Source of the DNA: Escherichia phage BEU50
Reading direction: 5' to 3' (one strand)
DNA: 64,000 nucleotides
Sequence record: OM632671.1
Positions within the stretch are counted from its first letter, which is position 1. Each line of letters starts with the position of its first letter. This document shows, piece by piece, positions 1-64,000 of the stretch. Position numbers and translations under genes: made by a program. Below the pieces are notes generated by a model. That model saw only the letters and a list, made by a program, of their open reading frames with translations. It had not been told where the DNA came from and ran no database searches.

Positions 1-189
1 ACCGAAGAAGTTATTCGCAACCGCCACCCTGAAGTTCGTATCGATTCAGTACAAGATTCCAAGTTCTGGACAACTGAGCTTAATCTGAGCGGCCCTTATG
101 AAGCTGTTAAGAAGTTCATGGTTGAAGAATACTGCGAAGGCATGCACCCCGAAGACGCCAAGTTTTATGTCAATTTGATTAAAAAATAA
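1..189 (+). CDS. 3' end of an upstream gene (partial, hypothetical)
   Basis: Open frame from position 1 to TAA at 187-189; no recognisable motif. Confidence 0.4.
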   Translation, partial: TEEVIRNRHPEVRIDSVQDSKFWTTELNLSGPYEAVKKFMVEEYCEGMHPEDAKFYVNLIKK

Positions 190-218
190 TTTACAAACTC
201 TTGAGAGCAGAGTATAAT
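189..218 (+). promoter_or_regulatory. sigma70-type early promoter (-35 TTTACA, -10 TATAAT), copy A of a duplicated cassette
   Basis: TATAAT at 213-218; short inverted repeat GAGAGC/GCTCTC flanks the -10. Confidence 0.5.
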
Positions 219-237
219 GCTCTCGTTGGATAATAAA
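192..237 (+). repeat. 46-bp promoter-leader cassette, copy A (second copy at 26356..26401)
   Basis: 43 of 46 nt identical between copies. Confidence 0.6.
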
Positions 238-259
238 CCACCAATTGAAAGGTAATAAT

Positions 260-853
260 ATGAACACACTGAAGAAACTTGTTGAATTCATCCGCACTAA
301 ACTGGGTACTGCTATGGCTAAAAATCTGACTGTCGAAGAACAGTATAACGCAGCTGCAGATAAGTTGATTACCCAAATCAAAGAACTAAAAACGGCTTCT
401 GTTAAATCTATTAATGAAGAAAAACGTATTCGCGAACTTGTTAATGAAAAGAACAAGCAAGCCGCTTCTAAGGAACGTGAAATTCGTAAGCTCCTTGCTG
501 AAGGACAAGATGTTACTATGCATGCTAAGCTTGGTCTTCTGTATCGTCGAACTGCCGAACAACTTAATACAAAGGCTGACGGGTATGCCGCTATGCGAAT
601 TGAAATTGCTCGTAAGGTGGTTGAACTTGACGATGCTCGTCAGAACCTGGCAATCAAACTCGAATACATTCGTGAAACTCGAGCAGCCAATGCCCTTGGT
701 ATCTCTACGGCCGATGATGTAATTGAAATAGCTGCACTGACTAAGGTTGATATCGAAGACACTCTGACTCGTGTTGAAACGTTCAATGGCACTCCAGCCG
801 GCGTCGAAACCACTTCTGCTGATGTACAAGAATATATTAACTCTTTGAAATAA
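260..853 (+). CDS. hypothetical protein, predicted coiled-coil (197 aa)
   Basis: ATG 260 after GAAAGG; ORF-track start at 245 is TTG; charged heptad-like sequence. Confidence 0.55.
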
Positions 854-861
854 AATAATAC

Positions 862-883
862 GGAGGACTCCGGTCCTCCTTTT
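862..883 (+). terminator. rho-independent terminator hairpin
   Basis: GGAGGAC-tccg-GTCCTCC followed by TTTT. Confidence 0.6.
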
Positions 884-902
884 GGATAATAAAGGAGTTA
901 AC

Positions 903-1385
903 ATGCGAAACCAAAATAATGATATTGACTCAATGTTCGAAGAGTTCCGAGATAAGGTAAATCCACCTACGTCTTTAGTTGATTCATTACGATATGTTGC
1001 AACTGGACGTAAATGGTACTGGTCGTCTTCTTATGAGACCACCGAGAAAACGGCTAGCCATAGCAGAAAATCTTTATTAGCCCCAGGTATTATGATTCAT
1101 GATATCGGAGCTATTGCTAAACTAGTTGCAGACCATGATATTAGATTCACCGATTTCGTTGCTCCTACATGGTCTGTTTGTTGTTTAAACACTGAATGGG
1201 AAGCTCCAGATCGTACTCTTCTTCAGTTTGATTGGCAAACATGGCACACTGGTTCTCGTGCAATTAGTAACGGATGGCGTTGGTTCGGACGTGTATCTCG
1301 TAATACAGACCGAGTTAAAAAGATTACCAATGAAATTCGTGTCAATGCCCAAGTTTATCTGGAATTCCCTATGGAAGGTTGGTAA
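903..1385 (+). CDS. hypothetical protein (160 aa)
   Basis: ATG 903 after AAAGGAG; ORF-track start 882 is TTG. Confidence 0.5.
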   Translation: MRNQNNDIDSMFEEFRDKVNPPTSLVDSLRYVATGRKWYWSSSYETTEKTASHSRKSLLAPGIMIHDIGAIAKLVADHDIRFTDFVAPTWSVCCLNTEWEAPDRTLLQFDWQTWHTGSRAISNGWRWFGRVSRNTDRVKKITNEIRVNAQVYLEFPMEGW

Positions 1386-1876
1386 TGATTAACAAAACAT
1401 ATTGGTCTAATATAGACGATGGCGACGAAGGTATTTCGTATTATTCGGTAGATTGGACAGGATGTCCATCCTACTTAGTGAAACATATTTGCCAAGAATT
1501 TAAAATCGACCAGCCAGCAGGTATTATTGTGAACAGATACATTAATGGATATCAACCTATCGATGAAGTAATACGAACAACTCAAGCTGAGCTTGAAAAG
1601 TTTTTCAATAAGTGTCAATGGATAACAGGATGGATTATATTTGTACCGTCGGTATGGTTTTTTAGTACTAAAGTAAGTGCCTTTGCTGTACTAGATATTA
1701 TCGCTATCTTATTAGCATCTACTATCGTAAGTATTATTGGTGGTATTATTGGTGGAGGTACTATAGGCATCATTATTAATCTTGTTAAAAGTAGTTTACA
1801 AGAACATAAAGACAAGATAAAAGCCAAGAATAATGAAGTTGAACGTTTTATTACCGAATGCAGGAATTTGAGATGA
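1385..1876 (+). CDS. hypothetical membrane protein (163 aa)
   Basis: ATG overlaps upstream stop (TAATG); hydrophobic Gly/Ile-rich segment. Confidence 0.5.
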   Translation: MINKTYWSNIDDGDEGISYYSVDWTGCPSYLVKHICQEFKIDQPAGIIVNRYINGYQPIDEVIRTTQAELEKFFNKCQWITGWIIFVPSVWFFSTKVSAFAVLDIIAILLASTIVSIIGGIIGGGTIGIIINLVKSSLQEHKDKIKAKNNEVERFITECRNLR

Positions 1877-2109
1877 GTATAGCAATTTACATTAAATCAG
1901 AATCATGTGATAGTTATCTGTACACATATGATAAAGATGTGTCAGAAGAAAAAATCAAAGACGACCTTAATATGGACCTTGATATGTTCTGTCCTATTGC
2001 AGATTACAAACTTGCGGTCTCTAATAGTGAAAGTCCATCTAAAGAAACGCGCATTGAAGAATTTATGTCCGAATTAATGGCCAAATCATGGGACCGAGAT
2101 GATGAGTAA
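1873..2109 (+). CDS. hypothetical protein (78 aa)
   Basis: ATGA start/stop overlap with upstream ORF. Confidence 0.4.
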   Translation: MSIAIYIKSESCDSYLYTYDKDVSEEKIKDDLNMDLDMFCPIADYKLAVSNSESPSKETRIEEFMSELMAKSWDRDDE

Positions 2110-2557
2110 GAAAAATAAAGTGAAAGAACTATCAGCCGGTATTATTTTCCTTACCGAAGATAAAGAATTATTCATGGGGCGTGTAACTGGTTCTCGTCCT
2201 AAAGGTGCATTAGCTCATCGGTGGGATATTCCTAAAGGCCGTGTCGAACCTGGCGAATCTCCTATCGAAGCCGCTATTCGTGAATGCGAAGAAGAAACTG
2301 GGTTTACACAATATGACCCTGCCTTCCTGAAAGACCTAGGCGAACATCATTACTCAGACAATAAGAATATTCATCTGTTCCTATATACCATCCCTGTAGA
2401 GCACGAGCAATTCAGAAACAGTGTTTGTAATTCCTATCATACATTCCCAGACGGACGACAGATTCCTGAATTTGATGCATTCGCTTTAATTAAACCTTCT
2501 CAATGGGAATATGTAATGGGCAAATCATTATATAAGGTGCTCACCACCCTCCTATAA
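2099..2557 (+). CDS. nudE: Nudix hydrolase
   Basis: Nudix box GRVEPGESPIEAAIRECEEETGF; sits immediately upstream of e as in T4. Confidence 0.85.
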   Translation: MMSKKNKVKELSAGIIFLTEDKELFMGRVTGSRPKGALAHRWDIPKGRVEPGESPIEAAIRECEEETGFTQYDPAFLKDLGEHHYSDNKNIHLFLYTIPVEHEQFRNSVCNSYHTFPDGRQIPEFDAFALIKPSQWEYVMGKSLYKVLTTLL

Positions 2558-2565
2558 GTAATAAA

Positions 2566-2589
2566 TACCTCCTATAAACGTGGGAGGTA
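2566..2589 (+). promoter_or_regulatory. hairpin sequestering the e ribosome-binding site
   Basis: TACCTCC (2566-2572) pairs with GGAGGTA (2583-2589); loop TATAAACGT. Confidence 0.45.
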
Positions 2590-2591
2590 TT

Positions 2592-3080
2592 ATGAATATA
2601 TTTGAAATGCTTCGTAATGACGAAGGTCTTAGACTGACTTTATACAAAGACACCGAAGGCTTTTGGACGATTGGCATAGGCCATTTAGTAACAAAGAACC
2701 CGTCTTTAGCCGTAGCTAAAGCTGAACTTGACAGAATGATCGGACGTAAATGCAACGGTACAATTACCCTTGATGAGGCTGAAAAGCTATTTAATGAAGA
2801 CGTTGATAAAGCCGTTCGCGGAATCTTGGGTAATGCTAAACTTAAACCGGTATATGATTCTTTAGATGCGGTTCGTCGTTGTGCATTGGTCAATATGGTC
2901 TTCCAAATGGGTGTAGCAGGCGTCGCCGGTTTTACTAATTCTCTTCGTATGCTTCAACAGAAACGTTGGGATGAAGCGGCAGTAAATCTAGCCCAATCTA
3001 AATGGTATCGTCAGACACCTAATCGCGCGAAACGTGTAATCTCAACATTTAAAACAGGAACTTGGAAAGCGTATATATGA
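2592..3080 (+). CDS. e: lysozyme (endolysin)
   Basis: MNIFEMLR...GIGHL...[13 protein letters not shown] matches T4 lysozyme along its length; ORF-track start 2580 is GTG. Confidence 0.95.
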
Positions 3081-3358
3081 AAACATATAGTGAATTTTTA
3101 TCAGAATCTATTCTTAACGAAGCTACTGACACATTTGCAACTAAGCTAGGTGCAGCTTTGGTTGAAGCTGAAAGTCTATTAGCACGTATTTCTGAACTTG
3201 CTAGTAAGATAGATACTCGCAAATTTGAACGTACCAGCGATATCGCTAAGCTTGAAGCTTTGTTACGTATGTGCGATAAACCGGAAGAAATCGCTAAGAA
3301 CGGCTCGTTAATGAAACAACGTCTTGAAAAATATATTTCAGGCGCTTCAGAAAAATAG
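3077..3358 (+). CDS. internal-protein-like protein with capsid targeting sequence
   Basis: N-terminus [10 protein letters not shown] resembles T4 IP targeting sequence MKTYQEFIAE; ATG overlaps e stop (ATGA). Confidence 0.55.
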
Positions 3359-3359
3359 T

Positions 3360-3412
3360 GTTTACTTCCTCCAAGGACTTTGATACTATACATTCATCAA
3401 CTACTTGGAGGA
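3360..3412 (+). promoter_or_regulatory. early promoter inside inverted repeat (upstream of denV)
   Basis: GTTTAC 3360-3365; arms TCCTCCAAG (3367-3375) and CTTGGAGGA (3404-3412), distal arm is the SD. Confidence 0.5.
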
Positions 3413-3416
3413 AATT

Positions 3417-3830
3417 ATGACTCGTATCAATTTAACACTTGTTTCTGAACTGACTGACCAACATCTTATGGCTGAGTATCGTGAATTACCACGCGTATTT
3501 GGTGCAGTCCGTAAACATGTTCAAAACGGTAAACGTGTAAAGGATTTTAAAATCTCTCCAACATTTATCTTAGGCACAGGTCACGTAACATTCTTTTACG
3601 ACAAACTCGAATTTTTACGTTTACGTCAAATCGAGCTAATCGCTGAATGTTTGAAACGTGGTTTCAAAATCAAGGACACGACAGTCCAGGATATTTCCGA
3701 CATCCCTGCCGAATTTCGTAATAATTATGTCCCGTCCGAAGCGTCCATTGCGATAAGTCAAGCACGCTTAGATGAAAAAATTGCTCAACGTCCGACTTGG
3801 TACAAATACTATGGTAAATCAATTTACTAA
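3417..3830 (+). CDS. denV: endonuclease V, pyrimidine-dimer DNA glycosylase
   Basis: [12 protein letters not shown]...[11 protein letters not shown] matches T4 DenV; ORF-track start 3405 is TTG. Confidence 0.95.
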
Positions 3831-3836
3831 GGAAAA

Positions 3837-4097
3837 ATGAAAATGTATCAAGAATTTATCATTGAAGCAGATGCCAAAGGTCCTAAATTTAAAGTTAAAG
3901 CTTTCATTGGTGATGCGGAAGACTTTGGCTCATTAAAACGTAATGGGTATTCTTTCTTAGGTGGCGATGGTAAAGAAATCAACACCTATGCAAAACGTAG
4001 TGAAATTGCTTATGTTGTAGCAAGTCCTAAAGTAGATGTTGACGATATTGGATATGATTTTAACAACTTCGGAATTATTTCTGGCGGTAAAGCTTAA
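3837..4097 (+). CDS. internal-protein-like protein with capsid targeting sequence
   Basis: N-terminus MKMYQEFIIE. Confidence 0.6.
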   Translation: MKMYQEFIIEADAKGPKFKVKAFIGDAEDFGSLKRNGYSFLGGDGKEINTYAKRSEIAYVVASPKVDVDDIGYDFNNFGIISGGKA

Positions 4098-4100
4098 ATT

Positions 4101-4130
4101 GTTTACGCTTAAGTATTAATATGGTATAAT
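4101..4130 (+). promoter_or_regulatory. early promoter
   Basis: GTTTAC 4101-4106, TATAAT 4125-4130. Confidence 0.5.
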
Positions 4131-4160
4131 TACTCTATCAAAACAAACAAGGAAACAAAA

Positions 4161-4475
4161 ATGAAAACGTATAAAGAATTTATTGCAGAATCCGCCAACC
4201 AACGCGTTGAAGGTGGTTATATTTGGATTGAACAAGTTGAGCCACCGAGCCGCACTTCTACAGGTAAATGGAAAATTACTGTTGACGGTCCTGGTGGTAA
4301 ACGTAGGACTCTTAAAGAAATTAATGGGTACTATGAAGAAGCTCTTTCGGATGCAGGAACTTACATGATGCAAATCATGATTAAAAACCCTGAAAACCGT
4401 TTTGCAGCTAAAGTCTTCCGTCGTATTGGTAATAAACTTTATGATGCATACTCTAAAAACTTCCCTAAAGAATAA
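4161..4475 (+). CDS. internal-protein-like protein with capsid targeting sequence
   Basis: N-terminus MKTYKEFIAE. Confidence 0.65.
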   Translation: MKTYKEFIAESANQRVEGGYIWIEQVEPPSRTSTGKWKITVDGPGGKRRTLKEINGYYEEALSDAGTYMMQIMIKNPENRFAAKVFRRIGNKLYDAYSKNFPKE

Positions 4476-4500
4476 CATAAATTAAAACAATAGGAACAAA

Positions 4501-4830
4501 ATGAAAACATATCAGGAGTTTATCACTGAAGTTACATTATCTGCGGAACAGAAAGCTGCTATCGAAGAAGGTAAAAATCCCAAAGTAACATACAAAGTAA
4601 ATAGTAAAGGCGTTTTTGATGGCTTGGTTCAAGACCCTGAATTGAAAAAAGCTCTTTCTAAAACTAATGCGTACTTTGCTCCTAAATTTAACACAGCCGG
4701 TGTACTTATTGGATTGGATGTATTCAACTCTAAAGGTGTTCTATCTAATGCCTTTGGTTATGCCGCTAACAAAATTACCAAAGCCGCATGGGAATCCAAT
4801 ACCAAACAAGCTCAAAAGCCTAGAGTATAA
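4501..4830 (+). CDS. internal-protein-like protein with capsid targeting sequence
   Basis: N-terminus MKTYQEFITE. Confidence 0.65.
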   Translation: MKTYQEFITEVTLSAEQKAAIEEGKNPKVTYKVNSKGVFDGLVQDPELKKALSKTNAYFAPKFNTAGVLIGLDVFNSKGVLSNAFGYAANKITKAAWESNTKQAQKPRV

Positions 4831-5003
4831 TTCTTGCCTAATAAAGGGAAACGCAACCTCTCCTCATGAACGTCGAGTCCTCTGAGTGATGTACCTTTTC
4901 CAACCTGTAATAAGGTCGAGCGCAATGCGGTAATGGGTTTACATAGCGAGTCGAAGGACCTAACATGTGCCACGGAATGGCCCCAACCTAAAAGAGAAAC
5001 TAA

Positions 5004-5543
5004 ATGAGAACATTTTTAACTGGACCTTATCTATCCCTGATGAATGCTTTTACACACCATTCTGATGCTAGAGTAGAAGAAATTTGTAAGAACGGTTATA
5101 TCCCACCGTTTGAAGACGTACTCAAGCAGTACTGTACACTTCGTTTAGACGGCGGCAGACAATCAGGTAAATCGACCGCAGTAACTAATTTTGCTGCTAA
5201 TTGGCTGTATGACGGTGGAACAGTTATTGTTCTTTCTAATACTTCAGCTTACGCTAAAATTTCTGCAAATAACATTAAAAAGGAATTTTCTCGTTATTCT
5301 AGCGATGATATTCGATTCCGTTTATTTACTGATTCTGTTCGTAGTTTTATTGGCAATGAAGGTTCTAAATTCCGTGGATTAACGCTTTCTCGTATTCTGT
5401 ATATAATTGACGAGCCTATTAAAGCTCCTGATATGGATAAGATTTACAATGTCCACATTAAAACAGTACAGCACTGCTGCAAAAGCAAATATTGCATCGG
5501 CGGTAATGCTCGTCCTCAATTTTTTGTGATTGGAATGCAATGA
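5004..5543 (+). CDS. hypothetical protein with P-loop-like motif (179 aa)
   Basis: GGRQSGKST motif. Confidence 0.5.
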   Translation: MRTFLTGPYLSLMNAFTHHSDARVEEICKNGYIPPFEDVLKQYCTLRLDGGRQSGKSTAVTNFAANWLYDGGTVIVLSNTSAYAKISANNIKKEFSRYSSDDIRFRLFTDSVRSFIGNEGSKFRGLTLSRILYIIDEPIKAPDMDKIYNVHIKTVQHCCKSKYCIGGNARPQFFVIGMQ

Positions 5544-5848
5544 TGACCACTATTGAAGTTTTTGAGTATTGTTATAACAGCCCAGTATGCAATAAAAGGG
5601 CTCTTGTAGAAAATTATGAGATTTACCATTTTAAACCTAAACGATATCGTTTGACTAAAGGTCCGTTCGCAGGGCAGCAGGTTCTTTGTACTGCTCCTAA
5701 TGCACGGTTGATGACTAGTATTCCGCATTTCAAAATGGAATTTATTGATGGGCCATTTAAGGGATTAATCACTCAAAGTTTAATGGCGTTTAATTCCGAC
5801 CCATTTTTGATTAAAGAAAAATCTTGGATAAATTTATTTTCTAATTGA
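5540..5848 (+). CDS. hypothetical protein (102 aa)
   Basis: ATGATGA overlap with upstream stop. Confidence 0.45.
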   Translation: MMTTIEVFEYCYNSPVCNKRALVENYEIYHFKPKRYRLTKGPFAGQQVLCTAPNARLMTSIPHFKMEFIDGPFKGLITQSLMAFNSDPFLIKEKSWINLFSN

Positions 5849-5854
5849 GGTTAT

Positions 5855-6217
5855 ATGAAAGCATATCAAATTCTTGAAGGTGCACATAAAGGCACTATTT
5901 ATTTTGAAGACAGTACTCAAGCCCGGATTATTGTCTCTAAGACTTTTAAAGAAGACGCTATTGTAGACCCGGAAATTTTCTACGGTTTGCATGCTCGTGA
6001 AATTGAAATTGAACATCAACCTAAAGTTAAAATTGAAGGTGGTCAACACCTGAACGTTAACGTTCTGCGTCGTGAAACTCTGGAAGATGCAGTTAAGCAT
6101 CCGGAAAAATATCCGCAGCTGACCATCCGTGTATCCGGATATGCAGTTCGCTTTAACTCTCTGACTCCGGAACAGCAGCGCGACGTTATCGCTCGTACCT
6201 TTACTGAGAGTCTATAA
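5855..6217 (+). CDS. autonomous glycyl radical cofactor (GrcA/YfiD-like)
   Basis: C-terminal [59 protein letters not shown] with RVSGY glycyl-radical motif. Confidence 0.85.
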
Positions 6218-6441
6218 TGGCTAAATTGATTATAGAAGGGTCTGAAGATGTTTTAAAATGTTTTGCCGCCTGGTTTAGTTGCTCAGGCGAGCAATCATTC
6301 ATTGAAGCATTTAGAATGGGTGATATTACTGGAAACTATCCGACAACTGATATCACTGTACATGGATATGGTATTAATGAGCCTATCCAATTGGTCGAAT
6401 ATGACCTTGCCACCGATGAGGAAATTCCTTATGTCGATTGA
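6217..6441 (+). CDS. hypothetical protein (74 aa)
   Basis: ORF track. Confidence 0.45.
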   Translation: MAKLIIEGSEDVLKCFAAWFSCSGEQSFIEAFRMGDITGNYPTTDITVHGYGINEPIQLVEYDLATDEEIPYVD

Positions 6442-6697
6442 AGACATCAAAGGCTACAAGCCGCATACCGATGATAAAATCGGTAAAGTGAACGCTATTA
6501 AAGATGCTGAAGTCCGTCTTGGATTGATGTTTGATGCTCTGATTGAAGAAGCATATATCTTGAAAGAAAATGAAACAGAGCAACAAACCAAAGAAGATAT
6601 GGATGCAGTGCAGGCTCTTAAGTATGCTAAGCAACATCTAAAAGAAGCCAGCATGTGGGCATGTCGTGCGGTATTTCGACCTGAGGAAAAATACTAA
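6431..6697 (+). CDS. hypothetical protein (88 aa)
   Basis: Start moved to ATG 6431, which overlaps the upstream stop. Confidence 0.45.
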   Translation: MSIEDIKGYKPHTDDKIGKVNAIKDAEVRLGLMFDALIEEAYILKENETEQQTKEDMDAVQALKYAKQHLKEASMWACRAVFRPEEKY

Positions 6698-6912
6698 TGG
6701 CTTCTACTATTACTGGGTTATTGGACTTCCAAGAAAAGGTCAACAAAATTTGTAGTGAATACTTAAAGTATCTTGAAGAAGACCTTGAAGATTGTAAGGA
6801 AGAAGGCGAAGAAGACTATGCTGACCAGCGTCGCCGCCAAATCGAAGAGATGAGGCATTTCGCCAATATGGTATCTAAAGAATCTTGGGCTTTAACTCCG
6901 TTTTATCAATAA
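6697..6912 (+). CDS. hypothetical acidic protein (71 aa)
   Basis: TAATG overlap. Confidence 0.45.
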   Translation: MASTITGLLDFQEKVNKICSEYLKYLEEDLEDCKEEGEEDYADQRRRQIEEMRHFANMVSKESWALTPFYQ

Positions 6913-6916
6913 AGTA

Positions 6917-6967
6917 GTTTACTTCTCCTCTAGTTGTGTTACTATAGACCTGTCAACTAGAGGAGAA
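6917..6967 (+). promoter_or_regulatory. early promoter inside 14-bp inverted repeat (upstream of regB)
   Basis: GTTTAC 6917-6922; arms TTCTCCTCTAGTTG (6923-6936) and CAACTAGAGGAGAA (6954-6967). Confidence 0.55.
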
Positions 6968-6973
6968 ATCAAA

Positions 6974-7432
6974 ATGACTATCAATTCGGAAGTTTTTATC
7001 CGCCGTAATAAACTCCGTCGAATCTTTGAAACGGAGTTCCGCAAAATAAATGCCAGTATAAAAGACGCTGCAAAGTCTCTTGGACTACCAGGCTTTCATA
7101 TCAAGTATTCTCAACATCTCTTAGATCGTGCTATCCAGAGAGAAATAGATGAGAATTACGTTTTTGAATTATTTCGTAAAGTAAAAAATCATGTTAAAGA
7201 AGTTGCAGAATTTTTATCAATGCCGGCACGTCCAGATGTTGATGAAGATTTTGTCGAAGGTGTCGAATATCGCCCGGGCCGTTTAGAAATAACTGATGGA
7301 AATCTTTGGTTGGGACTTACAGTTTGTCGCGAAAATCCGGCATTCAAAATGAAGACTCTTCAATGCAGAATGGCTATTATTAACAGTAAACGACTACCAG
7401 GAAAAGCTTCTAAAGCAGTGATTAAAATCTAG
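6974..7432 (+). CDS. regB: RegB site-specific endoribonuclease
   Basis: MTINSEVFIRRNKLRR...YSQHLLDRAIQREIDE matches T4 RegB. Confidence 0.9.
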   Translation: MTINSEVFIRRNKLRRIFETEFRKINASIKDAAKSLGLPGFHIKYSQHLLDRAIQREIDENYVFELFRKVKNHVKEVAEFLSMPARPDVDEDFVEGVEYRPGRLEITDGNLWLGLTVCRENPAFKMKTLQCRMAIINSKRLPGKASKAVIKI

Positions 7433-7440
7433 AGGTAAAC

Positions 7441-7983
7441 ATGAGAAAAGCACTACTCGCTGGTCTATTTGCTCTTTCATTATCAGCACATAGCTCCGAG
7501 CATACTTTTAGTAATGTCCAACTCGATAACTTGAATTATGCTTATCAGTTTGGGGAACAGTTTTCTAAGGACGGAAAATTTAAAACGCATGAAAATATGC
7601 ATAAGAAAGGACTTGGATACATAATGGCCGCAATACTATGGCAGGAATCATCTGCCGGTATTAATCTTAAAGATAAGAAAGGTCACCATGCGTATGGAAT
7701 GTTCCAAAATTATCTACCAACAATGAGGGCAAGAATTAACCAGCTTGGTTATAATATGACTGATGCCCAAATTAAGAAAATGCTATCTAAGCGGTCTAAT
7801 TCAACCAGATGGGCTTATATCGAATTTTCTTATTGGTTAAATATACATAACGGGGATATAAGAAAAGCTATATCCTCATATAATGCGGGATGGAAGACAA
7901 GCGCTGGAAGTAAATATGCTTCTGAAGTCCTAGAAAAGGCTAATTACCTTAAATCAAATAAACTACTGGAAATAAAAGAATGA
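7441..7983 (+). CDS. secreted lytic-transglycosylase-like protein (SLT domain)
   Basis: Signal peptide; ILWQESS catalytic-Glu context and YNAG motif. Confidence 0.55.
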   Translation: MRKALLAGLFALSLSAHSSEHTFSNVQLDNLNYAYQFGEQFSKDGKFKTHENMHKKGLGYIMAAILWQESSAGINLKDKKGHHAYGMFQNYLPTMRARINQLGYNMTDAQIKKMLSKRSNSTRWAYIEFSYWLNIHNGDIRKAISSYNAGWKTSAGSKYASEVLEKANYLKSNKLLEIKE

Positions 7984-8327
7984 CCAAAATGTTGGCTTTA
8001 ATAGTTGGCTTGGTTTCATTTAACGCTCTTGCTAATACTACATATACTGATGTAACGGAGTATACAAACAGAACGGCGTCTGATTATTGTGGTAAAAGTC
8101 AAGAGTGTAAAGTAGATTTTTCACAAAAATTGTTATATGCGTATAAAGACGGAGAAAAAGATGGGGCGTCTAGTAGGTTCAAGGCGTCTACCTTAATTAA
8201 AAGATACTATAAAAAATGGCAAATATTAGAATGCTCTGTGGCGGAACCTAAAGATAAGGCAGCATGCAATTCTATGGTGGACCGTCTAGTTGACTCTTAT
8301 ACTAGAGGACTTGCAGCAAGTGATTAA
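7980..8327 (+). CDS. secreted hypothetical protein (115 aa)
   Basis: N-terminal signal-peptide-like segment, several Cys. Confidence 0.5.
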   Translation: MTKMLALIVGLVSFNALANTTYTDVTEYTNRTASDYCGKSQECKVDFSQKLLYAYKDGEKDGASSRFKASTLIKRYYKKWQILECSVAEPKDKAACNSMVDRLVDSYTRGLAASD

Positions 8328-8784
8328 AAACTATATCAAGGGCGATATTGTCGCCCTGTTTTCTAAAGGTAATAATATTGCTCATGGGTGTAATTGTTTT
8401 CATACAATGGGCGCCGGTGTAGCAGGCCAATTAGCAAAGGCTTATCCAAAAATTCTGGAAGCCGATAAACTTCAAACCGAATTCGGAGACAAGTCTAAAC
8501 TCGGGACTTATTCGGTTTATGAAAAATATTTTAAGACCCATAAAGCTTATTGCTTTAATCTTTATACACAGTTTGAGCCGGGACCTAATTTTGAGTACTC
8601 TGCTTTAATGAATTGTATAATAGAATTAAATGAATTCGGAAAGAATAAGATAATAAAGCCTGTAATTTATATGCCTAGAATTGGTGCAGGTATTGGTGGT
8701 GGAAACTGGGATATCATCGAAGAGATTTTAGATACGTATTCCACTAAACTAGAAATTGTGATTGTTGATTGGGAACCTAAATGA
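8320..8784 (+). CDS. macrodomain-like protein (ADP-ribose binding/hydrolase fold)
   Basis: IAHGCNCFHTMGAGVAGQL and IGAGIGGGNW resemble macrodomain motifs; no in-frame ATG before the motif, GTG 8320 proposed. Confidence 0.55.
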   Translation: MIKNYIKGDIVALFSKGNNIAHGCNCFHTMGAGVAGQLAKAYPKILEADKLQTEFGDKSKLGTYSVYEKYFKTHKAYCFNLYTQFEPGPNFEYSALMNCIIELNEFGKNKIIKPVIYMPRIGAGIGGGNWDIIEEILDTYSTKLEIVIVDWEPK

Positions 8785-8963
8785 AATTAACTAAAGAAGA
8801 GAAAGCTAAATTGTTCGAACTTATCCATGACCTATTGGATGAGCAAGCAGCCACCAATGCGTATGATGAATATGCTCCTTTAACAGATGAAGAATATCAA
8901 GCATTGATGGAATCATTTGACAGGAAAGAACAAGAACTCATTGACTACGTGAATTCACTATAA
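8781..8963 (+). CDS. hypothetical protein (60 aa)
   Basis: ATGA overlap. Confidence 0.4.
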   Translation: MKLTKEEKAKLFELIHDLLDEQAATNAYDEYAPLTDEEYQALMESFDRKEQELIDYVNSL

Positions 8964-8972
8964 GGGGCTCTT

Positions 8973-9554
8973 ATGGCTAGTTTAATTTTTACATATGCCG
9001 CTATGAACGCCGGTAAGTCTGCTTCATTACTTACTGCCGCACATAACTATAAAGAACGTGGCATGGGTGTATTAGTTCTTAAACCGGCTATTGATACTCG
9101 TGATTCAAAAGGTGAAATAGTCTCTCGTATTGGTATTCGTCAGGATGCCAATATAATTACAAAAGACATGGATATCTTTGAATTCTATAAATGGGCTGCA
9201 GCACAAAAGGATATTCACTGTGTATTTGTTGACGAAGCTCAGTTCTTAACTACTGAAAAGGTGTATCAACTTAGTCGTATTGTTGACGTATACAATGTGC
9301 CGGTAATGGCATATGGACTACGAACAGATTTTAAAGGTAATCTATTTGAAGGTTCTCAAGCATTAATGGCTATTGCCGATAAGCTTGTTGAACTTAAAGG
9401 TGTCTGTCATTGTGGTAAAAAGGCCACAATGGTAGCTAGAGTCACGGAAGACGGACTTCCAATTACAGATGGCAGTCAAATTGAAATTGGTGATACTGAT
9501 AGATATGTGTCATTATGCCGGAAGCATTGGAATGATTTGACAGGATTGTTATAA
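8973..9554 (+). CDS. tk: thymidine kinase
   Basis: NAGKSASLL P-loop, VDEAQFL, C-terminal Zn-ribbon cysteines. Confidence 0.95.
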   Translation: MASLIFTYAAMNAGKSASLLTAAHNYKERGMGVLVLKPAIDTRDSKGEIVSRIGIRQDANIITKDMDIFEFYKWAAAQKDIHCVFVDEAQFLTTEKVYQLSRIVDVYNVPVMAYGLRTDFKGNLFEGSQALMAIADKLVELKGVCHCGKKATMVARVTEDGLPITDGSQIEIGDTDRYVSLCRKHWNDLTGLL

Positions 9555-9557
9555 ATA
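9550..9557 (+). promoter_or_regulatory. late promoter core TATAAATA
   Basis: Exact TATAAATA octamer. Confidence 0.45.
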
Positions 9558-9581
9558 CTAATATCTAACCAAGAGGTATAT

Positions 9582-9794
9582 ATGCAGCAATTAAACGAAA
9601 GACAACTTCGTAATCTTACTGTAACCCAATTGGATGAAATCCGAAGAGAATTAGGACATTCTATTTCTCATTTAAACGAGGATATCCGTCAAACTGGTTC
9701 TAAAGCTGATTATACACGCAAGCGCAAGCTGGAAAAATACCTCACAGATGTTAAGGCCGTCCAAAGGCGAAAAATAAATACTGGCCAAAATTAA
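9582..9794 (+). CDS. hypothetical basic protein (70 aa)
   Basis: ATG after AAGAGG. Confidence 0.45.
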
Positions 9795-9806
9795 CAGGAG
9801 GCCTAT

Positions 9807-10109
9807 ATGGCCTTAAGAGCGATAGCTGTCATGGCGATGCTGGGGTTTTTTGCAGCAACAACTCCTATCGTTGGTACTGCATATGTTGACCCATATTTTG
9901 ATAACTTTATGGAATCAGGGATTAAAAACGTATATACTTTGTTTGAAATTCAAAATGTCGAGAATTCTGAAAAATTCTATAAGTATATGGCAAAGCATTA
10001 CAAAAATAGCCCCTGTGATGATGCATTTGAATGTCACGAACAAGGCATAAAAACTGCCAGACAATTTGCCGAGTTCATGAAAATAAAATTAGAGCCTACA
10101 TCTATCTAA
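9807..10109 (+). CDS. rI: lysis-inhibition regulator rI
   Basis: Signal-anchor N-terminus; DPxFDxFMESGI...KYM similarity to T4 RI; adjacent to tk. Confidence 0.8.
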   Translation: MALRAIAVMAMLGFFAATTPIVGTAYVDPYFDNFMESGIKNVYTLFEIQNVENSEKFYKYMAKHYKNSPCDDAFECHEQGIKTARQFAEFMKIKLEPTSI

Positions 10110-10115
10110 TTTACT

Positions 10116-10143
10116 AGCCCCTTCCGAAAGGTTGGGGCTTTTT
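10116..10143 (+). terminator. rho-independent terminator
   Basis: AGCCCC...GGGGCT hairpin followed by TTTTT. Confidence 0.6.
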
Positions 10144-10154
10144 GGCATCTATCA

Positions 10155-10205
10155 GTTTACTTCTCCTCAGGTTGTGTTATAGTAAACCTTACTTACTAGA
10201 GGAGA
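10155..10205 (+). promoter_or_regulatory. early promoter with imperfect inverted repeat
   Basis: GTTTAC 10155-10160, TATAGT 10178-10183. Confidence 0.45.
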
Positions 10206-10210
10206 ACGTT

Positions 10211-10390
10211 ATGACACGTAAAGAAAAAATTTCTAAGTTAATGTTTTTGATTGAAGAGTACGCTAATGCGGTATCTGATTGGGAAAATGCTCATGGTTGC
10301 GAAGATGGAGACATCGACATTAACAGAGCTATGAAAAAGATGGCTGATGCCCACACCGAATTGCAAATGTATGTTAACGAGATTATGTGA
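10211..10390 (+). CDS. hypothetical protein (59 aa)
   Basis: ATG 10211 after GAGGAGAA. Confidence 0.4.
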   Translation: MTRKEKISKLMFLIEEYANAVSDWENAHGCEDGDIDINRAMKKMADAHTELQMYVNEIM

Positions 10391-10397
10391 GGATATT

Positions 10398-10604
10398 ATG
10401 CTTTACGATTATACTGGAAAATCTGAAGACGGTGTACTTGAACTTTTACCTGAAAGCGCTGAAGATGATGATATGGTGGCGATGTTTTGTAAAAATGGCC
10501 CTGGGGATAAGGGATGGATTTATCTTCGTCAAGAAAATGACTTAATTGTTTTGGACCCTAAACAAGTTGAAGAACTTTATCAACATTTAAAACACAATCG
10601 GTAG
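10398..10604 (+). CDS. hypothetical acidic protein (68 aa)
   Basis: ATG 10398 after GAGGA. Confidence 0.4.
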   Translation: MLYDYTGKSEDGVLELLPESAEDDDMVAMFCKNGPGDKGWIYLRQENDLIVLDPKQVEELYQHLKHNR

Positions 10605-10642
10605 TTTACAACTTGGTAGGACTATGTTATAGTAGTCCTACC
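10604..10642 (+). promoter_or_regulatory. early promoter inside 9-bp perfect inverted repeat
   Basis: GTTTAC 10604-10609; GGTAGGACT (10615-10623) / AGTCCTACC (10634-10642). Confidence 0.5.
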
Positions 10643-10661
10643 AAAACAAATGGAGAACAAA

Positions 10662-10772
10662 ATGAAACTTTTGCTTATCGCTTATGTTGTAGTACAATAC
10701 AATTATCCGATGTTTACGTATAACATGGTAAATGGTGTAATGAATCTTATTGAAGCGAGTATGGTAAAATGA
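10662..10772 (+). CDS. small hydrophobic peptide (36 aa)
   Basis: ATG after GGAGAA; below ORF-track cutoff. Confidence 0.25.
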   Translation: MKLLLIAYVVVQYNYPMFTYNMVNGVMNLIEASMVK

Positions 10773-10869
10773 CCTGTGAAATGGATCTTATTTAATTTTT
10801 ATAGAAATCAGGTTGATGCTCGTCAGAATGATTTGGTGAATTTTGTTGAAACTTTAATTGGTGAATAAT

Positions 10870-11400
10870 ATGAAAACTGTAATTGAAACGACTGAGTTGT
10901 TTGGTGATTTATGTATCGAAAAACGTGGTTATGCGTACGTTCTGACGCAAGAAGATGATGTTGTTACTATTCTTCCTATGGAACTAGACAAGATTTTGAA
11001 ACTCAATCCACCAGGTCATGCATCTGTAATTAACATTGATGAAGACCTCCAAGTTCGTTTTTATCACGGACTTTATAGTGGGGTTAATATCGAAACCGAA
11101 GACGAATGTTTTTCTATTAATAATTGGAAAACATTTGTCACTAAGGTGAAAGAATTCATGGAATCTGAAACAGCCAAAAAGGCCAAACTTCAATGGGCTA
11201 AATGCCGTAATGCTTTTATTACAAATCAGGACCGCCCTGACTATACAACAGTCCTAGGCGTTAATCCTTCTTATGAAGATGGTGATGTCGTAGTTATTCG
11301 CCAAATTGATGACCTTCGTCAACATATCATTACATTAGACAAAGATGAAGCAGTTGCTCTTAAAGCTTATCTCGATTCTATTATCCCAACTTTGAAATAA
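10870..11400 (+). CDS. hypothetical protein (176 aa)
   Basis: ORF-track start 10858 is TTG; first ATG at 10870. Confidence 0.5.
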   Translation: MKTVIETTELFGDLCIEKRGYAYVLTQEDDVVTILPMELDKILKLNPPGHASVINIDEDLQVRFYHGLYSGVNIETEDECFSINNWKTFVTKVKEFMESETAKKAKLQWAKCRNAFITNQDRPDYTTVLGVNPSYEDGDVVVIRQIDDLRQHIITLDKDEAVALKAYLDSIIPTLK

Positions 11401-11409
11401 GGAATTATT

Positions 11410-11886
11410 ATGATTATCAATGAAAACTCTTGGCACTTTAAAATTTATGCCGCGTTCAATAGTACATGGAATCGTCCGAAAACGTTATGTGCTTATTTTT
11501 GGAAAACGTTTCTCCCGGTATTGGCTGCTTCAATTATTGGATTTGCGATTTTAGCAGCAGTCACAATCATTGGCCAGGAAATTTTAACTAAATTCTTTGT
11601 TTTTAGCAGTCTATGGACATTAGTTCTGGCTTCAATTGGTGTAGGCATTTTAATGGTAGCAGTCATGGCTTTTATTGCTACCGGGTTGGTAATTGGTCCG
11701 TCTTGGTTGTTAGACAAATATAACGACAGAAAATATTATAAAGAAATTGAGCTCATTGCACAAAACCAAGAACGAATTAAAAATGGACTTGAGCCTATTG
11801 AACGTAAGAAATCGATTATCGTTGAATTTTTAAAAGCTCGTAAAGCTAAAGTGTGTCCTACTCTTGAATACAAGCCAGGCAAATGA
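11410..11886 (+). CDS. hypothetical membrane protein (158 aa)
   Basis: Two hydrophobic helices. Confidence 0.5.
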   Translation: MIINENSWHFKIYAAFNSTWNRPKTLCAYFWKTFLPVLAASIIGFAILAAVTIIGQEILTKFFVFSSLWTLVLASIGVGILMVAVMAFIATGLVIGPSWLLDKYNDRKYYKEIELIAQNQERIKNGLEPIERKKSIIVEFLKARKAKVCPTLEYKPGK

Positions 11887-12665
11887 ATTATATCAAATGT
11901 TATGATGCAATAATTCAACGAGGAAAACTTAGAGGCAGTGATAAGTCTGAGTTGAATTATTATACTGAATCCCATCACATAATCCCTTCATGTATTGGAG
12001 GGAGTGATGACCCGAGTAATAAAGTTTTATTGACTGCCAGGGAACATTTTATCGCTCATTGGTTATTATCAAAAATTCACCCAAACTCTGAAGGATTGAT
12101 TTACGCTTACTGGGCGTTCTATAATTTAGGCGAAGATGCTTTAGGACGAAATCTTAAATTAACCTCAAGAGGCTATAAAGACGTAAGGGAAAAGTTTTCA
12201 GAAATTCACTCTAATAGAATGAAAGATATATGGGAATCACAAGAATATCGTGATAAGCGTTCAGCGACCATGAGCCTCCCTGAGATAAAGGCTAAAATGT
12301 CAGATTCTCAAATAGAGGCACAGAATAGACCTGAAGTTAAAGCAAAAATATCTACTGCTATCAAAGAGGCCTTTAAGAGAGATGATGTTAAAGAACGGCA
12401 TTCAAGAGCTGTTAAAAAGGCCCTAGATAATCCAGAAACTAAAAAGAGACAGTCTGAAGCGTCTAAAGCTAGACAACGAACTGGTAAACACTGGGAAGAT
12501 TATGATATGCTTTACGAACTTTGGATTAAATTGAATCGACCTAAGCGTGGGGCTTTCGGAACCCATATTAGTAAAATGGGTTATCCTAAATCAAATTACC
12601 AACGCTTAATATTACAGTTCATTGAAGATTATGAAAGGAAAGTGAATAATGAAAACGATTGTTAA
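11883..12665 (+). CDS. HNH homing endonuclease
   Basis: MNY N-terminus; HHIIPSCIGGSDDPSNKVLLTAREH motif; C-terminal NUMOD-like repeats. Confidence 0.8.
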   Translation: MNYIKCYDAIIQRGKLRGSDKSELNYYTESHHIIPSCIGGSDDPSNKVLLTAREHFIAHWLLSKIHPNSEGLIYAYWAFYNLGEDALGRNLKLTSRGYKDVREKFSEIHSNRMKDIWESQEYRDKRSATMSLPEIKAKMSDSQIEAQNRPEVKAKISTAIKEAFKRDDVKERHSRAVKKALDNPETKKRQSEASKARQRTGKHWEDYDMLYELWIKLNRPKRGAFGTHISKMGYPKSNYQRLILQFIEDYERKVNNENDC

Positions 12666-13635
12666 GGCTTACTTTGGTAGCCACCTTTATGGAACGTCTA
12701 CCCCTGAATCTGACGTTGATTTTAAAGAAATTTATGTCCCTCATGCTCGTGATATCTTGACCGGTAACGTTAAAGAACATATGAGCAAGAACACGAATAA
12801 CACATCTTCTAAGAACACAAAAGACGACGTGGACCATGAGTTATATAGTCTCAAATATTTCTTTAAACTAGCTGCAGATGGTGAAACTGTCGCATTAGAT
12901 ATGCTTCACACTCCACCAAGTCTAGTAGTTAAATCTGATTTGCCTGATGTATGGAAGTATATTCAAGATAACAGGTCTCGTTTCTATACCACTAACATGA
13001 AATCTTATTTAGGGTATGTCCGTAAGCAAGCTTCTAAATACGGTGTCAAGGGTTCTCGACTGGCTGTTCTTCGTCAAGCCCTTAAACGTTCTAATGAATG
13101 GGGACAATACTTTGATAATGGTGCAGTAATTCGTTTATCACATATGAAGAATGTTCTGCCTGTAGGTGAATTTGCTTCATGGGTTGAAACCGAAAACGAG
13201 AAAACAGGTAAGCAAACATTCTATAATCTGTTAGACCGTAAATTCCAAGATACGTTAACCAATAAAGAGTTCAATGCCATCCTGGTTAAACTGGAAGAGA
13301 ACTACGGTGAACGTGCTCGTAAGGCGGAAGCCAACGAAGGTATTGACTGGAAAGCATTGAGTCATGCATGCCGTGGTGGACTTCAACTATTGGAAATTTA
13401 CAAAACCGGCGACCTGGTTTACCCACTTCAGGATGCTCCATTTATTCTCGATGTTAAGCTTGGTAAACATACGTTTAAAACTGTACAAGAATTCCTAGAA
13501 GATATCGTTGACCAAGTTGAACAAGCATCAGAACAAGCCGCTAAGAACGGTATGCAACAAAAAGTAGATATGAGTTTCTGGGATGACTTCCTTGAACAAG
13601 TCTATCTCGAAAATCATAATTCTTACTATAAATAA
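12649..13635 (+). CDS. predicted nucleotidyltransferase (Pol-beta-like fold)
   Basis: YFGSHLYGTSTPESDVDF minimal NTase motif. Confidence 0.55.
   Translation: MKTIVKAYFGSHLYGTSTPESDVDFKEIYVPHARDILTGNVKEHMSKNTNNTSSKNTKDDVDHELYSLKYFFKLAADGETVALDMLHTPPSLVVKSDLPDVWKYIQDNRSRFYTTNMKSYLGYVRKQASKYGVKGSRLAVLRQALKRSNEWGQYFDNGAVIRLSHMKNVLPVGEFASWVETENEKTGKQTFYNLLDRKFQDTLTNKEFNAILVKLEENYGERARKAEANEGIDWKALSHACRGGLQLLEIYKTGDLVYPLQDAPFILDVKLGKHTFKTVQEFLEDIVDQVEQASEQAAKNGMQQKVDMSFWDDFLEQVYLENHNSYYK
13627..13634 (+). promoter_or_regulatory. late promoter core TATAAATA
   Basis: Exact TATAAATA upstream of the secreted ORF at 13667. Confidence 0.45.
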
Positions 13636-13666
13636 GTAGATAAATAACCATTAACTTGAGGTAAAT

Positions 13667-13948
13667 ATGAAAAAATTAGTAATTGGTTTATTCGCAGTAA
13701 TGATGGCATTCTCTGTTGGTGCTACCACAGGTGCTGCTGGCGGTAGTGCAGGAGCTGGTGGTAACCAGTCTTCTGGGCCTTCCAATGGTTCGGTAAATGC
13801 ATCACATTCTCAGGGTATTGAGAACATTAAATCAAGCTATATTAATAGCACGGCAGGTCAAGCAACTGAAGCATGGTCAAAGGGCCGAGTAGTTACTCGC
13901 TCCGTATTCTGTGATATGCCTAATTATGTTGCTAAGTGCGATAAGTAA
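13667..13948 (+). CDS. secreted Gly/Ala/Ser-rich protein (93 aa)
   Basis: Signal peptide followed by low-complexity Gly-rich region. Confidence 0.5.
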   Translation: MKKLVIGLFAVMMAFSVGATTGAAGGSAGAGGNQSSGPSNGSVNASHSQGIENIKSSYINSTAGQATEAWSKGRVVTRSVFCDMPNYVAKCDK

Positions 13949-13953
13949 ATGTG

Positions 13954-13973
13954 GGGACCTTCGGGTCCCTTTA
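13954..13973 (+). terminator. UUCG-tetraloop hairpin, weak terminator
   Basis: GGGACC-ttcg-GGTCCC then TTT. Confidence 0.45.
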
Positions 13974-13999
13974 GGGGGTTAAAATATTTTTAAAAAGTA

Positions 14000-14028
14000 G
14001 TGTACATGCTTTTAGGATATGTTATTAT
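14000..14028 (+). promoter_or_regulatory. early promoter
   Basis: GTGTAC 14000-14005, TATTAT 14023-14028. Confidence 0.4.
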
Positions 14029-14066
14029 AGACCTATCGAAACGAAATGAGTAAATTGGAGAATAAA

Positions 14067-15047
14067 ATGTTCAACGTTCAAATCAAAAAAGGTATCTATC
14101 GTAATAACGAAATCTCTGGTTCTTATGTTGCCACAAAGACATGGTTCCCGGCAAAGCTTAATCCTGAATGTTCCCACTTAGGTGATGGTAAAATTTTCGT
14201 TATGATTGATGGTTCTGAACGTGGAGTATGGGTCTTCAAATCAGACATCGTAATGGAAGGAGTTGAGACATCTCCAGTTTCAGTTGTTGAAAGCACTGAA
14301 GATATGAAAACTCGTATCAACAAACGCTTTAAAGTAATGAACATGATGACGAATGGCATTATCGATGGCAAAATTCGTTCACTCATTATTTCAGGTGCAG
14401 CCGGTATTGGTAAGACGTATTCTCTGGATAAAGCACTTAATAATGCTAATGATAATGGTTTCATCAAATACAAAAGCATTAATGGTAAAATCTCTGGTAT
14501 TGGCCTTTACGAACAACTTTGGCTCAACCGTGATGCATACAGCGTTCTCTTAATCGACGACGTTGATGTATTCTCAGATATGGACATCTTGAACCTTCTT
14601 AAAGCAGCATTAGATACCGGAGATAAACGCAAAGTTTGTTGGAGCACTGCGTCATCTTATCTCGATGATAAGGGTATTGATAAAGAATTTGAGTTTGAAG
14701 GTACTATCGTTTTCATTACAAACGTTGATATCGATAAAGAGTTAGAACGCGGTTCGAAACTTGCTCCGCACCTTCAAGCTTTAGTATCTCGTTCAGTGTA
14801 TTTGGACCTTGGAGTACACTCTAATGAAGAGATTATGGTTCGAGTTGAAGATGTAATATTATCTACTGACATGATGCAGAAACGTGGCCTGACGGATGCA
14901 GAAACGTATAAAGCATTGTCCTGGATGAAGGCTAACGTATCTCGTCTTCGCAATGTATCATTACGTACGGCTCTTTATGTAGCGGATTTTATTTCAACTG
15001 ATAAAGATGGTTGGGAGGAAATCTCTGAAGTAACTTTACTGAAATAA
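14067..15047 (+). CDS. P-loop NTPase of unknown function
   Basis: Walker A GAAGIGKT, Walker B LLIDDVD; ATG 14067 has the better SD. Confidence 0.55.
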   Translation: MFNVQIKKGIYRNNEISGSYVATKTWFPAKLNPECSHLGDGKIFVMIDGSERGVWVFKSDIVMEGVETSPVSVVESTEDMKTRINKRFKVMNMMTNGIIDGKIRSLIISGAAGIGKTYSLDKALNNANDNGFIKYKSINGKISGIGLYEQLWLNRDAYSVLLIDDVDVFSDMDILNLLKAALDTGDKRKVCWSTASSYLDDKGIDKEFEFEGTIVFITNVDIDKELERGSKLAPHLQALVSRSVYLDLGVHSNEEIMVRVEDVILSTDMMQKRGLTDAETYKALSWMKANVSRLRNVSLRTALYVADFISTDKDGWEEISEVTLLK

Positions 15048-15185
15048 GCTTATAGGAAGTTCTGAGGTAACAAAAGCCATAAAGATGAATAATCATATGG
15101 CTTACCTCAAAGAAGGACACCAGGAACCTACTGAGGGCATAGAAATATTTAAAAATAATGATGTACAAATCAAAGAGGATATGTT

Positions 15186-15473
15186 ATGGATTTTATGCAA
15201 AAAATTAAAGCCGCAGTCGAACTCTATGCTCATCGTATGGTTAGTTCTACAATGCAATATAGCGAGGAGGTTCGCCAGGACTCTTCCTTGAAAGGAAAAA
15301 CTAGAGCCTTAATTACCTTAGACCGTCTACAAAAGAATGCCATAGAGATGCTCCAGTACGACAAGGGTGTATATAAGAAAGAACAGGAAGAGAAACTTAA
15401 ATCTGAAAAATTACAAAAAATCCCGAAGTCTGTTTGGTTCAGTGGAAAAAATACCGAAAAAAGTTTCTTTTAG
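15186..15473 (+). CDS. hypothetical protein (95 aa)
   Basis: ATG after AGAGGA. Confidence 0.45.
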   Translation: MDFMQKIKAAVELYAHRMVSSTMQYSEEVRQDSSLKGKTRALITLDRLQKNAIEMLQYDKGVYKKEQEEKLKSEKLQKIPKSVWFSGKNTEKSFF

Positions 15474-15475
15474 TT

Positions 15476-15510
15476 GTTTACAAGGTCTATGGTTATGTTA
15501 TTATAGACCT
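15476..15510 (+). promoter_or_regulatory. early promoter inside 8-bp inverted repeat
   Basis: GTTTAC 15476-15481; AGGTCTAT / ATAGACCT; TATTAT 15499-15504. Confidence 0.5.
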
Positions 15511-15531
15511 ATCAACTACTGGAGGTAAAAC

Positions 15532-16059
15532 ATGAACGCTAAAGATATTTTCAACCTGGTAAATTATAACGACGGTAAATTTAAATCTGAAGCACAAAGC
15601 AAGTTCTTTAATGACGTTGCTTATGGTAACGAGATTACCGTGGACGGAGGTCAGATTTTCAAATCTCGCTGGAATTGGATTGTTATCATCGATTCAGTTG
15701 GAATTGTGGAAGTCTACAAAAACACTAACAAAAAACGTACATTATTCTGGTCTCGTGAAACTAACGAGCAGTACAAAAAGGATAAAGCATCTCGTTTATC
15801 CAAAGTAACCCAGGAAGATATCGAGTTTATCAAGAAAGATATCGAGATGTACGAAAATTTAATCGCTGAAGACCAGGCAGTACTCGATAAGTTTGATGAA
15901 ATTAAAGCTTCTCGTGAAATCCCTGACTTCATGAAAGAAACAGTAAACGAACGATACGCTCTCACTTCAGAACGTATTGCAAACTATACAAAACAGAAAG
16001 CAGAACGTATTAGTACTCTTCGGAAATTTGAAGAACGTTTAAAGACGGTTCACGCATAA
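15532..16059 (+). CDS. hypothetical protein (175 aa)
   Basis: ATG after GGAGGT. Confidence 0.5.
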   Translation: MNAKDIFNLVNYNDGKFKSEAQSKFFNDVAYGNEITVDGGQIFKSRWNWIVIIDSVGIVEVYKNTNKKRTLFWSRETNEQYKKDKASRLSKVTQEDIEFIKKDIEMYENLIAEDQAVLDKFDEIKASREIPDFMKETVNERYALTSERIANYTKQKAERISTLRKFEERLKTVHA

Positions 16060-16061
16060 AC

Positions 16062-16086
16062 GCTTTACCCAAGGACGGGTTATAAT
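16062..16086 (+). promoter_or_regulatory. promoter of the CCAAGGA-spacer subfamily
   Basis: GCTTTACCCAAGGACGGGTTATAAT. Confidence 0.4.
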
Positions 16087-16121
16087 GGTTTTGAGTTCCA
16101 ATTCAATCTGAGGAAATAGTT

Positions 16122-17117
16122 ATGAGCATTACATCTGATGCGGTAAAACATGAAATTAACGGTTTATGTGCTTCACAGATTAAAGTGTGGTTTAAAGACC
16201 ATAATGATCGCAGAGCACTTAATTATGAGCAAATTGCTATCCAAGTTCATCAATTACTGACTAGTAAATTTGATTTTCATATGCCGTCTGAAATCTATAC
16301 TAATCTGCCGCGAGCGCTTATTAAAGCGTGTAAAGGTTACGGAAAATCAATGGCTGATGGAATCTTCAGCGCGCTGAATAAACTTAACGTTCTGTCGATG
16401 ATTAACTCTAACAACATCCTGCGTAATCTAGGACGTACTGATTTGTTCGGTCGTGAACAGTGTAAAATGCCTTTGAAATGGATTGTTGCTCATCTTAACG
16501 AGAACCAAACACGTTTTATGGCCGTATCAGCACGCTTACAAATGGGTCTAGATCGTCAGATGAACTTTAAAACTCATCCATGTTATTCAGGTTCAACAGA
16601 CTTTTATAAATGTGAGCTTCAAAAGGTTGGTGGCAAAACTGTCTTAGTAGTTCGTGTAACGTTTGAAGGACGACGTCAAGGATATTTTAACCTAATCGGC
16701 TCTGGTCTTAAACATTGTGGATTTATCGACGAAGTTGATATCAAGCGAGACGGCACTGGATATCGTATTGGATATGTTTGTACTCTTAAAGAAGAGATTT
16801 CAGGACCAGCTCCAGGACTAAAAGATGTTAGATATAAAGATGAGCTCGTTGAAGAAATAAAAGAAGTTGAATATGATATCAACCAAGAAGATGCTCTTAA
16901 AGACCTTATTGATGAACTAAACCAAGACGTTATTCCGGTTCAGAAATTTGAATCAAAACATGCTGAGCAAATCAAATACTTTGAAGCTTTGATTAACGAA
17001 CTTAATGTAACTATTCAACAGACCGACGATGAAATCTCACGATTAGCAGGCTTAAACGGTAAAAATAAAACAGAACGAGCTAATCTTATTCAAGTAGTAA
17101 AACTTCTTAAGGAATGA
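16122..17117 (+). CDS. hypothetical protein with C-terminal coiled coil (331 aa)
   Basis: Own promoter and SD. Confidence 0.55.
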   Translation: MSITSDAVKHEINGLCASQIKVWFKDHNDRRALNYEQIAIQVHQLLTSKFDFHMPSEIYTNLPRALIKACKGYGKSMADGIFSALNKLNVLSMINSNNILRNLGRTDLFGREQCKMPLKWIVAHLNENQTRFMAVSARLQMGLDRQMNFKTHPCYSGSTDFYKCELQKVGGKTVLVVRVTFEGRRQGYFNLIGSGLKHCGFIDEVDIKRDGTGYRIGYVCTLKEEISGPAPGLKDVRYKDELVEEIKEVEYDINQEDALKDLIDELNQDVIPVQKFESKHAEQIKYFEALINELNVTIQQTDDEISRLAGLNGKNKTERANLIQVVKLLKE

Positions 17118-17146
17118 TGTACAACCAAGGATGGTTGGAGTATAAT
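17116..17146 (+). promoter_or_regulatory. early promoter, CAACCAAGGATGGTTGG subfamily
   Basis: TGTACA..CAACCA-agga-TGGTTG..TATAAT 17141-17146. Confidence 0.5.
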
Positions 17147-17172
17147 AAATTTTTCAACATGAGGAATATAAA

Positions 17173-18132
17173 ATGGCTTTTATTACACGTAGAGAACTTA
17201 TCAAAGAATTTACCTCGAACGCATATACTCCAGGACCTAATCCTATCCGTATGCCTGTAAAGACTCCTGAAGAGATTGAGGAAATCTGTTCATATTATGG
17301 GATTACTTCTCGTAAGTTTACTCAATTTGAATGCGTTACTAACACACCCGTTAAAGAGTTCATTAAAAATGGTGAGTTCAGCCGTTTATTAGCCAAACAG
17401 AAACTTCGTAATTTTTGTATTGGTGGTGAAGGACAATATTTCGCTAAGCAGTTCCGGAATAACCTTAACAATCTGATGGCCATTGCTTCTCGTATTCGTC
17501 CTCAAGCAATTAACATGAAACATTTGAAATATACTTACGATAAGTTAGAAATCATGGTTATCGGTGAGAACGAGTTCACTCTTACGTATAAACCTAAGAA
17601 TGATAACGTTGCTCGTGTATTCCACCAAGCGTTGGAAGTTTTAGGTGATAATATCCACCAGATTAAAGCAATTTATTCTCGTGAGCTTAATATTATCGAC
17701 CCTATCAAGAATAAGGGCCATATCGCTATCCAGGCTCGTGTATCTATTGGTAAAAAGGTTCCTGCGCCATGGTGGCACAAAGACTCTGAATACTATCAAA
17801 ATCTTAAAAAGGAAAATGCATTGTTTGAAGCATCGCTTACTGGGACCCCAATTGAACAGGCCGAAGTCCTAAGTGCTTATTCTACTTCGGGTAAATCAAT
17901 GTTTAAAGGTTTGCCAAATGTGTGCAAACTGTCTGCAGTAAAACTAAATGTTTCTAATGACCTTCTTCCGGCCGAAGATTACCGTTACAATCAAATCAAG
18001 GCCACTATGGACCAACTGTCTGTTGAACTTGACAAAGCACAAGCTAAGCTTCGTGATGCTCAAAGTGTTGTAACGAATCTCCAGTTGCAGTATTCTAAAC
18101 TTTTTAACGCAATGAATGCATTAAAATCATAA
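17173..18132 (+). CDS. hypothetical protein with C-terminal coiled coil (319 aa)
   Basis: Own promoter and SD. Confidence 0.55.
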   Translation: MAFITRRELIKEFTSNAYTPGPNPIRMPVKTPEEIEEICSYYGITSRKFTQFECVTNTPVKEFIKNGEFSRLLAKQKLRNFCIGGEGQYFAKQFRNNLNNLMAIASRIRPQAINMKHLKYTYDKLEIMVIGENEFTLTYKPKNDNVARVFHQALEVLGDNIHQIKAIYSRELNIIDPIKNKGHIAIQARVSIGKKVPAPWWHKDSEYYQNLKKENALFEASLTGTPIEQAEVLSAYSTSGKSMFKGLPNVCKLSAVKLNVSNDLLPAEDYRYNQIKATMDQLSVELDKAQAKLRDAQSVVTNLQLQYSKLFNAMNALKS

Positions 18133-18136
18133 AATA

Positions 18137-18166
18137 GTTTACAACCAAGGATGGTTGGAGTATAAT
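18137..18166 (+). promoter_or_regulatory. early promoter, CAACCAAGGATGGTTGG subfamily
   Basis: GTTTAC 18137-18142, TATAAT 18161-18166. Confidence 0.55.
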
Positions 18167-18194
18167 GAATCTATCTTAACGAGAGGAAAATATT

Positions 18195-19145
18195 ATGACA
18201 CGTTCACATTACATTGAATACTTTGCAGGTCTTATCGCTAACGTTCATGCCCAACGTGCTTCTGGTTCATTAGGATTTGATGTTCCACACCGAGATGTAG
18301 TAAGTGGTATTCTTCGAGATTTTGGTACATACATAGGCCAAGAAAATCATATCTGTAAAGATACTCAAAATGCGTATTCTCATTCGTTAGGGACGTTGCT
18401 TCAATGGTTCAAACGTTCTCGTTTATTATCTTCTACTGTAGCTCGCGATAACATTAAAAACTTTATGAAGCCGAGCTTTATTAAATCTGTGACATCTAAA
18501 ACCGATTTGGTTGAATTCACTATTGTTAATGATGTTAAAAAGACTCATTTGGCTGATTGGTTAACTACCATTCCTGAAACTAAATTTGCTGATAAATTTG
18601 CTTGTGAATTCAATAACCAAGTGAATATGCTTTTTAAACATTCTCGTAAATTATTCACAGGCGGCGATGATCGTACAAATAAAGTTCATGCTAAAGATTG
18701 GGTTACTGCAGTGTTCAAACCAACCGGTAATGGTACCGCATCATTATCAATTGATATTCAGGTTCCTTATTATTACTCACGTAATCTCGGCACCATGAAA
18801 GCTGAAGAAATTAAGAAGCACAATAAAACCATTCGTTCGCTGTCTTATAAACTTCGCATGATGTTAAGAATCATGGACGTGGTAGAAATGTATGATGAAA
18901 CCGAAGATAATGGTTCAATGTTATACAGTTCTCGCATTCAAATTAAGTTGAAGAACCCTAACGAGTATAAGCCTAAGCCTATTAAAGAGCCTAAAGCAGA
19001 AAAAGTTGATAACTTAAGAGAAGAACGCGAATATCTCAAATCTCGTCTGAAAGAAGTCGAAGCCCAGATTGCAGAACAAACTAAATCATTAAAAGCTCTG
19101 AATGCAAAAGCGGATGGTTTACGAAATGCCATTGAGGTTTTATAA
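18195..19145 (+). CDS. hypothetical protein with C-terminal coiled coil (316 aa)
   Basis: Own promoter and SD. Confidence 0.55.
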   Translation: MTRSHYIEYFAGLIANVHAQRASGSLGFDVPHRDVVSGILRDFGTYIGQENHICKDTQNAYSHSLGTLLQWFKRSRLLSSTVARDNIKNFMKPSFIKSVTSKTDLVEFTIVNDVKKTHLADWLTTIPETKFADKFACEFNNQVNMLFKHSRKLFTGGDDRTNKVHAKDWVTAVFKPTGNGTASLSIDIQVPYYYSRNLGTMKAEEIKKHNKTIRSLSYKLRMMLRIMDVVEMYDETEDNGSMLYSSRIQIKLKNPNEYKPKPIKEPKAEKVDNLREEREYLKSRLKEVEAQIAEQTKSLKALNAKADGLRNAIEVL

Positions 19146-19450
19146 TGAAACTACGTCTTTTAGAGGATATTGATATGAGCACTAATCATGACTTGGTTAA
19201 GTTTATTGACGATAGTTCAAAGATTGAATTTGTTCAGCGAGATAAAATCCACGGTGAAGAAGAGTTCGTTCCTCCGGCATGGAACGAAATCATGAAAATG
19301 GTTGAACGACGTGAAAATGCTGCCAAATCGGCAGCAAAACATCCATGTCCGGAATGTGGAACTATCCAAGTCCAACTGGTTAACTGGACCACTGATAACT
19401 TGAAATTGAAATGCCGTAAATGCTTCCACAAATTTGAGAGAACATTATAA
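19145..19450 (+). CDS. zinc-ribbon protein (101 aa)
   Basis: CPECG...CRKC motif. Confidence 0.5.
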   Translation: MKLRLLEDIDMSTNHDLVKFIDDSSKIEFVQRDKIHGEEEFVPPAWNEIMKMVERRENAAKSAAKHPCPECGTIQVQLVNWTTDNLKLKCRKCFHKFERTL

Positions 19451-19863
19451 TGAGATATAGCCTTCGTTGTTTTATTGCAGCTTTAGTTTTTGCCATCATT
19501 CCATTCATTTGGAACAGCCAGAATACTTACATGGAAACTAAAGTAATTCCTGTGGAGGTAGTGGAATTAATTTCAGGTCAATCTACAGGAAAATATTCTA
19601 AATTAGAATTTATTGCCGTCTATAAAGATGAGCAAGGACGAGTTTTTGACAGGCGTGTATCACCGTCGTTTTATACGCTTCTGAATAAAGGTGATACGAT
19701 AGCTATAGAAATTCGTGAGATGGATATCAAACAAACTACTAAAGATAACCTGATTTGGTTCTTTGGTACAGTGTTGATGTTCTCTATCGGTATCACAGGT
19801 TTTATTACATGTATTGTATTTGGTGTTGCATATTTAATCGATGAAAGGAAAAATAATGTTTAA
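19450..19863 (+). CDS. hypothetical membrane protein (137 aa)
   Basis: N- and C-terminal hydrophobic helices. Confidence 0.5.
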   Translation: MRYSLRCFIAALVFAIIPFIWNSQNTYMETKVIPVEVVELISGQSTGKYSKLEFIAVYKDEQGRVFDRRVSPSFYTLLNKGDTIAIEIREMDIKQTTKDNLIWFFGTVLMFSIGITGFITCIVFGVAYLIDERKNNV

Positions 19864-20119
19864 AGTGTACGGGTATGACTCTACTATTCACCGTTGTGTT
19901 TTCTGTGATAATGCGAAAAGATTGCTGACTGTTAAGAAACAGCCATTCGAATTCATTAATGTTATGCCAGAAAAAGGTGTGTTCGATGATGAGAAAATTG
20001 CTGAGCTTCTGGTTAAGCTTGGTCGTGAATCACAAGTCGGATTGACTATGCCTCAAGTGTTTGCTCCTGACGGAAGTCACATTGGTGGATTTGACCAACT
20101 GCGAGAATATTTTAAATGA
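19856..20119 (+). CDS. nrdC: glutaredoxin/thioredoxin NrdC
   Basis: MFKVYGYDS..CVFCDNAKRLL matches T4 NrdC; start moved to ATG 19856. Confidence 0.9.
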   Translation: MFKVYGYDSTIHRCVFCDNAKRLLTVKKQPFEFINVMPEKGVFDDEKIAELLVKLGRESQVGLTMPQVFAPDGSHIGGFDQLREYFK

Positions 20120-20451
20120 ACAATATTGATTTCGCCAAAGCATATAAATTTGTAGCAACTCTTCTCGGCCCTGACGCTCCTACTAAGCTTGAAGTTTTAA
20201 ATTTGATTCCGACTTCATTGGTTCGAGATGCTGAAATATGGACATGGGACGACCCAGCTGTTTGTGAAGACCTGTACATTCTGATGAATGACATGATGGT
20301 TAAAAAGCCTGAAACAATGGTTACTATTACTGTTGAAGAATATAATCGCCTACAAGCCATCGAAGAGCTTCTGTGGAATGTTGAATCTGATTTGCCGTCC
20401 GGACTAGAATCCTGGATTGATTATGAAGAGCTCGATAAGCTCCGCGGTTAA
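20116..20451 (+). CDS. hypothetical protein (111 aa)
   Basis: ATGA overlap with nrdC. Confidence 0.5.
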   Translation: MNNIDFAKAYKFVATLLGPDAPTKLEVLNLIPTSLVRDAEIWTWDDPAVCEDLYILMNDMMVKKPETMVTITVEEYNRLQAIEELLWNVESDLPSGLESWIDYEELDKLRG

Positions 20452-20579
20452 ACCGTGGTATTCGGCTCGATGGGAGACAGTCGAGCCAGACGTCGAAACA
20501 GTTTACAACGACGAAGAAACGTGTTATGATGAACCTTCAATAAATGAATTAATTAATATGGAAATGGGAAGAGATTATT

Positions 20580-20750
20580 ATGCAAGTTAAATTATTGTAC
20601 CGTTTATTAAAAAATGGCAAGCATGATTGGTATTTGCTTATTAAAACCGATCCGAATTTTTTCTCCGGACAACCATTTACAGTTCGTCCTACTAAACGTC
20701 AGCTTCGCAAAGCTAAACGTTCTCATCGTAACTTTTATAACGTTTACTAA
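20580..20750 (+). CDS. small basic protein (56 aa)
   Basis: Below ORF-track cutoff; Lys/Arg-rich. Confidence 0.3.
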   Translation: MQVKLLYRLLKNGKHDWYLLIKTDPNFFSGQPFTVRPTKRQLRKAKRSHRNFYNVY

Positions 20751-20759
20751 ATAATAAAT

Positions 20760-20787
20760 ACCCTTATCTATTTAAGGTAAGGGTTTT
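20760..20787 (+). promoter_or_regulatory. hairpin immediately 5' of the gene 49 start
   Basis: ACCCTTA...TAAGGGT stem followed by TTTT and ATG 20791. Confidence 0.4.
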
Positions 20788-20790
20788 ATC

Positions 20791-21262
20791 ATGTTATTAT
20801 CAGGCAAAATATAAAGAAGAAAAACAAAAATTTTATGATGCACAGAATGGTAAGTGTCCTATTTGCCACCGTGAATTAGACCCTGATGTTCAAGGTAACC
20901 ATCTTGACCACGACCACGAATTAAACGGGCCAAAAGCCGGTAGAGTTCGTGGATTACTCTGTAATCTGTGCAACGCAGCAGAAGGTCAAATGAAGCATAA
21001 GTTCAACCGTTCCGGTCTTAAAGGACGTGATGTTGACTACCTCGAATGGCTTGAAGCTCTTCTTGCTTATTTGAAACAAGATTATTCTTATAATAATATC
21101 CATCCTAATTTTGTTCCAGACAAAACTAAAGAGTTCTCAAGACTAGGTAAAGAGGAAATGATGGCTGAGATGCTTCAAAGAGGATTTGAATATAATGAAT
21201 CTGACACCAAAACACAGTTAATAGCTTCATTTAAGAAGCAACTTAGAAAGAGTTTAAAATGA
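20791..21262 (+). pseudogene. 49: endonuclease VII (gene 49) homologue with disrupted 5' reading frame
   Basis: ATG 20791 gives MLLSGKI then TAA at 20812; the homologous frame (YKEEKQKFYDAQNGKC...HLDHDHELNG...) runs 20807..21262 with no ATG before 20990. Confidence 0.6.
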
Positions 21263-23076
21263 CAATTGAAAAAGAAATTGAAGGATTGATTCATAAAACT
21301 AATAAAGACCTTTTAAACGAGAATGCTAATAAAGATTCTCGTGTTTTTCCAACTCAACGGGACCTTATGGCTGGTATTGTGTCTAAACACATTGCCAAAA
21401 ATATGGTCCCGTCTTTTATTATGAAAGCGCATGAAAGCGGAATTATCCATTTCCACGATATTGATTATTCCCCTGCTCTTCCATTTACTAATTGCTGTTT
21501 AGTAGATTTAAAAGGAATGCTTGAGAACGGGTTTAAGCTCGGTAATGCACAGATTGAAACTCCTAAATCAATCGGTGTTGCTACTGCAATTATGGCACAA
21601 ATTACTGCACAAGTTGCTTCACACCAGTATGGCGGAACGACTTTTGCTAATGTAGATAAAGTACTTTCTCCTTATGTTAAACGCACCTATGCAAAACATA
21701 TTGAGGATGCAGAAAAATGGCAAATCGCTGATGCGTTGAATTATGCTCAATCCAAAACAGAAAAAGATGTCTATGACGCATTCCAAGCTTATGAATATGA
21801 AGTAAACACTCTCTTTAGTTCAAACGGACAAACGCCTTTTGTAACAATTACATTTGGTACGGGAACTGACTGGACTGAACGAATGATTCAGAAAGCAATT
21901 CTGAAAAATCGTATTAAAGGTCTTGGTCGTGATGGGATAACTCCTATTTTCCCTAAGCTTGTTATGTTCATTGAAGAAGGTGTTAATCTTTATAAAGACG
22001 ATCCGAACTATGATATTAAGCAGCTTGCGTTAGAATGTGCAAGCAAAAGAATGTATCCTGACATTATTTCGGTTAAGAATAATAAAGCTATTACCGGTTC
22101 ATCTGTTCCTGTTTCTCCAATGGGTTGCCGTAGTTTCTTGAGTGTATGGAAAGATTCAACCGGTAATGAAATTCTTGATGGTCGCAATAATCTTGGTGTT
22201 GTAACATTGAATCTTCCTCGCATCGCGTTAGATTCTTATATTGGAACGCAATTTAACGAACAGAAATTTGTTGAATTATTCAATGAACGAATGGATTTAT
22301 GTTTTGAAGCTTTGATGTGTAGAATTAGTTCCTTAAAAGGAGTTAAAGCGACTGTTGCTCCTATTCTTTACCAAGAAGGTGCATTCGGGGTTCGTCTTAA
22401 ACCTGATGACGATATAATTGAGTTATTTAAAAATGGTAGAAGTTCAGTGTCCCTAGGATACATTGGTATTCACGAATTGAATATTCTTGTCGGTCGTGAT
22501 ATTGGACAAGAAATTTTAACTAAAATGAATGCTCATCTTAAACAGTGGACTGAAAGAACTGGATTTGCTTTTAGTTTATATTCGACTCCTGCTGAAAACC
22601 TTTGTTATCGCTTCTGTAAACTTGATACAGAAAAATATGGAAGTGTAAAAGATGTTACCGATAAAGGCTGGTACACTAACAGTTTCCACGTTTCAGTAGA
22701 AGAAAATATTACTCCGTTTGAAAAGATTTCTCGTGAAGCGCCATATCATTTCATTGCGACAGGTGGTCACATTTCTTATGTTGAACTTCCTGATATGAAA
22801 AATAACTTAAAGGGTCTTGAGGCCGTATGGGATTATGCTGCACAACATTTAGATTATTTTGGTGTTAATATGCCAGTAGATAAATGTTTTACATGCGGAA
22901 GTACCCATGAAATGACTCCTACTGAAAACGGATTTGTTTGTTCTATTTGTGGAGAAACTGATCCTAAAAAGATGAATACCATAAGAAGAACATGCGGCTA
23001 TCTTGGAACTCCTAGCGTTGTTCCATGGAATTTAGGTAAAATGAAAGAAATGGTAAAACGAGTAAAACATGCATAG
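21259..23076 (+). CDS. nrdD: anaerobic ribonucleoside-triphosphate reductase
   Basis: 605 aa; C-terminal Zn-ribbon cysteines and glycyl-radical motif RRTCGYLG. Confidence 0.95.
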   Translation: MTIEKEIEGLIHKTNKDLLNENANKDSRVFPTQRDLMAGIVSKHIAKNMVPSFIMKAHESGIIHFHDIDYSPALPFTNCCLVDLKGMLENGFKLGNAQIETPKSIGVATAIMAQITAQVASHQYGGTTFANVDKVLSPYVKRTYAKHIEDAEKWQIADALNYAQSKTEKDVYDAFQAYEYEVNTLFSSNGQTPFVTITFGTGTDWTERMIQKAILKNRIKGLGRDGITPIFPKLVMFIEEGVNLYKDDPNYDIKQLALECASKRMYPDIISVKNNKAITGSSVPVSPMGCRSFLSVWKDSTGNEILDGRNNLGVVTLNLPRIALDSYIGTQFNEQKFVELFNERMDLCFEALMCRISSLKGVKATVAPILYQEGAFGVRLKPDDDIIELFKNGRSSVSLGYIGIHELNILVGRDIGQEILTKMNAHLKQWTERTGFAFSLYSTPAENLCYRFCKLDTEKYGSVKDVTDKGWYTNSFHVSVEENITPFEKISREAPYHFIATGGHISYVELPDMKNNLKGLEAVWDYAAQHLDYFGVNMPVDKCFTCGSTHEMTPTENGFVCSICGETDPKKMNTIRRTCGYLGTPSVVPWNLGKMKEMVKRVKHA

Positions 23077-23088
23077 GGTTAAACACCA

Positions 23089-23721
23089 ATGAATTATGAC
23101 AGAATCTATTCAAATCTAGTTAATTCTGCTGAACACCCATCTAAGCCCCGTCAAACTAAAGCCGGGTATGAACTTCATCATATAATTCCAAGAAGCATGG
23201 GTGGTCCAGATGATTTAGACAACTTAGTATTTTTAACTTATAAGGCCCACTATACTGCTCACCATTTATTGGCTAAAATATATGGTGGAAAGATGTATGA
23301 TGCATATTGGATAATGAGTAATAGTAAGCATAGAAAAGTTACTTCTTCACAATACGCGTATGCAAAAGCTAAGAAATTTGAAAATCAGCGTGGCGCAAAA
23401 AGAAGCGATAAAACTAAGAAGCTAATGAGCATAGCTAGGTCTAAAGTAACTCTTCCTGATGATTTTGGAAAAAGGATATCTGATGGGCTAACAGGAAGAA
23501 CTTTGTCTACTAGTCATAAAGAGCATATCAAAAATAGTTCTAGAAATCGCTTTAACACCAAAACGGTTATTGGCTATTCACCAGACGGAAATACAATAGA
23601 ACTAACTGGAGCAACTGAAATAAGAAATGCAGGATTTTTTCATTCTGCTGTTTATAAATGTTGCAAAGGAATTCAATCTATTCATAAGGGATATACTTGG
23701 AAATATAAAGATGAATTATGA
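23089..23721 (+). CDS. HNH homing endonuclease
   Basis: MNYDRIY N-terminus; HHIIPRSMGGPDDLDNLVFLTYKAH motif; lies between nrdD and nrdG. Confidence 0.8.
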   Translation: MNYDRIYSNLVNSAEHPSKPRQTKAGYELHHIIPRSMGGPDDLDNLVFLTYKAHYTAHHLLAKIYGGKMYDAYWIMSNSKHRKVTSSQYAYAKAKKFENQRGAKRSDKTKKLMSIARSKVTLPDDFGKRISDGLTGRTLSTSHKEHIKNSSRNRFNTKTVIGYSPDGNTIELTGATEIRNAGFFHSAVYKCCKGIQSIHKGYTWKYKDEL

Positions 23722-24181
23722 TAGAATATACCCGTGCTGCTTTGTTAATGGTCCTGGATGCAGGGTCGTTCTCTTCGTCACTGGATGTTTGCATAAATGC
23801 GAAGGTTGTTATAATCGTAGTACTTGGAATGCTCGTAACGGACAGTTATTCACTATGAATACCGTTAAAGAACTTGCGTCCCATTTAAGCAAATCGTATA
23901 TCCAAGGCCTTACCTTAACCGGTGGTGACCCACTTTATCCACAGAACCGAGAAGAGATTTCAAATTTAGTTTCTTGGGTTAAAGCAAGATTTCCGGAGAA
24001 AGATATCTGGTTGTGGACAGGATATAAGTTTGAAGATATTAAACAGCTAGAAATGCTTAAATATGTTGATGTTATTATTGATGGGAAGTATGAGAAAAAT
24101 CTTCCGACTAAAAAGCTGTGGCGAGGATCAGATAATCAGCGACTTTGGTCAAATACCGATGGGGTGTGGAAACATGATTAA
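23711..24181 (+). CDS. nrdG: anaerobic ribonucleotide reductase activating protein (radical SAM)
   Basis: MNYDRIYPCCFVNGPGCR and CLHKCEGC (CxxxCxxC); ORF-track start 23627 is an upstream extension. Confidence 0.9.
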   Translation: MNYDRIYPCCFVNGPGCRVVLFVTGCLHKCEGCYNRSTWNARNGQLFTMNTVKELASHLSKSYIQGLTLTGGDPLYPQNREEISNLVSWVKARFPEKDIWLWTGYKFEDIKQLEMLKYVDVIIDGKYEKNLPTKKLWRGSDNQRLWSNTDGVWKHD

Positions 24182-24291
24182 ATTGAATTACATTATGGAT
24201 ACTATAAATGATATGATTTTTCGTTTTGGTCCAGAATTTTATTCGCAATATAGTTTAGTGCTTATCAATGCTTAGTTAATTAAGGGTAAAT

Positions 24292-24504
24292 ATGTATAAA
24301 TTTCGTAAAGGTTTAGCTGATTTTCTTACAACTGTAACATTCTTTTTGTTTATGGCAGTTGGAGCTATTTTTCTTATTCCTTTTACTGCTGTATTTTTCG
24401 TGATTAGTTTAATTTCTCCGGAAAAGGGTTTATCCTCCAGCGAATTCAATGAACGTTTGGACAAAATTACTAATAAACTGAATTCTGTTCTTGGCAAGGA
24501 ATAA
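24292..24504 (+). CDS. small membrane protein (70 aa)
   Basis: Two hydrophobic helices. Confidence 0.45.
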   Translation: MYKFRKGLADFLTTVTFFLFMAVGAIFLIPFTAVFFVISLISPEKGLSSSEFNERLDKITNKLNSVLGKE

Positions 24505-24506
24505 TT

Positions 24507-24815
24507 GTGGAACACAACAAGATTGAAATTTATGGCATCCCTGAAGAAGTAGGACGTTGTCCAGGATGTTATACTGTTACAAAACTTTTAAAGGAGCTCA
24601 ATGCTCCTTATACATTTTATAAAGTCCTCACTAATAATGGTAAGATTGAATATGACCGTCCTTTAATCGTATCTCTTGCTAAACGTGCAGGATTCACTTC
24701 ACTTAATATTCGTTATCCTGTCATATTTTTAAATGATAAGAAACAAAAGAATATTGCAGAGTTTAAAAAGTCCTTGATTTCATTAGGATATGACTCTGAT
24801 ATCATAGAAGATTGA
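24507..24815 (+). CDS. nrdH: glutaredoxin-like NrdH
   Basis: CPGC redox motif; GTG start; adjacent to nrdG. Confidence 0.75.
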   Translation: MEHNKIEIYGIPEEVGRCPGCYTVTKLLKELNAPYTFYKVLTNNGKIEYDRPLIVSLAKRAGFTSLNIRYPVIFLNDKKQKNIAEFKKSLISLGYDSDIIED

Positions 24816-24838
24816 CCAGGTGCCGCCTGGTCTTCTTT
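24814..24838 (+). terminator. rho-independent terminator
   Basis: GACCAGG-tgccg-CCTGGTC followed by T-rich tract. Confidence 0.55.
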
Positions 24839-24923
24839 ATCTCATTTCTAATATAATCCATTGGAATCTTCACTTCACTATCTCCTTGTGCCCCTCTCAA
24901 ATCGAAAATATTTTCATAAAACA

Positions 24924-24952
24924 GTTTACATCCTCAATAGACGTGTTAAGAT
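24924..24952 (+). promoter_or_regulatory. early promoter
   Basis: GTTTAC 24924-24929. Confidence 0.4.
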
Positions 24953-24980
24953 TAAACCATCTACTATAGAGGAAAATAAA

Positions 24981-25163
24981 ATGACAATTGAAGATAAAGA
25001 AATTAAGGTTGACCAGTACTATTCTGTCAACGGTAATGCAGTACAGATAACCAGAGTTTCAAGCCTGGATGTTTGGTACCGTTTAATCAAATATCCAGAA
25101 ATTGGCGAAATGCTTTGTGACCGTGGTATCTTCTGTTCAATTGCGAAGGAAATTAAGCCATGA
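24981..25163 (+). CDS. hypothetical protein (60 aa)
   Basis: ATG after GAGGAAAA; ORF-track start 24861 is TTG. Confidence 0.35.
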   Translation: MTIEDKEIKVDQYYSVNGNAVQITRVSSLDVWYRLIKYPEIGEMLCDRGIFCSIAKEIKP

Positions 25164-25408
25164 TTAGTTTAGATTCAAAGAAAGTTGTTCTAACCCTTAA
25201 AGTTAATGACGAGCGACCGGTATTCGTTACCATTTCCGATTTGCATGTTGAAATTGCTAATGGCGTTCGTACTTATCAAGCAAATAAAACTCAATGGGAT
25301 TATATCCCGATGTTGACGCTTACTCAGCGTTTAGAAGCAATTGGCCTTAAAGACCTTTCAGTAAGTGAAGTGAATTTTATCAAACGCATTGTATCAATCA
25401 ACCTCTGA
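25160..25408 (+). CDS. hypothetical protein (82 aa)
   Basis: ATGA overlap. Confidence 0.45.
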   Translation: MISLDSKKVVLTLKVNDERPVFVTISDLHVEIANGVRTYQANKTQWDYIPMLTLTQRLEAIGLKDLSVSEVNFIKRIVSINL

Positions 25409-25415
25409 GGTACTT

Positions 25416-25709
25416 ATGGGTAAAACATATCGTCGTAAAGATTTGAAAGTTCGCGATTACGACTATTTTGGTAAGCGTAAAGCTCCTGATGGTGTTAGCC
25501 ACAAAGACATGGTTGAAAACATTTTCCGCTCAGATAAATGGAAACGTATGAAAGGCGTTGATTCTGAAGTCAAGAATGAAATGAATCGACAACTCCGCAA
25601 AGAAGTTCGTAAGTTGAAAAAAGATGTTTACAGTAAAGAAGAGTATGATTATAATACTTCTCATACTGAAGCCAAACGTAAAGCTAACGAATGTTATCGT
25701 TACAGTTGA
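25416..25709 (+). CDS. hypothetical basic protein (97 aa)
   Basis: ATG after TGAGG; Lys/Arg-rich. Confidence 0.45.
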   Translation: MGKTYRRKDLKVRDYDYFGKRKAPDGVSHKDMVENIFRSDKWKRMKGVDSEVKNEMNRQLRKEVRKLKKDVYSKEEYDYNTSHTEAKRKANECYRYS

Positions 25710-25848
25710 GGAAATTATGAATATCAAACGCTGGCTTTTTAAGCAAGGGTTCTACACTTTAAATGCTACTCCAAAAGGCGATACAACTAAGTGGTCAGTA
25801 ACTGACTGGATTAAATTTATTGATGAAAATGGCAATTGGGAAATTTAA

Positions 25849-26049
25849 ATGAATCCTGAATCTATGTTATCTCAAAAACTTCGTGAAGAACGTGCCGAAT
25901 TCTTTGCCAATATGAAACTCAACGGTGTTGAGGATGAAGACTTCTTACGCTGGTTCTGGATTTACAAATACAAAGAATGCCAGCACGCTGTACTACTGAC
26001 TTGTGCAGTTATGTACGAAGGCTGGAAAGGCGCTAAAAAGTTCGGTTAA
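25849..26049 (+). CDS. hypothetical protein (66 aa)
   Basis: ORF track. Confidence 0.4.
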   Translation: MNPESMLSQKLREERAEFFANMKLNGVEDEDFLRWFWIYKYKECQHAVLLTCAVMYEGWKGAKKFG

Positions 26050-26058
26050 TAATGTACA

Positions 26059-26093
26059 ACGATAGGAAGACATGTTATTATCTTTCCTATCGT
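26059..26093 (+). promoter_or_regulatory. promoter-like element inside an 11-bp imperfect inverted repeat
   Basis: ACGATAGGAAGA...TCTTTCCTATCGT flanking CATGTTATTA. Confidence 0.4.
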
Positions 26094-26113
26094 CTTAAAA
26101 TGAGGAAAATATC

Positions 26114-26353
26114 GTGGCCCAAGAATTAGATTTTATCAAATTCAAAAAACACCTCGACGTTAAAATTGGGGATTCAATTGTTAGGATTGAGTATGACATT
26201 TTAACAGATGCTATTACTGTTAGTTGTGATGGAAATAGTTTCAGCTTCGATACAACCGAAAACAAGTACCCAATCTATAAAGGCATCTTTGATATGGGTG
26301 TTGATATTACTCCACGTGATACAAATTACTTACTTTTCATGCTTAAAAAATAG
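26114..26353 (+). CDS. hypothetical protein (79 aa)
   Basis: GTG start after GAGGAAAA. Confidence 0.45.
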   Translation: MAQELDFIKFKKHLDVKIGDSIVRIEYDILTDAITVSCDGNSFSFDTTENKYPIYKGIFDMGVDITPRDTNYLLFMLKK

Positions 26354-26382
26354 TATACAAACTCTTGAGAGATGAGTATAAT
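26354..26382 (+). promoter_or_regulatory. early promoter, copy B of a duplicated cassette
   Basis: GTATAC..TATAAT 26377-26382; inverted repeat GAGAGA/TCTCTC. Confidence 0.5.
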
Positions 26383-26401
26383 TCTCTCGTTGGATAATAA
26401 A
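26356..26401 (+). repeat. 46-bp promoter-leader cassette, copy B
   Basis: Near-identical to 192..237. Confidence 0.6.
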
Positions 26402-26419
26402 ATAACCGAGGAAAATAAT

Positions 26420-26752
26420 ATGTCTACTAAAATCAAAAACGTAGTTAATTCTTTCGCTTTCGATAAAGTTGTTGCTCTTCTGGAATCCGGCAATATTGTT
26501 ACTCCTCAAGTTCTTGACGCGTGGGAATTCCGTCTTTATGAAATCATGCAAAAACACGACCAGAAAATTGGACGTAATTCTATTCGTGAAATTCTAGTAC
26601 AATATATTCTTTCTGAATTTGACGTTGCTGCATTTGGTGTTGAATCTAAAGCTTATCAGAAACATGAAATCTCTGAAAAGACTATCCGTCGTATGAAAAA
26701 TCAACGTAAGAAAAAATTCGTTGACCTGAAAATTGTTAAGGCGGTAAAATGA
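26420..26752 (+). CDS. hypothetical protein (110 aa)
   Basis: ATG 26420 after GAGGAAAA; the ORF-track ATG at 26372 lies inside the -10 hexamer. Confidence 0.5.
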   Translation: MSTKIKNVVNSFAFDKVVALLESGNIVTPQVLDAWEFRLYEIMQKHDQKIGRNSIREILVQYILSEFDVAAFGVESKAYQKHEISEKTIRRMKNQRKKKFVDLKIVKAVK

Positions 26753-26976
26753 GCGTATTAACAGAAACTTTGATTAATGACCTGCGTCTAGCTGGTTACG
26801 AAGTTGGTACAAATAGCCTAGGTCTTCCTCAGATTGAAGGGCCTGGATTTATCCTAGAATATGAATTCAAACAATGGTGGTTATATGCTACGGTTGACGA
26901 TGCGTTGAATATTGATTTTGTTGACCAATTTGATTCGTTGGATGCTGCTCTTGAAGCAGCAAAGGAACTAGAATGA
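26749..26976 (+). CDS. hypothetical acidic protein (75 aa)
   Basis: ATGA overlap. Confidence 0.45.
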   Translation: MSVLTETLINDLRLAGYEVGTNSLGLPQIEGPGFILEYEFKQWWLYATVDDALNIDFVDQFDSLDAALEAAKELE

Positions 26977-27242
26977 AATTAACTCGAATCAGTATAACTG
27001 AAGAAAAGCTGGGCGAATTTTATGTTGACGAATACATGAAAGTCACGTATTTTCCATTCGTTAAAGGTGTTGGTTTTTGGGAAACTCATGTATCTCAATT
27101 AAACGAAGGCGACTATAACGAAACACATGAGAACTTTTTAGATTTTCTTTATAATGCCGGTCTTACTGAGCTTTATATCGATATCCATGAGTTCAAACGT
27201 TTAATGGAAAAAGTGTTTCAGGCTTATTGTTTGCTCCGATAG
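26973..27242 (+). CDS. hypothetical protein (89 aa)
   Basis: ATGA overlap. Confidence 0.45.
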   Translation: MKLTRISITEEKLGEFYVDEYMKVTYFPFVKGVGFWETHVSQLNEGDYNETHENFLDFLYNAGLTELYIDIHEFKRLMEKVFQAYCLLR

Positions 27243-27249
27243 TATCTCG

Positions 27250-27293
27250 TGCTTTAAGATAGGTCTCTAAATATTATGATATAATAGACCTAT
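27250..27293 (+). promoter_or_regulatory. promoter-like element with 8-bp inverted repeat upstream of gene 55
   Basis: TGCTTTAA box; ATAGGTCT / AGACCTAT arms flanking TATTAT and TATAAT. Confidence 0.4.
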
Positions 27294-27314
27294 GAATTGA
27301 GCCAAGAGGTACTT

Positions 27315-27872
27315 ATGACTGAACAAAAACCTAAAAATAACTATGTGAATAATAAAGAGCTTCTCGCTGCTATAATCGAGTGGAAAAAGGAGCTCTTAAA
27401 TAATAAAGACCCAAACAAAATTATTCGTCAGAATGATACCATCGGATTAGCAATTATGCTTATCGCCGAAGGCCTGTCCAAACGTTTCAACTTTTCAGGA
27501 TATACCCAGTCTTGGAAGCAGGAGATGATTGCAGATGGGATTGAAGCCTCTATTAAAGGTCTTCATAATTTCGACGAAACTAAGTACAATAACCCACATG
27601 CATACATAACTCGAGCTTGTTTTAATGCTTTTGTCCAACGTATCAAAAAAGAACGTAAGGAAGTTGCAAAGAAATATAGTTACTTCGTTCATAATGTCTA
27701 CGACAGTCATGACGATGATATGGTAGCGTTGGTAGATGAAACGTTTATTCAAGACATCTACGATAAAATGACGCATTATGAAGAATCCGCTTATAAAGCT
27801 CCTGGGGCTGAAAAGAAGGAAGTTGTTAGCGATTCGCCTAGTTTGGATTTTTTATATGAGGATGACAATTGA
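27315..27872 (+). CDS. 55: late-transcription sigma factor gp55
   Basis: 185 aa, [17 protein letters not shown]...[25 protein letters not shown] matches T4 gp55. Confidence 0.95.
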
Positions 27873-28071
27873 CATCTCTAACTATTTAGAAGAACCTTTT
27901 GACGAAGCAATCCCTTATTTGGTAAAACTGTTGGGTCGTGAATTTAAAATTAATTTTGACATCGACCCTTTGAACCCACATGACGTGTCATTTTCGATAA
28001 ATGGGACTCCGGTTGAGTATGAGTTCTGTATTGAAGAGGATGGGCGTTTTTATTTTAATTTAATGAGATAA
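27862..28071 (+). CDS. hypothetical protein (69 aa)
   Basis: Start chosen at ATG 27862, overlapping the gp55 end. Confidence 0.4.
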
Positions 28072-28072
28072 T

Positions 28073-28396
28073 ATGACTACCGAGATTATTGAAAATAAAG
28101 AAGCAGAAGATGCAGTAGCTAAAATGCTACAAGAAATCCAAAAGAAAAATGAAGCTGAAGCACGTAAAAAATCCGAAAAGATTCTTAAAAAGAATCGTTT
28201 TGAACTAAACCGTCTTTATGCTCATGCTCAAGAAGCAGCAATTCAAAACAACTTCGAAGCTTACGAATATGCTATTAAGAAATCTCGGGATATTCTACGA
28301 CAACCATATAATGACAAGTTAATTAAAATCCAGTGGGTTACTACTCGTCAGGCTATTGAGGACATCATTAATGGCGCTAGTTCAAACAAAGTTTAA
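28073..28396 (+). CDS. hypothetical protein (107 aa)
   Basis: ORF track. Confidence 0.5.
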   Translation: MTTEIIENKEAEDAVAKMLQEIQKKNEAEARKKSEKILKKNRFELNRLYAHAQEAAIQNNFEAYEYAIKKSRDILRQPYNDKLIKIQWVTTRQAIEDIINGASSNKV

Positions 28397-28577
28397 ACGT
28401 CTGAAGCTGAACGCAGGGTTCACCCTTAAATTGGGAGGTCCTCTTTGTGTTAAAATTTCTGAAAAGGAATATCACGACGGTTCTATTACAGAAATTTGTC
28501 CGCCTATTGTAAAGGCAGACCCAAAACAACTCGTGTGGGTCGATTCATTTCAAGTTAAGAAATGGTGGAAACGATGA
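28371..28577 (+). CDS. hypothetical protein (68 aa)
   Basis: ATG 28371 after GAGGA; ORF-track start is TTG. Confidence 0.4.
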   Translation: MALVQTKFKRLKLNAGFTLKLGGPLCVKISEKEYHDGSITEICPPIVKADPKQLVWVDSFQVKKWWKR

Positions 28578-28616
28578 GAGAAATTGATTTAGGCATTTTC
28601 TGAGAGGTGCTTATGC

Positions 28617-28790
28617 ATGACGAACGACCTGACCTCTGAAAATTTCGATAAAATCCGTAAAGGCAAAGCAGAAAGAATGAGACGTTTTAAAGAGTCTTAT
28701 GATAAAGCTAAAGCCGAAGGAACTATTACATACAAGCCCATTAGATTTAAAAGTTCAAATGAGCCTCTGTACGGTGTACTATGTGGATAG
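28617..28790 (+). CDS. small hypothetical protein (57 aa)
   Basis: ATG after GAGAGG; below ORF-track cutoff. Confidence 0.3.
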   Translation: MTNDLTSENFDKIRKGKAERMRRFKESYDKAKAEGTITYKPIRFKSSNEPLYGVLCG

Positions 28791-28814
28791 GAACTCTTCG
28801 GAGTTCCTTTTTTT
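28790..28814 (+). terminator. rho-independent terminator (UUCG tetraloop)
   Basis: GGAACTC-ttcg-GAGTTCC followed by TTTTTTT. Confidence 0.7.
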
Positions 28815-28837
28815 GCTTTATAAACGGATGATAAAAT
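28812..28837 (+). promoter_or_regulatory. MotA-box-like middle promoter upstream of gene 47
   Basis: TTTGCTTTA 28812-28820, then 11 nt, then TAAAAT. Confidence 0.45.
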
Positions 28838-28860
28838 GAATTAACTAATGAGGAAATAAT

Positions 28861-29880
28861 ATGAAAATTTTGCACTTAGGCGACTTCCATATCGGAGTCA
28901 AACAAGACGACCCATGGGTTCAAGATATTCAACGTGATGGTATTCGTCAAGCAATTGAATACTCTAAGAAACACGGGATTAAAACTTGGATTCAGTACGG
29001 TGATTGGTTCGACGTCCGTAAAGCAATAACACATCGTACAATGGAATTCAATCGTGAAATCGTTGATATGATTTCTAAAGCAGGCATTCACGTTCATGTC
29101 ACGATAGGAAACCATGACATGGCGTTTAAGAATACAATAACACCCAACACTGTTTCTGAATTGTTAACTCAATTTGAAAATTTTACTATTTACGAGCATC
29201 CAACTACTGTAGATTTTGACGGATGTCTTATTGATATCATTCCATGGATGTGTGAAGAAAATACAGGTGAAATCTTAGAGCACATCAAGACTTCTTCTGC
29301 AGCGTATTGTGTTGGGCACTGGGAACTGAACGGCTTTTATTTCTATAAAGGGATGAAGTCTCATGGGCTTGAACCTGATTTCTTAAAGACCTATAAACAA
29401 GTCTGGTCCGGCCACTTCCACACAATCTCTGAAGCTGCTAACGTCAAATATATTGGGACACCATGGACCCTTACTGCAGGTGATGAGAACGACCCACGCG
29501 GATTCTGGGTATTTGACACTGATGTTGAACGTATGGAATTTATTCCTAATGAAACAACATGGCATCGACGAATCACTTATCCGTTTAAAGGCAAAATCAA
29601 TTATTCTGATTATACTAATCTAGCCGTACGTGTTATAGTATCAGAAATTGATTCAGAGTTGACTAAGTTTGAATCTGAACTTGAAAAAGTAGTTCACTCT
29701 CTTCGTATGGTTTCTAAAGTTGATAACAGTGTTGAATCTGATGACGACCAGGAAATCGAGATTAAATCACTTCAAGATATCATTAAAGAATATATTGACG
29801 CGATTCCAGATATCTCAGACGAAGACAGAGAAGCGCTGGTCAAATATTCCAACGAACTTTATATTGAGGCAACACAATGA
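28861..29880 (+). CDS. 47: recombination nuclease subunit gp47 (Mre11-like)
   Basis: LHLGDFHIG, GNHD phosphoesterase motifs. Confidence 0.95.
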   Translation: MKILHLGDFHIGVKQDDPWVQDIQRDGIRQAIEYSKKHGIKTWIQYGDWFDVRKAITHRTMEFNREIVDMISKAGIHVHVTIGNHDMAFKNTITPNTVSELLTQFENFTIYEHPTTVDFDGCLIDIIPWMCEENTGEILEHIKTSSAAYCVGHWELNGFYFYKGMKSHGLEPDFLKTYKQVWSGHFHTISEAANVKYIGTPWTLTAGDENDPRGFWVFDTDVERMEFIPNETTWHRRITYPFKGKINYSDYTNLAVRVIVSEIDSELTKFESELEKVVHSLRMVSKVDNSVESDDDQEIEIKSLQDIIKEYIDAIPDISDEDREALVKYSNELYIEATQ

Positions 29881-30140
29881 CTTTAGATGAATTTAACAAT
29901 GCTGGACTCAGGCTTGAAGTTGAAATGGACGTTAAAGATGATGATGGATTCGAGAACACTATCAAGTATTGGATTGAGCCATTACGCGTTGAAGGCAATG
30001 AAGTTAAAGCAGTTCATGTCTGCACCGACTGGGCTGTATCCTTTAACTTCAACATTTTAGATAATGACACACCTAAATCATTGCGAGATATGGCTGTATC
30101 TTGTATTAAGGATGCATACTGTGAAGTTTTCGACATTTGA
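29877..30140 (+). CDS. hypothetical protein (87 aa)
   Basis: ATGA overlap with gene 47. Confidence 0.45.
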   Translation: MTLDEFNNAGLRLEVEMDVKDDDGFENTIKYWIEPLRVEGNEVKAVHVCTDWAVSFNFNILDNDTPKSLRDMAVSCIKDAYCEVFDI

Positions 30141-30156
30141 CATTAATGATGAATTC
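30108..30156 (+). repeat. diverged direct repeat, copy A (SD + GTGAAG start + first codons)
   Basis: AAGGA, GTGAAG and GA(C/T)ATTAATGA(T/C)GAATT in the same spacing as 30312..30358. Confidence 0.5.
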
Positions 30157-30327
30157 ATAGCAAACATTGATTATACCGAAGAAGATTCTAGATATGTTGG
30201 AATAATTTATATTACATCAAAAACAGCACAAGGCGTTGTTTGCATGGCTGAATTTGATGAATACTTTTTAGATTATGATGATATGATAGAATGGTCTAAA
30301 AGATACATTAAAAGGAATCTTTTGTGA
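30121..30327 (+). CDS. hypothetical protein (about 68 aa)
   Basis: GTG start with AAGGA SD; N-terminus duplicated at the start of the downstream HNH gene. Confidence 0.4.
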   Translation: MKFSTFDINDEFIANIDYTEEDSRYVGIIYITSKTAQGVVCMAEFDEYFLDYDDMIEWSKRYIKRNLL

Positions 30328-30358
30328 AGAATTTTAAACTTGATATTAATGACGAATT
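30312..30358 (+). repeat. diverged direct repeat, copy B, at the start of the HNH gene
   Basis: Collinear with 30108..30156. Confidence 0.5.
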
Positions 30359-31178
30359 TTTAATAAAGGAATTAGTTGAAAAATTAGTGTTGAGCGAAGA
30401 AGACGCCAAGTCTTACATTAATTTTATTTCTATGAATTCAACTGTTAAAACTCCGGGTAAAACGGAAGCACATCACGTGCTTCCTAAATCAATATTTCCT
30501 GAATATTTAAAATCTACATGGAATTTAGTTAATTTAAGTCATTTTAATCATTTCAAAGCACATTTCTTATTAGCAAAAGGTAAAAATGGAAAAATGCTAA
30601 ATGCTTTAAATAGAATGATGTCAGGAAAAACATATAAAAATTTATCTTTAGCCGAAGTTGATTTAATAGCTGCTGAATATAGTTTTATAAGACAAGATGT
30701 AAGTGACACAATATCAAAAAGGCTTCAACAATATTATTCAAATCCGCAAAATAGAAATGCTGCTAGAGAAAGGGCATTAAAATATTTTTCAGTAGCAAAA
30801 AATAGGAAAGATAACAAAGAAAGATTAAATAATTTTAAAACAAAACAAAAAATTTCAATGGCTTCAAGGGAATGGTTTAATAACGAAGAAAATAAAATTA
30901 AACACCAAAAGGCTGTTCGTGCTGCTTTATCAAAACCTGAATATAAAATAGCTATATCAAATTCAGTAGCTGCTAGTTGGAAAAATCCGGAGATTAGAAA
31001 AGCTCATATAGCATCTCGACGAAAAGGCTATCATTGGGATAATAAAGATAAATTGTATGAATTGTGGATATCATATAATCGTCCTAAACATGTGATGTTT
31101 AGGAAAATGTTAGTTAAGAATGGATATCCAATAGAGGCTTCATTACAGGCTTTAGTTAAAGAATTTTCTTCATTGTGA
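30324..31178 (+). CDS. HNH homing endonuclease inserted between genes 47 and 46
   Basis: GTG start; AHHVLPKSIFPEY...LVNLSHFNHFKAH motif; Lys-rich NUMOD-like C-terminus. Confidence 0.75.
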   Translation: MKNFKLDINDEFLIKELVEKLVLSEEDAKSYINFISMNSTVKTPGKTEAHHVLPKSIFPEYLKSTWNLVNLSHFNHFKAHFLLAKGKNGKMLNALNRMMSGKTYKNLSLAEVDLIAAEYSFIRQDVSDTISKRLQQYYSNPQNRNAARERALKYFSVAKNRKDNKERLNNFKTKQKISMASREWFNNEENKIKHQKAVRAALSKPEYKIAISNSVAASWKNPEIRKAHIASRRKGYHWDNKDKLYELWISYNRPKHVMFRKMLVKNGYPIEASLQALVKEFSSL

Positions 31179-31193
31179 ACAATTGGATACAAA

Positions 31194-32882
31194 ATGAAAT
31201 CATTTAAACTTAATAGAGTAAAATATAAAAATATAATGTCAGTTGGTCAAAATGGAGTTGACATTCAATTAGATAAAGTCCAAAAGACATTAATCACTGG
31301 TAAAAATGGCGGTGGTAAATCTACGATGTTAGAAGCCATCACTTTTGGACTTTTCGGCAAACCATTTCGTGATGTTAAGAAAGGACAAATCATTAATAGC
31401 ACGAACAAGAAAGAGCTCTTAGTTGAGCTTTGGATGGAATTCGATGATAAAAAATACTTCATTAGACGTGGCCAAAAGCCCAATATTTTCGAAATCTCCG
31501 TTGACGGTGTTCGTCTTGATGAATCTGCCAGCAGTCGTGACTTCCAAGAAGAATTTGAACGTAGCATCGGAATGTCATACGCGTCTTTTAAACAAATCGT
31601 TGTGCTTGGGACGGCAGGGTATACCCCTTTCATGGCTCTTAGCACCCCTGCTCGTAGAAAACTTGTCGAAGACCTTTTAGAAGTCGGCACACTCGCTGAA
31701 ATGGATAAAATCAATAAGTCTCAAGTTCGAGAACTTAATTCCCAGGGACAAGTTCTCGATGCCAAGAAAGATGGTGTTATCCAACAAATTAAGATTTATA
31801 ACGAGAATATCGAACGTCAAAAGAAATTATCTGGTGATAATGTAGCGCGTCTACAGAATATGTATGACGACCTAGCCAAAGAAGCTCGTTCATTAAAAGC
31901 AGAAATCGAAGAAGCTAATGAGCGACTACTTAATATCGTTCTTGATGAAGACCCTACTGAGGCATTCAACAAGATCGGACAAGAAGCATTCTTGATTAAA
32001 TCTAAAATTGACTCATATAACAAAGTTATTAAGATGTATCATGATGGTGGTACATGTCCTACTTGTGCATCACAGTTGCACCAGGGTGATCCTATTGTCT
32101 CTAAGATTACCGATAAGCTTCACGAATGTAATCACTCATTCGAGCAACTTACATGTCACAGAGATAATCTGAGTGTCCTAGTGGACGAATATAGAGCTAA
32201 TGTTAAGACTAAACAGGACCTTGCATCTGATATTCGTACCAAGAAACAAGCAATGATTGCCACTATTGATAAAGCTAAGAAAGTTAAAGCTGCAATAGAA
32301 CAAGCCTCGGCGGAATTTATCGACCATGCCGATGAGATAGCTTTGCTTCAAAAAGAACTTGATAAAATCATTAAAACAAAATCGGATATCGTTCTTGAAA
32401 AATACCATCGCGGTATTATCACAGATATGTTAAAAGATTCTGGTATTAAAGGTGCTATCATTAAAAAATATGTGCCTCTGTTCAACAAGCAGATTAACCA
32501 TTATCTTAAAATCATGGAAGCTGATTATGTGTTTTCTATTGACGAAGAATTCAATGAATCTATAAAATCACGTGGACGTGAAGAATTCAGTTATGCTTCG
32601 TTTAGTCAAGGTGAAAAGGCACGTATCGATATCGCATTGTTGTTTACATGGCGAGATATCGCTGAAAAGGTCTCTGGCGTTAGAATCAATACATTAATTA
32701 TGGACGAAGTCATGGATTCCGCGACTGATTCTGAAGGTATTAAAGCTATTTCAACAATTCTTAACTCTCTAACCGATGCAAACGTGTTTATAATTAGTCA
32801 CAGAGACCATGACCCACAAGCTTATGGACAACATCTTCAAATGAGCAAAGTTGGACGATTTACTGTAATGAAAGCCTCTTAA
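31194..32882 (+). CDS. 46: recombination ATPase gp46 (Rad50-like)
   Basis: Walker A GKNGGGKST, CPTC zinc hook, long coiled coil, C-terminal signature region. Confidence 0.95.
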   Translation: MKSFKLNRVKYKNIMSVGQNGVDIQLDKVQKTLITGKNGGGKSTMLEAITFGLFGKPFRDVKKGQIINSTNKKELLVELWMEFDDKKYFIRRGQKPNIFEISVDGVRLDESASSRDFQEEFERSIGMSYASFKQIVVLGTAGYTPFMALSTPARRKLVEDLLEVGTLAEMDKINKSQVRELNSQGQVLDAKKDGVIQQIKIYNENIERQKKLSGDNVARLQNMYDDLAKEARSLKAEIEEANERLLNIVLDEDPTEAFNKIGQEAFLIKSKIDSYNKVIKMYHDGGTCPTCASQLHQGDPIVSKITDKLHECNHSFEQLTCHRDNLSVLVDEYRANVKTKQDLASDIRTKKQAMIATIDKAKKVKAAIEQASAEFIDHADEIALLQKELDKIIKTKSDIVLEKYHRGIITDMLKDSGIKGAIIKKYVPLFNKQINHYLKIMEADYVFSIDEEFNESIKSRGREEFSYASFSQGEKARIDIALLFTWRDIAEKVSGVRINTLIMDEVMDSATDSEGIKAISTILNSLTDANVFIISHRDHDPQAYGQHLQMSKVGRFTVMKAS

Positions 32883-33595
32883 TGAGGCTTATATTTACAA
32901 TTATCGAAATGCCAACGATGCATATTAGCAGGGATCCCTATTTTATCGCAATGAGGACATTTAATTTTCTTGTCCTCTTTTTTCTTTCTGTTAGGATTTG
33001 ATTTACAGAATTTTATATGTGGCTTTAACGCCGATAACTTAGTAGTTAAGCCACAAAACGGGCAAGAATCTTCTTTCCAAATTTTCGTGGCCATGGTTTT
33101 AATTATTTTATCTTTTGTTTCTTGATCAAGTTTTACTATTTTAGGCGTTGGACCTTGTTTACAATTATCAAAATGCCAACGTCGCATGTTTCCTTCAGTT
33201 CCAGTTAAACCACAATGTGGACAGGTAATCTTTGGTTTATTTTTTGCAGACTCGGACATTTTCTTACGGGTTTCAGCAGTGAATTCTTTATTCTTTTGAA
33301 CTTCTTGATTCTTACGTCGAAGCCATCCAAATAATTTGTTTTTGCTTCTATCTGCTTTAGGAGATGATATGGTCATCATACGAGCGGCATATATTAAAGA
33401 GGCATTATCTGGATGGATTTTTACCAACAGTTGATGTGCCAAATAATGTTCTTCCGGTGTTAAGTCTACTAAGTTTAAAGCATCATCACTTCCACCTAAA
33501 CATTGTGGTATAATGTGATGACGTTCTGTATAACCATCTAAACTTCTTGATTTAGCATTGGTGATAAGCTTTTCGTATATTGAGTTATAATTCAT
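32879..33595 (-). CDS. HNH homing endonuclease (minus strand)
   Basis: MNYNSIY N-terminus; HHIIPQCLGGSDDALNLVDLTPEEH; C-terminal CPxCG zinc-finger repeats. Confidence 0.8.
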   Translation of the reverse strand: MNYNSIYEKLITNAKSRSLDGYTERHHIIPQCLGGSDDALNLVDLTPEEHYLAHQLLVKIHPDNASLIYAARMMTISSPKADRSKNKLFGWLRRKNQEVQKNKEFTAETRKKMSESAKNKPKITCPHCGLTGTEGNMRRWHFDNCKQGPTPKIVKLDQETKDKIIKTMATKIWKEDSCPFCGLTTKLSALKPHIKFCKSNPNRKKKEDKKIKCPHCDKIGIPANMHRWHFDNCKYKPH

Positions 33596-33672
33596 TTACT
33601 AAATCCTTATTTGATACAGCAACAGATAAATTGATAAACCTATTTATATTGCTTTAATCACGGAGATTTATA

Positions 33673-33864
33673 ATGGCGGAGTATTCAACCGGACAACATC
33701 TTCTCGTTGTCCCTGAAATTAAAAGATATGTTTTGACCAATACGTTTTCAGGTGAAGAACATATTGTTACTGAACAAATGCTCAAATCTGCTTTTAAAGA
33801 TGAGTATAATAAAATAATGTCTAATCGCAATTCCGCATGGACAGTTACCGACTTCTACGAATAA
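33673..33864 (+). CDS. hypothetical protein (63 aa)
   Basis: ORF track; upstream GCTTTA box. Confidence 0.45.
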   Translation: MAEYSTGQHLLVVPEIKRYVLTNTFSGEEHIVTEQMLKSAFKDEYNKIMSNRNSAWTVTDFYE

Positions 33865-33876
33865 GAGAGAAATAAT

Positions 33877-34293
33877 ATGTTTACTACTGCTAAAGGTTTC
33901 ACTGCTGCTGATCTGAAAGTTACTTCTATCCGTACTGACGCTAACCCACATAACCATAATCGTGTTCGTAAAGCATGGGTCCTGCATTGTGATGACGCAA
34001 GTGCTAAAAAACTCCAATCTTTGCCACAAGAAACTCGTTTTATGATTTATGGTTTTATTGATAACGATGTATCTGATATGTGGATTCATCTGATGCGTAA
34101 GCACTATAAAGATTCTATTGAAGCTGGCGGAAAAATCGTTCTTGATAAAGACGGTTCTGAGCGTCTGGAAGATTTCTATTGTGTTGATGCCGACGAACAA
34201 CTAATTGCAGCTGGCGAAATTGTTGCTTCTAAAATTCCAGAATATATTGAATCACTGCCTGAAGCTATTAAAAAGCAGATGGTTGCTGCATAA
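33877..34293 (+). CDS. rpbA: RNA polymerase binding protein RpbA (by position)
   Basis: 138-aa ORF immediately upstream of gene 45; assignment by synteny only. Confidence 0.5.
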   Translation: MFTTAKGFTAADLKVTSIRTDANPHNHNRVRKAWVLHCDDASAKKLQSLPQETRFMIYGFIDNDVSDMWIHLMRKHYKDSIEAGGKIVLDKDGSERLEDFYCVDADEQLIAAGEIVASKIPEYIESLPEAIKKQMVAA

Positions 34294-34335
34294 TAAATTT
34301 GTTATAAACTTTGAATTGTCTTGAAAGGAAATAAA

Positions 34336-35022
34336 ATGAAACTGTCTAAAGATACTATCGCTATTCTGAAAAACTTTGCCTCTATTAACTCCGGCATTCT
34401 GCTTAGTCAAGGTAAATTTATTATGACTCGTGCAGTTAATGGCACCACTTATGCGGAAGCAAATATCTCCGATGAAATTGATTTTGACGTAGCACTTTAT
34501 GATTTGAATAGCTTCTTAAGCATTTTGAGTCTAGTGTCTGATGATGCTGAAATTTCAATGCACACTGATGGCAATATTAAAATTGCAGACACACGTTCCA
34601 CAGTTTATTGGCCTGCCGCTGACAAGAGCACCATTGTTTTTCCTAATAAGCCAATTCAATTCCCAGTGGCTTCTGTGATTACTGAAATTAAAGCCGAAGA
34701 CCTTCAACAATTGCTTCGAGTTTCACGTGGTCTTCAGATTGATACAATTGCTATTACAAATAAAGATGGTAAAATTGTTATCAACGGCTATAATAAAGTT
34801 GAAGATTCTGGACTAACTCGTCCTAAGTATTCTTTGACTCTTACCGATTATGATGGTTCTAACAACTTTAACTTCGTAATCAATATGGCTAATATGAAAA
34901 TCCAGCCAGGTAACTATAAAGTAATGTTGTGGGGAGCTGGTGATAAAGTTGCAGCTAAGTTTGAAAGCTCTCAAGTAAGTTATGTTATTGCGATGGAAGC
35001 CGATTCTACCCACGACTTCTAA
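34336..35022 (+). CDS. 45: sliding clamp gp45
   Basis: 228 aa; MKLSKDTIAILKNFASINSGI...ALEADSTHDF close to T4 gp45. Confidence 0.95.
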   Translation: MKLSKDTIAILKNFASINSGILLSQGKFIMTRAVNGTTYAEANISDEIDFDVALYDLNSFLSILSLVSDDAEISMHTDGNIKIADTRSTVYWPAADKSTIVFPNKPIQFPVASVITEIKAEDLQQLLRVSRGLQIDTIAITNKDGKIVINGYNKVEDSGLTRPKYSLTLTDYDGSNNFNFVINMANMKIQPGNYKVMLWGAGDKVAAKFESSQVSYVIAMEADSTHDF

Positions 35023-35054
35023 GTCAAAGCTTTACGTTTATTGTGATACGTTTA

Positions 35055-35072
35055 TGGAGGAGAAATCCTCCA
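35055..35072 (+). promoter_or_regulatory. GNRA-tetraloop hairpin between genes 45 and 44
   Basis: TGGAGGA-gaaa-TCCTCCA. Confidence 0.45.
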
Positions 35073-35097
35073 GTTTAATGATAATGAGGAAAATTAC

Positions 35098-36060
35098 ATG
35101 ATTACTATCAATTCCAAAGAACACATTCTAGAACAGAAATATCGTCCTTCTTCCATTGACGAATGTATTCTGCCTGCGTATGACCATGAAACATTCAAGT
35201 CTTTAGTATCTAAAGGAAAACTTCCTCATATTATTTTGCACTCTCCTTCTCCTGGTACAGGTAAAACAACCGTAGCAAAAGCATTATGTAACGATATCAA
35301 CGCTGAAATGATGTTCGTCAACGGTTCTGATTGTAAGATTGATTTTGTGCGTGGTCCGTTAACTGCATTCGCTCGTTCAGTCTCAATGGAAGGCAAGCCG
35401 AAAGTTATCGTTATCGATGAATTTGACCGTAGTGGCCTTGCTGAATCACAACGGCACCTTCGTACATTCATGGAAGAATTCTCTAGTAACTGTTCTATTA
35501 TTATTACTGCTAACAACATCGATGGAATTATTGAACCATTACGTAGTCGTTGTCGAGTTATCGAATTCGGACGTCCAACCGAAGAAGATAAAATCTCGAT
35601 GATGAAGAAAATGATTCATCGTATGGTTGAAATCTGTAAGAACGAAAATATCGAAATCGCTGATATGAAAGTTGTTGCAGCTCTGGTTAAAAAGAACTTC
35701 CCGGACTTTCGTCGTACAATTGGACAATTAGACCAGTACTCGTCTAAAGGTGTTCTCGATGCAGGTATTCTGTCTATCGTAACTAATGACCGTGGCACAG
35801 TCTCTGATGTTATCGAAGCAATGAAGAACAAAGATATCAAACAACTTCGTGCATTAGCTCCAAAATATGCTGCAGATTATTCATGGTTCATCGATAAATT
35901 AGTTTCAGAATGTTATGACCAAGTTGCACCTGGTAAAAGTATTATTTCGCTTTACGAAATTGCAGGCGAAAATAATAAGTTTCATGGACTAGCTAGTAAT
36001 ATTGAATTACATGTTATGTATATGCTTCTTCAATTGACTTGTGAACTGACTTGGAAATAA
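35098..36060 (+). CDS. 44: clamp loader large subunit gp44
   Basis: AAA+ motifs GTGKTT, DEFD, SRC. Confidence 0.95.
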
Positions 36061-36061
36061 T

Positions 36062-36625
36062 ATGAACTTATTCGATGATGACGTCCGGCTTAACGAGCAC
36101 CAAATTGCATGGAAGTCTAATGACGCTGATGCGATTCAAAAATGTGCTGACATGTTTAAAGAAAAACCTGAGAATGAATTCTTTAAAATCATTAATGCTA
36201 TTAATGAAAAGAAATCTATGTCAATTGCTCAGGTCGACTACTCAAAATTTATGGTTGAGAACTCATTATCCCAGTTCCCGGAATGTATGCCAGCTGTTTA
36301 CATGATGAACTTAGTCGGTTCTGAATTAAGTGATGAAGCACACTTCAACTATATGATGGCGGCAATTCCGCGTGGTCGTCGATTCTCTAAATGGGCTAAA
36401 CTAGTTGAAGACACTTCAGAGTTACTAGTTATCAAACTGTTGATGAAACATTACACAATCAACATGAATGATGCTACCGAGTATAAGCGGCTCCTTGAAA
36501 AAAATAACAAGTTGCCAATAGTCCTTAAAGAACTGAAGGCCATGGTCACTGATGAGTTTCTCAAAGAAGTTACAAAAAATGTGAAAGAACAAAAACAATT
36601 TAAAAAATTAGCATTGGAATGGTAA
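36062..36625 (+). CDS. 62: clamp loader small subunit gp62
   Basis: Position and size between 44 and regA. Confidence 0.85.
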
Positions 36626-36627
36626 AA

Positions 36628-36996
36628 ATGATCGAAATTAAATTGAAGAACCCTGAAGATTTTCTGAAAGTCAAAGAGACTTTGACCCGTATGGGCATCG
36701 CTAATAACAAGGATAAAGTCCTTTATCAGTCCTGTCATATACTCCAAAAGCAAGGTAAATATTACATCGTCCACTTTAAAGAAATGTTGCGTATGGATGG
36801 ACGACAAGTTGATATCGATGGTGAAGACTACCAACGACGTGATTCGATTGCTCAGTTGCTTGAAGACTGGGGCTTGATTGTTATTGAAGACTCTGCTCGT
36901 GAAGATCTGTTTGGCCTGACTAATAACTTCCGTGTTATCTCTTTTAAACAGAAAGATGACTGGACTTTGAAAGCAAAATATACAATTGGTAATTAA
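36628..36996 (+). CDS. regA: translational repressor RegA
   Basis: 122 aa; MIEIKLKNPEDFLKVKETLTRMGIANNKDKVLYQSCHIL matches T4 RegA. Confidence 0.95.
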   Translation: MIEIKLKNPEDFLKVKETLTRMGIANNKDKVLYQSCHILQKQGKYYIVHFKEMLRMDGRQVDIDGEDYQRRDSIAQLLEDWGLIVIEDSAREDLFGLTNNFRVISFKQKDDWTLKAKYTIGN

Positions 36997-37000
36997 AGCA

Positions 37001-37020
37001 ATGGGACTTCGGTCCCATTT
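37001..37020 (+). terminator. UUCG-tetraloop hairpin, weak terminator or RNA stability element
   Basis: ATGGGAC-ttcg-GTCCCAT then TT; TATAAT follows at 37025. Confidence 0.4.
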
Positions 37021-37077
37021 GGAGTATAATAAGTTCATCAACAAACAAAAGACAATAACTCGTCTAAAGGAAATTAA

Positions 37078-39789
37078 ATGAAAGAATTTTACTTAACGGT
37101 TGAACAGATTGGTGATTCAATTTTTGAACGTTACATCGATTCTAATGGCCGTGAACGTACTCGTGAAGTAGAATATAAACCATCACTGTTTGCTCATTGT
37201 CCAGAAAGTCAGGCTACGAAATATTTCGATATCTACGGTAAACCGTGTACTCGTAAGTTGTTCGCTAATATGCGTGATGCCTCCCAATGGATTAAACGCA
37301 TGGAAGATATCGGACTTGAAGCACTTGGCATGGACGATTTCAAATTGGCGTATTTGTCTGACACTTATAACTATGAAATCAAATACGACCATACAAAAAT
37401 TCGTGTGGCTAACTTCGACATCGAAGTAACATCTCCGGATGGGTTCCCTGAGCCGTCACAAGCAAAACATCCTATTGATGCTATCACCCATTATGACTCA
37501 ATTGACGACAGGTTCTACGTATTTGATCTATTGAATTCTCCATATGGTAATGTGGAAGAATGGTCTATCGAAATTGCGGCTAAGCTTCAAGAACAAGGCG
37601 GTGATGAAGTTCCATCCGAAATTATCGACAAAATCGTTTATATGCCGTTCGATAACGAAAAAGAATTGTTGATGGAATATCTCAACTTCTGGCAACAGAA
37701 AACTCCTGTCATTTTGACTGGATGGAACGTTGAGTCATTTGATATTCCATATGTGTATAACCGAATCAAGAATATTTTTGGCGAATCTACTGCGAAACGT
37801 TTATCACCACATCGTAAAACTCGTGTTAAAGTTATCGAAAACATGTATGGTTCTCGTGAAATCATTACATTGTTCGGTATCTCTGTTCTTGATTACATTG
37901 ACCTTTACAAAAAATTCTCTTTTACCAATCAACCGTCGTATTCTCTGGATTACATTTCAGAATTTGAATTGAACGTTGGTAAACTGAAATATGACGGCCC
38001 TATTTCTAAGCTTCGTGAAAGCAATCACCAACGATATATTTCTTATAACATTATCGACGTGTATCGTGTATTGCAAATTGATGCTAAGCGTCAGTTCATC
38101 AACTTGAGCTTGGACATGGGTTATTATGCTAAGATACAGATTCAATCTGTGTTTAGCCCAATTAAAACATGGGATGCTATTATTTTTAATAGCCTTAAAG
38201 AGCAGAACAAGGTGATTCCACAAGGTCGTTCTCACCCAGTTCAACCTTACCCTGGTGCTTTTGTTAAGGAACCTATTCCAAATCGATACAAATATGTAAT
38301 GAGTTTCGACCTTACATCTCTGTATCCAAGTATTATTCGCCAAGTGAATATTAGCCCGGAAACAATAGCAGGAACGTTTAAAGTAGCTCCACTGCATGAT
38401 TATATTAACGCAATCGCTGAACGTCCTTCAGATGTGTACAGTTGCTCTCCTAACGGCATGATGTATTATAAAGACCGTGATGGTGTAGTTCCAACTGAAA
38501 TCACTAAGGTCTTTAATCAACGTAAAGAACATAAAGGTTACATGCTTGCAGCTCAACGTAATGGTGAAATAATTAAAGAGGCATTGCATAATCCTAATCT
38601 TTCTGTTGACGAACCATTAGATGTTGATTATCGTTTCGACTTCAGTGATGAGATTAAAGAAAAGATTAAAAAGTTGTCTGCTAAATCTCTTAATGAAATG
38701 TTGTTTAGAGCTCAACGTACTGAAGTTGCAGGTATGACTGCACAGATTAACCGTAAATTGCTCATCAACTCACTTTATGGTGCACTTGGCAACGTTTGGT
38801 TCCGTTATTATGATTTGCGTAATGCTACTGCAATCACAACATTTGGTCAAATGGCTTTACAGTGGATTGAACGTAAAGTTAATGAATATCTGAATGAAGT
38901 TTGTGGTACAGAAGGTGAAGCTTTCGTTCTATATGGTGATACAGACTCCATTTACGTATCTGCAGATAAAATTATTGATAAGGTTGGTGAATCTAAATTC
39001 CGTGATACCAACCATTGGGTAGACTTCTTAGATAAGTTCGCTCGTGAACGTATGGAACCTGCTATTGATAGAGGTTTCCGTGAAATGTGCGAATACATGA
39101 ACAATAAACAACACTTAATGTTCATGGACCGAGAAGCTATCGCTGGTCCTCCGCTCGGTTCTAAAGGTATTGGTGGATTTTGGACTGGTAAGAAACGTTA
39201 TGCATTAAACGTGTGGGATATGGAAGGAACCAGATACGCTGAACCTAAGCTTAAAATCATGGGTCTCGAAACACAGAAATCTTCGACTCCTAAAGCAGTA
39301 CAGAAAGCTCTTAAAGAATGTATTCGTCGTATGCTTCAAGAAGGTGAAGAATCATTACAAGAATATTTTAAAGAGTTTGAAAAAGAATTCCGTCAATTGA
39401 ATTATATTAGCATCGCGTCGGTATCTTCTGCGAATAACATTGCTAAATATGATGTAGGTGGATATCCAGGACCTAAATGCCCGTTCCATATTCGTGGAAT
39501 TCTGACGTATAACCGGGCTATCAAAGGTAATACCGATGCACCGCAAGTTGTAGAAGGTGAAAAAGTATATGTTCTGCCTTTACGTGAAGGAAACCCATTC
39601 GGTGATAAATGTATCGCATGGCCTTCTGGTACTGAAATCACAGATTTAATTAAAGACGATGTACTTCATTGGATGGACTACACTGTTCTCCTTGAGAAGA
39701 CATTTATTAAACCACTTGAAGGATTCACATCAGCAGCGAAACTCGATTACGAGAAGAAAGCATCTCTGTTCGATATGTTCGATTTTTGA
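37078..39789 (+). CDS. 43: DNA polymerase gp43 (family B)
   Basis: 903 aa; exonuclease and polymerase motifs (DIE, YGDTDS); sequence matches my recollection of RB69 gp43. Confidence 0.97.
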   Translation: MKEFYLTVEQIGDSIFERYIDSNGRERTREVEYKPSLFAHCPESQATKYFDIYGKPCTRKLFANMRDASQWIKRMEDIGLEALGMDDFKLAYLSDTYNYEIKYDHTKIRVANFDIEVTSPDGFPEPSQAKHPIDAITHYDSIDDRFYVFDLLNSPYGNVEEWSIEIAAKLQEQGGDEVPSEIIDKIVYMPFDNEKELLMEYLNFWQQKTPVILTGWNVESFDIPYVYNRIKNIFGESTAKRLSPHRKTRVKVIENMYGSREIITLFGISVLDYIDLYKKFSFTNQPSYSLDYISEFELNVGKLKYDGPISKLRESNHQRYISYNIIDVYRVLQIDAKRQFINLSLDMGYYAKIQIQSVFSPIKTWDAIIFNSLKEQNKVIPQGRSHPVQPYPGAFVKEPIPNRYKYVMSFDLTSLYPSIIRQVNISPETIAGTFKVAPLHDYINAIAERPSDVYSCSPNGMMYYKDRDGVVPTEITKVFNQRKEHKGYMLAAQRNGEIIKEALHNPNLSVDEPLDVDYRFDFSDEIKEKIKKLSAKSLNEMLFRAQRTEVAGMTAQINRKLLINSLYGALGNVWFRYYDLRNATAITTFGQMALQWIERKVNEYLNEVCGTEGEAFVLYGDTDSIYVSADKIIDKVGESKFRDTNHWVDFLDKFARERMEPAIDRGFREMCEYMNNKQHLMFMDREAIAGPPLGSKGIGGFWTGKKRYALNVWDMEGTRYAEPKLKIMGLETQKSSTPKAVQKALKECIRRMLQEGEESLQEYFKEFEKEFRQLNYISIASVSSANNIAKYDVGGYPGPKCPFHIRGILTYNRAIKGNTDAPQVVEGEKVYVLPLREGNPFGDKCIAWPSGTEITDLIKDDVLHWMDYTVLLEKTFIKPLEGFTSAAKLDYEKKASLFDMFDF

Positions 39790-39829
39790 TATAATGTCAT
39801 GGACGGTAAACTAATTAAATGAGAGAAAT

Positions 39830-40465
39830 ATGAAAACTACTCCTATTACTATCGCTATTGACGCAATCATAAAACAAGCTTCTTCTTTGGCCGCTATGGC
39901 CAAAGTAATTAGTCAAAACCCTGCTCGTTATAATGCTATTCTAGAAACTCTTCGACGCCCGGGACTTAGTAATTATGAAAGCCGAGTAATTATTACAGGT
40001 GTTGGTAAGAATGCTAATATTGCAACTAAAGCTTCTGAGACATTTGCTTCACTCGGTATCCCGAGTATGTACTTGAACACTGGGCATTATTCTCACGGTG
40101 ATGCAGGATTCATTGCGCCTAATGATGTGTTGATTCATATTAGTCGTTCTGGTAAAACTGAAGAAATGATAGGCGTGGCTAAGCATCTTAAAATGATTCG
40201 ACCGAACGTCAAACAGATTCTGTTGCATTGTAACCCAGACATTCCACAAGAAAATGAAGCCCTTTTTGATTACTCTTTCTGTACAGGCATCGCAGTAGAG
40301 GTTGATGAGAATTCTCTGGCTCCGACTATGTCCACTACATTGTTGTTAGCGCTTATCGATACGTTTGCTATCAACCTTTCGTCTGAACGTGGATTTACCT
40401 CTAATGACTTCCTTAAGTTCCACCCTGGTGGTGCACTAGGTGCCATGTTACGAGGCGAACAATGA
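39830..40465 (+). CDS. SIS-domain sugar-phosphate isomerase, KdsD/GutQ-like arabinose-5-phosphate isomerase without CBS domains
   Basis: ITGVGKNANIATKASETFASLGIPS, HGDAGFIAPNDVLIHISRSGKTEE, LAPTMSTT...FHPGGALG parallel the KdsD SIS-domain motifs. Confidence 0.75.
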   Translation: MKTTPITIAIDAIIKQASSLAAMAKVISQNPARYNAILETLRRPGLSNYESRVIITGVGKNANIATKASETFASLGIPSMYLNTGHYSHGDAGFIAPNDVLIHISRSGKTEEMIGVAKHLKMIRPNVKQILLHCNPDIPQENEALFDYSFCTGIAVEVDENSLAPTMSTTLLLALIDTFAINLSSERGFTSNDFLKFHPGGALGAMLRGEQ

Positions 40466-40605
40466 AAGCAATAACAATAGGACTTTTACTATTGATGCTT
40501 GTCATGACTATCTACTGGAGCTTAACGGCTCCAGTAATGATTCCAACACTTGTAATTGGATGGATTATGATTGGACTACAAGCAAAGTATGAATGCTTTA
40601 ACTAG
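40462..40605 (+). CDS. small membrane protein (47 aa)
   Basis: ATGA overlap with the isomerase stop; two hydrophobic segments; below ORF-track cutoff. Confidence 0.3.
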   Translation: MKAITIGLLLLMLVMTIYWSLTAPVMIPTLVIGWIMIGLQAKYECFN

Positions 40606-40646
40606 AATAGTGTACAATACTCCTACTTACCAATGAGGACCACAAC

Positions 40647-42332
40647 ATGAAAAAAGCTGTTATTCTTGGTGCTGGACTGGCAACTCGTTTATATCCAATT
40701 ACTCACCATATTCCTAAGGTGCTTGTTAACTATAAACAAGACACTATTCTGAGCAATTTGTATACAATTTATTCTGACCTAGGCGCAGATGAAATTATTG
40801 TAGTAGTTCATTCAAAATTTGCTGAAACTGTTCGAGCTTATTGTGAGCAAGAAGGGTTCAATGTGACTATTCGTACAGTTGATGAAGCGTATGGTTCTGC
40901 TTATGCTCTTGCTAAATTACACAAAGATTTAGACGGCCATAATGTAATTGTTAACTGGTGTGATATTATTCCGGATTTTGGTTCATGGTCTTGGAATGTT
41001 AACGCAATCTATGTTAAGGGTGACGAATGTCGATATAATTTCGACGGTGAAAATATCACTAACGTAGGTTCAACAGGTGGTAATGTTGTAGGAATTTATC
41101 AGTTCAAAGACTGGGAATTCTATATGGGTTCTACTGATGAGGAAATTCATGAATACTGCAAAGGACGTGATTTCGTAGAATTCCTTTACGGCAGCGCATT
41201 CAATAAATCAGAGCTTATGAATCTAATTGATTTAGGTGATATGCCTAAACTTGAAAAAGCTCATGAAGTTCGTGAACTTAATCGTAGTTTTAATGCAGTT
41301 GAAATTGGTGAAGAAACTGTAACTAAATTCGCATTAACCGAACAGGGCCGAGCTCTTCAGAAAGATGAGATTTCGTGGTATTTGAAAGTGAAATCAGATT
41401 CAGTCCCTCAGTTAGTTTCTGTTAATGAAAATAACTTTGAAATGGAACGCATTAAAGGTAAGCCGGCATTTGAATATATTAAATCCAAATCAAGTCTTGC
41501 TCGTCCACAAATTGTTGATGCAATTTTAGATGCACTGAAATTCAGCACAGACACTTATTTTGTAAGTCCTGAAACTGTTCGTCGTGATTTCACTAAAGAA
41601 TTCTATACGAAAGTTATTGATCGTTGTGAAAGCATTCAACCATTGATTGATTCATTTGGTAAAATCACACATGTGAACTACACTAAGATTGGACGTCTGA
41701 AGCCAATGCTGAAACAAGCTTTAGAACACCTTATTCGTTATCATAACCGTTCTCAGGGACAGTACTCTGTTATTCATGGTGACCCGAACTTCAGTAATAC
41801 TATGATTACTGATAACGGCGAAGTCAAATTTATCGACCCTCGTGGATATTTTGGCGAAACCAAGATTTACGGGCCAAAATTGTACGATGAAGCTAAAGTG
41901 CTTTACGCTGTTTCAGGTTATGATGAATTCAATGCTAATCCGACCTGGGGACAGTTTACTATTGATGAAACAACTTGTAATGTGACTATTAACATCAATC
42001 CATTAGTTTACAAATATGGAAAGATGAGTTCGTTTAACGAGTATCATCATTTGGCAGTGGCAATTATCTGGATTGCATTAGGTGGTTATTTCAAGAATAA
42101 TCCACTTAAAGCGGTAGCCGCATATTATAAAGGTATGGAACTTCTGACTAAGCAATTACGTAACATGGGCCGTGTACTTCAGGACGGCTCTATTAGTTAT
42201 GACGTAGCAGAACCTGTAACGGCTACTCTGATTACAAAAAATCCTGGTAAATGGGTACTAACTGATAAAGAAACTGGTGTTTCCTATCGTCCAATCGGTG
42301 GCGATATCACTCATCAATGGGAACGAATTTGA
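40647..42332 (+). CDS. bifunctional sugar-1-phosphate nucleotidyltransferase / sugar kinase
   Basis: N-terminal ILGAGLATRLYPIT NTP-transferase motif; C-terminal VIHGDPNFSNTMITDNGEVKFIDPRGYFG kinase catalytic loop. Confidence 0.7.
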   Translation: MKKAVILGAGLATRLYPITHHIPKVLVNYKQDTILSNLYTIYSDLGADEIIVVVHSKFAETVRAYCEQEGFNVTIRTVDEAYGSAYALAKLHKDLDGHNVIVNWCDIIPDFGSWSWNVNAIYVKGDECRYNFDGENITNVGSTGGNVVGIYQFKDWEFYMGSTDEEIHEYCKGRDFVEFLYGSAFNKSELMNLIDLGDMPKLEKAHEVRELNRSFNAVEIGEETVTKFALTEQGRALQKDEISWYLKVKSDSVPQLVSVNENNFEMERIKGKPAFEYIKSKSSLARPQIVDAILDALKFSTDTYFVSPETVRRDFTKEFYTKVIDRCESIQPLIDSFGKITHVNYTKIGRLKPMLKQALEHLIRYHNRSQGQYSVIHGDPNFSNTMITDNGEVKFIDPRGYFGETKIYGPKLYDEAKVLYAVSGYDEFNANPTWGQFTIDETTCNVTININPLVYKYGKMSSFNEYHHLAVAIIWIALGGYFKNNPLKAVAAYYKGMELLTKQLRNMGRVLQDGSISYDVAEPVTATLITKNPGKWVLTDKETGVSYRPIGGDITHQWERI

Positions 42333-43078
42333 TACATTATCTCTACAAAACTACTAATCTTATAAACGGTAAAGTTTATTTAGGAATGCACTCGGCTGAA
42401 GAAGCCGAGCCTTTAGATTTATATAAAGGTTCTGGTAAATTATATAAAAAGGCTGAAAGGAAATACGGTAAGGAAAATTTTCTTAAAGAAATCATTTCCT
42501 ACCATAGCTCAAGAGAAGAATTAAAAATAGCTGAAAAGGCTCTAATAACATTAGACATAGTTAAAGACCCGAATTATTACAATCTTAAAACTGGTGGCGA
42601 AGGTGGTTCTGACGGGTTATCCCAAAGGTCCAAGGATAAAATTTCTAAGGCAAATAAAGGACGTTTAGTTGGTGATAAAAACCCAAGATGGGGTAAAACT
42701 TTGTCAGCTGAATCTATAGCTAGGGGTAAAGAAAAGCACAGGAGGTATGGTAAACCTGCATTACATGGTCTAAAGATTAATGTAGATGGCAAATATTATG
42801 AATCCTGTCGGGAAGCGGCTAAAGATTTGGGTATATCTTCTGCCACGATTCAAAAGAGAGTAAAATCGCCTAAATATCTTAATTATCGATATCAGGACGA
42901 AAGCAAAAATGCTCACAAGTCTCAAAAATTTGTTAAAATAAACGAAAATTACTATGAATCTCTTAGGATAGCTGAAAAGAAAACGGGTATTCCTAGAAAG
43001 CGTATAGCTGATAATATTAAAAATTCTATTGAAGGATATTGCTATGAAACCATTACATCTTTGCGTGGACGTCGATGA
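42317..43078 (+). CDS. GIY-YIG homing endonuclease (Seg-like)
   Basis: IHYLYKTTNLINGKVYLGMH GIY-YIG motif; C-terminal NUMOD/HTH-like region; overlaps both neighbours. Confidence 0.75.
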   Translation: MGTNLIHYLYKTTNLINGKVYLGMHSAEEAEPLDLYKGSGKLYKKAERKYGKENFLKEIISYHSSREELKIAEKALITLDIVKDPNYYNLKTGGEGGSDGLSQRSKDKISKANKGRLVGDKNPRWGKTLSAESIARGKEKHRRYGKPALHGLKINVDGKYYESCREAAKDLGISSATIQKRVKSPKYLNYRYQDESKNAHKSQKFVKINENYYESLRIAEKKTGIPRKRIADNIKNSIEGYCYETITSLRGRR

Positions 43079-43418
43079 TTGTATAACAGAGTGGAATAAC
43101 AATCGTGATTACGTGAACTTCAAACCAGACGTCGAAATGGTGTCTGCCATTAATGCCCTGTATGAGGCAGGGCATACCATAACGCTTTACACTGCTCGCG
43201 GTATGAAGTCAGTAGGTCCTGGTCGTATAGCAATTGACATTCTCCCAAGTCTGATTCAGAACTTGGCAAACATTGGCTTGAAGTACCATAATTTGCTAAC
43301 ACATAAACCAGTATATGATTGGATTATCGACGACAAAGCTATGCGTCCTGACGAATTCAAAGCTCTTATGAATAAAGGCGAATTCGAAACATTTAAATCA
43401 TATAAACCGAATCTATAA
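43044..43418 (+). CDS. HAD-superfamily phosphatase
   Basis: DVDDCIT motif I, downstream T, K and IIDD motifs; ORF-track start 43029 is TTG. Confidence 0.6.
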   Translation: MKPLHLCVDVDDCITEWNNNRDYVNFKPDVEMVSAINALYEAGHTITLYTARGMKSVGPGRIAIDILPSLIQNLANIGLKYHNLLTHKPVYDWIIDDKAMRPDEFKALMNKGEFETFKSYKPNL

Positions 43419-43464
43419 TAATTTAAGTAAGACCTGCAAAAACCATCGCATCAATTAACGTGAG

Positions 43465-44637
43465 ATGCAAAAAAAAATGAATACTTTTAAAATCGGAACG
43501 AATTTTGATTTAGCTCTTCTTGATAAAATCGTAGAGCTCAATAAAACTTATCCTAATAGCTTGATAAACGAAGTATACGGCTCTACAAGAGAAATGGCTT
43601 TTGTAGCAGCCAGACCTGATTTTAGGCTTCCTGACGTTGACAAAAAGATGTTAGAAGATTACGTTAAACGTTGTAACGAATTAGGTATTTGCTTTAACTA
43701 TACACTCAACACGATAAATCCTGGTTCAAAAAGAGAACTAGTTGAGTGGAAGAAGAAAGCTATTCAGGATTATGTTCAGTATCTTTGGTCAATAGGCGTA
43801 TGGCGTATTACTATCGCTAACCCTGTTGTTATGGAAATTGTTCGTGAAGTCAATAAAGACATTGAGATTGAAGTTTCAACAATTCTACATGTCGATGCTG
43901 TAACTCAAATCAAATACTTGCATGACCAATATAATATCAAAAAGGTCTGCTGTGGAATTCATAAGAACCGTTCAGTTTCTTTCCTGAAGCGTGCAGCAGA
44001 GTTTTGCAATAAGAACAATATAATATTTGAAGTTCTTGTAAATGAGTTCTGTTCTAATGCTGGTAAAGGGTATACAACACATTGTAGCTATCGTGACTCT
44101 TGCTATATTTTCCATAGTACTGATGTTACAGCTGATGATGCTAAATCCTTAAACGGATATCCAATGCAGCACTGTATTAAAGCTCGTGATACAGACCCAT
44201 TTAACTGGTTGAGAACTCGTTTTGTTCGTCCTCAAGATTTGAAACTTTATAATGATATTGGTATCACTCAATTCAAAGTTTCAGGACGTACAGGTAGCAC
44301 AGACTACATTTTGAAAGTTCTTGAAGCATACGCTTCTGAAAAGTTTGAAGGTAATTTGTTAGAACTGTGGAAGCCTTTAGAGACTATTTTCACTCTTGAA
44401 AACGAAACTGAGTTTTCACATACGGTAAATATTGAAACCTCTTTGTTAGATGGCTTTTTAGAAAAAAGGTGGTTCAGACATCCAGATTTCGATTGTGCTA
44501 ATGAAATCTGCGGGACGACGTGTACATATTGTGAAAGATATTATAAACGTCAGTTATCTAAAAATGGGTTATCAGAAAATTCTATATCTATTATTGATAT
44601 AACTAACTCTGACGACGCTTTGAGGTACCCGGAATGA
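43465..44637 (+). CDS. hypothetical Cys-rich protein, possible Fe-S enzyme (390 aa)
   Basis: C-terminal CANEICGTTCTYC (CxxxCxxC within it) plus CSYRDSCYIF; family not assignable by eye. Confidence 0.5.
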   Translation: MQKKMNTFKIGTNFDLALLDKIVELNKTYPNSLINEVYGSTREMAFVAARPDFRLPDVDKKMLEDYVKRCNELGICFNYTLNTINPGSKRELVEWKKKAIQDYVQYLWSIGVWRITIANPVVMEIVREVNKDIEIEVSTILHVDAVTQIKYLHDQYNIKKVCCGIHKNRSVSFLKRAAEFCNKNNIIFEVLVNEFCSNAGKGYTTHCSYRDSCYIFHSTDVTADDAKSLNGYPMQHCIKARDTDPFNWLRTRFVRPQDLKLYNDIGITQFKVSGRTGSTDYILKVLEAYASEKFEGNLLELWKPLETIFTLENETEFSHTVNIETSLLDGFLEKRWFRHPDFDCANEICGTTCTYCERYYKRQLSKNGLSENSISIIDITNSDDALRYPE

Positions 44638-44873
44638 TTTCTAGAAAAACTTTTAATTATAAACTTAATGAAGAGATTTTGACTATGAAACTGAACACCA
44701 ACGAACAAATTCTTAAAAAGGCCCTTATGGGCCTGTTTGAAACCAAAGCGGCTAAAGTGATTAAAGAACCTATTCAATTGGAATACTATGCTGATGCATT
44801 TCTTCATAGTGTTCTTGGAAGTATCGATGCTGAAGCTTTACGTTATATCAACATTGCCAAGAAATTCAAATAA
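44634..44873 (+). CDS. hypothetical protein (79 aa)
   Basis: ATGA overlap. Confidence 0.45.
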   Translation: MISRKTFNYKLNEEILTMKLNTNEQILKKALMGLFETKAAKVIKEPIQLEYYADAFLHSVLGSIDAEALRYINIAKKFK

Positions 44874-44896
44874 GCTTTACGAATTGAGTATATAAT
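44873..44896 (+). promoter_or_regulatory. middle-promoter-like element upstream of the gene 42 homologue
   Basis: AGCTTTA box, 11 nt spacer, TATAAT 44891-44896. Confidence 0.35.
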
Positions 44897-44915
44897 AAAT
44901 TGTATTGAGGTAAAC

Positions 44916-45632
44916 ATGGGAAAACATAACACAATGAAATATATCAAAGCCGCAGATTTTCAAGCCGCATTTAAAGCAGTCAATCGTGAAATTTTAGAAA
45001 ACCCGGAATTCGTAACTGATTCTCGTATTGGGCGTTGTAATGAAATTGGGTCTATGACAGTAGTTGTTGACACTCCATCATCATTCAAAATGACCGACCC
45101 ACGTATTAACCGCATCTCTTATGAATATGCCGAAGACTTCTGGAAGTTTATGATTTCTGGTGGTACCAACGCAGAAGAAGCGTTTAAGGCATATCCTAAT
45201 GTCGCTAAATTTATTTCTAAACCAAAATCAGATGTTTTGCCGGCGAACTTCAACACTTTCTATGGTCCTCGCATTGCGGCCCAATTACCAGCTCTTCTAA
45301 AAGAACTTAAAGAGAAGCCTAACTCTCGAAGAGTTGTGTTCCAAATTCTAGAAAGTTCTGATCAGGCTTTGCTTGATTCAGACGAAACGCTTGAATATCC
45401 ATGTACTGACTCAGTGACTTATTATATTCGTGATGGTAAGCTTTATACCCACTGTCATATGCGTTCTCAGAACTGTGCTGTTGTTATGCAGTTGGATTTT
45501 TATCTCCAAGGAAAATTACTTCATTATATCGCTAACGAATGTGGTGTAGAAGTTGGTGATTATACTCATACCATGGTAAGTGCCCATGTGTTTGAACGTG
45601 ATTTTGATTATGTTAAAGGATTCCTTGACTAA
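44916..45632 (+). CDS. 42: thymidylate-synthase-family deoxypyrimidylate hydroxymethylase (gene 42-like, divergent)
   Basis: PNSRRVVFQI, CTDSVTYYIRDGKLYTHCHMRSQN and SAHVFERDF parallel T4 gp42/ThyA catalytic regions, with low overall similarity to T4 gp42 as I recall it. Confidence 0.65.
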   Translation: MGKHNTMKYIKAADFQAAFKAVNREILENPEFVTDSRIGRCNEIGSMTVVVDTPSSFKMTDPRINRISYEYAEDFWKFMISGGTNAEEAFKAYPNVAKFISKPKSDVLPANFNTFYGPRIAAQLPALLKELKEKPNSRRVVFQILESSDQALLDSDETLEYPCTDSVTYYIRDGKLYTHCHMRSQNCAVVMQLDFYLQGKLLHYIANECGVEVGDYTHTMVSAHVFERDFDYVKGFLD

Positions 45633-46531
45633 TGGCTATTTTCCGCGTACCTATTTTGAGTATGCGGTCTTATGAAACTGGACAGTATGCCATCCTTAAG
45701 GATGGCAACTTCCAACTTCATTTGCACCGTGCTAATCCAGGTGATGTGATTACATATCCACGTAATGCATCCGATATTAAAGAATGTGAACGTCTTTTCC
45801 CAGAATTTAAGTTTGTTCCATTATGGTATAAAGATAACGCGTATAACACTCGTAAATATTTCTGGTCTGAAAATGAATTTGTGGTTGATTCATTAATCGC
45901 TTATTATGATTGTGATTTTCTAATCACAGATATCACTGGATACGACGGCGCTTTTGATGTAGAATTCAATTTCAATATCACTGCAGACCCTAATAAACCA
46001 CGTTTTTATATTGACGAATTCTTAAAAACCGACATGTTGTCGGTTAATCGTTCAATCCAAACAACTGTGTTGAATAAACGTCAAAAGGAAGTGCTGGTTA
46101 ACGCAGGTGCAGATGGTAATAAGATTATCATAACCCAGAAAGTTATACGTCCTTCCATCATGCAGCGTCTTGTAGGTGATTTAGCTCCTATTCATCTAGA
46201 TGGTATTTTTCATCCATTTCGAATTAGTGACCCGTGCTATCGGTTTGAACAAGTGGTTGAATGTGCAATTCAATTAGGCCAACCGCTTTATATAACCGAT
46301 CCAAATAATAGCTTCGACAGAAATAAGTATCCTGAAGAAGCGCTGATTCGAATTTTTAAACCAACTAAAACTGAGTACTATCAAATTCTTAAAGGACGTC
46401 CGAAGATTCAATATTTCGAAAATCCTGAAGAAGTATTCCATCCAGGTCTTGGTGAGTTCATCTACTTTAATGCTTTAATTTCTTCACCGTATAATATACC
46501 TAAATACGAAGATGTCGTAATCGAGGAATAA
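45632..46531 (+). CDS. hypothetical protein in the beta-glucosyltransferase position (299 aa); candidate DNA sugar transferase
   Basis: No recognisable motif; placement between gene 42 and uvsX only. Confidence 0.45.
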   Translation: MAIFRVPILSMRSYETGQYAILKDGNFQLHLHRANPGDVITYPRNASDIKECERLFPEFKFVPLWYKDNAYNTRKYFWSENEFVVDSLIAYYDCDFLITDITGYDGAFDVEFNFNITADPNKPRFYIDEFLKTDMLSVNRSIQTTVLNKRQKEVLVNAGADGNKIIITQKVIRPSIMQRLVGDLAPIHLDGIFHPFRISDPCYRFEQVVECAIQLGQPLYITDPNNSFDRNKYPEEALIRIFKPTKTEYYQILKGRPKIQYFENPEEVFHPGLGEFIYFNALISSPYNIPKYEDVVIEE

Positions 46532-46532
46532 A

Positions 46533-47081
46533 ATGGCTAAAATTATTTTAGTAGATGGCCCGGATAATGCTGGTAAAACAACTTTCATTAATGACATAAT
46601 GGAAATTAGTGAAAGATATGTAAAGATTGATTTCCCTAAACGAACAGTTGATGGACGTTTCGATGTTAAGTCTCGAAATGAAGTTGGCTGTTTCGAAACG
46701 ATGTTGAATTATTTAGACCCTACTAAGATTTATCTGTTAGACCGTGGATATATTAGTAACTGGGTTTACGGACGTATTCGACAAGATGCGGACTCTGTTC
46801 TTGACGTTTATGAACAGGATTATGTTCGTCTTTGCCAAAACCATGATGTGTTCACAATTATTTTAACACGTAACGAAATGACTGAAAGTTTTGAAGACGA
46901 CCTTATTACTTTGTCTTCATTCGGTTTTAATACAGTCATTTCACATTTTGAAGAGTTTGCAATTCATAACAAAATCCAAACGTATCAATTACTTAATCAT
47001 GATGGTGCTAACAAAGTTATAGGATTTAATGCAAGCGAACGTAATGTTTTGATTACAGAAATCATCAAATGGGCTCGTTAA
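46533..47081 (+). CDS. P-loop nucleotide kinase (thymidylate-kinase-like)
   Basis: Walker A VDGPDNAGKTT and DRGY (DRY-like) motif. Confidence 0.6.
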   Translation: MAKIILVDGPDNAGKTTFINDIMEISERYVKIDFPKRTVDGRFDVKSRNEVGCFETMLNYLDPTKIYLLDRGYISNWVYGRIRQDADSVLDVYEQDYVRLCQNHDVFTIILTRNEMTESFEDDLITLSSFGFNTVISHFEEFAIHNKIQTYQLLNHDGANKVIGFNASERNVLITEIIKWAR

Positions 47082-47101
47082 GAGCCATTTAAAGTTTTAA
47101 A

Positions 47102-47126
47102 TGCTGTATAACCCTTAGTATATAAT
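47102..47126 (+). promoter_or_regulatory. middle-promoter-like element upstream of uvsX
   Basis: TGCTGTA box, 12 nt, TATAAT 47121-47126. Confidence 0.35.
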
Positions 47127-47179
47127 CATCTTATCTTTTAAACATGAGTAAAATATAATGATGCCTATGGAAAAATACA

Positions 47180-48352
47180 ATGTCTGATTTAAAATCTCGT
47201 CTGATTAAAGCTTCTACTTCTAAAATGACTGCAGACTTGACTAAGTCTAAGCTGTTTAATAATCGTGATGAAGTCCCTACTCGTATTCCGATGTTGAATA
47301 TTGCATTAGGTGGTGCACTGAATGCAGGGTTGCAATCAGGCTTAACTATTTTTGCTGCTCCTTCTAAACACTTTAAAACGTTGTTTGGGCTGACTATGGT
47401 TGCAGCGTATATGAAGAAATATAAAGATGCAATCTGTTTGTTTTATGACTCAGAATTCGGTGCTTCAGAATCTTATTTTCGTTCAATGGGTGTTGATTTA
47501 GACCGTGTAGTTCATACTCCGATTCAATCTGTCGAACAACTTAAAGTCGATATGACTAATCAGCTTGACGCTATTGAACGCGGTGATAAAGTTATTATCT
47601 TTATTGACTCGATTGGTAATACTGCATCTAAGAAAGAAACCGAAGATGCATTGAACGAGAAAGTTGTAGGTGATATGTCTCGTGCTAAGGCACTTAAATC
47701 TCTGTTCCGCATTGTGACTCCTTATCTGACTATTAAAGATATTCCATGTGTTGCAATTAACCATACAGCAATGGAAATCGGCGGATTGTATCCTAAAGAG
47801 ATTATGGGCGGTGGTACAGGTATTCTTTATTCTGCCAACACGGTATTTTTTATCTCTAAACGTCAGGTTAAAGAAGGTACAGAATTGACCGGTTATGACT
47901 TCACGTTGAAAGCAGAAAAATCTCGCACAGTTAAAGAGAAATCTACTTTCCCGATCACGGTTAATTTTGATGGCGGTATTGACCCATTCAGTGGCTTGTT
48001 AGAAATGGCAACTGAAATTGGTTTTGTAGTTAAGCCTAAAGCCGGTTGGTATGCTCGCGAATTCCTTGACGAAGAAACAGGTGAAATGATTCGTGAAGAA
48101 AAATCATGGCGTGCTAAAGCTACTGATTGTGTAGAATTCTGGGGACCTTTGTTTAAACACAAACCTTTCCGAGATGCAATTGAAACTAAATATAAACTAG
48201 GTGCTATCTCTTCTATTAAAGAAGTTGATGACGCTGTTAATGACCTTATTAATTGCAAAGCAACAACTAAAGTTCCGGTTAAAACTTCTGATGCTCCGTC
48301 TGCAGCAGATATAGAAAACGACCTTGACGAAATGGAAGATTTCGATGAATAA
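47180..48352 (+). CDS. uvsX: RecA-like recombinase UvsX
   Basis: 390 aa; RecA-fold Walker motifs; acidic C-terminus. Confidence 0.95.
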   Translation: MSDLKSRLIKASTSKMTADLTKSKLFNNRDEVPTRIPMLNIALGGALNAGLQSGLTIFAAPSKHFKTLFGLTMVAAYMKKYKDAICLFYDSEFGASESYFRSMGVDLDRVVHTPIQSVEQLKVDMTNQLDAIERGDKVIIFIDSIGNTASKKETEDALNEKVVGDMSRAKALKSLFRIVTPYLTIKDIPCVAINHTAMEIGGLYPKEIMGGGTGILYSANTVFFISKRQVKEGTELTGYDFTLKAEKSRTVKEKSTFPITVNFDGGIDPFSGLLEMATEIGFVVKPKAGWYAREFLDEETGEMIREEKSWRAKATDCVEFWGPLFKHKPFRDAIETKYKLGAISSIKEVDDAVNDLINCKATTKVPVKTSDAPSAADIENDLDEMEDFDE

Positions 48353-48686
48353 TCTCGATGATTTAAATCTAGAAATCGTTGATGAATCCCCTTCTTCGGA
48401 AGGGGAAGACATTCGCAAAGAACGAGTGTTTAATGAATCTCTTAAAATTATCCGTTCAGCAATGGAAAATGTCATTCAAGAGATTCTGATTACACTTGAA
48501 GACGGTTCCCATCATATAGTCTATATTACAAAACTAGACTGGGTTGATGGTAAAATCGTAATGGACTTTGCAGTTCTTGACCAGGACAGAAAAGCAGAAC
48601 TTGCACCACATGTTGAAAAATGTGTTACAATGCAAGTACAACAAGCTTTTAATGAACGAACCAAGAAAAAATTTAAATTCTTTTAA
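48345..48686 (+). CDS. 40: gp40 head vertex assembly chaperone (by position)
   Basis: Between uvsX and 41 as in T4; start overlaps the uvsX end. Confidence 0.55.
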   Translation: MNNLDDLNLEIVDESPSSEGEDIRKERVFNESLKIIRSAMENVIQEILITLEDGSHHIVYITKLDWVDGKIVMDFAVLDQDRKAELAPHVEKCVTMQVQQAFNERTKKKFKFF

Positions 48687-48695
48687 GGAGTTATC

Positions 48696-50138
48696 GTGGT
48701 AGAAATTATTTTGTCTCATCTAGTATACGACCAGGCTTATTTTTCTAAGGTCTGGCCTTATATGGATTCTGAGTATTTTGAGCGTGGACCGGCAAAAAAC
48801 GTCTTTAAAATTATAAAGAGCCACGTTAACGAATATAATGCAATGCCATCTATCAATGCATTAAAGGTGGCTTTAGATAACAGTTCTTTAACTGAAGCCG
48901 AATATAAAGGAACTTCAGACCTAATTGAAAAATTGGCTGATACTCCTGAAGACCACGAATGGTTGGTTAAAGAAACTGAGAAATATGTCCAGCAAAAAGC
49001 GATGTATAATGCTACATCCAAAATCATTGAGATTCAGTCTAATGCTGAACTACCTCCAGAACAACGTAACAAGAAAATGCCTGATGTAGGAGCTATTCCT
49101 GATATTATGCGTCAAGCACTTTCAATTTCGTTTGATAGTTATGTTGGACATGACTGGATGGAAGACTACGAAGCACGCTGGCTTTCTTATCTAAATAAAG
49201 CACGTAAGGTCCCGTTCAAATTAAACATTCTGAATAAAATCACTAAAGGTGGTGCTGAAACAGGTACACTAAACGTTTTAATGGCTGGTGTTAACGTTGG
49301 TAAATCTTTAGGCCTTTGTTCACTTGCTGCAGATTATCTTCAAACAGGTCATAATGTTCTTTATATTTCCATGGAAATGGCTGAAGAAGTTTGCGCTAAG
49401 CGTATAGATGCAAACATGCTTGACGTATCACTTGATGATATCGATGATGGTAACGTATCTTATGCTGAATATAAAGCCAAGATGGAAAAATGGCGTTCAA
49501 AATCCACATTAGGACGTTTAGTAGTTAAACAGTATCCTACTGGTGGAGCTAATGCTAATACATTTCGTGCATTGCTTAATGAGTTAAAACTTAAGAAGAA
49601 CTTTGTGCCATCTGTAATCATGGTTGATTACTTAGGTATTTGTGGGTCTTGTCGTATCAGAGTTTACACTGAAAATAGCTACACATTAGTTAAAGCTATC
49701 GCAGAAGAACTTCGTGCATTAGCAGTAGAATCTGAAACAGTTCTATGGACTGCAGCTCAAGTAGGACGTGCAGCATGGGATGCTTCGGATATGAACATGA
49801 GTGATATTGCAGAATCAGCAGGTTTACCAGCAACGGCAGATTTCATGTTGGCCGTAATTGAAACCGAAGAACTTGCACAAGCTGAACAACAACTTATCAA
49901 ACAAATCAAATCACGATATGGTGATAAGAATAAGTGGAATAAATTCCTGATGGGTGTACGTAAAGGCAACCAGAAATGGATTGAGATTGAGCAAGAAGGC
50001 ATGAACACACCTAACACAGTAAATGAAAACGCAGGTGCTCAGATGCGTCAGGCAGAGGTGAATCGTACGGAACGCGTAGGTAAAGCCAAAGCAACACGGG
50101 CTGACCTAGATAGCTTAGCCAATGAGTTAAAATTTTAA
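48696..50138 (+). CDS. 41: replicative DNA helicase gp41 (DnaB-like)
   Basis: GTG start after AAGGAG; MVEIILSHLVYDQAYFSKVW...GVNVGKSLGL Walker A. Confidence 0.95.
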   Translation: MVEIILSHLVYDQAYFSKVWPYMDSEYFERGPAKNVFKIIKSHVNEYNAMPSINALKVALDNSSLTEAEYKGTSDLIEKLADTPEDHEWLVKETEKYVQQKAMYNATSKIIEIQSNAELPPEQRNKKMPDVGAIPDIMRQALSISFDSYVGHDWMEDYEARWLSYLNKARKVPFKLNILNKITKGGAETGTLNVLMAGVNVGKSLGLCSLAADYLQTGHNVLYISMEMAEEVCAKRIDANMLDVSLDDIDDGNVSYAEYKAKMEKWRSKSTLGRLVVKQYPTGGANANTFRALLNELKLKKNFVPSVIMVDYLGICGSCRIRVYTENSYTLVKAIAEELRALAVESETVLWTAAQVGRAAWDASDMNMSDIAESAGLPATADFMLAVIETEELAQAEQQLIKQIKSRYGDKNKWNKFLMGVRKGNQKWIEIEQEGMNTPNTVNENAGAQMRQAEVNRTERVGKAKATRADLDSLANELKF

Positions 50139-50144
50139 TAAAAA

Positions 50145-50164
50145 GGAGACTTCGGTCTCCTTTC
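50145..50164 (+). terminator. rho-independent terminator (UUCG tetraloop)
   Basis: GGAGAC-ttcg-GTCTCC then TTTC. Confidence 0.55.
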
Positions 50165-50167
50165 GGG

Positions 50168-50197
50168 GTTTACATCTTCCTCTAGGCATGATATGAT
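50168..50197 (+). promoter_or_regulatory. early promoter
   Basis: GTTTAC 50168-50173, TATGAT 50192-50197. Confidence 0.45.
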
Positions 50198-50226
50198 GTA
50201 CTTACACCAACCAAGAGGAAAACATT

Positions 50227-50601
50227 ATGAATATGTCTCAAGCAATTTTTACTGCAATCACCGAAAACACAACTGTTGAAGTAGTTTCTCCACTGGCAAC
50301 CTACGTTATTCTTGCTCCTAAAACTATTGTATCTCGTATGGAAAACATGGGCAAACGTATCGTACAAATAGTTGGAGCCGGAAATCAAAAACTTGATTAT
50401 CTACGAACCATCAAAGCTTATGAACATTTCCAACTCGAAAAAGGTTCTCCTATCCAGGTAGAACTCGTAAATGGTGATATCGTTCGAGCAATGTTCCATC
50501 ATTTCTATGCATTGAATGACCCATCTAAAGCGGTTCGTTTAATTGCATACGATGCAAACCAAAACGAAATCAACGCAGATATATCTAAATTACGTTTTTA
50601 A
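50227..50601 (+). CDS. hypothetical protein (124 aa)
   Basis: ATG after AAGAGGAAAA. Confidence 0.5.
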   Translation: MNMSQAIFTAITENTTVEVVSPLATYVILAPKTIVSRMENMGKRIVQIVGAGNQKLDYLRTIKAYEHFQLEKGSPIQVELVNGDIVRAMFHHFYALNDPSKAVRLIAYDANQNEINADISKLRF

Positions 50602-50650
50602 GTTTACTTCTCCAGTAGTTGTGTTATTATAGATCTATCAACTACTGGAG
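50602..50650 (+). promoter_or_regulatory. early promoter inside 12-bp perfect inverted repeat
   Basis: GTTTAC 50602-50607; CTCCAGTAGTTG (50610-50621) / CAACTACTGGAG (50639-50650); TATTAT in the loop. Confidence 0.55.
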
Positions 50651-50656
50651 AACAAA

Positions 50657-50974
50657 ATGAAAACCATCGATTGTAAAGCAGAATTTAAGATTTTTTATCA
50701 CGGTTCAAGTAGTTCAGCTAACATCGAAAACATGCTTTGTCCTCCTGAGGAAACAGGAGTTCTGTCTGAAACTGGACGTAAGAAAAACTTGGATCGTGTA
50801 TTCTTTACTGAAGATATCGGTTTAGCAAAGATTTATGCAGGACGAGCAGCACGCTCTTATGGAGGTGAACCACGTCTCTACCGAGTAATTTCTCCGGTAG
50901 ATGTAGTTCAAATGAATGATACTAAAGGCGCTACAGTTTATCACGCTGAATGGGCATTTTGCGAGGAAATATGA
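50657..50974 (+). CDS. hypothetical protein (105 aa)
   Basis: ORF track. Confidence 0.5.
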   Translation: MKTIDCKAEFKIFYHGSSSSANIENMLCPPEETGVLSETGRKKNLDRVFFTEDIGLAKIYAGRAARSYGGEPRLYRVISPVDVVQMNDTKGATVYHAEWAFCEEI

Positions 50975-51159
50975 GCAAATTAACTAAAGTTACTTTTATC
51001 GGTTGGTTTAAAAGCGGTGAGATGTTCACTAAAGATATGATGTTATCAGGTGATCGCGAAGAAATCGAGTGGGTTACGGTACAACTTGCTGAAGTGAACA
51101 AAGCATTAGTTAAAGCATTTGTTAATGACGAGAAAGTTTTCGAAGCAGATTTTCGATAA
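50971..51159 (+). CDS. dmd: Dmd-like antitoxin (inhibitor of host RnlA/LsoA RNase toxins)
   Basis: VTFIGWFKSGEMFTKDMM...AEVNKALVKAFVNDEKV resembles T4 Dmd; ATGA overlap. Confidence 0.75.
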   Translation: MSKLTKVTFIGWFKSGEMFTKDMMLSGDREEIEWVTVQLAEVNKALVKAFVNDEKVFEADFR

Positions 51160-51172
51160 TTTTAAAATAACT

Positions 51173-51202
51173 GTTTACAAGCCCCACATACTGTGTTACT
51201 AT
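51173..51202 (+). promoter_or_regulatory. early promoter
   Basis: GTTTAC 51173-51178, TACTAT 51197-51202. Confidence 0.45.
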
Positions 51203-51230
51203 CTTTCTATCAACTACAGAGGAAATTGAA

Positions 51231-51599
51231 ATGAAAAAATTAATCGCTTTAGCAATGGTATTCGGATTAACCGGATGTGGTGCCCATGGCTTTATCCCTA
51301 ATAACGTTGGCCAACTGATTTACAATCCGAATGTTAAACAGTACGACCAACCTAAAGTTGAAGTGGAAGACCCGGTTACTGTAGGTAATCGAATGATTCA
51401 AGCTGATGCCCATGCTCAACGTTATCGTGACTCTGATACTGTAGCATTGTCAAAAGAACAACGCGTTAAAGAACATTGCTTACAGGCTACTGAAATCGCA
51501 TTCATTCGCTATGTTGAAACAACTGGTAAAGAGCCTACCCAGAAACAAATAGCGAATAACTACGTCCAGTGTATTGAACGTTTAAACAAATTTAATTAA
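51231..51599 (+). CDS. predicted lipoprotein (122 aa)
   Basis: Signal peptide ending LTGC lipobox. Confidence 0.5.
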   Translation: MKKLIALAMVFGLTGCGAHGFIPNNVGQLIYNPNVKQYDQPKVEVEDPVTVGNRMIQADAHAQRYRDSDTVALSKEQRVKEHCLQATEIAFIRYVETTGKEPTQKQIANNYVQCIERLNKFN

Positions 51600-51660
51600 T
51601 TGGTTTACACCAAAGTTAAAACAAGATACTATAAACATAACAAATCAAGAGGAAATTAAC

Positions 51661-51909
51661 ATGGAATTATTCGTAGCTAGTTCAGTAGCAGTTTTAATCG
51701 CAGGTATTGGTTCAATCATCATTTACATGTTGCCTTGGGTAATCGCACTTATTCGTGGCACAAAAGGCACAACAGCAATCTTCTTTGTATCTTTACTCTT
51801 TAACTGGACGATGGTTGGTTGGATTGGAACTTTAATTTGGTCTATCGTTGCCGAAAAGAAATCTGCTCAGCAGCCTCAACAAGTAATTATTATTCGCGAA
51901 AAAGAATAA
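51661..51909 (+). CDS. small membrane protein, superinfection-immunity (Imm)-like
   Basis: Two TM helices with a GW-containing loop. Confidence 0.45.
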   Translation: MELFVASSVAVLIAGIGSIIIYMLPWVIALIRGTKGTTAIFFVSLLFNWTMVGWIGTLIWSIVAEKKSAQQPQQVIIIREKE

Positions 51910-51913
51910 ACTT

Positions 51914-51948
51914 GTTTACATTATAGATGGACTATAGTATAGTAGTCC
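51914..51948 (+). promoter_or_regulatory. early promoter with inverted repeat
   Basis: GTTTAC 51914-51919; GGACTA / TAGTCC arms. Confidence 0.45.
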
Positions 51949-51972
51949 TATCAAATCAACTAAGGAGTTAAA

Positions 51973-52266
51973 ATGAAAAAGTTATCATTGGCAGCAATCT
52001 TACTTGCAGTATCATGTGCACCGGCTCCAGTTACGGCAGGTTATGATAAAGACCTCTGTGAGTGGTCAATGACTGCAAATCAAGAAGATGTTGAACAACA
52101 AATCTTCTCTGATATCATGAACATCACTAAACGAGACCGTCCTAATATGGTTAATAAAGTTGTTGAACAACTTAAGTCTGGCGGTATCATGCAGTACAAC
52201 TATGTTTTGTATTGTGACCCTAATTTCGATAACAAAGATATCGTAACCGAAATCACAGGTGAATAA
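51973..52266 (+). CDS. sp: Spackle-like periplasmic superinfection-exclusion protein
   Basis: 97 aa with signal peptide; AGYDKDLCEWSMTA...GGIMQYNYVLYCD matches T4 Sp as I recall it. Confidence 0.7.
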   Translation: MKKLSLAAILLAVSCAPAPVTAGYDKDLCEWSMTANQEDVEQQIFSDIMNITKRDRPNMVNKVVEQLKSGGIMQYNYVLYCDPNFDNKDIVTEITGE

Positions 52267-52267
52267 T

Positions 52268-52918
52268 ATGATTTATTATATGCACAAAAATGCGCCATTT
52301 AAATATGGTAAATTTCCTAATGCACAATGTTATAATATAACGCCGAATGAAAATAATAACGGATACCATCTCGGTGTAATTTTTGTAATTGTTAAAGATA
52401 ACGAAATCGTTGCCTGGGCAGATTTTAAAGGTACAACATATGACGTTAATCCTGTGCCTTTCACATATTACAATATAATGGATTTGGCATATGATTATAA
52501 TTGGTTTAATCATGACACGTTGGCTCATATTGAAGGTGTAGGATTTGACATCTCTTATTCTAGTTATTCATTATGTCCTATGAGCCGAGCTCACGGTAAA
52601 GATGCATCATATCTTTCAATTCGGAAACGTGTAAACTTCAAACGTAGTACAGAGTATGTTGGTGGACTCTTTGTTAAAGATAATAAAATAACCCGTATTA
52701 GTTATCCTCTAAGTGTAGGCCAAAAAGATGTTGATGTTGATTTGGACTTAACTGAAAATAACATTAATCGTATTGCTTCTGTATATTTTGATATCGATGA
52801 AAAAATTGTAGTGTGTGGATATGAATTACCACCTGAAGAAAAGGCTGAAGCAATTGAAGTCGAATTAGAAATTTCTGTTGATGACCAAATATTTAATGCA
52901 TTTATGAATCGAGGTTAA
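52268..52918 (+). CDS. hypothetical protein (216 aa)
   Basis: ATG after AGGTGA; ORF-track start is GTG. Confidence 0.5.
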   Translation: MIYYMHKNAPFKYGKFPNAQCYNITPNENNNGYHLGVIFVIVKDNEIVAWADFKGTTYDVNPVPFTYYNIMDLAYDYNWFNHDTLAHIEGVGFDISYSSYSLCPMSRAHGKDASYLSIRKRVNFKRSTEYVGGLFVKDNKITRISYPLSVGQKDVDVDLDLTENNINRIASVYFDIDEKIVVCGYELPPEEKAEAIEVELEISVDDQIFNAFMNRG

Positions 52919-52919
52919 A

Positions 52920-53117
52920 ATGACTACTGCAATTTGCACTGGTTCTAAAATTAGTGTTTTTACAAGTTTTGAAGATTATGAAGTTGTTTCAAAACACCAA
53001 TGCCATATTAGCGTAAAAGCTAATGACGGTGTAATTTGGAATATTCCACAGTATGAAGGCACTACATATGAAGTCACAGATATAAATGGTGACAAAGCGA
53101 TCTTTGTAATTGATTAA
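52920..53117 (+). CDS. hypothetical protein (65 aa)
   Basis: ORF track. Confidence 0.4.
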   Translation: MTTAICTGSKISVFTSFEDYEVVSKHQCHISVKANDGVIWNIPQYEGTTYEVTDINGDKAIFVID

Positions 53118-53136
53118 ATATACTCAGGAGGTACCT

Positions 53137-53604
53137 ATGGGTATTATTAACACTGCAATAGATTCTGTTTATGCATATAAGTTTATTCGACTAATGCAAA
53201 AACCTTTTACCGAATGGAAAGCATACGAAGCCAAAATCATCGATGAACGTGGAAGTGTTCTTAAACGTCCTTCTACTCCCGAAGAAAAAGCGGCGTATAC
53301 ACCTTTTCATGCTTCAGTTCGTTCAATGAAGCGAATGATGAGCACTGTTCCGGGTCTTAATGGAATGGCCTCAATGATGTCTGCCTGGAGTGCTGTAGCT
53401 TCACGCTATAACATTACGGAAGAACAACAGAAAGAAATATTTAAAGAACTCCCTTTATTTGAGGATATGGTTGCTGGTGATTCAGGCGGCAGTCCTCAAG
53501 CTATTGCATCAGGAACAACTACAGGTGCAGTCGTAAATAAAGGTCCAGACCAAATTCCTTCCAAGAAAAGAAAGCGAATTAAAGTAAATATTAATAAGTT
53601 GTGA
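53137..53604 (+). CDS. hypothetical protein (155 aa)
   Basis: ATG after CAGGAGG. Confidence 0.5.
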   Translation: MGIINTAIDSVYAYKFIRLMQKPFTEWKAYEAKIIDERGSVLKRPSTPEEKAAYTPFHASVRSMKRMMSTVPGLNGMASMMSAWSAVASRYNITEEQQKEIFKELPLFEDMVAGDSGGSPQAIASGTTTGAVVNKGPDQIPSKKRKRIKVNINKL

Positions 53605-53610
53605 TATGAT

Positions 53611-53632
53611 GGCCTTAAATTAATTTAAGGCC
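53611..53632 (+). promoter_or_regulatory. perfect 22-bp palindrome upstream of gene 61
   Basis: GGCCTTAAATTAATTTAAGGCC. Confidence 0.4.
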
Positions 53633-53645
53633 TCTGGAGAATACT

Positions 53646-54668
53646 ATGGCTGAATGGATAGATAATGAATTTGCTTATCGTGCGTTTTCTCACCTCCCTC
53701 GTTTTAGACAAATCAATAATTCAAGCACATTTAAATTAACGTTTCGTTGTCCAGTTTGTGGCGACTCTCAGACAGATGCAATGAAAGCTCGCGGTTGGTA
53801 TTATGGCGGTACTCCTGGTAATGTACATTGCTATAACTGTCAATACCACAATACAATTTCCGGATACTTAAAAGAGTATGATGAAGAGCTTTATCGCGAA
53901 TATCTAATGGAAGTTCGTAAAGAAAAAGCTAGAATGGAACCAAAGATTGAAAAGGTTCCTGAAGCTAAGCCAGAGCCAGAGAAAAAGACTATAAATTCTT
54001 TGCCGTCTTGTTCTCGTCTGGACAAGTTGCCTGAAGAGCATCCTATTGTGAAATATGTTAAGTCTCGGTGTATTCCTAAAGAATCATGGAACAGATTATG
54101 GTTCACATTAGAATGGCCCAAATTGGTCAACAAGATTCAACCTGGTACGTATAAGAAAGAGATTCCAGAACCACGTTTAGTGATTCCTATTTTTAATAAA
54201 GATGGGAAGGCCGAGTCATTCCAAGGACGTGCACTTCGTAAAGATGCTCCTCAGAAATATATCACTATTAAAGCGTTTGAGTCTGCAACAAAAATTTATG
54301 GTGTTGAACGTGTTAAGGAAGGAGACGTCTGGGTAATGGAAGGCCCTATTGATAGTTTATTCATACCCAATGCAATCGCTATTACAGGCGGCTCAATAGA
54401 TTTAGATGTGGTACCATTTAAAGAACGTCGGGTATGGGTAATGGATAATGAACCTAGGCATCCGGATACTATAGCTCGCATGAAGCGATTAGTTGATGCA
54501 GGCGAACGTGTCATGTTCTGGGATCGAGCTCCATGGAGATCAAAGGATGTGAATGATATGGTAATGAAAGAAAATGCAACACCACAAGAAATTTTAGAAT
54601 ATATGAAACAGAATATTTCAAGTGGGTTGCATGCTAAAATGAGATTATCTCGTTATTCGAAGATTTAA
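53646..54668 (+). CDS. 61: DNA primase gp61
   Basis: Zn-ribbon FRCPVCGD...HCYNCQYH; strong match to T4 gp61 throughout. Confidence 0.95.
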   Translation: MAEWIDNEFAYRAFSHLPRFRQINNSSTFKLTFRCPVCGDSQTDAMKARGWYYGGTPGNVHCYNCQYHNTISGYLKEYDEELYREYLMEVRKEKARMEPKIEKVPEAKPEPEKKTINSLPSCSRLDKLPEEHPIVKYVKSRCIPKESWNRLWFTLEWPKLVNKIQPGTYKKEIPEPRLVIPIFNKDGKAESFQGRALRKDAPQKYITIKAFESATKIYGVERVKEGDVWVMEGPIDSLFIPNAIAITGGSIDLDVVPFKERRVWVMDNEPRHPDTIARMKRLVDAGERVMFWDRAPWRSKDVNDMVMKENATPQEILEYMKQNISSGLHAKMRLSRYSKI

Positions 54669-54853
54669 ACAAGCCCTATAATAGCAAAGGCCAAATCAAC
54701 TACAGTATCCAATGGAACAGAAGGAACTATAATACCATGGGCAACTAACAATGGTGCAATCCCGAAGTTCCATGAAATAATGCCACCTACAACTATTGCA
54801 GTTTTCTTTTTATTGCCTTTAATAGCGTTGATTAACGATGGAAGTTTAAACAT
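54665..54853 (-). CDS. small membrane protein (62 aa, minus strand)
   Basis: Hydrophobic; ORF track only. Confidence 0.35.
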   Translation of the reverse strand: MFKLPSLINAIKGNKKKTAIVVGGIISWNFGIAPLLVAHGIIVPSVPLDTVVDLAFAIIGLV

Positions 54854-54941
54854 AATATCTCCTTAGTTACCTATTATTTATTACGCTTTATAAAATTAAT
54901 GTTAGAATTAACTCTCTTATACTGAATTGAAAGGAAAAATA

Positions 54942-55463
54942 ATGGCACACTTTAACGAATGTTCACAACTTATTTCTGGTGTTGATAAAGCAGAAGAAGC
55001 TTATTTTAATGCTCTGATTCACGAAGATAAAGACCCACTGCAGGTAATGCTTGATATGCAGAAATCTTTACAGGTTCGTCTGGCAAATGACAAGCCTGAA
55101 CATAACAAACATCCTGATGAATTGGCCACTGCTGGTGATGTTGTTGATTGGCTGCGTAATCAGAAAGATTATATTGATGATGAATTCCGTGAACTGCTGA
55201 CTTCACTTGGTGGTATGAGCAATGGTGAGAAAACCGCTAGCTCTGTATGGAAGCCATGGAAAGCACAACATGCTGAATATCGAAATCGTCGTATCGATGA
55301 ACTGTCTCCTGAAGACCAGCTTGAAATTAAATTCGAGATGATTGATATCCTCCACTTTGTTCTGAATATGTTCCAAGGTCTGGGTCTTTCCGCTGAAGAA
55401 ATCTTTAAACTTTACTACTTGAAAAACCAACACAACTTTGAACGTCAGGATAATGGTTACTGA
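54942..55463 (+). CDS. 56: dCTPase/dUTPase gp56 (MazG-like)
   Basis: MAHFNEC start as in T4 gp56; ORF-track start 54927 is TTG. Confidence 0.9.
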   Translation: MAHFNECSQLISGVDKAEEAYFNALIHEDKDPLQVMLDMQKSLQVRLANDKPEHNKHPDELATAGDVVDWLRNQKDYIDDEFRELLTSLGGMSNGEKTASSVWKPWKAQHAEYRNRRIDELSPEDQLEIKFEMIDILHFVLNMFQGLGLSAEEIFKLYYLKNQHNFERQDNGY

Positions 55464-55469
55464 TTAAGT

Positions 55470-55477
55470 TATAAATA
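55470..55477 (+). promoter_or_regulatory. late promoter core TATAAATA upstream of soc
   Basis: Exact octamer about 30 nt before the soc ATG. Confidence 0.55.
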
Positions 55478-55508
55478 CACCTGTAATTAAACAACAAAGG
55501 AGTTAATT

Positions 55509-55745
55509 ATGGGTGGTTACGTTAATATCAAAACCTTTACACATCCGGCTGGTGAAGGCAAAGAAGTTAAAGGTATGGAAGTTTCTGTACCGTTTGAGAT
55601 TTATTCAAACGAACATCGGATTGCAGATTCTCATTACCAAATCTTTCCATCAGAAAAGGCAGCTTATTCTGATGTCGTTTCTGATGCAGCAACTTGGAAA
55701 ACTAAGAACGCTGCAATGTTTACCCCTACACCAGTAAGTGGTTAA
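55509..55745 (+). CDS. soc: small outer capsid protein Soc
   Basis: GYVNIKTF...HYQIFPSEKAAYS resembles T4 Soc. Confidence 0.85.
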   Translation: MGGYVNIKTFTHPAGEGKEVKGMEVSVPFEIYSNEHRIADSHYQIFPSEKAAYSDVVSDAATWKTKNAAMFTPTPVSG

Positions 55746-55753
55746 ATAATTTA

Positions 55754-55781
55754 AGGAATCCTTCGGGATTCCTTTTTTTTT
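55754..55781 (+). terminator. rho-independent terminator (UUCG tetraloop)
   Basis: AGGAATCC-ttcg-GGATTCCT followed by nine T. Confidence 0.75.
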
Positions 55782-55790
55782 GTTTCTACA

Positions 55791-55820
55791 GTTTACATCC
55801 ACTAAAAACTGTGTTAAGAT
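55791..55820 (+). promoter_or_regulatory. early promoter
   Basis: GTTTAC 55791-55796. Confidence 0.4.
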
Positions 55821-55848
55821 ATTCTTACTTACTCAAGAGGAGAACAAT

Positions 55849-56076
55849 ATGTTAAATCGTTGGATTAAACCTAATAACACATTAGGTGCTTTGATTGCTC
55901 AAGAAGTTTCATTGAAATACGGTCTTGGATATTACGATGATGTAGTCGTACACTCATTCATGATGGATGGTGAAGACGTCAAATTTAATGCCGAAATCCG
56001 TTGGGATGATGGTGGTGTTCGTTTTGTTCGAGGAACAATTAATGCTTACGATACTGAAGAAGTTGTTTGCTGTTAA
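55849..56076 (+). CDS. hypothetical protein (75 aa)
   Basis: ATG after GAGGAGAA. Confidence 0.45.
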   Translation: MLNRWIKPNNTLGALIAQEVSLKYGLGYYDDVVVHSFMMDGEDVKFNAEIRWDDGGVRFVRGTINAYDTEEVVCC

Positions 56077-56089
56077 ACCAGGCGAAGGT

Positions 56090-56290
56090 ATGATGCCTAT
56101 TCCTGATACACATGAAAAGGCTTGGGAATACATTGGTGACGGCATGATAGAAGAAGTTGTTCGTCCAAAAACAAAACATGTTAATGCTTCAAGCTCTTCA
56201 AGTTATAATCATTCATACGTATCGTCTTGGCCTGGTGATTCTGGGTCAAGTTATTCTGATTGTGGTTCAAGCTCAGGGAGCTGCGAATGA
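56090..56290 (+). CDS. hypothetical Ser-rich protein (66 aa)
   Basis: ATG after GGCGAAGG. Confidence 0.4.
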   Translation: MMPIPDTHEKAWEYIGDGMIEEVVRPKTKHVNASSSSSYNHSYVSSWPGDSGSSYSDCGSSSGSCE

Positions 56291-56466
56291 ACAAGATAGT
56301 TAAATGGTTTAAAAGCTGGGACGATGGTGTCGGTCCAGAAGATTGGCTGGATGTTCTTGAAGAGAATATGGCTAAAGAATTCCAGAAACATGAAGAAAAG
56401 CTCGTCGAAGATGAAGGCGAACGTATTGTAAAACTTTATATGGGTGAACCATCGAGGAAATTATAA
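56287..56466 (+). CDS. hypothetical protein (59 aa)
   Basis: ATGA overlap. Confidence 0.35.
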   Translation: MNKIVKWFKSWDDGVGPEDWLDVLEENMAKEFQKHEEKLVEDEGERIVKLYMGEPSRKL

Positions 56467-56930
56467 TGGATGCTATGTTATTTAAAATGTATTTGCTTGA
56501 AGCCAAGTCATTTAAACATATACCAGTGGAAGATAAGACTCCACTAGAAATAGCTATTCTCATTAACAAAAGTCTAAATAATCCGCAATATATCGTAGAA
56601 GAATTCTGCAAATTGCAGATTCCTAAAGGTTACAAAATTCGTGTAGAGCGAGTTGGAGCTATTACTCATTCTAAAAATTCTCCGTTTAGTCTTGAAGAAG
56701 GCATAAAGGACTTAGGTTATGAATCTACGGAAAATGCCGTTTATGTGAATCCTGAAAAGCGTTTAGACTTGTTTGAAAAGCGAGACCATAAGTATTTTGC
56801 CAAAAAATACTTTATTACATCATTAGCAGATTTAATCCATTTGCAACGAGCTATTTGGAAATTTTTTAAGACAAAAGGTGTAGCGCTAGAAACATTCTCC
56901 GAGCAGCCTAGTTTTTATTTAGGTGAATAA
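56466..56930 (+). CDS. hypothetical protein (154 aa)
   Basis: TAATG overlap. Confidence 0.5.
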   Translation: MDAMLFKMYLLEAKSFKHIPVEDKTPLEIAILINKSLNNPQYIVEEFCKLQIPKGYKIRVERVGAITHSKNSPFSLEEGIKDLGYESTENAVYVNPEKRLDLFEKRDHKYFAKKYFITSLADLIHLQRAIWKFFKTKGVALETFSEQPSFYLGE

Positions 56931-56931
56931 T

Positions 56932-57111
56932 ATGGACCTTATGAGTATGTTTGACGAGCCTGAAGTTGAGGCTCCTAAAGTGCATCGTAGTGAACTTGTT
57001 GATGAACTAGATAGTATTATACAACGACACGGCTTTAGTTTACCTGTTGAAGCCCTGAAAGACCTTGCCTCTTATTATGACGACCCTCCGCCATGGAGTC
57101 CTTGGAAATGA
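56932..57111 (+). CDS. hypothetical acidic protein (59 aa)
   Basis: ATG just after upstream stop. Confidence 0.35.
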   Translation: MDLMSMFDEPEVEAPKVHRSELVDELDSIIQRHGFSLPVEALKDLASYYDDPPPWSPWK

Positions 57112-57272
57112 AAGAGAAATTTAAAGAGAAATTCTTACTAGAAATCAAGGAAAAAGACTTTGAGACATGGTATCGAATGGTGAAAGGGTTGACATTGCTT
57201 TTTAAAGCATCCTTATTCATGTTAGAACAACCTGGTCCTGATGGTCCTTTAGTAGGAAAGCTTAAAAAGTAG

Positions 57273-57300
57273 TTTACATTCCCTCCTCTCGTGTTATGAT
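57273..57300 (+). promoter_or_regulatory. early promoter
   Basis: GTTTAC 57273-57278, TATGAT 57295-57300. Confidence 0.45.
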
Positions 57301-57327
57301 AGGCTTATCTTTAAATGGAGGTCTATC

Positions 57328-57909
57328 ATGACATGTCAATCTGAACTTCAAGAACGTGAATACCTAACAAATCTGATTGATAGCAAATTCACCCGCCAAG
57401 AACAAAACATTCTCTGGGCTTGCACCGATTCTAAGGAAGACCCGGATTTCCACTATGAATTAGACCATCTTGTTCGTAAGCATATGACTTCTACAGTACC
57501 AGTAGAACTCTACCGTGGTGTAACTCCAGAAGAAGTAGAACGTCTTTCCCTTCTTTCTGTTGGATGCCATTGGTCTCCTGGACGAGTAACATCGTTCACA
57601 ACTGATTTCAGTACAGCTCGTCAATTCTCCGGGAGTTGGGAATATCAGACGTACACTATTCTTAGTCTCAGGAATGCTCCATTCATTTTTGATTACTACC
57701 AAAACATGATTAACATTGTACTTGCCGGAAAGAACCCTAAGCATGTTATGGAAGAAACTCGTATCGATGTCCTAGATATGATTGAATCTGAACAAGAGTA
57801 CATGGTCTCAGGCATCTCTCGATTTGAGATTGTGGAAATTGAAGACTTAGAATATGACCCTTTATCTCGATTATACAAAATCATTCATTTGAAAATGTTG
57901 AATTTTTAG
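57328..57909 (+). CDS. ADP-ribosyltransferase, ModB/ModA-like
   Basis: YRG (Arg), STS-like segment and EQEYMV (ExE-like) motifs; paralogous to next gene; between soc and dda. Confidence 0.65.
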   Translation: MTCQSELQEREYLTNLIDSKFTRQEQNILWACTDSKEDPDFHYELDHLVRKHMTSTVPVELYRGVTPEEVERLSLLSVGCHWSPGRVTSFTTDFSTARQFSGSWEYQTYTILSLRNAPFIFDYYQNMINIVLAGKNPKHVMEETRIDVLDMIESEQEYMVSGISRFEIVEIEDLEYDPLSRLYKIIHLKMLNF

Positions 57910-57938
57910 TGTACAAACTCTTCCGATGATGATATTAT
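57909..57938 (+). promoter_or_regulatory. early promoter
   Basis: GTGTAC 57909-57914, TATTAT 57933-57938. Confidence 0.45.
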
Positions 57939-57966
57939 ACCTTTATCAACCACAGGAGAAACCTAA

Positions 57967-58575
57967 ATGTTTATGCCGTATAACGAGTGTGAAATTGAAG
58001 AAATGGTTCGTCGTGCTCAAAACCCCGAATATCAAGATGTATTGCAGTACGAAATTGATAGTCAATTCAACGATAATGAACAAAGCATCCTTTGGCAGTG
58101 TATGGAAAACAAGCCAGACTGTATTCAACAGGAGTTAAGTTCAATCGTTCGTAGAAATTGGACGTCTTCTGTTCCTGAGACAATGTATCGTGGAATCTCT
58201 AAGAAAACTATGGCCACACTTGATGATAAAGGCATTGGTAGTATTATTAAATTTGACAGAGTAATGAGCTTCAGCCCAGTGTTCGGTGTAGCACGTAACT
58301 TTGCTTCGTATAATTTTTACGGAACATTTAATATGTTCTGCATCAAAGATGCACCATTTGCTTTCAACTTCCGTGAACATATGCTTAACATGATTCTGGC
58401 CGCGCCATCTTGCGAGTTCAATGGAGCTTTCCCTGAAGCGACAAGACGGTCTAATGCTAGACTTATATCTGACGAATGTGAATTTATGCTCCCTATAGGG
58501 ACTACACTGCGTGTAGATTCTATTATTCAAGATGGACGTTATACAATCTGGAATCTATCTATTGTCAGTTACTGA
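57967..58575 (+). CDS. ADP-ribosyltransferase, ModA/ModB-like
   Basis: YRGIS, SFSPVFGVA, ECEFMLP motifs; paralogue of the preceding gene. Confidence 0.65.
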   Translation: MFMPYNECEIEEMVRRAQNPEYQDVLQYEIDSQFNDNEQSILWQCMENKPDCIQQELSSIVRRNWTSSVPETMYRGISKKTMATLDDKGIGSIIKFDRVMSFSPVFGVARNFASYNFYGTFNMFCIKDAPFAFNFREHMLNMILAAPSCEFNGAFPEATRRSNARLISDECEFMLPIGTTLRVDSIIQDGRYTIWNLSIVSY

Positions 58576-58649
58576 CTGAATTGGAATAACCGGATGGAAC
58601 TCAGAACCATTATAACACATAAAAAATTAAAGCATTTTACGAAAAAAGA

Positions 58650-58678
58650 GTGTACACTACCTGAGGGCATGATATTAT
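58650..58678 (+). promoter_or_regulatory. early promoter
   Basis: GTGTAC 58650-58655, TATTAT 58673-58678. Confidence 0.45.
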
Positions 58679-58727
58679 AAGCTTATCAGCTAAATGACCT
58701 AACGTCCGTAAGACAGAGGAAAATATT

Positions 58728-59474
58728 ATGTTATCAAATAATAAAATTAACAAAATCAATCGTCGTCTTGACCACACCAGAGCTTCTGCGAAGAGACGCT
58801 CTAAGGATTTTAACTTAGACTTTAATTACCTTAAAAACATTCTTGATCAAAAGGTCTGCGCTTACTCAGGTGAATCTTTTAATAACTCTGTTGAAGGTGA
58901 GAAATTATCCTTAGAACGTTTTAATAATGATATAGGCTACATTAAAGGTAATGTTATCCCAGTTAAGAAAAAATATAACACGGCTCGTTCTGATTTAACA
59001 TTAGAAGAACTTATTGGGAAACGTGATGCCATTGCAAGACGTATCGCTAATCCTTCTGTCAGTAAAGTAGAGAAACTTAATCTTGACGAGAAGAAATGGG
59101 CCCAAATTAAAAAGGTTTATGATACTATTTTAAAAATCCGAGCAAAACGTGAAAATCGTGTTAAGCATATGGCGAACATGATGAAAAATCAACCTTTATC
59201 TAACGAATCTAAACTTAGAATTGTTGCTTTGAAAGCACGCATTAATGGCTCACATCAAGCACTAGGCCATGAACTTACTAAACTCAACGTTCTTCTTAAA
59301 GGCTCTGACTGGAAAACTAAAACTAAATTAACTGACGCTGAATCGCTTTTCGATACATATGATAAAGTTATCCAAGGTCTGCAACGTTTTGAAAAGATTG
59401 GTTTCATTGGTAAATTAAAATTGAAACGTGGCTTACCACTTAGCGCATCATTATTCCAACTGATTAAAGGTTAA
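58728..59474 (+). CDS. srd: Srd-like protein (by position)
   Basis: 248-aa basic protein between the mod genes and dda; synteny only. Confidence 0.5.
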   Translation: MLSNNKINKINRRLDHTRASAKRRSKDFNLDFNYLKNILDQKVCAYSGESFNNSVEGEKLSLERFNNDIGYIKGNVIPVKKKYNTARSDLTLEELIGKRDAIARRIANPSVSKVEKLNLDEKKWAQIKKVYDTILKIRAKRENRVKHMANMMKNQPLSNESKLRIVALKARINGSHQALGHELTKLNVLLKGSDWKTKTKLTDAESLFDTYDKVIQGLQRFEKIGFIGKLKLKRGLPLSASLFQLIKG

Positions 59475-59476
59475 TT

Positions 59477-59788
59477 ATGGTTTATGTATATGCAATAGTT
59501 TATCGAGATATGGAAGGATTTACTGTCCCGGTTCCACTTGATGAGCATCGTCCTGCAGTATTTTTTAGAAAGGATATTGCAGATAAAGTTTTCGATACTT
59601 TGAAAACACAGTATAAAACAGATTTAAAAATGGGAGTTCTAAGAATGGTCGAAACTCCGCGTAAGTTCTGGTTTAATAAGCTTGAAATGAAACACGTTAA
59701 ACTAGATGCGGAGACGCAAAGATTGTATCAACGAATCCTGGACACAGGCCGTATTGTTAGTATTCCAATTGCAGGGACTTTACGATGA
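59477..59788 (+). CDS. hypothetical protein (103 aa)
   Basis: Immediately upstream of dda. Confidence 0.5.
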   Translation: MVYVYAIVYRDMEGFTVPVPLDEHRPAVFFRKDIADKVFDTLKTQYKTDLKMGVLRMVETPRKFWFNKLEMKHVKLDAETQRLYQRILDTGRIVSIPIAGTLR

Positions 59789-61098
59789 CATTTGATGATT
59801 TGACTGAAGGTCAGAAAAACGCCTTCAACGTTGTTATGAACGCTATTAAAGAAAAGAAACATCACGTAACTATTAATGGGCCTGCTGGTACAGGTAAAAC
59901 AACCCTTACTAGATTCATCGTTGAAGCCCTTATTTCTTCTGGAGAATCAGGTATTATTTTAGCAGCCCCTACACATGCTGCTAAAAAGGTTCTAAGCAAA
60001 CTTGCTGGTCAAGAAGCATCGACTATTCATAGCATTCTTAAAATCAACCCAACTACATACGAAGAAAACGTATTGTTTGAACAGAAAAAGGTTCCCGACT
60101 TAGCCTTGTGCCGTGTACTGTTATTTGATGAAGCGTCAATGTGCGACCGTTCTCTGTTTAAAATAATGTTAGCTAGTATCCCTAAATGGTGTACAGTAAT
60201 TGGAATCGGCGACCGATGCCAGATTCGACCGGTAGACCCAGGCGAATCAACTGCGTATCTAAGTCCTTTCTTCACTCACAAAGACTTCGTGCAATGCAAC
60301 CTTACAGAAGTTAAACGTAGCAATGCACCAATTATTGATGTTGCGACTGATATTCGTAATGGCAAATGGATTTACGATAAAGTAGTTGATGGGCACGGTG
60401 TTCATGGATATACAGACCTTAAATCGTATATGATGAACTATTTTAACGTTGTTAAAACTCCTGAAGACCTTTTCGAAAATCGAATGATGGCATTCACAAA
60501 TAAGTCAGTGGACAAGTTAAATTCAATTATTCGCCGAAAACTTCTTGAAACAGAAAAACCATTTATTAAAGACGAAGTCATTGTTCTACAAGAGCCATTT
60601 ACTAAGACATATAAGCTAGATGGTAAAAATATGACCGAAATGCTTTTCAATAACGGGCAATTCGTTCGTATTCGAGATGCTGTAGAAACGTCTACATTCG
60701 TTAAAGCACGTGGTGTTTCAGGCGAATATATGATACGATACTGGAATCTTACAGTAGAAACATATGGGGATGATGAAGAATATATCCGCGAAGATATAAA
60801 GGTTATTTCTTCTGAAGAAGAGCTTTATAAATTCAATTTGTTTTTGGCTAAGACTGCAGAAACATACAAATTCTGGAATAAAGGTGGTAAAGCTCCATGG
60901 AGCGAATTCTGGGATGCTAAACGTATGTTCACTAAGGTGAAGGCACTACCTGTATCAACCTTCCATAAGGCCCAGGGTATGTCTGTTGACACGGCCTTTG
61001 TTTATACACCGTGTATCCATTATGCTGATTCAGAATTAGCTAAACAGTTATTGTATGTCGGCACGACTCGTGGTCGTTTTGACGTCCATTTTATTTGA
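59785..61098 (+). CDS. dda: Dda DNA helicase (SF1B)
   Basis: Walker A GPAGTGKTT, Walker B LLFDEASM. Confidence 0.95.
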   Translation: MTFDDLTEGQKNAFNVVMNAIKEKKHHVTINGPAGTGKTTLTRFIVEALISSGESGIILAAPTHAAKKVLSKLAGQEASTIHSILKINPTTYEENVLFEQKKVPDLALCRVLLFDEASMCDRSLFKIMLASIPKWCTVIGIGDRCQIRPVDPGESTAYLSPFFTHKDFVQCNLTEVKRSNAPIIDVATDIRNGKWIYDKVVDGHGVHGYTDLKSYMMNYFNVVKTPEDLFENRMMAFTNKSVDKLNSIIRRKLLETEKPFIKDEVIVLQEPFTKTYKLDGKNMTEMLFNNGQFVRIRDAVETSTFVKARGVSGEYMIRYWNLTVETYGDDEEYIREDIKVISSEEELYKFNLFLAKTAETYKFWNKGGKAPWSEFWDAKRMFTKVKALPVSTFHKAQGMSVDTAFVYTPCIHYADSELAKQLLYVGTTRGRFDVHFI

Positions 61099-61107
61099 GA
61101 GAAAATT

Positions 61108-61785
61108 ATGAGCACTGATGTTATTATAGATTTTGAAACATTCGGCAATACATCAAAAGCGGCTGTTATTGACCTTGCGGTTATTGCATATAATTCCGAC
61201 CCTGAAGTTGTTGAATCATTTGAAGAACTTGTTCAACGAGGTAAGCGAATTAAATTTAATTTAGCTTCTCAGAAAGGGAAGCGAGTTTTCGCTAAATCCA
61301 CTATGAAATGGTGGAAAGAACAATCGGCTGAAGCGCGTAAAAACTTGGCTCCGTCTGAAGACGATGTCACTACGCTTGAAGGCATTAAAATCTTTTTAGA
61401 CTATTGCCGAGCTAATAAAGTTGACCAATGGAAATCACAGATGTGGTGCCGTGGTATGAGCTTTGACTTCCCGATCTTGGTCGATTTGATTCGTGACCTC
61501 TATCGTGATGAAGGTGTTCTTGAACCAGATATTGATACTGATAAATTAGAACCGGTTAAATTCTGGGCTCAACGCGATATTCGTACGGCAATCGAAGCTT
61601 ACTCTTTGACACGAGGATTAAGTATGTGTCCATTACCGATGGGTACGCTAAAAGGATTCGTTGCCCATGATAGTATTCATGATTGTGCTAAAGATATTTT
61701 GATGTTAAAATATGCTCAGCGTTATGCGCTTGGCCTTGAAGATGTACCTGAGAATCCTGACCCGTTAAGTGTAAAACAGCGATAA
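61108..61785 (+). CDS. dexA: exonuclease A (DEDD family)
   Basis: IIDFETFG...AHDSIHDCAKDI matches T4 DexA. Confidence 0.85.
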   Translation: MSTDVIIDFETFGNTSKAAVIDLAVIAYNSDPEVVESFEELVQRGKRIKFNLASQKGKRVFAKSTMKWWKEQSAEARKNLAPSEDDVTTLEGIKIFLDYCRANKVDQWKSQMWCRGMSFDFPILVDLIRDLYRDEGVLEPDIDTDKLEPVKFWAQRDIRTAIEAYSLTRGLSMCPLPMGTLKGFVAHDSIHDCAKDILMLKYAQRYALGLEDVPENPDPLSVKQR

Positions 61786-61789
61786 AACA

Positions 61790-61819
61790 GTTTACAACCA
61801 AGGACGGTTGGAGTATAAT
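61790..61819 (+). promoter_or_regulatory. early promoter, CAACCAAGGA subfamily
   Basis: GTTTAC 61790-61795, TATAAT 61814-61819. Confidence 0.55.
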
Positions 61820-61850
61820 CTTTCTATCTTAACCAAACAGGAAAAACATT

Positions 61851-62345
61851 ATGAATATCAATACTACGGCTACTTACATCCTGAAAGACGAAAAACAAAT
61901 CAACTGGTACGGTGCTTCAGTGAGAGCTTATGAAAAGTTTTGTGAAATTTTAGGTGCCACTCAAGGTAATAGTTTCACTATTGTTAACTTCATCAAACAA
62001 GCTGAAGGCCCTTGGTTATTCTTAGAAATTAAAAATTCATACGGTACAATTTCTACTACCGCCCTTCCAAGCACCGACTTTGAACTGTTGATTGAAGAAG
62101 TAGAACCCGGTAAAGACATCTGTATTGATATGGATATCGCTTGTATGTACGGTACTCTGATTAAGCCTATTGAGCCTACTGATTTGTTGTGTAAAGCTGT
62201 TTCAATTCGACGTCCGTTCGCAGGTCCAGTGAGTGGATGGGTAACTGATCAATGGATTGAAGACGGTGTTGAACTTCTGAACGTTGTTCATGCAGGTGAT
62301 TTTAGTGTAGTTCCACGTAGTGCTGTGGTTAATATCCTTAATTAA
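61851..62345 (+). CDS. member of a tandem paralogous family (164 aa)
   Basis: Shares C-terminal GWVTDQWIEDG...LNVVHAGDFSVV with the next two genes. Confidence 0.55.
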   Translation: MNINTTATYILKDEKQINWYGASVRAYEKFCEILGATQGNSFTIVNFIKQAEGPWLFLEIKNSYGTISTTALPSTDFELLIEEVEPGKDICIDMDIACMYGTLIKPIEPTDLLCKAVSIRRPFAGPVSGWVTDQWIEDGVELLNVVHAGDFSVVPRSAVVNILN

Positions 62346-62346
62346 T

Positions 62347-62378
62347 GTTGTACATCCAAGGATGGATGGAGTATAGTG
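62347..62378 (+). promoter_or_regulatory. early promoter, CCAAGGATGG subfamily
   Basis: TTGTAC..CCAAGGATGGATGG..TATAGT. Confidence 0.45.
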
Positions 62379-62407
62379 AATTCAATTTAAACAAAGAGAG
62401 AAAAATT

Positions 62408-62863
62408 ATGATTACTATTGGTGAAATTAAGCGTGTATCGTCTGCATCTCGTTCTAAAGCTGCAGGTCGTCTAGTTGAAGTGGTAGGACTTCGTACTAAT
62501 GGTACTGGTCGTGTTAAAGAAGTTAAAGTTCGAATCATTCCTAGTTCTGGAAAAACTGAAACTCAGTACGCTTACGTAAGTCCTAAATTTTTGGAAACTC
62601 CTGTGAGCGCTCATTTTGCTTCTACTGAACCTAATGCACAGTTCAAATGGGCCCTTTGCAAAGGTGTTGAATTCCAGACGGATAAAGAATTTGACTTCAT
62701 CGATGAATACGGTTATCCAAGCAAAACTGATACTATGTGTGGCTTCATTAGTGACCAATGGGTTGAAGATGGTGAAAAGTTATACAATATCGTATTCTTA
62801 GGTGACTTCCGAGTTGTTAAAGAATCTGAAATCACTCGCTATGTGTCTCCTCGTAAAGCTTAA
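62408..62863 (+). CDS. member of a tandem paralogous family (151 aa)
   Basis: GFISDQWVEDGEKLYNIVFLGDFRVV; ATG 62408 after AGAGAG. Confidence 0.55.
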   Translation: MITIGEIKRVSSASRSKAAGRLVEVVGLRTNGTGRVKEVKVRIIPSSGKTETQYAYVSPKFLETPVSAHFASTEPNAQFKWALCKGVEFQTDKEFDFIDEYGYPSKTDTMCGFISDQWVEDGEKLYNIVFLGDFRVVKESEITRYVSPRKA

Positions 62864-62872
62864 GGAATTATT

Positions 62873-63292
62873 ATGAATATTGTAAATCTCTCTACAGGTG
62901 ATTATGTATATGTATCCGTTGCTTCTCGCTCTAAAGTTGCCGGGAAGTTGGTTGAAGTTCTTTCTGTGAGTGATCCGGTTTTTGGACGTAACGAAGTTAA
63001 AGTTCGTGACGCTGATGGTAACATTGGTTATGTCTCAAGCCAATTCATTGAACCAGAAGAAAAAGCGTTCAAATGGGGACTATGCAGATCAGTTTCTGTT
63101 GAAAAAGACCATGAATTCACTATTGCTGCGGCAACTGATGGAACACCGTGGAAAACTAAGCAAATCGCTGGATTTATTAGCGACCGTTGGGTAGAAGATG
63201 GTGTTAAGCTTTATAACATCGTTTTCGCTGGACAGTTCATGGTAGTTCCTGAATTCCAAATTAAAAAATATAGCCCAGCTGCTTTCGCATAA
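62873..63292 (+). CDS. member of a tandem paralogous family (139 aa)
   Basis: GFISDRWVEDGVKLYNIVFAGQFMVV. Confidence 0.55.
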   Translation: MNIVNLSTGDYVYVSVASRSKVAGKLVEVLSVSDPVFGRNEVKVRDADGNIGYVSSQFIEPEEKAFKWGLCRSVSVEKDHEFTIAAATDGTPWKTKQIAGFISDRWVEDGVKLYNIVFAGQFMVVPEFQIKKYSPAAFA

Positions 63293-63296
63293 AGTT

Positions 63297-63345
63297 GTTT
63301 ACTTCTCCTCTGGTTTTGGTATTATAACCATATCAACCAGAGGAG
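63297..63345 (+). promoter_or_regulatory. early promoter inside 11-bp perfect inverted repeat
   Basis: GTTTAC 63297-63302; CTCCTCTGGTT (63305-63315) / AACCAGAGGAG (63335-63345). Confidence 0.55.
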
Positions 63346-63351
63346 AATAAT

Positions 63352-63876
63352 ATGTTAGTTTACCGCGTAGAACGTAGTTTTTGTACTCAACGTGAATCAT
63401 TACCAGGAATTGCTATCGAAGACGGTAAAGCCGTCAGAATTTGGGAAACCTCTTGGAATAAAGAACCTCGCTCACCATACGGTTGGTCGGGCACCGACAA
63501 CTCTGAAGAAACATGGGAGTTCCTTGATAAACATGGAATAATCTCAGGTAATTTCTACCATCACGGCGACAACTATAACGTCCCTAATCGTCCTACAGTA
63601 AATGAAGACAAACTCCTTGAACAAAATATCTTAAGATACTATAGAATTGAGCACACATTTGAATTGAGTGAAGATTGGGCTCAAGGGTTCTATTTTGGAT
63701 TTGAAAGTGTTGACGCGGTTTATGCATGGTTTGATGACCAGGTGGATGTTGAACTCTTGAAAGCTAAAGGATACTACATCGCGGTCTATGAAGCACCTGA
63801 TTTCATCCTCGGAAGTTGTCAATTAATGTTCAGACGTTCATTGGCAGAACAAGTTGATTTTATTTTGCTAAAATGA
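63352..63876 (+). CDS. hypothetical protein (174 aa)
   Basis: ATG after AGGAGAA. Confidence 0.5.
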   Translation: MLVYRVERSFCTQRESLPGIAIEDGKAVRIWETSWNKEPRSPYGWSGTDNSEETWEFLDKHGIISGNFYHHGDNYNVPNRPTVNEDKLLEQNILRYYRIEHTFELSEDWAQGFYFGFESVDAVYAWFDDQVDVELLKAKGYYIAVYEAPDFILGSCQLMFRRSLAEQVDFILLK

Positions 63877-63910
63877 TGTACAACAACTATGGTCTATGAT
63901 ACTATAGACC
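63876..63910 (+). promoter_or_regulatory. early promoter with 7-bp inverted repeat
   Basis: ATGTAC; GGTCTAT / ATAGACC arms; TACTAT. Confidence 0.45.
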
Positions 63911-63933
63911 TATCAAAACAAGAGGAGAATATT

Positions 63934-64000
63934 ATGAAACGTCAAATCATTAAAAACGTAACTACTGATTCAAACATCGATGAGTTTGAAGATGTTCTGT
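63934..64000 (+). CDS. 5' end of a gene truncated by the window edge
   Basis: ATG after GAGGAGAA; open to the end of the window. Confidence 0.4.
   Translation, partial: MKRQIIKNVTTDSNIDEFEDVL

Follow-up and report, generated by a model that had tools for sequence, protein, structure and literature searches.

The closest described relatives of the elements reported here are hairpins of T4-type phages that sequester the ribosome-binding site (RBS) and are bypassed by transcription from an internal promoter. Such regulation has been described for T4 e, soc, 49, I-TevI-III and segB and for Aeh1 mobE, the internal promoter being a late promoter throughout (PMC3014915; PMC2988022), and in a 2010 review the genes under such control are described as "all late genes" (PMC2988022). 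In the e, soc, 49 and I-TevI hairpins of T4, the Shine-Dalgarno sequence (SD) or the AUG is paired in RNA initiated upstream, and the RNA made from the internal promoter lacks the 5' strand of the helix and can be translated (PMC3014915, PMC2988022).

The other closely related system is the PeSL, an early promoter with a stem-loop that is followed by the SD and the ATG, the stem often lying between the -35 and -10 elements or over the -10 (PMC2839356, PMC4122927). In the PeSLs of RB49/phi1, PST/T4 and nt-1/KVP40 (Arbiol 2010; Comeau 2014), the published stems precede the promoter, overlap its -10 or lie in its -35/-10 spacer, and the SD is a separate 3' element. The PeSL concept also comprises an AT-rich tract ahead of the -35, a concentration of the repeats in plastic regions beside indels or replacements, and mini-circles that arise through recombination between two cassettes. 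The roles published for PeSLs are those of terminators and recombination linkers, and the SD is drawn outside the stem (PMC2839356, PMC4122927). In a reporter, termination at one RB49 PeSL stem-loop equalled that at rrnB T1 (PMC2839356), and PeSL-like AT-rich elements at T-even internal-protein loci are attributed to Repoila 1994, as cited in PMC2839356.

The promoter-embedded hairpins that we describe here resemble the late-gene hairpins in the pairing of the SD or AUG, as indicated by predicted structures, opening energies and covariation. They differ from them in three respects. The late promoter TATAAATA was not found at the cassettes, whose promoters are of the early sigma-70 type, or of the middle (MotA) type at gene 55; the -35/-10 spacer or the discriminator doubles as the 5' arm; and the arrangement would not postpone translation but limit it to the first minutes of infection. 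Since the principle is established for late genes, the early-gene case is an extension and not a new kind of mechanism. With the PeSLs, the cassettes share an intergenic early promoter, an overlapping stem-loop, an SD and start codon at the 3' end, and repetition around early regions, apparently at junctions of conserved and variable genes; the differences are that here the 3' arm consists of the SD and leader, that no T-run follows, and that the stems are AT-rich rather than polyG/polyC. A sequence-only reading of this DNA had named T4 lysozyme and the PeSLs as precedents, and neither is aptly cited: at T4 lysozyme, soc, 49 and I-TevI the promoter is a late one (PMC2988022), and the PeSL papers place the SD outside a stem to which they give terminator and recombination roles and no gating of translation (PMC2839356, PMC4122927).

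Results

The window, by which we mean the whole 64-kb stretch of DNA that was analysed, represents the early region of a T-even phage of the RB69 type (Mosigvirus), oriented along early transcription. Over bases 6000-9000 the identity is 99.1% with Escherichia phage NRG-P0074 and 98.3% with the minus strand of RB69 at 59279-62280. According to the RB69 annotation, the focal element lies between RB69ORF117c and regB, and the gene order in the rest of the window is e, denV, tk, nrdD, 55, 46, 45, 43, uvsX, 41, 61, modA/B, dda and the motB region. An Rfam scan of the whole window (1-64000) returned no family at gathering score.

The focal element at 6917-6967 is borne out base for base as the sequence-only reading had drawn it, with a -35 followed by an inverted repeat whose loop holds the -10 and whose 3' arm holds GGAG. 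The -35 of the regB early promoter, GTTTAC (6917..6922; all features of this cassette are on the plus strand), starts 5 nt past the stop codon of the upstream ORF (6910-6912). The 5' arm TTCTCCTCTAGTTG (6923..6936), composed of an anti-SD and an extension, is within the -35/-10 spacer, and the -10 TACTAT (6940..6945) is in the hairpin loop. The 3' arm CAACTAGAGGAGAA (6954..6967) holds the regB SD GGAG (6962-6965) and makes up most of the ~22-nt leader of the downstream gene, which the RB69 annotation identifies as regB, encoding a site-specific endoribonuclease (6974..7432, plus strand, ATG at 6974). The stem consists of 14 perfect base pairs closing a loop of 17 nt. The usual 7-nt spacing predicts a transcription start near 6952, and the 5' arm TTCTCCTCTAGTTG would be confined to RNA reading through from upstream.

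The same anatomy had been claimed for eight loci. It is complete at four of them (3360, 6917, 50602 and 63297), where the SD of the downstream gene is in the 3' arm as proposed; at 10604, 15476 and 63876 the 3' arm does not contain the SD, and at 27250 the SD is in a different helix. In the denV cassette (3360..3419; here and below on the plus strand), the -35 is at 3360-3365, the 5' arm TTCCTCCAAG at 3366-3375, the -10 at 3384-3389 and the 3' arm CTTGGAGGAA at 3404-3413, giving 10 bp, with the ATG at 3417. The cassette of the RB69ORF040c homologue (50602..50659) has 14 bp, formed by TTCTCCAGTAGTTG (50608-50621) and CAACTACTGGAGAA (50639-50652) around a -10 at 50625-50630, with the ATG at 50657, and the motB.2 cassette (63297..63354) has 13 bp, formed by TTCTCCTCTGGTT (63303-63315) and AACCAGAGGAGAA (63335-63347) around a -10 at 63320-63325, with the ATG at 63352. 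The strong cassettes have in common a T4-type early promoter (GTTTAC, 16-17 bp, TAnnAT) whose spacer consists of the anti-SD TTCTCC... and 5-9 further bases complementary to the SD and most of the leader. Their stems of 10-14 bp span the -10, and the ATG is 4-7 nt past the 3' arm. The 25 nt upstream of the cassettes are 52-84% A+T, compared with ~63% for the window, and are clearly AT-rich only at 6917 and 50602.

A window-wide scan identified four similar cassettes that the earlier reading had missed, at 10155, 24924, 50168 and 57272. The mobD.2a cassette (10155..10213) is of 8+5 bp, with an outer helix of TTCTCCTC (10161-10168) and GAGGAGAA (10199-10206), an inner 5-bp helix, and the ATG at 10211. 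The cassette preceding a 60-aa ORF (phrog_2283; 24924..24983) pairs 9/10 bp between TCCTCAATAG (24931-24940) and CTATAGAGGA (24964-24973). A weak cassette before the RB69ORF041c homologue (50168..50229) pairs TTCCTCT with AGAGGAA over 7 bp and has a GC-rich terminator-like stem upstream. The modB cassette (57272..57330) has a second geometry, in which the SD-AUG segment GGAGGTCTATCATG (57317-57330) is paired with ATGATAGGCTT (57296-57306), a stretch made up of the -10 region and discriminator.

A leader motif, (C)TATCAAC(T/C)AC..GGAG, is shared among the first transcribed bases of leaders at 3396-3416, 6950-6973, 15506-15531, 50634-50656, 51204-51230, 57940-57966 and 63329-63351, with or without a complementary 5' arm. 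The arm is missing at, for example, 15476 and 51174, and L026 retains the same 3' sequence with the 5' arm absent. Because the leader is kept in both situations, it seems to be conserved in its own right, with the 5' arm adapting to the leader.

The near-perfect symmetry that had been called striking is beyond chance. A perfect spacer-to-SD helix of at least 10 bp is present in 4 of 30 promoter cassettes, compared with 0.007 expected when spacers are shuffled and a maximum of one such helix in 1000 shuffles, which rules out a chance origin of the promoter hairpins. The strong-cassette repeats are among the longest non-overlapping inverted repeats of the 64-kb window.

The energy needed to open the RBS, over -14 to +2 around the ATG, was computed for two RNA contexts, read-through RNA and RNA starting 7 nt after the -10 (own start). 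The respective predicted values are 20.2 and 2.8 kcal/mol for motB.2, 18.8 and 3.8 for the RB69ORF040c homologue, 18.0 and 3.0 for regB, 17.0 and 2.4 for modB (57328), 16.0 and 4.2 for gene 55, 12.0 and 3.0 for denV, and 11.4 and 3.1 for mobD.2a. Among 97 plus-strand gene starts (median 6.0), these seven genes rank 1-4, 6, 9 and 11 for occlusion, ranks 1-4 being held by motB.2, the RB69ORF040c homologue, regB and modB. Rank 5 of 97 is held by the RBS of the lysozyme gene e (2592-3080; 16.4 kcal/mol in read-through RNA), a positive control and the textbook case, its occlusion being that of the known late-promoter hairpin. In the predicted folds, the 14-bp regB helix dominates the long RNA and the surroundings of the SD are unstructured in the short RNA; the 10-14 bp hairpins are predicted to have energies of about -18 to -24 kcal/mol. 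The candidate starts at 19561, 40462, 56287 and 1385 also have high predicted RBS opening energies of 11-14.6 kcal/mol and no recognised embedded promoter, and some of these starts may be miscalled.

Non-random, covarying hairpins of this anatomy are conserved across T4-like phages. Among regB orthologues encoded by IMG/VR T4-like contigs, the helix is kept with differing sequences, the arm pairs being CTAGTTG/CAACTAG, CTTGACTG/CAGTTAAG (T4, with two G.U pairs), CTTTATG/CATAAAG, TGTAAG/CTTACA, TTTTAGT/ACTAAAA and CATTTGATTGTG/CACAAACAAATG. When the orthologues are anchored on CTCC/GGAG, the mean helix extension is 4.7 bp, versus 1.9 +/- 0.4 for shuffled partners. A search conditioned on the 5' half only (GTTTACWTCTCC, 10-12 nt, TAYWAT) gave a bimodal outcome, with chance matches pairing over 3-6 bp and 31 distinct cassettes pairing over 8-14 bp (29 of them over 9-14); in all but one of the 31, the SD is in the 3' arm and the ATG is 4-8 nt further on. 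Covariation was scored on 45 distinct cassettes, chosen by their 5' half alone, as equal-length constructs anchored on CTCC and GGAG, which were used instead of MAFFT alignments of whole cassettes because the latter left the SDs out of register. In the correct register, 69% of pairs are standard and the covariation score is 0.241, versus 0.130 +/- 0.013 for shuffles (0/500 reach 0.241) and 0.04-0.115 for slid registers. An out-of-register count, which serves as a control, gave 44.6% pairing, the correct register being at slide +2. One single pair position is GC in 15 cassettes, CG in 7, UA in 6 and AU in 2, and within the window compensated changes are found between the paralogous cassettes of regB (CTCTAG/CTAGAG) and the RB69ORF040c homologue (CAGTAG/CTACTG). 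From these sequence comparisons we conclude that the hairpin is under selection.

The covariation also bears on whether the repeats act in DNA. The pyrimidine-rich spacer could be part of the promoter, or the arms could form a DNA hairpin or cruciform, with complementarity to the SD being incidental. GTTTAC(A/T)TCTCC does recur even where the helix is only 5-6 bp, and G.U and A.C oppositions inside helices number 3 versus 3, a strand-specificity count that is uninformative on the RNA or DNA level because most helices are perfect. However, the extension beyond the core covaries, the cassette loops are of 17-24 nt, a size unfavourable for cruciforms, and the second geometry puts the 5' arm elsewhere while still targeting the SD, so that an effect at the DNA level is highly improbable. 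G.U intermediates are seen in a few lineages, with two in T4 regB and a stepwise path from L160 through L137 to L166.

In T4, SD-sequestering helices are embedded in promoters of regB, modB, nrdC.8, 55, motB.2, denV, gene 1, e.8 and mrh.2; the regB promoter of T4 is known to be early. Five of these helices (regB, modB, motB.2, denV and 55) are orthologous to window cassettes and have different arm sequences. The second geometry, with the -10/discriminator segment as the 5' arm, is found at modB and, in many phages, at denV, for example as TATGAT-GTCCTCC pairing with GGAGGAC, and the T4 modB cassette folds like the modB cassette of the window. The second-geometry arm ends +5 to +7 after the -10, which, judged from promoter spacing in the sequence, is the last site that would allow the arm to be omitted from the promoter's own transcript. 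A third geometry places the 5' arm upstream of the MotA box, as at gene 55. In all three geometries (spacer, -10/discriminator, and upstream of the MotA box), the 5' arm is upstream of the expected start. In one 59-bp intergenic region the cassette promoter is the sole promoter, which we counted in favour of gating by promoter choice. Protein searches with motB.2 and modB gave three loci each, and Dda was taken as the anchor instead.

At gene 55, the sequence-only reading had placed the SD in a stem at a GTTTAC promoter (27250). The promoter is not of the GTTTAC type and the 8-bp inner stem is without the SD, but the SD is hidden by a separate outer 8-bp helix. In this cassette (27241..27317, plus strand), the outer helix of AGUAUCUC (27241-27248) and GAGGUACU (27306-27313) covers the SD and the inner stem is formed by 27259-27266 and 27286-27293, with the ATG at 27315. 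The promoter, also on the plus strand, consists of a MotA-box-like TGCTTTA (27250-27256) and a -10 TATAAT (27280-27285). The structure is therefore nested, the inner stem enclosing the -10 and the outer helix lying over the SD. The T4 middle-promoter starts P55 and P1 have been mapped at 40180 and 75393 (PMC2988021), and both fall between the arms of T4 helices that sequester the SD or AUG. Since the T4 P55 start lies between the arms of the homologous structure, the same gating is suggested for a middle promoter at gene 55.

The hairpins do not have the features of intrinsic terminators. In all stems that were checked no T-run follows (1-4 T in the following 8 nt), and a terminator scan of 1-20 kb flagged no cassette. 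The identification of the cassettes as intrinsic terminators was rejected, there being no GC-rich stem with a U-tract and the 1-20 kb scan being blank at the cassettes. Co-occurrence of a strong hairpin with a canonical upstream terminator was very rare, at 1/98 versus 45/441 (Fisher p = 0.001), a comparison of related samples that is indicative only. At some orthologous loci a terminator is found with little or no helix, as at regB in L017, L101 and L102 and at RB69ORF040c homologues in JS98-type phages. This exchange of terminator for helix fits with a common purpose, the insulation of the gene from upstream expression, by transcriptional or translational means. The cassettes would thus be equal to an intrinsic terminator plus promoter in intergenic position and in insulation; the difference is that they lack the GC-rich stem and U-tract, transcription is expected to run on, and the block would be on translation. 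Terminator-like GC stems with T-runs, at 10110-10154 (GCCCCTTCCGAAAGGTTGGGGCTTTTT) and 50139-50167 (GGAGACTTCGGTCTCCTTT), are directly upstream of the two weakest SD-pairing cassettes, and the strongest cassettes are without a terminator.

A PeSL-type explanation would hold that the stem-loop terminates or attenuates upstream transcription, that the ~55-bp cassette is mainly a recombination linker, and that SD pairing is secondary. The definition of the PeSL as early promoter and stem-loop followed by SD and ATG applies to the cassettes, and the RB49 stem-loop did terminate like rrnB T1 (PMC2839356). The window cassettes are near-repeats, JS98-type phages have ~90% identical cassettes before regB and denV, the flanks upstream of regB vary while the cassette and regB are kept, as with the differing upstream genes of L010 and L011, and an internal-head-protein gene is next to the denV cassette, as at T-even internal-protein loci (PMC2839356). 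We nevertheless consider this explanation unlikely. The absence of T-runs and of any terminator call in the 1-20 kb scan speaks against termination, the arms covary specifically to keep pairing in the SD region, and independent geometries converge on hiding the SD. The avoidance of terminator-bearing loci by strong hairpins fits substitution for a terminator and not identity with one, and a role in recombination is compatible with SD hiding without replacing it.

Indeed, the cassettes are dispersed near-repeats at gene junctions, repeated within the window, nearly identical at different genes of one genome, and flanked by upstream neighbours that vary between phages, and therefore they probably also serve as recombination linkers, by analogy with the role proposed for PeSLs. 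The JS98-type L095 has, in one genome, ~58 bp cassettes at 5254 and 7750, before denV and regB, that are ~90% identical; the T4 denV cassette (65355 region) resembles the L095 cassettes and the T4 regB cassette does not, a distribution that suggests copying or conversion between cassettes. The related phages L010 and L011 (~1400-1500) have the same regB cassette and regB with unrelated upstream genes, so that the cassette looks like a recombination junction, and in L011 two substitutions (TT to GG) cut the helix from 15 to 10 bp. The ORF at 3062-3355, just upstream of the denV cassette, matches an internal head protein family (phrog_3499), and T4 has ipII at the equivalent position. Here a cassette borders a variable gene, as it does at the T-even internal-protein loci of the PeSL papers.

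Discussion

We consider it probable that read-through RNA hides the SD and that RNA from the cassette's own promoter, lacking the 5' arm, is translatable. RNA polymerase arriving from an upstream promoter would transcribe both arms, and the resulting 10-14 bp hairpin would bury the SD so that 30S subunits could not load; RegB, which needs single-stranded GGAG, would likewise be unable to cut the buried site. Polymerase at the embedded promoter would start at the base of the 3' arm, ~7 nt downstream of the -10, yielding a transcript that has no 5' arm, a free SD, and a leader that is essentially the 3' arm itself. Translation of regB, denV, motB.2, modB and the other cassette genes would thereby depend on the early promoter of each gene and be insulated from transcription upstream, the hairpin doing the job that a terminator does elsewhere. 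Where transcription starts, that read-through RNA exists and that translation is blocked on it are inferred. On the evidence of opening energies, covariation and T4 conservation, the logic of the sequence-only reading is the best supported one at the four strong and the four newly found cassettes, has to be modified at gene 55, and fails at 10604, 15476 and 63876. A literature search for usable genome-wide start-site or termination maps of T4 or RB69 found none.

The upstream stop codons are 6-10 nt before the 5' arm, and therefore a ribosome terminating there might partly open the stem at its base, which is the anti-SD site, and could allow some coupled translation. If such coupling were the main effect, ribosomes ending the upstream ORF would open the hairpin and read-through RNA would be translated in proportion to upstream translation, and both the position of the stops and that of the anti-SD at the stem base would suit it. 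The footprint size of the ribosome is established, and a ribosome at the stop would reach no further than the initial few pairs of a 13-14 bp helix; the 10-nt gaps at regB and motB.2 leave the helix untouched, the gap at 10155 is 51 nt, and the 5' arm of gene 55 is inside the upstream coding region. We regard coupling as the main effect as distinctly improbable.

The mechanism that we favour, in which SD hiding restricts translation to own-promoter RNA, has to be weighed also against protection of the RNA. The main selected effect could be to shield the GGAG of early genes, in long transcripts, from RegB or other single-strand nucleases, so that polycistronic RNA with the downstream genes would survive. 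The RegB target is single-stranded GGAG followed by A-rich sequence, and folding of the RNA protects it (PMC3014915, PMC1702504). Agreement with the RegB consensus GGAGRAYARAA is good among the cassette SDs (50602, GGAGAACAAAA; 63297, GGAGAATAATA), and the focal cassette controls regB, whose own SD is known to be attacked by RegB in T4-related phages. However, the T4 denV SD is in a cassette and yet is without the RegB consensus, being RegB-resistant anyway, and the same design is used at late-promoter genes, where RegB is irrelevant. Sequence data alone cannot separate shielding from translational occlusion; we think it rather improbable that shielding is the main effect. Durand et al. (2006; PMC1702504) report that RegB cuts the T4 modB RNA in vivo although this RNA resists it in vitro, presumably owing to its fold, and therefore co-transcriptional events can beat folding.

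We tentatively extend the proposed mechanism, while rating the extension as somewhat less likely to hold than not, to a general T-even insulation rule for early, middle and late promoters. Promoter-embedded SD hairpins would unlock the RBS only on transcripts of the gene's own promoter, replacing a terminator in such a way that transcription runs on and translation is partitioned, and the GGAG hairpins would also set which RNAs RegB destroys. If true, this rule would explain individual dosage and a sharp immediate-early pulse among dense early genes with stacked promoters.

If read-through RNA is indeed translationally silent, then for a set of T-even early genes translation is decided by the promoter from which the RNA arose and not only by the presence of RNA, the set including the nuclease RegB, the ADP-ribosyltransferase ModB, DenV and MotB-region proteins. 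It would add an extra layer to the early/middle/late programme and explain hairpins that are conserved without terminator features, and the PeSL "mobile regulatory cassettes" would gain a translational function. In phage RNA-seq, RNA level would be no predictor of protein, and the design would be relevant to insulated expression units in engineered phages. The SD as the 3' arm, with covariation that maintains SD pairing, appears not to have been described before in the papers and reviews cited here. Valerie et al. (1986) reportedly remarked on stem-loops that precede several of the T4 ORFs of this region.

Not every promoter hairpin in the window fits with SD hiding. The promoter at 10604..10664 (plus strand) has a 12-bp stem (10613-10624 and 10633-10644) that overlaps the -10 and ends ~6 nt before the SD. 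In the nrdC.8 promoter (15476..15534, plus strand), the stem formed by AGGTCTAT (15483-15490) and ATAGACCT (15503-15510) is around the -10 and the SD is outside, unlike the T4 orthologue, which has an SD-sequestering helix. The promoter at 63876..63936 (plus strand), with an ATGTAC -35, has its -10 enclosed in a 7-bp stem, GGTCTAT/ATAGACC, that again leaves the SD outside; the stems at 15476 and 63876 are thus of 7-8 bp, of the AGGTCTAT/ATAGACCT type. The stems at 10604, 15476 and 63876 are not accounted for by the SD-hiding model. Since three of the eight hairpins named by the sequence-only reading leave the SD free, promoter-embedded hairpins must have some other function too.

Promoters with stems of 6-12 bp around or over the -10 that end before the SD are found at 10604-10664, 15476-15534, 26052-26116, 51914-51975, 63876-63936, 189-262 and 26353-26422. 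These SD-free stems have no T-run and are present only in read-through RNA, and their best match is the published PeSL layout. Four promoters with a near-identical spacer, (G/T)T(T/G)TACAACCAAGGATGGTTGGAGTATAAT, at 17117-17146, 18137-18166, 61790-61819 and 62348-62377, form a separate paralogous family without SD pairing.

Follow-up and report, generated by a model that had tools for sequence, protein, structure and literature searches.

The tk.4/adfM ortholog of Escherichia phage BEU50 encodes a standalone macrodomain protein with a glutamine at the position of the DarG catalytic lysine

Introduction

The DNA analyzed here, hereafter called the window, is a stretch of 64,000 nucleotides from Escherichia phage BEU50 (sequence record OM632671.1). 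An open reading frame at 8320-8784 raises the question of what a macrodomain protein does for a phage. The original prediction, made from the letters of the DNA, had recognized two motifs resembling ADP-ribose-binding signatures and had proposed that the product either reverses or reads the ADP-ribosylation made by the phage's own ModA/ModB-like transferases, or counters host DarT-type toxins.

The second proposal had an answer in print, as the T4 ortholog is required for resistance to DarTG2. When a T4 transposon library was grown on E. coli with DarTG2 (HIDEN-SEQ), only tk.4 scored as a significant hit; T4 with a clean tk.4 knockout became sensitive to DarTG2, and the gene was renamed adfM (bioRxiv 10.1101/2025.11.20.689424). 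According to this November 2025 preprint, it "seems likely" that ADP-ribose is removed from DNA enzymatically. T-even phages have further factors of this kind, namely AdfN (gp30.3), a NADAR enzyme countering DarTG1, and AdfA (gp61.2), another anti-DarT factor (PMC11825919). PhiKZ gp104, likewise named AdfM, strips DarT2-made ADP-ribose from DNA in vitro, and its activity is lowered by the N23A substitution (2026 Cell Reports, PMC13309987). No biochemical assay of Tk.4-type proteins was found in the searched literature.

Results

The gene and its start codon

The coding sequence lies on the plus strand at 8320..8784, with a GTG start and a TGA stop, and encodes a macrodomain protein of 154 aa. 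In the mechanically made list of open reading frames, the same frame opens with a TTG at 8290, counts 164 codons, and ends with the stop at 8784. The GTG at 8320 was preferred as the start since it matches the ATG start of T4 tk.4 codon for codon in the alignment, is preceded by GAGGA at 8305-8309, and gives a 5' end that shares 8 nt with the upstream gene, whose TAA stop is at 8325-8327. The G+C content of the gene (35.3%) is near that of the window (36.9%), so the gene is not compositionally foreign. Both motifs named in the original prediction are present in the product, residues 22-38 being HGCNCFHTMGAGVAGQL and residues 121-130 being IGAGIGGGNW.

A pattern scan picked up a terminator-like hairpin with a U-run inside codons 7-15 (AGGGCGATATTGTCGCCCT GTTTTCT; 8339..8364, plus strand). 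The same sequence is found in T4, fPS-65, and teqhad, and it is gone in Klebsiella phage PWKp18. In the fPS-65 record, the equivalent of this hairpin is annotated as a terminator. Its folding z-score was unremarkable (-1.5). Covariation was sought in the diverged orthologs, where the copies were either identical or absent, and thus speaks neither way. A sigma-70 promoter scan of 6000-10200 returned 13 sites compared to 13.7 expected by chance and is therefore uninformative on a dedicated promoter.

Orthology with T4 Tk.4 and genomic neighborhood

The product of 8320-8784 is the Tequatrovirus ortholog of T4 Tk.4, whose gene is now called adfM (anti-DarT factor, macrodomain). T4 Tk.4 (NP_049723) and the window protein are identical at 131 of 153 residues (86%) in a gapless, full-length alignment, and every invariant residue described below is common to the two. 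The dN/dS between the window gene and T4 tk.4 was 0.075, with a dS of about 1.2, indicating strong purifying selection on the protein. The two alleles differ in some respects. T4 tk.4 starts with ATG, whereas the window ortholog has GTG and a different ribosome-binding region; residue 127 is G in the window protein and K in T4 Tk.4; and tk.4 and tk are separated by one small ORF in the window and by three in T4. The anti-DarTG2 phenotype was demonstrated for the T4 allele alone, to which the window allele is 86% identical.

The window is DNA of a Tequatrovirus, a T4-like phage, and a 2.2-kb segment surrounding the gene shares 99.2% DNA identity with Escherichia phage NRG-P0074 and 98-99% with about 150 further Tequatrovirus genomes from Escherichia, Shigella, and Yersinia. 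In close relatives, the gene carries labels as different as "macro domain protein", "Poa1p-like family protein", "ADP-ribose binding module", "phosphatase", and "hypothetical protein". In T4 itself, tk.4 sits between vs and tk.3 and is annotated as "phosphatase; contains A1pp phosphatase motif".

On the plus strand, the gene is preceded by regB at 6974-7432 (Pfam REGB_T4, E 2e-69), by the SLT-like vs.1 at 7441-7983 (a weak SLT match in Pfam), and by vs at 7980-8327 (PHROG "valyl tRNA synthetase modifier"). On the same strand, it is followed by a small DUF7438 ORF at 8781-8963 (Pfam) and by the thymidine kinase gene tk at 8973-9554, which was taken from the ORF list and is labeled "Thymidine kinase" in near-identical phages. 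The window thus keeps the T4 order regB-vs.1-vs-tk.4-tk, as judged from its ORFs and the T4 annotation, and teqhad and Klebsiella phage PWKp18 share this order. Since regB, vs.1, vs, and tk.4 are same-strand ORFs that abut or overlap, tk.4 probably shares a transcript with the other three. The regB-tk.4 cluster of T4 is said, by Miller et al. 2003, to be among the prereplicative (early/middle) genes. Proteomics of T2 has recorded the Tk.4 protein, and Hfq RIL-seq has yielded chimeras between tk.4 mRNA and the host sRNA ArcZ.

Other ADP-ribosylation genes lie elsewhere in the window. The two ADP-ribosyltransferases of which the original prediction spoke are Mod-family members by PHROG 832 (57328-57909 and 57967-58575, plus strand; E of about 1e-37 each) and are 30-38% identical to T4 ModA/ModB. 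R-S-ExE-like motifs are visible in both ORFs. A homolog of T4 gp61.2 (AdfA), a different anti-DarT factor, is encoded at 52268..52915 on the plus strand (tblastn, 66% identity, E 2e-88). From synteny, the AdfN gene should lie outside the window.

The protein has a macrodomain fold

The supposition that the protein is macrodomain-like held up at the levels of both family profile and fold. Pfam Macro (PF01661) matched with 28.9 bits compared to a gathering score of 22, covering positions 2-117 of the 118 in the profile. The AlphaFold2 model built from the alignment of 69 homologs had a mean pLDDT of 96 and a pTM of 0.91; it shows a three-layer alpha/beta/alpha architecture with a central mixed beta-sheet and is superposable on solved macrodomains. 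The conserved Asn after strand 2 and the two glycine-rich loops are present, and N25, G33, G122, and G124 are invariant in the 69 homologs. A GxG loop is characteristic of the Macro fold (PMC9503650).

The best Foldseek match was human TARG1/OARD1 (PDB 4J5R), with an E value of 2e-10, and the top structural neighbors were all of the TARG1/DarG/Poa1p class. In sequence-only searches of the PDB, BT1257 was closest, followed by Poa1p or TARG1 depending on the query, and DarG ranked lower. From the Pfam Macro score, the AlphaFold2 model, and the Foldseek matches, the protein is a macrodomain that by structure falls in the TARG1/DarG/Poa1p class and not in the MacroD class.

The active site has a glutamine instead of the catalytic lysine

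Conservation was assessed in a set of 69 homologs with 39-96% identity. G23, N25, C26, G33, A35, D49, G62, N80, Y82, and Q84 are invariant in this set, as are P119, I121, G122, G124, and W130; H22, C24, T83, P87, and G88 are nearly invariant. Most of these residues fall in four motifs encoded on the plus strand. The HGCNC motif (codons H22-G-C-N25-C26, 8383..8397) is supported by homolog conservation and by the hhalign alignment with SCO6735 of Streptomyces coelicolor. It is followed by the first glycine-rich loop (GxG) of the ADP-ribose cleft (G31-A-G33-V-A35, 8410..8424), in which G33 and A35 are the invariant positions. The codons of N80-L-Y-T-Q84 (8557..8571) place Q84 at the position of DarG K80, TARG1 K84, and SCO6735 Gln85. 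The second glycine-rich loop, which is the diphosphate-binding one (P119-R-I-G-A-G-I-G-G-G-N-W130, 8674..8709), contains the invariant residues P119, I121, G122, G124, and W130.

In the hhalign alignment with the DarG macrodomain of Thermus aquaticus (probability 97.9%), Q84 fell opposite the catalytic K80, with NLYTQFEP facing NFPTKKHW. In the profile alignment with TARG1 (4J5R), Q84 was paired with K84 and G126 with D125, so the Lys84/Asp125 dyad is missing. The catalytic lysine of DarG and TARG1 is therefore missing from this protein, as both profile alignments put Q84 in its place. N25 occupies the conserved macrodomain Asn position and lies opposite residue 23 of PhiKZ gp104 in BLASTP.

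A counterpart for the glutamine was found in SCO6735, with which hhalign gave a probability of 98.2% and an E value of 4e-14. Here Q84 aligned with Gln85 (N80-L-Y-T-Q84 against N81-M-I-G-Q85), and IAHGCNC aligned with IAHVCND, pairing H22 with His24 and N25 with Asn27. Furthermore, G122 and G124 were paired with Gly126 and Gly128. Pairwise phmmer against SCO6735 misplaced the Gln region, with low posteriors, so the equivalences given here are those of the profile alignments. In SCO6735, Q85A and Q85E abolish the activity on thymidine-ADPr DNA and N27S nearly does so; Asn27 locks the rotamer of Gln85, Gln85 positions the distal ribose, and cleavage by an activated water has been proposed (PMC9411070). 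Of the DNA-positioning lysines of SCO6735, Lys34 faced A32 in the hhalign alignment, and Lys89 fell within a five-residue segment (MKTGS) that is missing in the Tk.4 family.

Since Q84 aligns with Gln85 of the lysine-less SCO6735, an SCO6735-like mechanism can be proposed, and Q84-based chemistry of this kind, rather than DarG-like lysine chemistry, is the best-supported prediction. The putative equivalence of Q84 and SCO6735 Gln85 is what the present analysis itself adds to the published work on tk.4.

Comparison with characterized macrodomains

SCO6735 (PDB 5E3B) is a Lys-less hydrolase of thymidine-ADP-ribose DNA and is the only characterized member of the class that also has no catalytic lysine. 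It is about 24% identical to the window protein, with which it shares the His-x-Cys-Asn motif, the PRIGxG(L/I)xGGxW loop, and the Gln at the lysine position. Both proteins are standalone, of about 150 aa, and without an adjoining DarT. SCO6735, however, is a chromosomal, DNA-damage-inducible bacterial gene with a biochemically proven activity, while that of the window protein is predicted. BT1257 of Bacteroides thetaiotaomicron (PDB 2FG1/2AFC), a structural-genomics protein with no assigned function, is about 26-30% identical to the window protein and has the ANMIGQHG motif in common with SCO6735.

The likeness to DarG (Thermus aquaticus 5M31/5M3E; M. tuberculosis 5M3I) is more distant, with the catalytic K80 of the DarG macrodomain standing against Q84. 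With the NCBIfam antitoxin_DarG model (NF048014), whose cut-off of 250 bits is set for the two-domain DarG, the window protein scored 32.1 bits and PhiKZ gp104 scored 138 bits. With the PADLOC DarG model, the respective scores were 35.5 bits and, for gp104 as the positive control, 132.9 bits. The 154-aa protein spans positions 4-145 of 329 in the PADLOC model and 4-148 of 338 in the NCBIfam model, and, by this coverage, the C-terminal DarT-binding domain of DarG is missing. When the window was searched by tblastn with P. aeruginosa DarT2, only noise was obtained (best E 0.54).

PhiKZ gp104 is, like the window protein, a standalone phage macrodomain, and it counters DarTG2. However, gp104 is of the DarG type, matching M. 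tuberculosis DarG with an E value of 9e-25 and keeping a lysine motif (FPTKDNW), and its BLASTP match to the window protein is just 23 residues long (E 6e-4). The DarG-model scores, the FPTKDNW motif, and this short match indicate that the T4-type and PhiKZ-type AdfM proteins belong to different macrodomain clades. Moreover, import into the phage nucleus has been described for gp104; no such structure is known in T4-like phages.

Yeast Poa1p (PDB 6LFQ-6LFU) is an ADP-ribose-1''-phosphate phosphatase and acts on a small molecule that arises in tRNA splicing. The H-x-C-N-C motif is common to Poa1p and the window protein (HSCNCNGSWGGG against HGCNCFHTMGAG). In the pairwise alignment, the His of HSCNCNGSWG in Poa1p corresponds to H22 and its Ser position corresponds to T29, which is Thr in 47 of the 69 homologs; the Poa1p mutants H23A and S30A were placed via PDB entry names, with an inferred numbering offset. 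Poa1p has a Ser at the Q84 position of this alignment, and its C-terminal half is weakly similar. With BT1257, Poa1p, DarG, and TARG1 as the nearest structures, the fold prediction lands in the macrodomain class expected by the original prediction.

Distribution in phages and bacteria

By tblastn, relatives were found in 2,799 of 50,697 phage records; 2,455 of these records had a coverage of at least 80%. Among the hosts of these phages are Escherichia, Klebsiella, Salmonella, Pseudomonas, Vibrio, Acinetobacter, and Aeromonas, and, going by phage names, Felix-O1-like, Vi1-like, and PAK_P1-like groups as well as jumbo phages are represented.

A scan of one genome per species recovered 369 prokaryotic relatives, the best 80 of which (35-45% identity) were analyzed. 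These 80 are standalone genes of about 150 codons, and 72 of them keep NxYTQ, a motif that played no part in their retrieval. Within 4 kb of the best 80 of 369 relatives, no DarT2 homolog was found by tblastn (best E 0.8). Likewise, the 25 Pfam families seen most often in each set of neighbors of the 80 loci did not include DarT; this listing mostly leaves aside families seen with a single neighbor, so that one isolated DarT gene could escape it, although the tblastn result speaks against this. As no DarT neighbor accompanies the 80 bacterial relatives within 4 kb, an origin of the Tk.4 clade as a detached DarG, or orphan antitoxin, was dropped; the clade does not appear to be simply that. The picture of an orphan DarG antitoxin fits PhiKZ gp104 better than Tk.4.

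Discussion

The anti-DarTG2 role of T4 tk.4 is already published, and the window carries an ordinary conserved gene of T-even phages that already had a name. How its product might confer this resistance is what the present comparison addresses. We consider it likely that the tk.4/adfM ortholog is a standalone macrodomain enzyme that removes DarT2-made thymidine ADP-ribose by Gln-type chemistry. DarT2 of a host DarTG2 system ADP-ribosylates thymidines on single-stranded phage DNA and thereby blocks replication. The glycine-lined cleft of Tk.4/AdfM would bind the thymidine-linked ADP-ribose, and hydrolysis of the thymine-ribose bond would restore normal DNA. Q84, held by N25 and with H22 nearby, would position the distal ribose so that an activated water can cleave. 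We thus infer an enzymatic mode of protection, thymidine-ADP-ribose DNA as the substrate, and a Gln-type mechanism. Human TARG1 is also reported to reverse thymidine-ADPr made by DarT (PMC8501950). Some observations run against the explanation: Lys34 and Lys89 of SCO6735 are not conserved, the DarG-model scores are weak, and DarG ranks below BT1257, Poa1p, and TARG1.

The protein might instead process a small molecule, as a Poa1p-like ADP-ribose-1''-phosphate phosphatase, an O-acetyl-ADP-ribose deacetylase, or a degrader of host TIR/SIR2/RES-derived signals or toxic metabolites. The phosphatase annotation of T4 tk.4 with its A1pp motif, the label "phosphatase" of PHROG 335, and the H-x-C-N-C shared with Poa1p all point this way. 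However, the sole reported T4 phenotype is lost resistance to DarTG2, a DNA-modifying system, and the Ser of Poa1p stands where this clade has Gln, the residue essential for hydrolysis of DNA-ADPr by SCO6735. Moreover, a phosphatase assay on Tk.4-type proteins was not found in the searched literature, and we regard this reading as unlikely. It is also conceivable that protection from DarT2 comes mainly from binding or blocking the toxin, or from shielding ADP-ribosylated DNA, with no hydrolysis. The catalytically dead SCO6735 Q85A, DarG K80A, and TARG1 K84A proteins inhibit DarT in vitro, SCO6735 most strongly (PMC9411070), so protection need not be catalytic, and the classical catalytic Lys is missing here. 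Nevertheless, phage and bacterial relatives of 35-60% identity keep H22, N25, Q84, G122, and G124 with few or no exceptions, and such conservation of cleft and catalytic positions among distant relatives is more to be expected of an enzyme than of a binder specific for the toxin. Since the protein is also without the C-terminal DarT-binding domain of DarG, protection by binding seems to us very unlikely.

A link to the phage's own marks was the other half of the original prediction, and it fared less well than the anti-DarT half. According to this reading, the protein would erase or read the Alt/ModA/ModB protein marks or the RNAylation made by ModB, and would thereby tune host takeover. Two Mod-family ARTs are indeed encoded in the same genome, and, since arginine-specific macrodomains exist, such as Legionella MavL as cited in PMC13036486, the idea is not chemically impossible. 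However, the T4 ARTs target arginine, as with Arg265 of the RNA polymerase alpha subunit for ModA and Arg84 of MazF for Alt (PMC8120803), which leaves reversal or reading of ModA/ModB-like marks unsupported. TARG1/MacroD-type enzymes cleave ester, phosphate, and thymine/uracil linkages, whereas the reversal of arginine marks is the work of DraG/ARH enzymes; the top structural neighbors of the protein were all of the TARG1/DarG/Poa1p class, which acts on ester and base linkages. Furthermore, tk.4 and the mod genes stand 49 kb apart in separate transcription units, relatives of tk.4 occur in 2,799 phage records counted regardless of Mod-type ARTs, and no link between tk.4 and Alt/Mod was found in the searched literature that mentions tk.4. 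This role is therefore judged extremely improbable. No more probability can be given to the reversal of RNA base ADP-ribosylation (e.g., uracil-ADPr) made by a host defense ART, with RNA as a substrate besides or instead of DNA. TARG1, DarG, and especially SCO6735 hydrolyze uracil-ADPr on ssRNA (PMC13036486), and RNA-targeting ART defenses such as CmdTAC exist. Against this, an RNA-uracil ART defense directed at T4-like phages was not found in the searched literature, the adenine marks of CmdT are described as irreversible (PMC13036486), and the sole genetic phenotype is against DarTG2.

Returning to DNA de-ADP-ribosylation as the preferred function, a further proposal concerns the place of the protein among macrodomains. 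Tk.4-type AdfM may form a separate Gln-type (SCO6735/BT1257-like) clade of base-ADP-ribose glycohydrolases that was recruited by phages independently of the DarG-type AdfM of PhiKZ, and that works without the DarG/TARG1 lysine or the DNA-positioning lysines of SCO6735. We put this forward tentatively, as a possibility somewhat short of an even chance. The signature proposed for the clade is HGCNC ... NxYTQ ... PxIGxG(I/L)xGGxW.

The annotation of the locus is largely settled: the tk.4/adfM ortholog belongs to the T-even anti-DarT toolkit, and labels such as "phosphatase" and "hypothetical" hide an anti-defense gene found in about 5% of sequenced phage records. The Gln-type active site and the split between the T4 and PhiKZ AdfM clades are modest residual points of interest. 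The comparison of catalytic sites predicts SCO6735-like glutamine chemistry for T4-type AdfM, not the chemistry of DarG, and the name AdfM is now borne by two distinct macrodomain clades. If the T4-type proteins do form a separate Gln-type clade, their substrates could exceed DarT2 marks, extending for example to uracil-ADPr RNA or to the marks of other toxins, and the single name AdfM would cover up two solutions reached by convergence.

5' region of the macrodomain gene

The macrodomain gene of BEU50 (8320-8784, plus strand), the ortholog of T4 tk.4, starts with GTG at 8320, whereas the corresponding codon is ATG in T4, Yersinia phage fPS-65, teqhad, and Klebsiella phage PWKp18. The 20 nt preceding the start (8300-8319), which include the ribosome-binding site, deviate from the sequence common to T4, fPS-65, and teqhad, and the same stretch of PWKp18 matches neither version. 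Within the gene, codons 7-15 contain an intrinsic-terminator-like hairpin followed by GTTTTCT (8339-8364, plus strand), with an 8-bp stem, five GC pairs, and a 3-nt loop. This hairpin was nucleotide-identical in T4, fPS-65, and teqhad, even though the teqhad macrodomain protein is only 59% identical, and its equivalent is labelled as a terminator in the fPS-65 record. In the PWKp18 ortholog, the hairpin was destroyed. The T4, fPS-65, teqhad, and PWKp18 orthologs offer no covariation, the hairpin being either identical or destroyed in them, and its folding z-score was -1.5.

Interval to tk and tk.4 transcript

A putative T4 middle promoter with a MotA-box-like pattern (TGCTTTA, 13 nt, TAGAAT) was picked up by a single regular-expression match at 8601-8626 on the plus strand. 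It falls inside the macrodomain gene, in its 3' half, and is directed at the DUF7438 ORF and tk. The interval between the macrodomain gene and tk (8781-8972) is occupied by one small ORF (DUF7438, 60 aa), whereas that of T4 carries tk.3, tk.2, and tk.1; many relatives of 98-99% identity have approximately 415 bp extra here, their megablast matches falling in two pieces. For T2, a 2026 Hfq RIL-seq preprint reported chimeras of the tk.4 mRNA, mislabelled there as 'putative thymidine kinase', with the host sRNA ArcZ, and the level of the Tk.4 protein was unchanged in a strain lacking arcZ.

Relationship to other macrodomains and their neighbours

Two phage macrodomains from separate clades have, independently of each other, come to be called AdfM: T4 Tk.4, a Gln-type protein of the SCO6735/BT1257-like kind, and PhiKZ gp104, a true DarG-like macrodomain of the Lys type.

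Among the bacterial and MAG loci around the best 80 of 369 Tk.4-like relatives (L002-L081), recurrent neighbours included Exo_endo_phos nucleases, found 3' of the macrodomain gene in 8 of 76 downstream neighbours; upstream, PALP enzymes (7/64), nicotinate phosphoribosyltransferase (3/64), and NUDIX proteins (2/64) were found, and several upstream ORFs exceeded 1,000 aa. At three loci from Ruegeria genomes (L035:3523-4447, L061:3472-4447, and L062:3444-4447), the start of a Tk.4-like Gln-type macrodomain gene is overlapped by a gene for a NADAR-domain protein, placing two base-ADP-ribose erasers side by side with no DarT nearby. The NADAR genes matched Pfam with E values of about 1e-38, and two of the three also weakly matched Phage_30_3, the AdfN family. 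Since all three genomes belong to one genus, the pairing possibly represents a single evolutionary event.

Other ADP-ribosylation-related genes

Two Mod-family ADP-ribosyltransferases, highly diverged from T4, are encoded on the plus strand. The ORF at 57328-57909 is 38% identical to ModB, and that at 57967-58575 is about 30% identical to ModA and ModB alike; YRG...S-x-[ST]...E-x-E motifs can be discerned in each of the two sequences. Identity to T4 is 67% for srd, which flanks these ORFs, and 86% for the macrodomain. The stretch 52268-52915 (plus strand) encodes a homolog sharing 66% identity with T4 gp61.2 (AdfA, an anti-DarT1 factor). Together with the macrodomain gene, the window therefore contains at least two anti-DarT genes.

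Follow-up and report, generated by a model that had tools for sequence, protein, structure and literature searches.

Free-standing homing endonuclease genes (HEGs) are textbook elements of T-even phages, so finding them in one more such genome is in itself ordinary. The stretch analysed here, 64,000 nucleotides of Escherichia phage BEU50 (OM632671.1; hereafter the window), belongs by comparison with relatives to an RB69-like T-even phage of the genus Mosigvirus, and RB69 has been described as being without HEGs (PMC2993671). How did such a genome come to hold five of them? A first-pass annotation of the bare sequence had placed four HNH genes and one GIY-YIG gene in the window, and all five were recovered at those positions as intact, uninterrupted open reading frames:

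11883-12665, plus strand: HEG1, a Mob-type HNH gene of 260 aa, orthologue of T4 mobD (PHROG 655, E 7e-56)
23089-23721, plus strand: HEG2, which is mobC, an HNH gene of 210 aa between nrdD and nrdG (Pfam HNH, 26.8 bits)
30324-31178, plus strand, GTG start: HEG3, a T2-type HNH gene of 284 aa between 46.1 and gene 46 (PHROG 655, E 3e-45)
32879-33595, minus strand: HEG4, an HNH gene of 238 aa with three C-terminal CCHC zinc-finger-like modules (PHROG 655, E 6e-67)
42317-43078, plus strand: HEG5, a Seg-type GIY-YIG gene of 253 aa (PHROG 314, E 3e-43; Pfam I-TevI_DNA-bd, NUMOD1 and NUMOD3)

The division into Mob-type HNH (HEG1 to HEG4) and Seg-type GIY-YIG (HEG5) proteins was upheld for all five by profile searches against PHROG and Pfam together with catalytic motifs. 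HEG1 to HEG4 match PHROG 655 'homing endonuclease' with E-values of 2e-42 to 6e-67, and HEG3 also matches PHROG 12434 'HNH endonuclease' (9e-16). With the Pfam HNH model, HEG2 exceeds the cut-off of 21.4 bits, HEG1 stays sub-threshold at 16.9 bits and HEG3 and HEG4 give no match; as the PHROG 655 and 12434 profiles match HEG1 to HEG4 strongly, the Pfam model under-detects this subfamily. When aligned with T4 MobB, MobC and MobD, the HNH core E..HH..P..N.V.L..H..AH is invariant in the four proteins, and E29, H31, H32, P35, N46, H55 and H59 (HEG1 numbering) are common to them and the T4 sequences. A profile of this alignment matches HNH domains of solved structure (6ME0, 6GHC and Cas8-HNH, E 3e-4 to 2e-3).

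For HEG5, the matches to I-TevI_DNA-bd (33.6 bits), NUMOD1 (24.6 bits) and NUMOD3 (20.4 bits) each lie at or above the Pfam cut-off, and that to SegE_GIY-YIG is sub-threshold. The protein is 45% identical to residues 10-120 of T4 SegA, the N-terminal catalytic domain. A PDB search with the single sequence gave no match; a profile of HEG5 and its homologues, which carry PF19835 and PF01541, matches the I-TevI catalytic domain 1LN0 (E 1e-4, I-TevI residues 5-91). Y10, Y21, G23, E73 and N89 do not vary across HEG5 and 26 homologues, SegA among them, and Arg27 of I-TevI has no counterpart in the HEG5 subfamily, SegA being the same in this respect. HEG5 resembles T4 segA and the Seg family in its GIY-YIG invariant residues, NUMOD3 and I-TevI-type helix-turn-helix. 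Unlike segA, it is inserted in an RB69-type arabinose cluster, between an NTP-transferase gene and an isomerase-like gene. It has few full-length relatives, and outside its own cluster none exceeds 71% identity.

The annotation had also called the five genes free-standing, which is confirmed for each of them: Rfam matches no group I intron or other RNA in the 64-kb window. Junction alignments with the HEG-less RB69 and with ST0 place the insertions at gene boundaries and leave the host ORFs intact. A six-frame phmmer search with all five proteins detected no further paralogues or fragments in the window.

Is such a set unusual? The density amounts to 5 HEGs per 64 kb, or 5.9% of bases, and the same interval of T4, from tk to uvsX, likewise holds five (mobD, I-TevII, mobC, mobB and segA), which makes the window T4-like. 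The notion of an exceptional density was rejected on this ground; the number is unusual relative to RB69, in which all five sites are empty, and ordinary for T-even phages. Density had been read as a sign of intense lateral exchange. The exchange is backed by other evidence, namely the sporadic presence and absence of the HEGs at fixed sites among close relatives: NRG-P0074 lacks HEG2, a20 lacks HEG2 and HEG3, and ST0 has HEG4 only, so that HEG2 is missing from these three as well as from RB69. Within 50,697 phage records, HEG1 occurs in 2, HEG2 in 31, HEG3 in 70, HEG4 in 13 at full length (19 when partial or ~75% matches are counted) and HEG5 in 3. The idea that the HEGs interrupt otherwise T4-syntenic gene strings holds only in part. 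HEG1 and HEG2 lie at the T4 mobD and mobC sites, where T4 synteny is thus uninterrupted, and the sugar cluster is of the RB69 type (arabinose) and not T4-syntenic.

Can we trace where the genes came from? Sliding identity and informative sites were used to map tracts across ~9-46 kb, the range of the Tequatrovirus comparison loci, and yielded two:

22584-24007 at minimum, 22509-24247 at maximum, no strand: mobC co-conversion tract, Tequatrovirus-derived, bounded by informative sites
30036-31265, no strand: HEG3 tract, Tequatrovirus-derived, with breakpoints at 30027-30035 and 31266-31276

Near-identical Tequatrovirus segments in 9-46 kb are limited to the HEG2 and HEG3 cassettes. Other, non-HEG tracts of this origin, considered as a mark of chimeric assembly, were not found in ~9-46 kb.

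HEG2 is 99.0% identical to T4 MobC in amino acids and 99.5% in nucleotides, and 100% identical in nucleotides to two Tequatroviruses. It occupies the same site as T4 mobC, with the same 11-nt overlap with nrdG; unlike T4 mobC, it sits in a Mosigvirus backbone, inside a bounded tract of Tequatrovirus type. Over its 1.4-1.7 kb, this tract takes the place of ~500 nt at the 3' end of nrdD and of the first ~300 nt of nrdG. Along it, 87 informative sites in a row have the Tequatrovirus state (T-state), with Mosigvirus-state (M-state) sites at ≤22508 and ≥24248, and it is identical to the Tequatrovirus BCPSen_003 at 1414/1424 positions (99.3%) versus 81-83% to Mosigviruses over alignable columns; the backbone is about 70-80% identical to Tequatrovirus. 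The encoded NrdG is 100% identical to the Tequatrovirus type versus 79% to the Mosigvirus type, and the C-terminal 22 aa of NrdD are of the Tequatrovirus type. Through the mobC transfer this phage acquired the NrdG, and the C-terminal end of NrdD, of a Tequatrovirus. This indicates that functional pieces of metabolic genes can be exchanged by homing, here T4-type parts in an RB69-type genome.

No Mosigvirus is among the 31 records of the 50,697-record collection that carry mobC. The hybrid of mobC and Mosigvirus sequence does not recur in those records, its junction pattern is not present in the IMG/VR or JGI metagenomes, and exact look-up of the chimeric NrdD returned no record. The hybrid, seen only in this window, thus rests on one assembly. 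If a mixed Tequatrovirus and Mosigvirus sample had been sequenced, a path switch within the conserved nrdD and nrdG could have produced the mobC tract as an assembly chimera, and its absence from every other record or collection searched fits this, as do its two boundaries, which fall in stretches near-identical between both genera where an assembler could switch. However, besides the HEG3 tract it is the only non-Mosigvirus segment in ~9-46 kb, and a HEG lies at its centre. NRG-P0074, which was sequenced independently, moreover shares the analogous HEG3 tract, so such transfers do occur in this lineage. We consider a chimera highly improbable.

The HEG3 tract spans 1.23 kb and includes the 3' end of 46.2, 46.1, HEG3 itself and the first ~72 nt of gene 46. 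It comprises 85 T-state informative sites, with 154 M-state sites in the left flank and the M-state in the right flank too; BCPSen_003 is 98.6% identical inside the tract versus 69-79% outside. The left Mosigvirus/Tequatrovirus junction is common only to NRG-P0074, whose right breakpoint differs (31303/31319). HEG3 itself, with 28.5% GC, is present at 98-100% identity in 70 phage records, mostly T2/T4-like Tequatroviruses as judged by phage name, and its proteins form a single tight cluster in a set of 5.8 billion. It is like the gene that T2, PP01 and ~70 other records carry between 46.1 and 46 (98-99% identical, same site), and differs from this T2-type gene in being set in a Mosigvirus by way of the imported tract. 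The single 'other HNH' HEG of T2 (PMC2993671) may, we infer, be this gene between 46.1 and 46.

Since HEG2 and HEG3 lie inside bounded Tequatrovirus tracts, homing-type co-conversion is evident for two of the five HEGs, and for these the earlier view of the flanks as loci under homing-driven gene conversion stands. The two tracts are footprints of two inter-genus transfers with co-conversion, both recent arrivals from T4/T2-type phages. They document a natural transfer from Tequatrovirus to Mosigvirus, with breakpoints resolved to within ~10 nt around HEG3, and around mobC to within ~75 nt on one side and ~240 nt on the other.

Did homing cause these transfers? T-even genomes are mosaic, and much of the mosaicism is unlinked to HEGs (PMC2993671), which would suit an origin of both tracts in ordinary homologous recombination with the HEGs as passengers or inactive relics. 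We find this improbable. Both inter-genus tracts in 37 kb are HEG-centred and none lies elsewhere, the ORFs are intact and the catalytic residues invariant. Furthermore, mobC is at least 98.6% identical across its 31 records, three of which are Klebsiella phages with flanks of only ~87% identity, a pattern of active spread. This indirect evidence makes mobC a candidate for an active element; MobC and MobD have been listed as 'activity not determined, target unknown' (PMC2988022).

The other three HEGs present a different picture. Next to the junctions of HEG1, HEG4 and HEG5 no co-conversion tract was found beyond ~60 nt, and their flanks are ordinary Mosigvirus sequence, so gene conversion of the flanks does not hold there. 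HEG1 is 74% identical to T4 MobD over 258 aa; at the DNA level it matches only a20 and NRG-P0074, and the MobD family counts 53 records at 74-81% to HEG1. It forms a clean ~770-nt insertion relative to RB69 and ST0, its ATG overlapping the stop codon of the upstream gene (ATGA) and its 3' end overlapping an nrdC.11-like nucleotidyltransferase gene by 17 nt. Site, length and this downstream overlap are those of T4 mobD; HEG1 differs in being a diverged allele and in its upstream neighbour, an RB69-type membrane-protein gene missing from T4. HEG4 occurs in its 13 Mosigvirus records at 96-100% and is a ~806-nt insertion relative to RB69. The rare HEG5 is one of ~720 nt relative to RB69 and ST0.

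These three could be old residents of a Mosigvirus sub-lineage, passed on by vertical descent and lost elsewhere. Their ordinary flanks would agree with that, as would the HEG4 copies, which differ by 2-4% among Mosigviruses, about the same as the backbone, and the divergence of HEG1 from alleles of other genera, which speaks against a recent import. Yet HEG1 is found in 2 and HEG5 in 3 of >120 Mosigvirus-like records, a scarcity that, under vertical descent, would call for precise loss on many separate occasions. Moreover, no visible tract is to be expected from donors of the same genus. We therefore regard old residence as a possibility of some weight, though an unlikely one.

Spread by homing with co-conversion very likely explains the five intact free-standing HEGs of this RB69-like phage. 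During mixed infection, a related phage would have its HEG-less allele nicked or cut by the nuclease close to the insertion site. Resection of the break would be followed by repair off the HEG-carrying genome by the phage recombination machinery, so that the recipient would gain a copy of the HEG along with flanking sequence of variable length. The initiating breaks would be made by the Mob or Seg enzymes themselves, and HEG1, HEG4 and HEG5 may have spread likewise, from donors so similar in their flanks that no trace was left. Established cases of homing with co-conversion are the T4 seg genes and mobE, and target nicking is known for MobA and MobE (PMC2988022, PMC2790892). As in the intronless homing of SegF, SegG and MobE, HEG and flanks move as one tract that ends in homologous DNA (PMC2988022; PMC2790892). 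Those cases come from laboratory crosses of close relatives, whereas here a natural footprint is seen across genera whose backbones are ~20-30% different at the compared loci. What counts against homing is that RB69 has been reported to exclude T4, without recombinants (PMC2993671). A 2010 review saw no convincing evidence of such movement between T4-related genome types and held RB69 to be without HEGs. The window contains no new kind of element; what it shows is a well-known process, in a clear natural case.

How are such genes accommodated without damage to their neighbours? For each of the four same-strand HEGs, the insertion coincides exactly with the point where the downstream gene is initiated, and the HEG uses that gene's start codon. 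mobC, HEG3 and HEG5 also use a few codons around the captured start. In all four cases, the 3' end of the cassette supplies a replacement start for the downstream gene. Two captured starts are delimited:

23089-23106, plus strand: captured start of mobC, from direct sequence comparison
30324-30341, plus strand: captured start of HEG3, GTGAAGAATTTTAAACTT, matching in full the native start of gene 46 in HEG-less T4

Together with the preceding 21 nt, the first 18 nt of mobC correspond to the region where nrdG is natively initiated in HEG-less RB69, and a second copy of the mobC start (16/18 identical) restarts nrdG at 23711-23728. Similarly, a diverged copy (13/18) of GTGAAGAATTTTAAACTT restarts gene 46 at 31194-31211. 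This layout would be the reason that the downstream gene suffers no polar effect from the insertion, and the short direct repeats from the duplicate start could also permit precise HEG loss. It offers a simple, testable rule for how HEGs insert without harm to their hosts. Taken jointly, it seems reasonably probable from these comparisons that homing recently carried mobC from a Tequatrovirus into a genome of the RB69 type and that Mob/Seg cassettes capture downstream starts and bring along a 3' duplicate. If true, the MobC target would lie within ~500 nt of the nrdD 3' end or in the first 300-540 nt of nrdG, and mobC would have crossed between genome types thought not to exchange DNA.

HEG4, antisense to the 46->45 transcription unit, is accompanied by two further features:

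32872-32890, no strand: 7-bp inverted repeat AAGCCTC/GAGGCTT, enclosing the stop codons of gene 46 and HEG4, which overlap, by sequence inspection
33641-33648, minus strand: putative T4-type late promoter TATAAATA inside the inserted cassette, ~46 nt ahead of the HEG4 ATG

The HEG4 protein is 43% identical to the N-terminus of T4 MobB. Its AlphaFold model (pLDDT 90.8) shows an N-terminal beta-beta-alpha region followed by three beta-beta-alpha modules, for which Foldseek gave only weak matches, to HNH domains and zinc-finger arrays. A consensus scan called no terminator at the convergence of gene 46 and HEG4. TATAAATA has only two matches on both strands of 11-44 kb, and the copy at HEG4 lies in a segment missing from RB69. 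HEG4 may be expressed late from this promoter. In its antisense position HEG4 is like segD, the only T4 HEG antisense to its neighbours (PMC2988022); unlike segD, it is of the HNH and not the GIY-YIG family and has a consensus late promoter directly upstream, which segD lacks.

The region between 11 and 34 kb finds its best matches among Mosigvirus (RB69-like) coliphages when 50,697 phage records are searched with megablast: Escherichia phage NRG-P0074 is 97% identical over 96% of the query, phage a20 98.7% over 91%, and about 123 records span at least 80% of it. The gene order runs tk, rI, nrdC.x, 49, nrdD, nrdG, 55, 47, 46, 45, 44, 62, regA and 43, followed 3' of gene 43 by the RB69-type arabinose/sugar cluster and then by 42, uvsX and 41, with every gene but one on the plus strand. 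The five ORFs that the first-pass annotation had called as free-standing homing endonuclease genes (HEGs) are all present, exact in coordinates and strand.

HEGs of the window and an associated predicted promoter
11883-12665, plus strand: HEG1, Mob-type HNH gene
23089-23721, plus strand: HEG2, Mob-type HNH gene
30324-31178, plus strand: HEG3, Mob-type HNH gene with a GTG start
32879-33595, minus strand: HEG4, Mob-type HNH gene
33641-33648, minus strand, about 46 nt upstream of the HEG4 ATG: predicted consensus late promoter TATAAATA, from a sequence match, brought by HEG4
42317-43078, plus strand: HEG5, Seg-type GIY-YIG gene

All five match PHROG profiles labelled 'homing endonuclease' (E 2e-42 to 6e-67). 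Pfam gives a less clear picture: its HNH family is above the cut-off for HEG2 only, sub-threshold for HEG1 and without a match in HEG3 and HEG4, while HEG5 shows I-TevI_DNA-bd, NUMOD1 and NUMOD3 above the cut-off and SegE_GIY-YIG below it. The catalytic motifs of the HNH candidates and of HEG5 were therefore tested directly. In an alignment with T4 MobB, MobC and MobD the core E..HH..P..N.V.L..H..AH is invariant in HEG1-4, and a profile from this alignment matches the solved HNH domains of a group II intron maturase, McrA and Cas8-HNH (E 3e-4 to 2e-3). HEG5 shares 45% identity with the catalytic domain of T4 SegA; PF19835, PF01541 and PF07460 are found in its homologues, and a profile built from HEG5 and 26 homologues matches 1LN0, the catalytic domain of I-TevI (E 1e-4), the GIY, YIG, Glu and Asn positions being conserved. 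Because PHROG, motif and profile evidence support all five, the HNH and GIY-YIG assignments stand. These genes are members of known families, several already annotated in close relatives. Six-frame searches of the 64-kb window found no further HEG copies or fragments, and Rfam no introns.

Synteny comparison with relatives reveals that the occupancy of these sites varies. All five are empty in RB69, the type Mosigvirus, where they correspond to ORF104-nrdC.11, nrdD-nrdG, 46.1-46, 46-45.2 and ORF052-051, in agreement with the prediction of this phage as HEG-less (PMC2993671); NRG-P0074 lacks HEG2, a20 lacks HEG2 and HEG3, and ST0 carries HEG4 as the sole one of the five, unannotated (~25206-25997 in L007, the ST0 record). 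The density is five HEGs per 64 kb (5.9% of bases). T4 also has five in the same tk-to-uvsX interval, namely mobD, I-TevII, mobC, mobB and segA, and the density is therefore T4-like rather than exceptional. Between gene 49 and nrdD, ST0 additionally contains an unannotated 273-aa ORF (L007 13942-14763) that has NUMOD3-like repeats and an N-terminus resembling GIY-YIG, by its sequence a putative further free-standing, Seg-like HEG; the same site is empty in the window.

Traces of transfer can be followed at informative sites, where three Mosigviruses are alike and differ from two Tequatroviruses (T4/T2-like phages). HEG2 is mobC, with 99.0% amino acid and 99.5% nucleotide identity to T4 and 100% nucleotide identity to two Tequatroviruses; the 31 records that carry mobC include no Mosigvirus. 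It lies in a tract, 22584 to 24007, where 87 informative sites in a row have the Tequatrovirus state, flanked by Mosigvirus-state sites at ≤22508 and ≥24248. Within this tract 1414 of 1424 positions are identical to the Tequatrovirus Salmonella phage BCPSen_003, against just 81-83% identity to Mosigviruses in alignable positions, and directly to its right the window is 100% identical to NRG-P0074 and ~89% to Tequatroviruses. The C-terminal 22 residues of NrdD are of Tequatrovirus type, as is 100% of NrdG, which is 79% identical to Mosigvirus NrdG.

HEG3 is an HNH gene between 46.1 and 46, as in T2, PP01 and ~70 other records (98-100% identity), mostly T2/T4-like Tequatroviruses as judged by name. 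Its proteins form one tight cluster in a set of 5.8 billion, and its GC content is 28.5% versus 36.9% for the window. Tequatrovirus-state sites extend from 30036 to 31265, with 154 Mosigvirus-state sites to the left and that state again from 31277; identity to Tequatroviruses is 98.6% within the tract versus 69-79% outside. The hybrid left junction is common to NRG-P0074 only (next best record 86% identity), whose right breakpoint lies ~40 nt beyond that of the window.

The chief reservation concerns the mobC hybrid, which is unique to the window among the phage records and metagenomes searched and might be an assembly artefact, although this is judged unlikely. When 9-46 kb is compared in 200-nt chunks, the mobC and HEG3 cassettes are the only near-identical Tequatrovirus segments, which argues against a generally chimeric assembly. 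That both segments are HEG cassettes likewise favours HEG-linked transfer over random mosaicism as the source of the tracts. At HEG1, HEG4 and HEG5 no conversion tract is found, the flanks being ordinary Mosigvirus save for ≤60 nt beside the junctions; either the donors were Mosigviruses or the insertions are older. The first-pass reading of lateral exchange with homing-driven conversion of the flanks was right in kind, and is directly demonstrated at two of the five loci, HEG2 and HEG3.

Classical intronless homing is the best explanation for these HEGs, and mobC and HEG3 show footprints of transfer. The nuclease would nick or cut an allele lacking the HEG, and repair by recombination with a HEG donor would then co-convert the flanks (PMC2988022, PMC2790892). 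For MobC, cleavage sites would be expected within the equivalent of window positions 22509-24247. The window is chiefly of value as a clear example of inter-genus homing in nature, and its sequence offers indirect evidence suggesting mobility of mobC.

As for the layout of the insertions, every same-strand HEG sits at the point where the gene downstream of it initiates. The HEG1 ATG is the ATGA-overlap start used by nrdC.11 in RB69; the mobC start together with the 21 nt preceding it is the region at which nrdG natively initiates in HEG-less RB69, with nrdG restarted by a second copy (16/18 nt); the first 18 nt of HEG3 exactly match the GTG start that gene 46 natively has in HEG-less T4, with gene 46 restarted by a diverged copy (13/18); and the isomerase-like gene that follows HEG5 has its native start, as in RB69 and ST0, 15 nt downstream of the HEG5 ATG and in the same frame. 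The exception is the antisense HEG4, whose stop codon and that of gene 46 overlap inside a 7-bp inverted repeat; late promoter matches of the TATAAATA type number two in 33 kb, HEG4's among them. This layout fits the published picture of T4 HEG cassettes, which are promoter-less and poorly translated, with segD alone antisense (PMC2988022).

HEG1 is the MobD orthologue, of equal length and 74% amino acid identity to T4 MobD, and lies directly upstream of an nrdC.11-type nucleotidyltransferase gene with a 17-nt overlap, position and overlap being those of T4 mobD. At the DNA level it occurs in a20 and NRG-P0074 only, at the protein level the family comprises 53 records (74-81% identity). In HEG4, an HNH domain with 43% identity to the N-terminus of MobB is followed by three CCHC modules that form beta-beta-alpha units in a high-confidence structure model (pLDDT 90.8), with weak structural matches. 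Its family is large and graded, and 13 Mosigvirus records carry the gene at 96-100% identity. The Seg-like HEG5 is rare, with three phage records carrying it.

Several observations concern the nrdD-nrdG region. In the Klebsiella phages Wolf_ER13, Shark_ER15 and Boboto (3 of the 31 records) mobC is 98.6-99.2% identical, but the nrdD/nrdG flanks are only ~87% identical to the window; therefore, the same element also entered a third phage group. In RB3, RB5, RB6 and RB7 a seg-type gene (annotated segD) takes the place of mobC, consistent with the reported replacement of mobC by SegH. MobC and NrdG share the N-terminus MNYDRIY (23089-23109 and 23711-23731), and MNYxx(I/V/C)Y also begins MobB, MobD, HEG1 and HEG4; E. 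coli NrdG also starts with MNY. The Mob N-terminus may once have been captured from nrdG, or microhomology may have guided the insertion. At 23840-24010 (nrdG codons ~44-100) the Tequatrovirus and Mosigvirus types of NrdG share 57% protein identity, compared to 93-100% at both protein ends; this sharply diverged patch adjoins the HEG site and is possibly related to avoidance of the nuclease target. Within nrdD (21200-21600), the window and a20 are slightly nearer to Tequatrovirus than to RB69 or ST0 (198 versus 186 of 200 nt). This segment, a few hundred nt upstream of the T4 I-TevII intron position (~21795), may be an old conversion tract.

In the arabinose cluster, RB69 has two overlapping ORFs (ORF053c and ORF052c) where the window has a single 561-aa ORF (40647-42332) that begins with an NTP-transferase domain; the label of this single ORF in NRG-P0074, 'dCMP deaminase', looks like a misannotation. 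The cluster also comprises a SIS-domain isomerase, a U32 peptidase-like gene, a gene 42 homologue and a glycosyltransferase.
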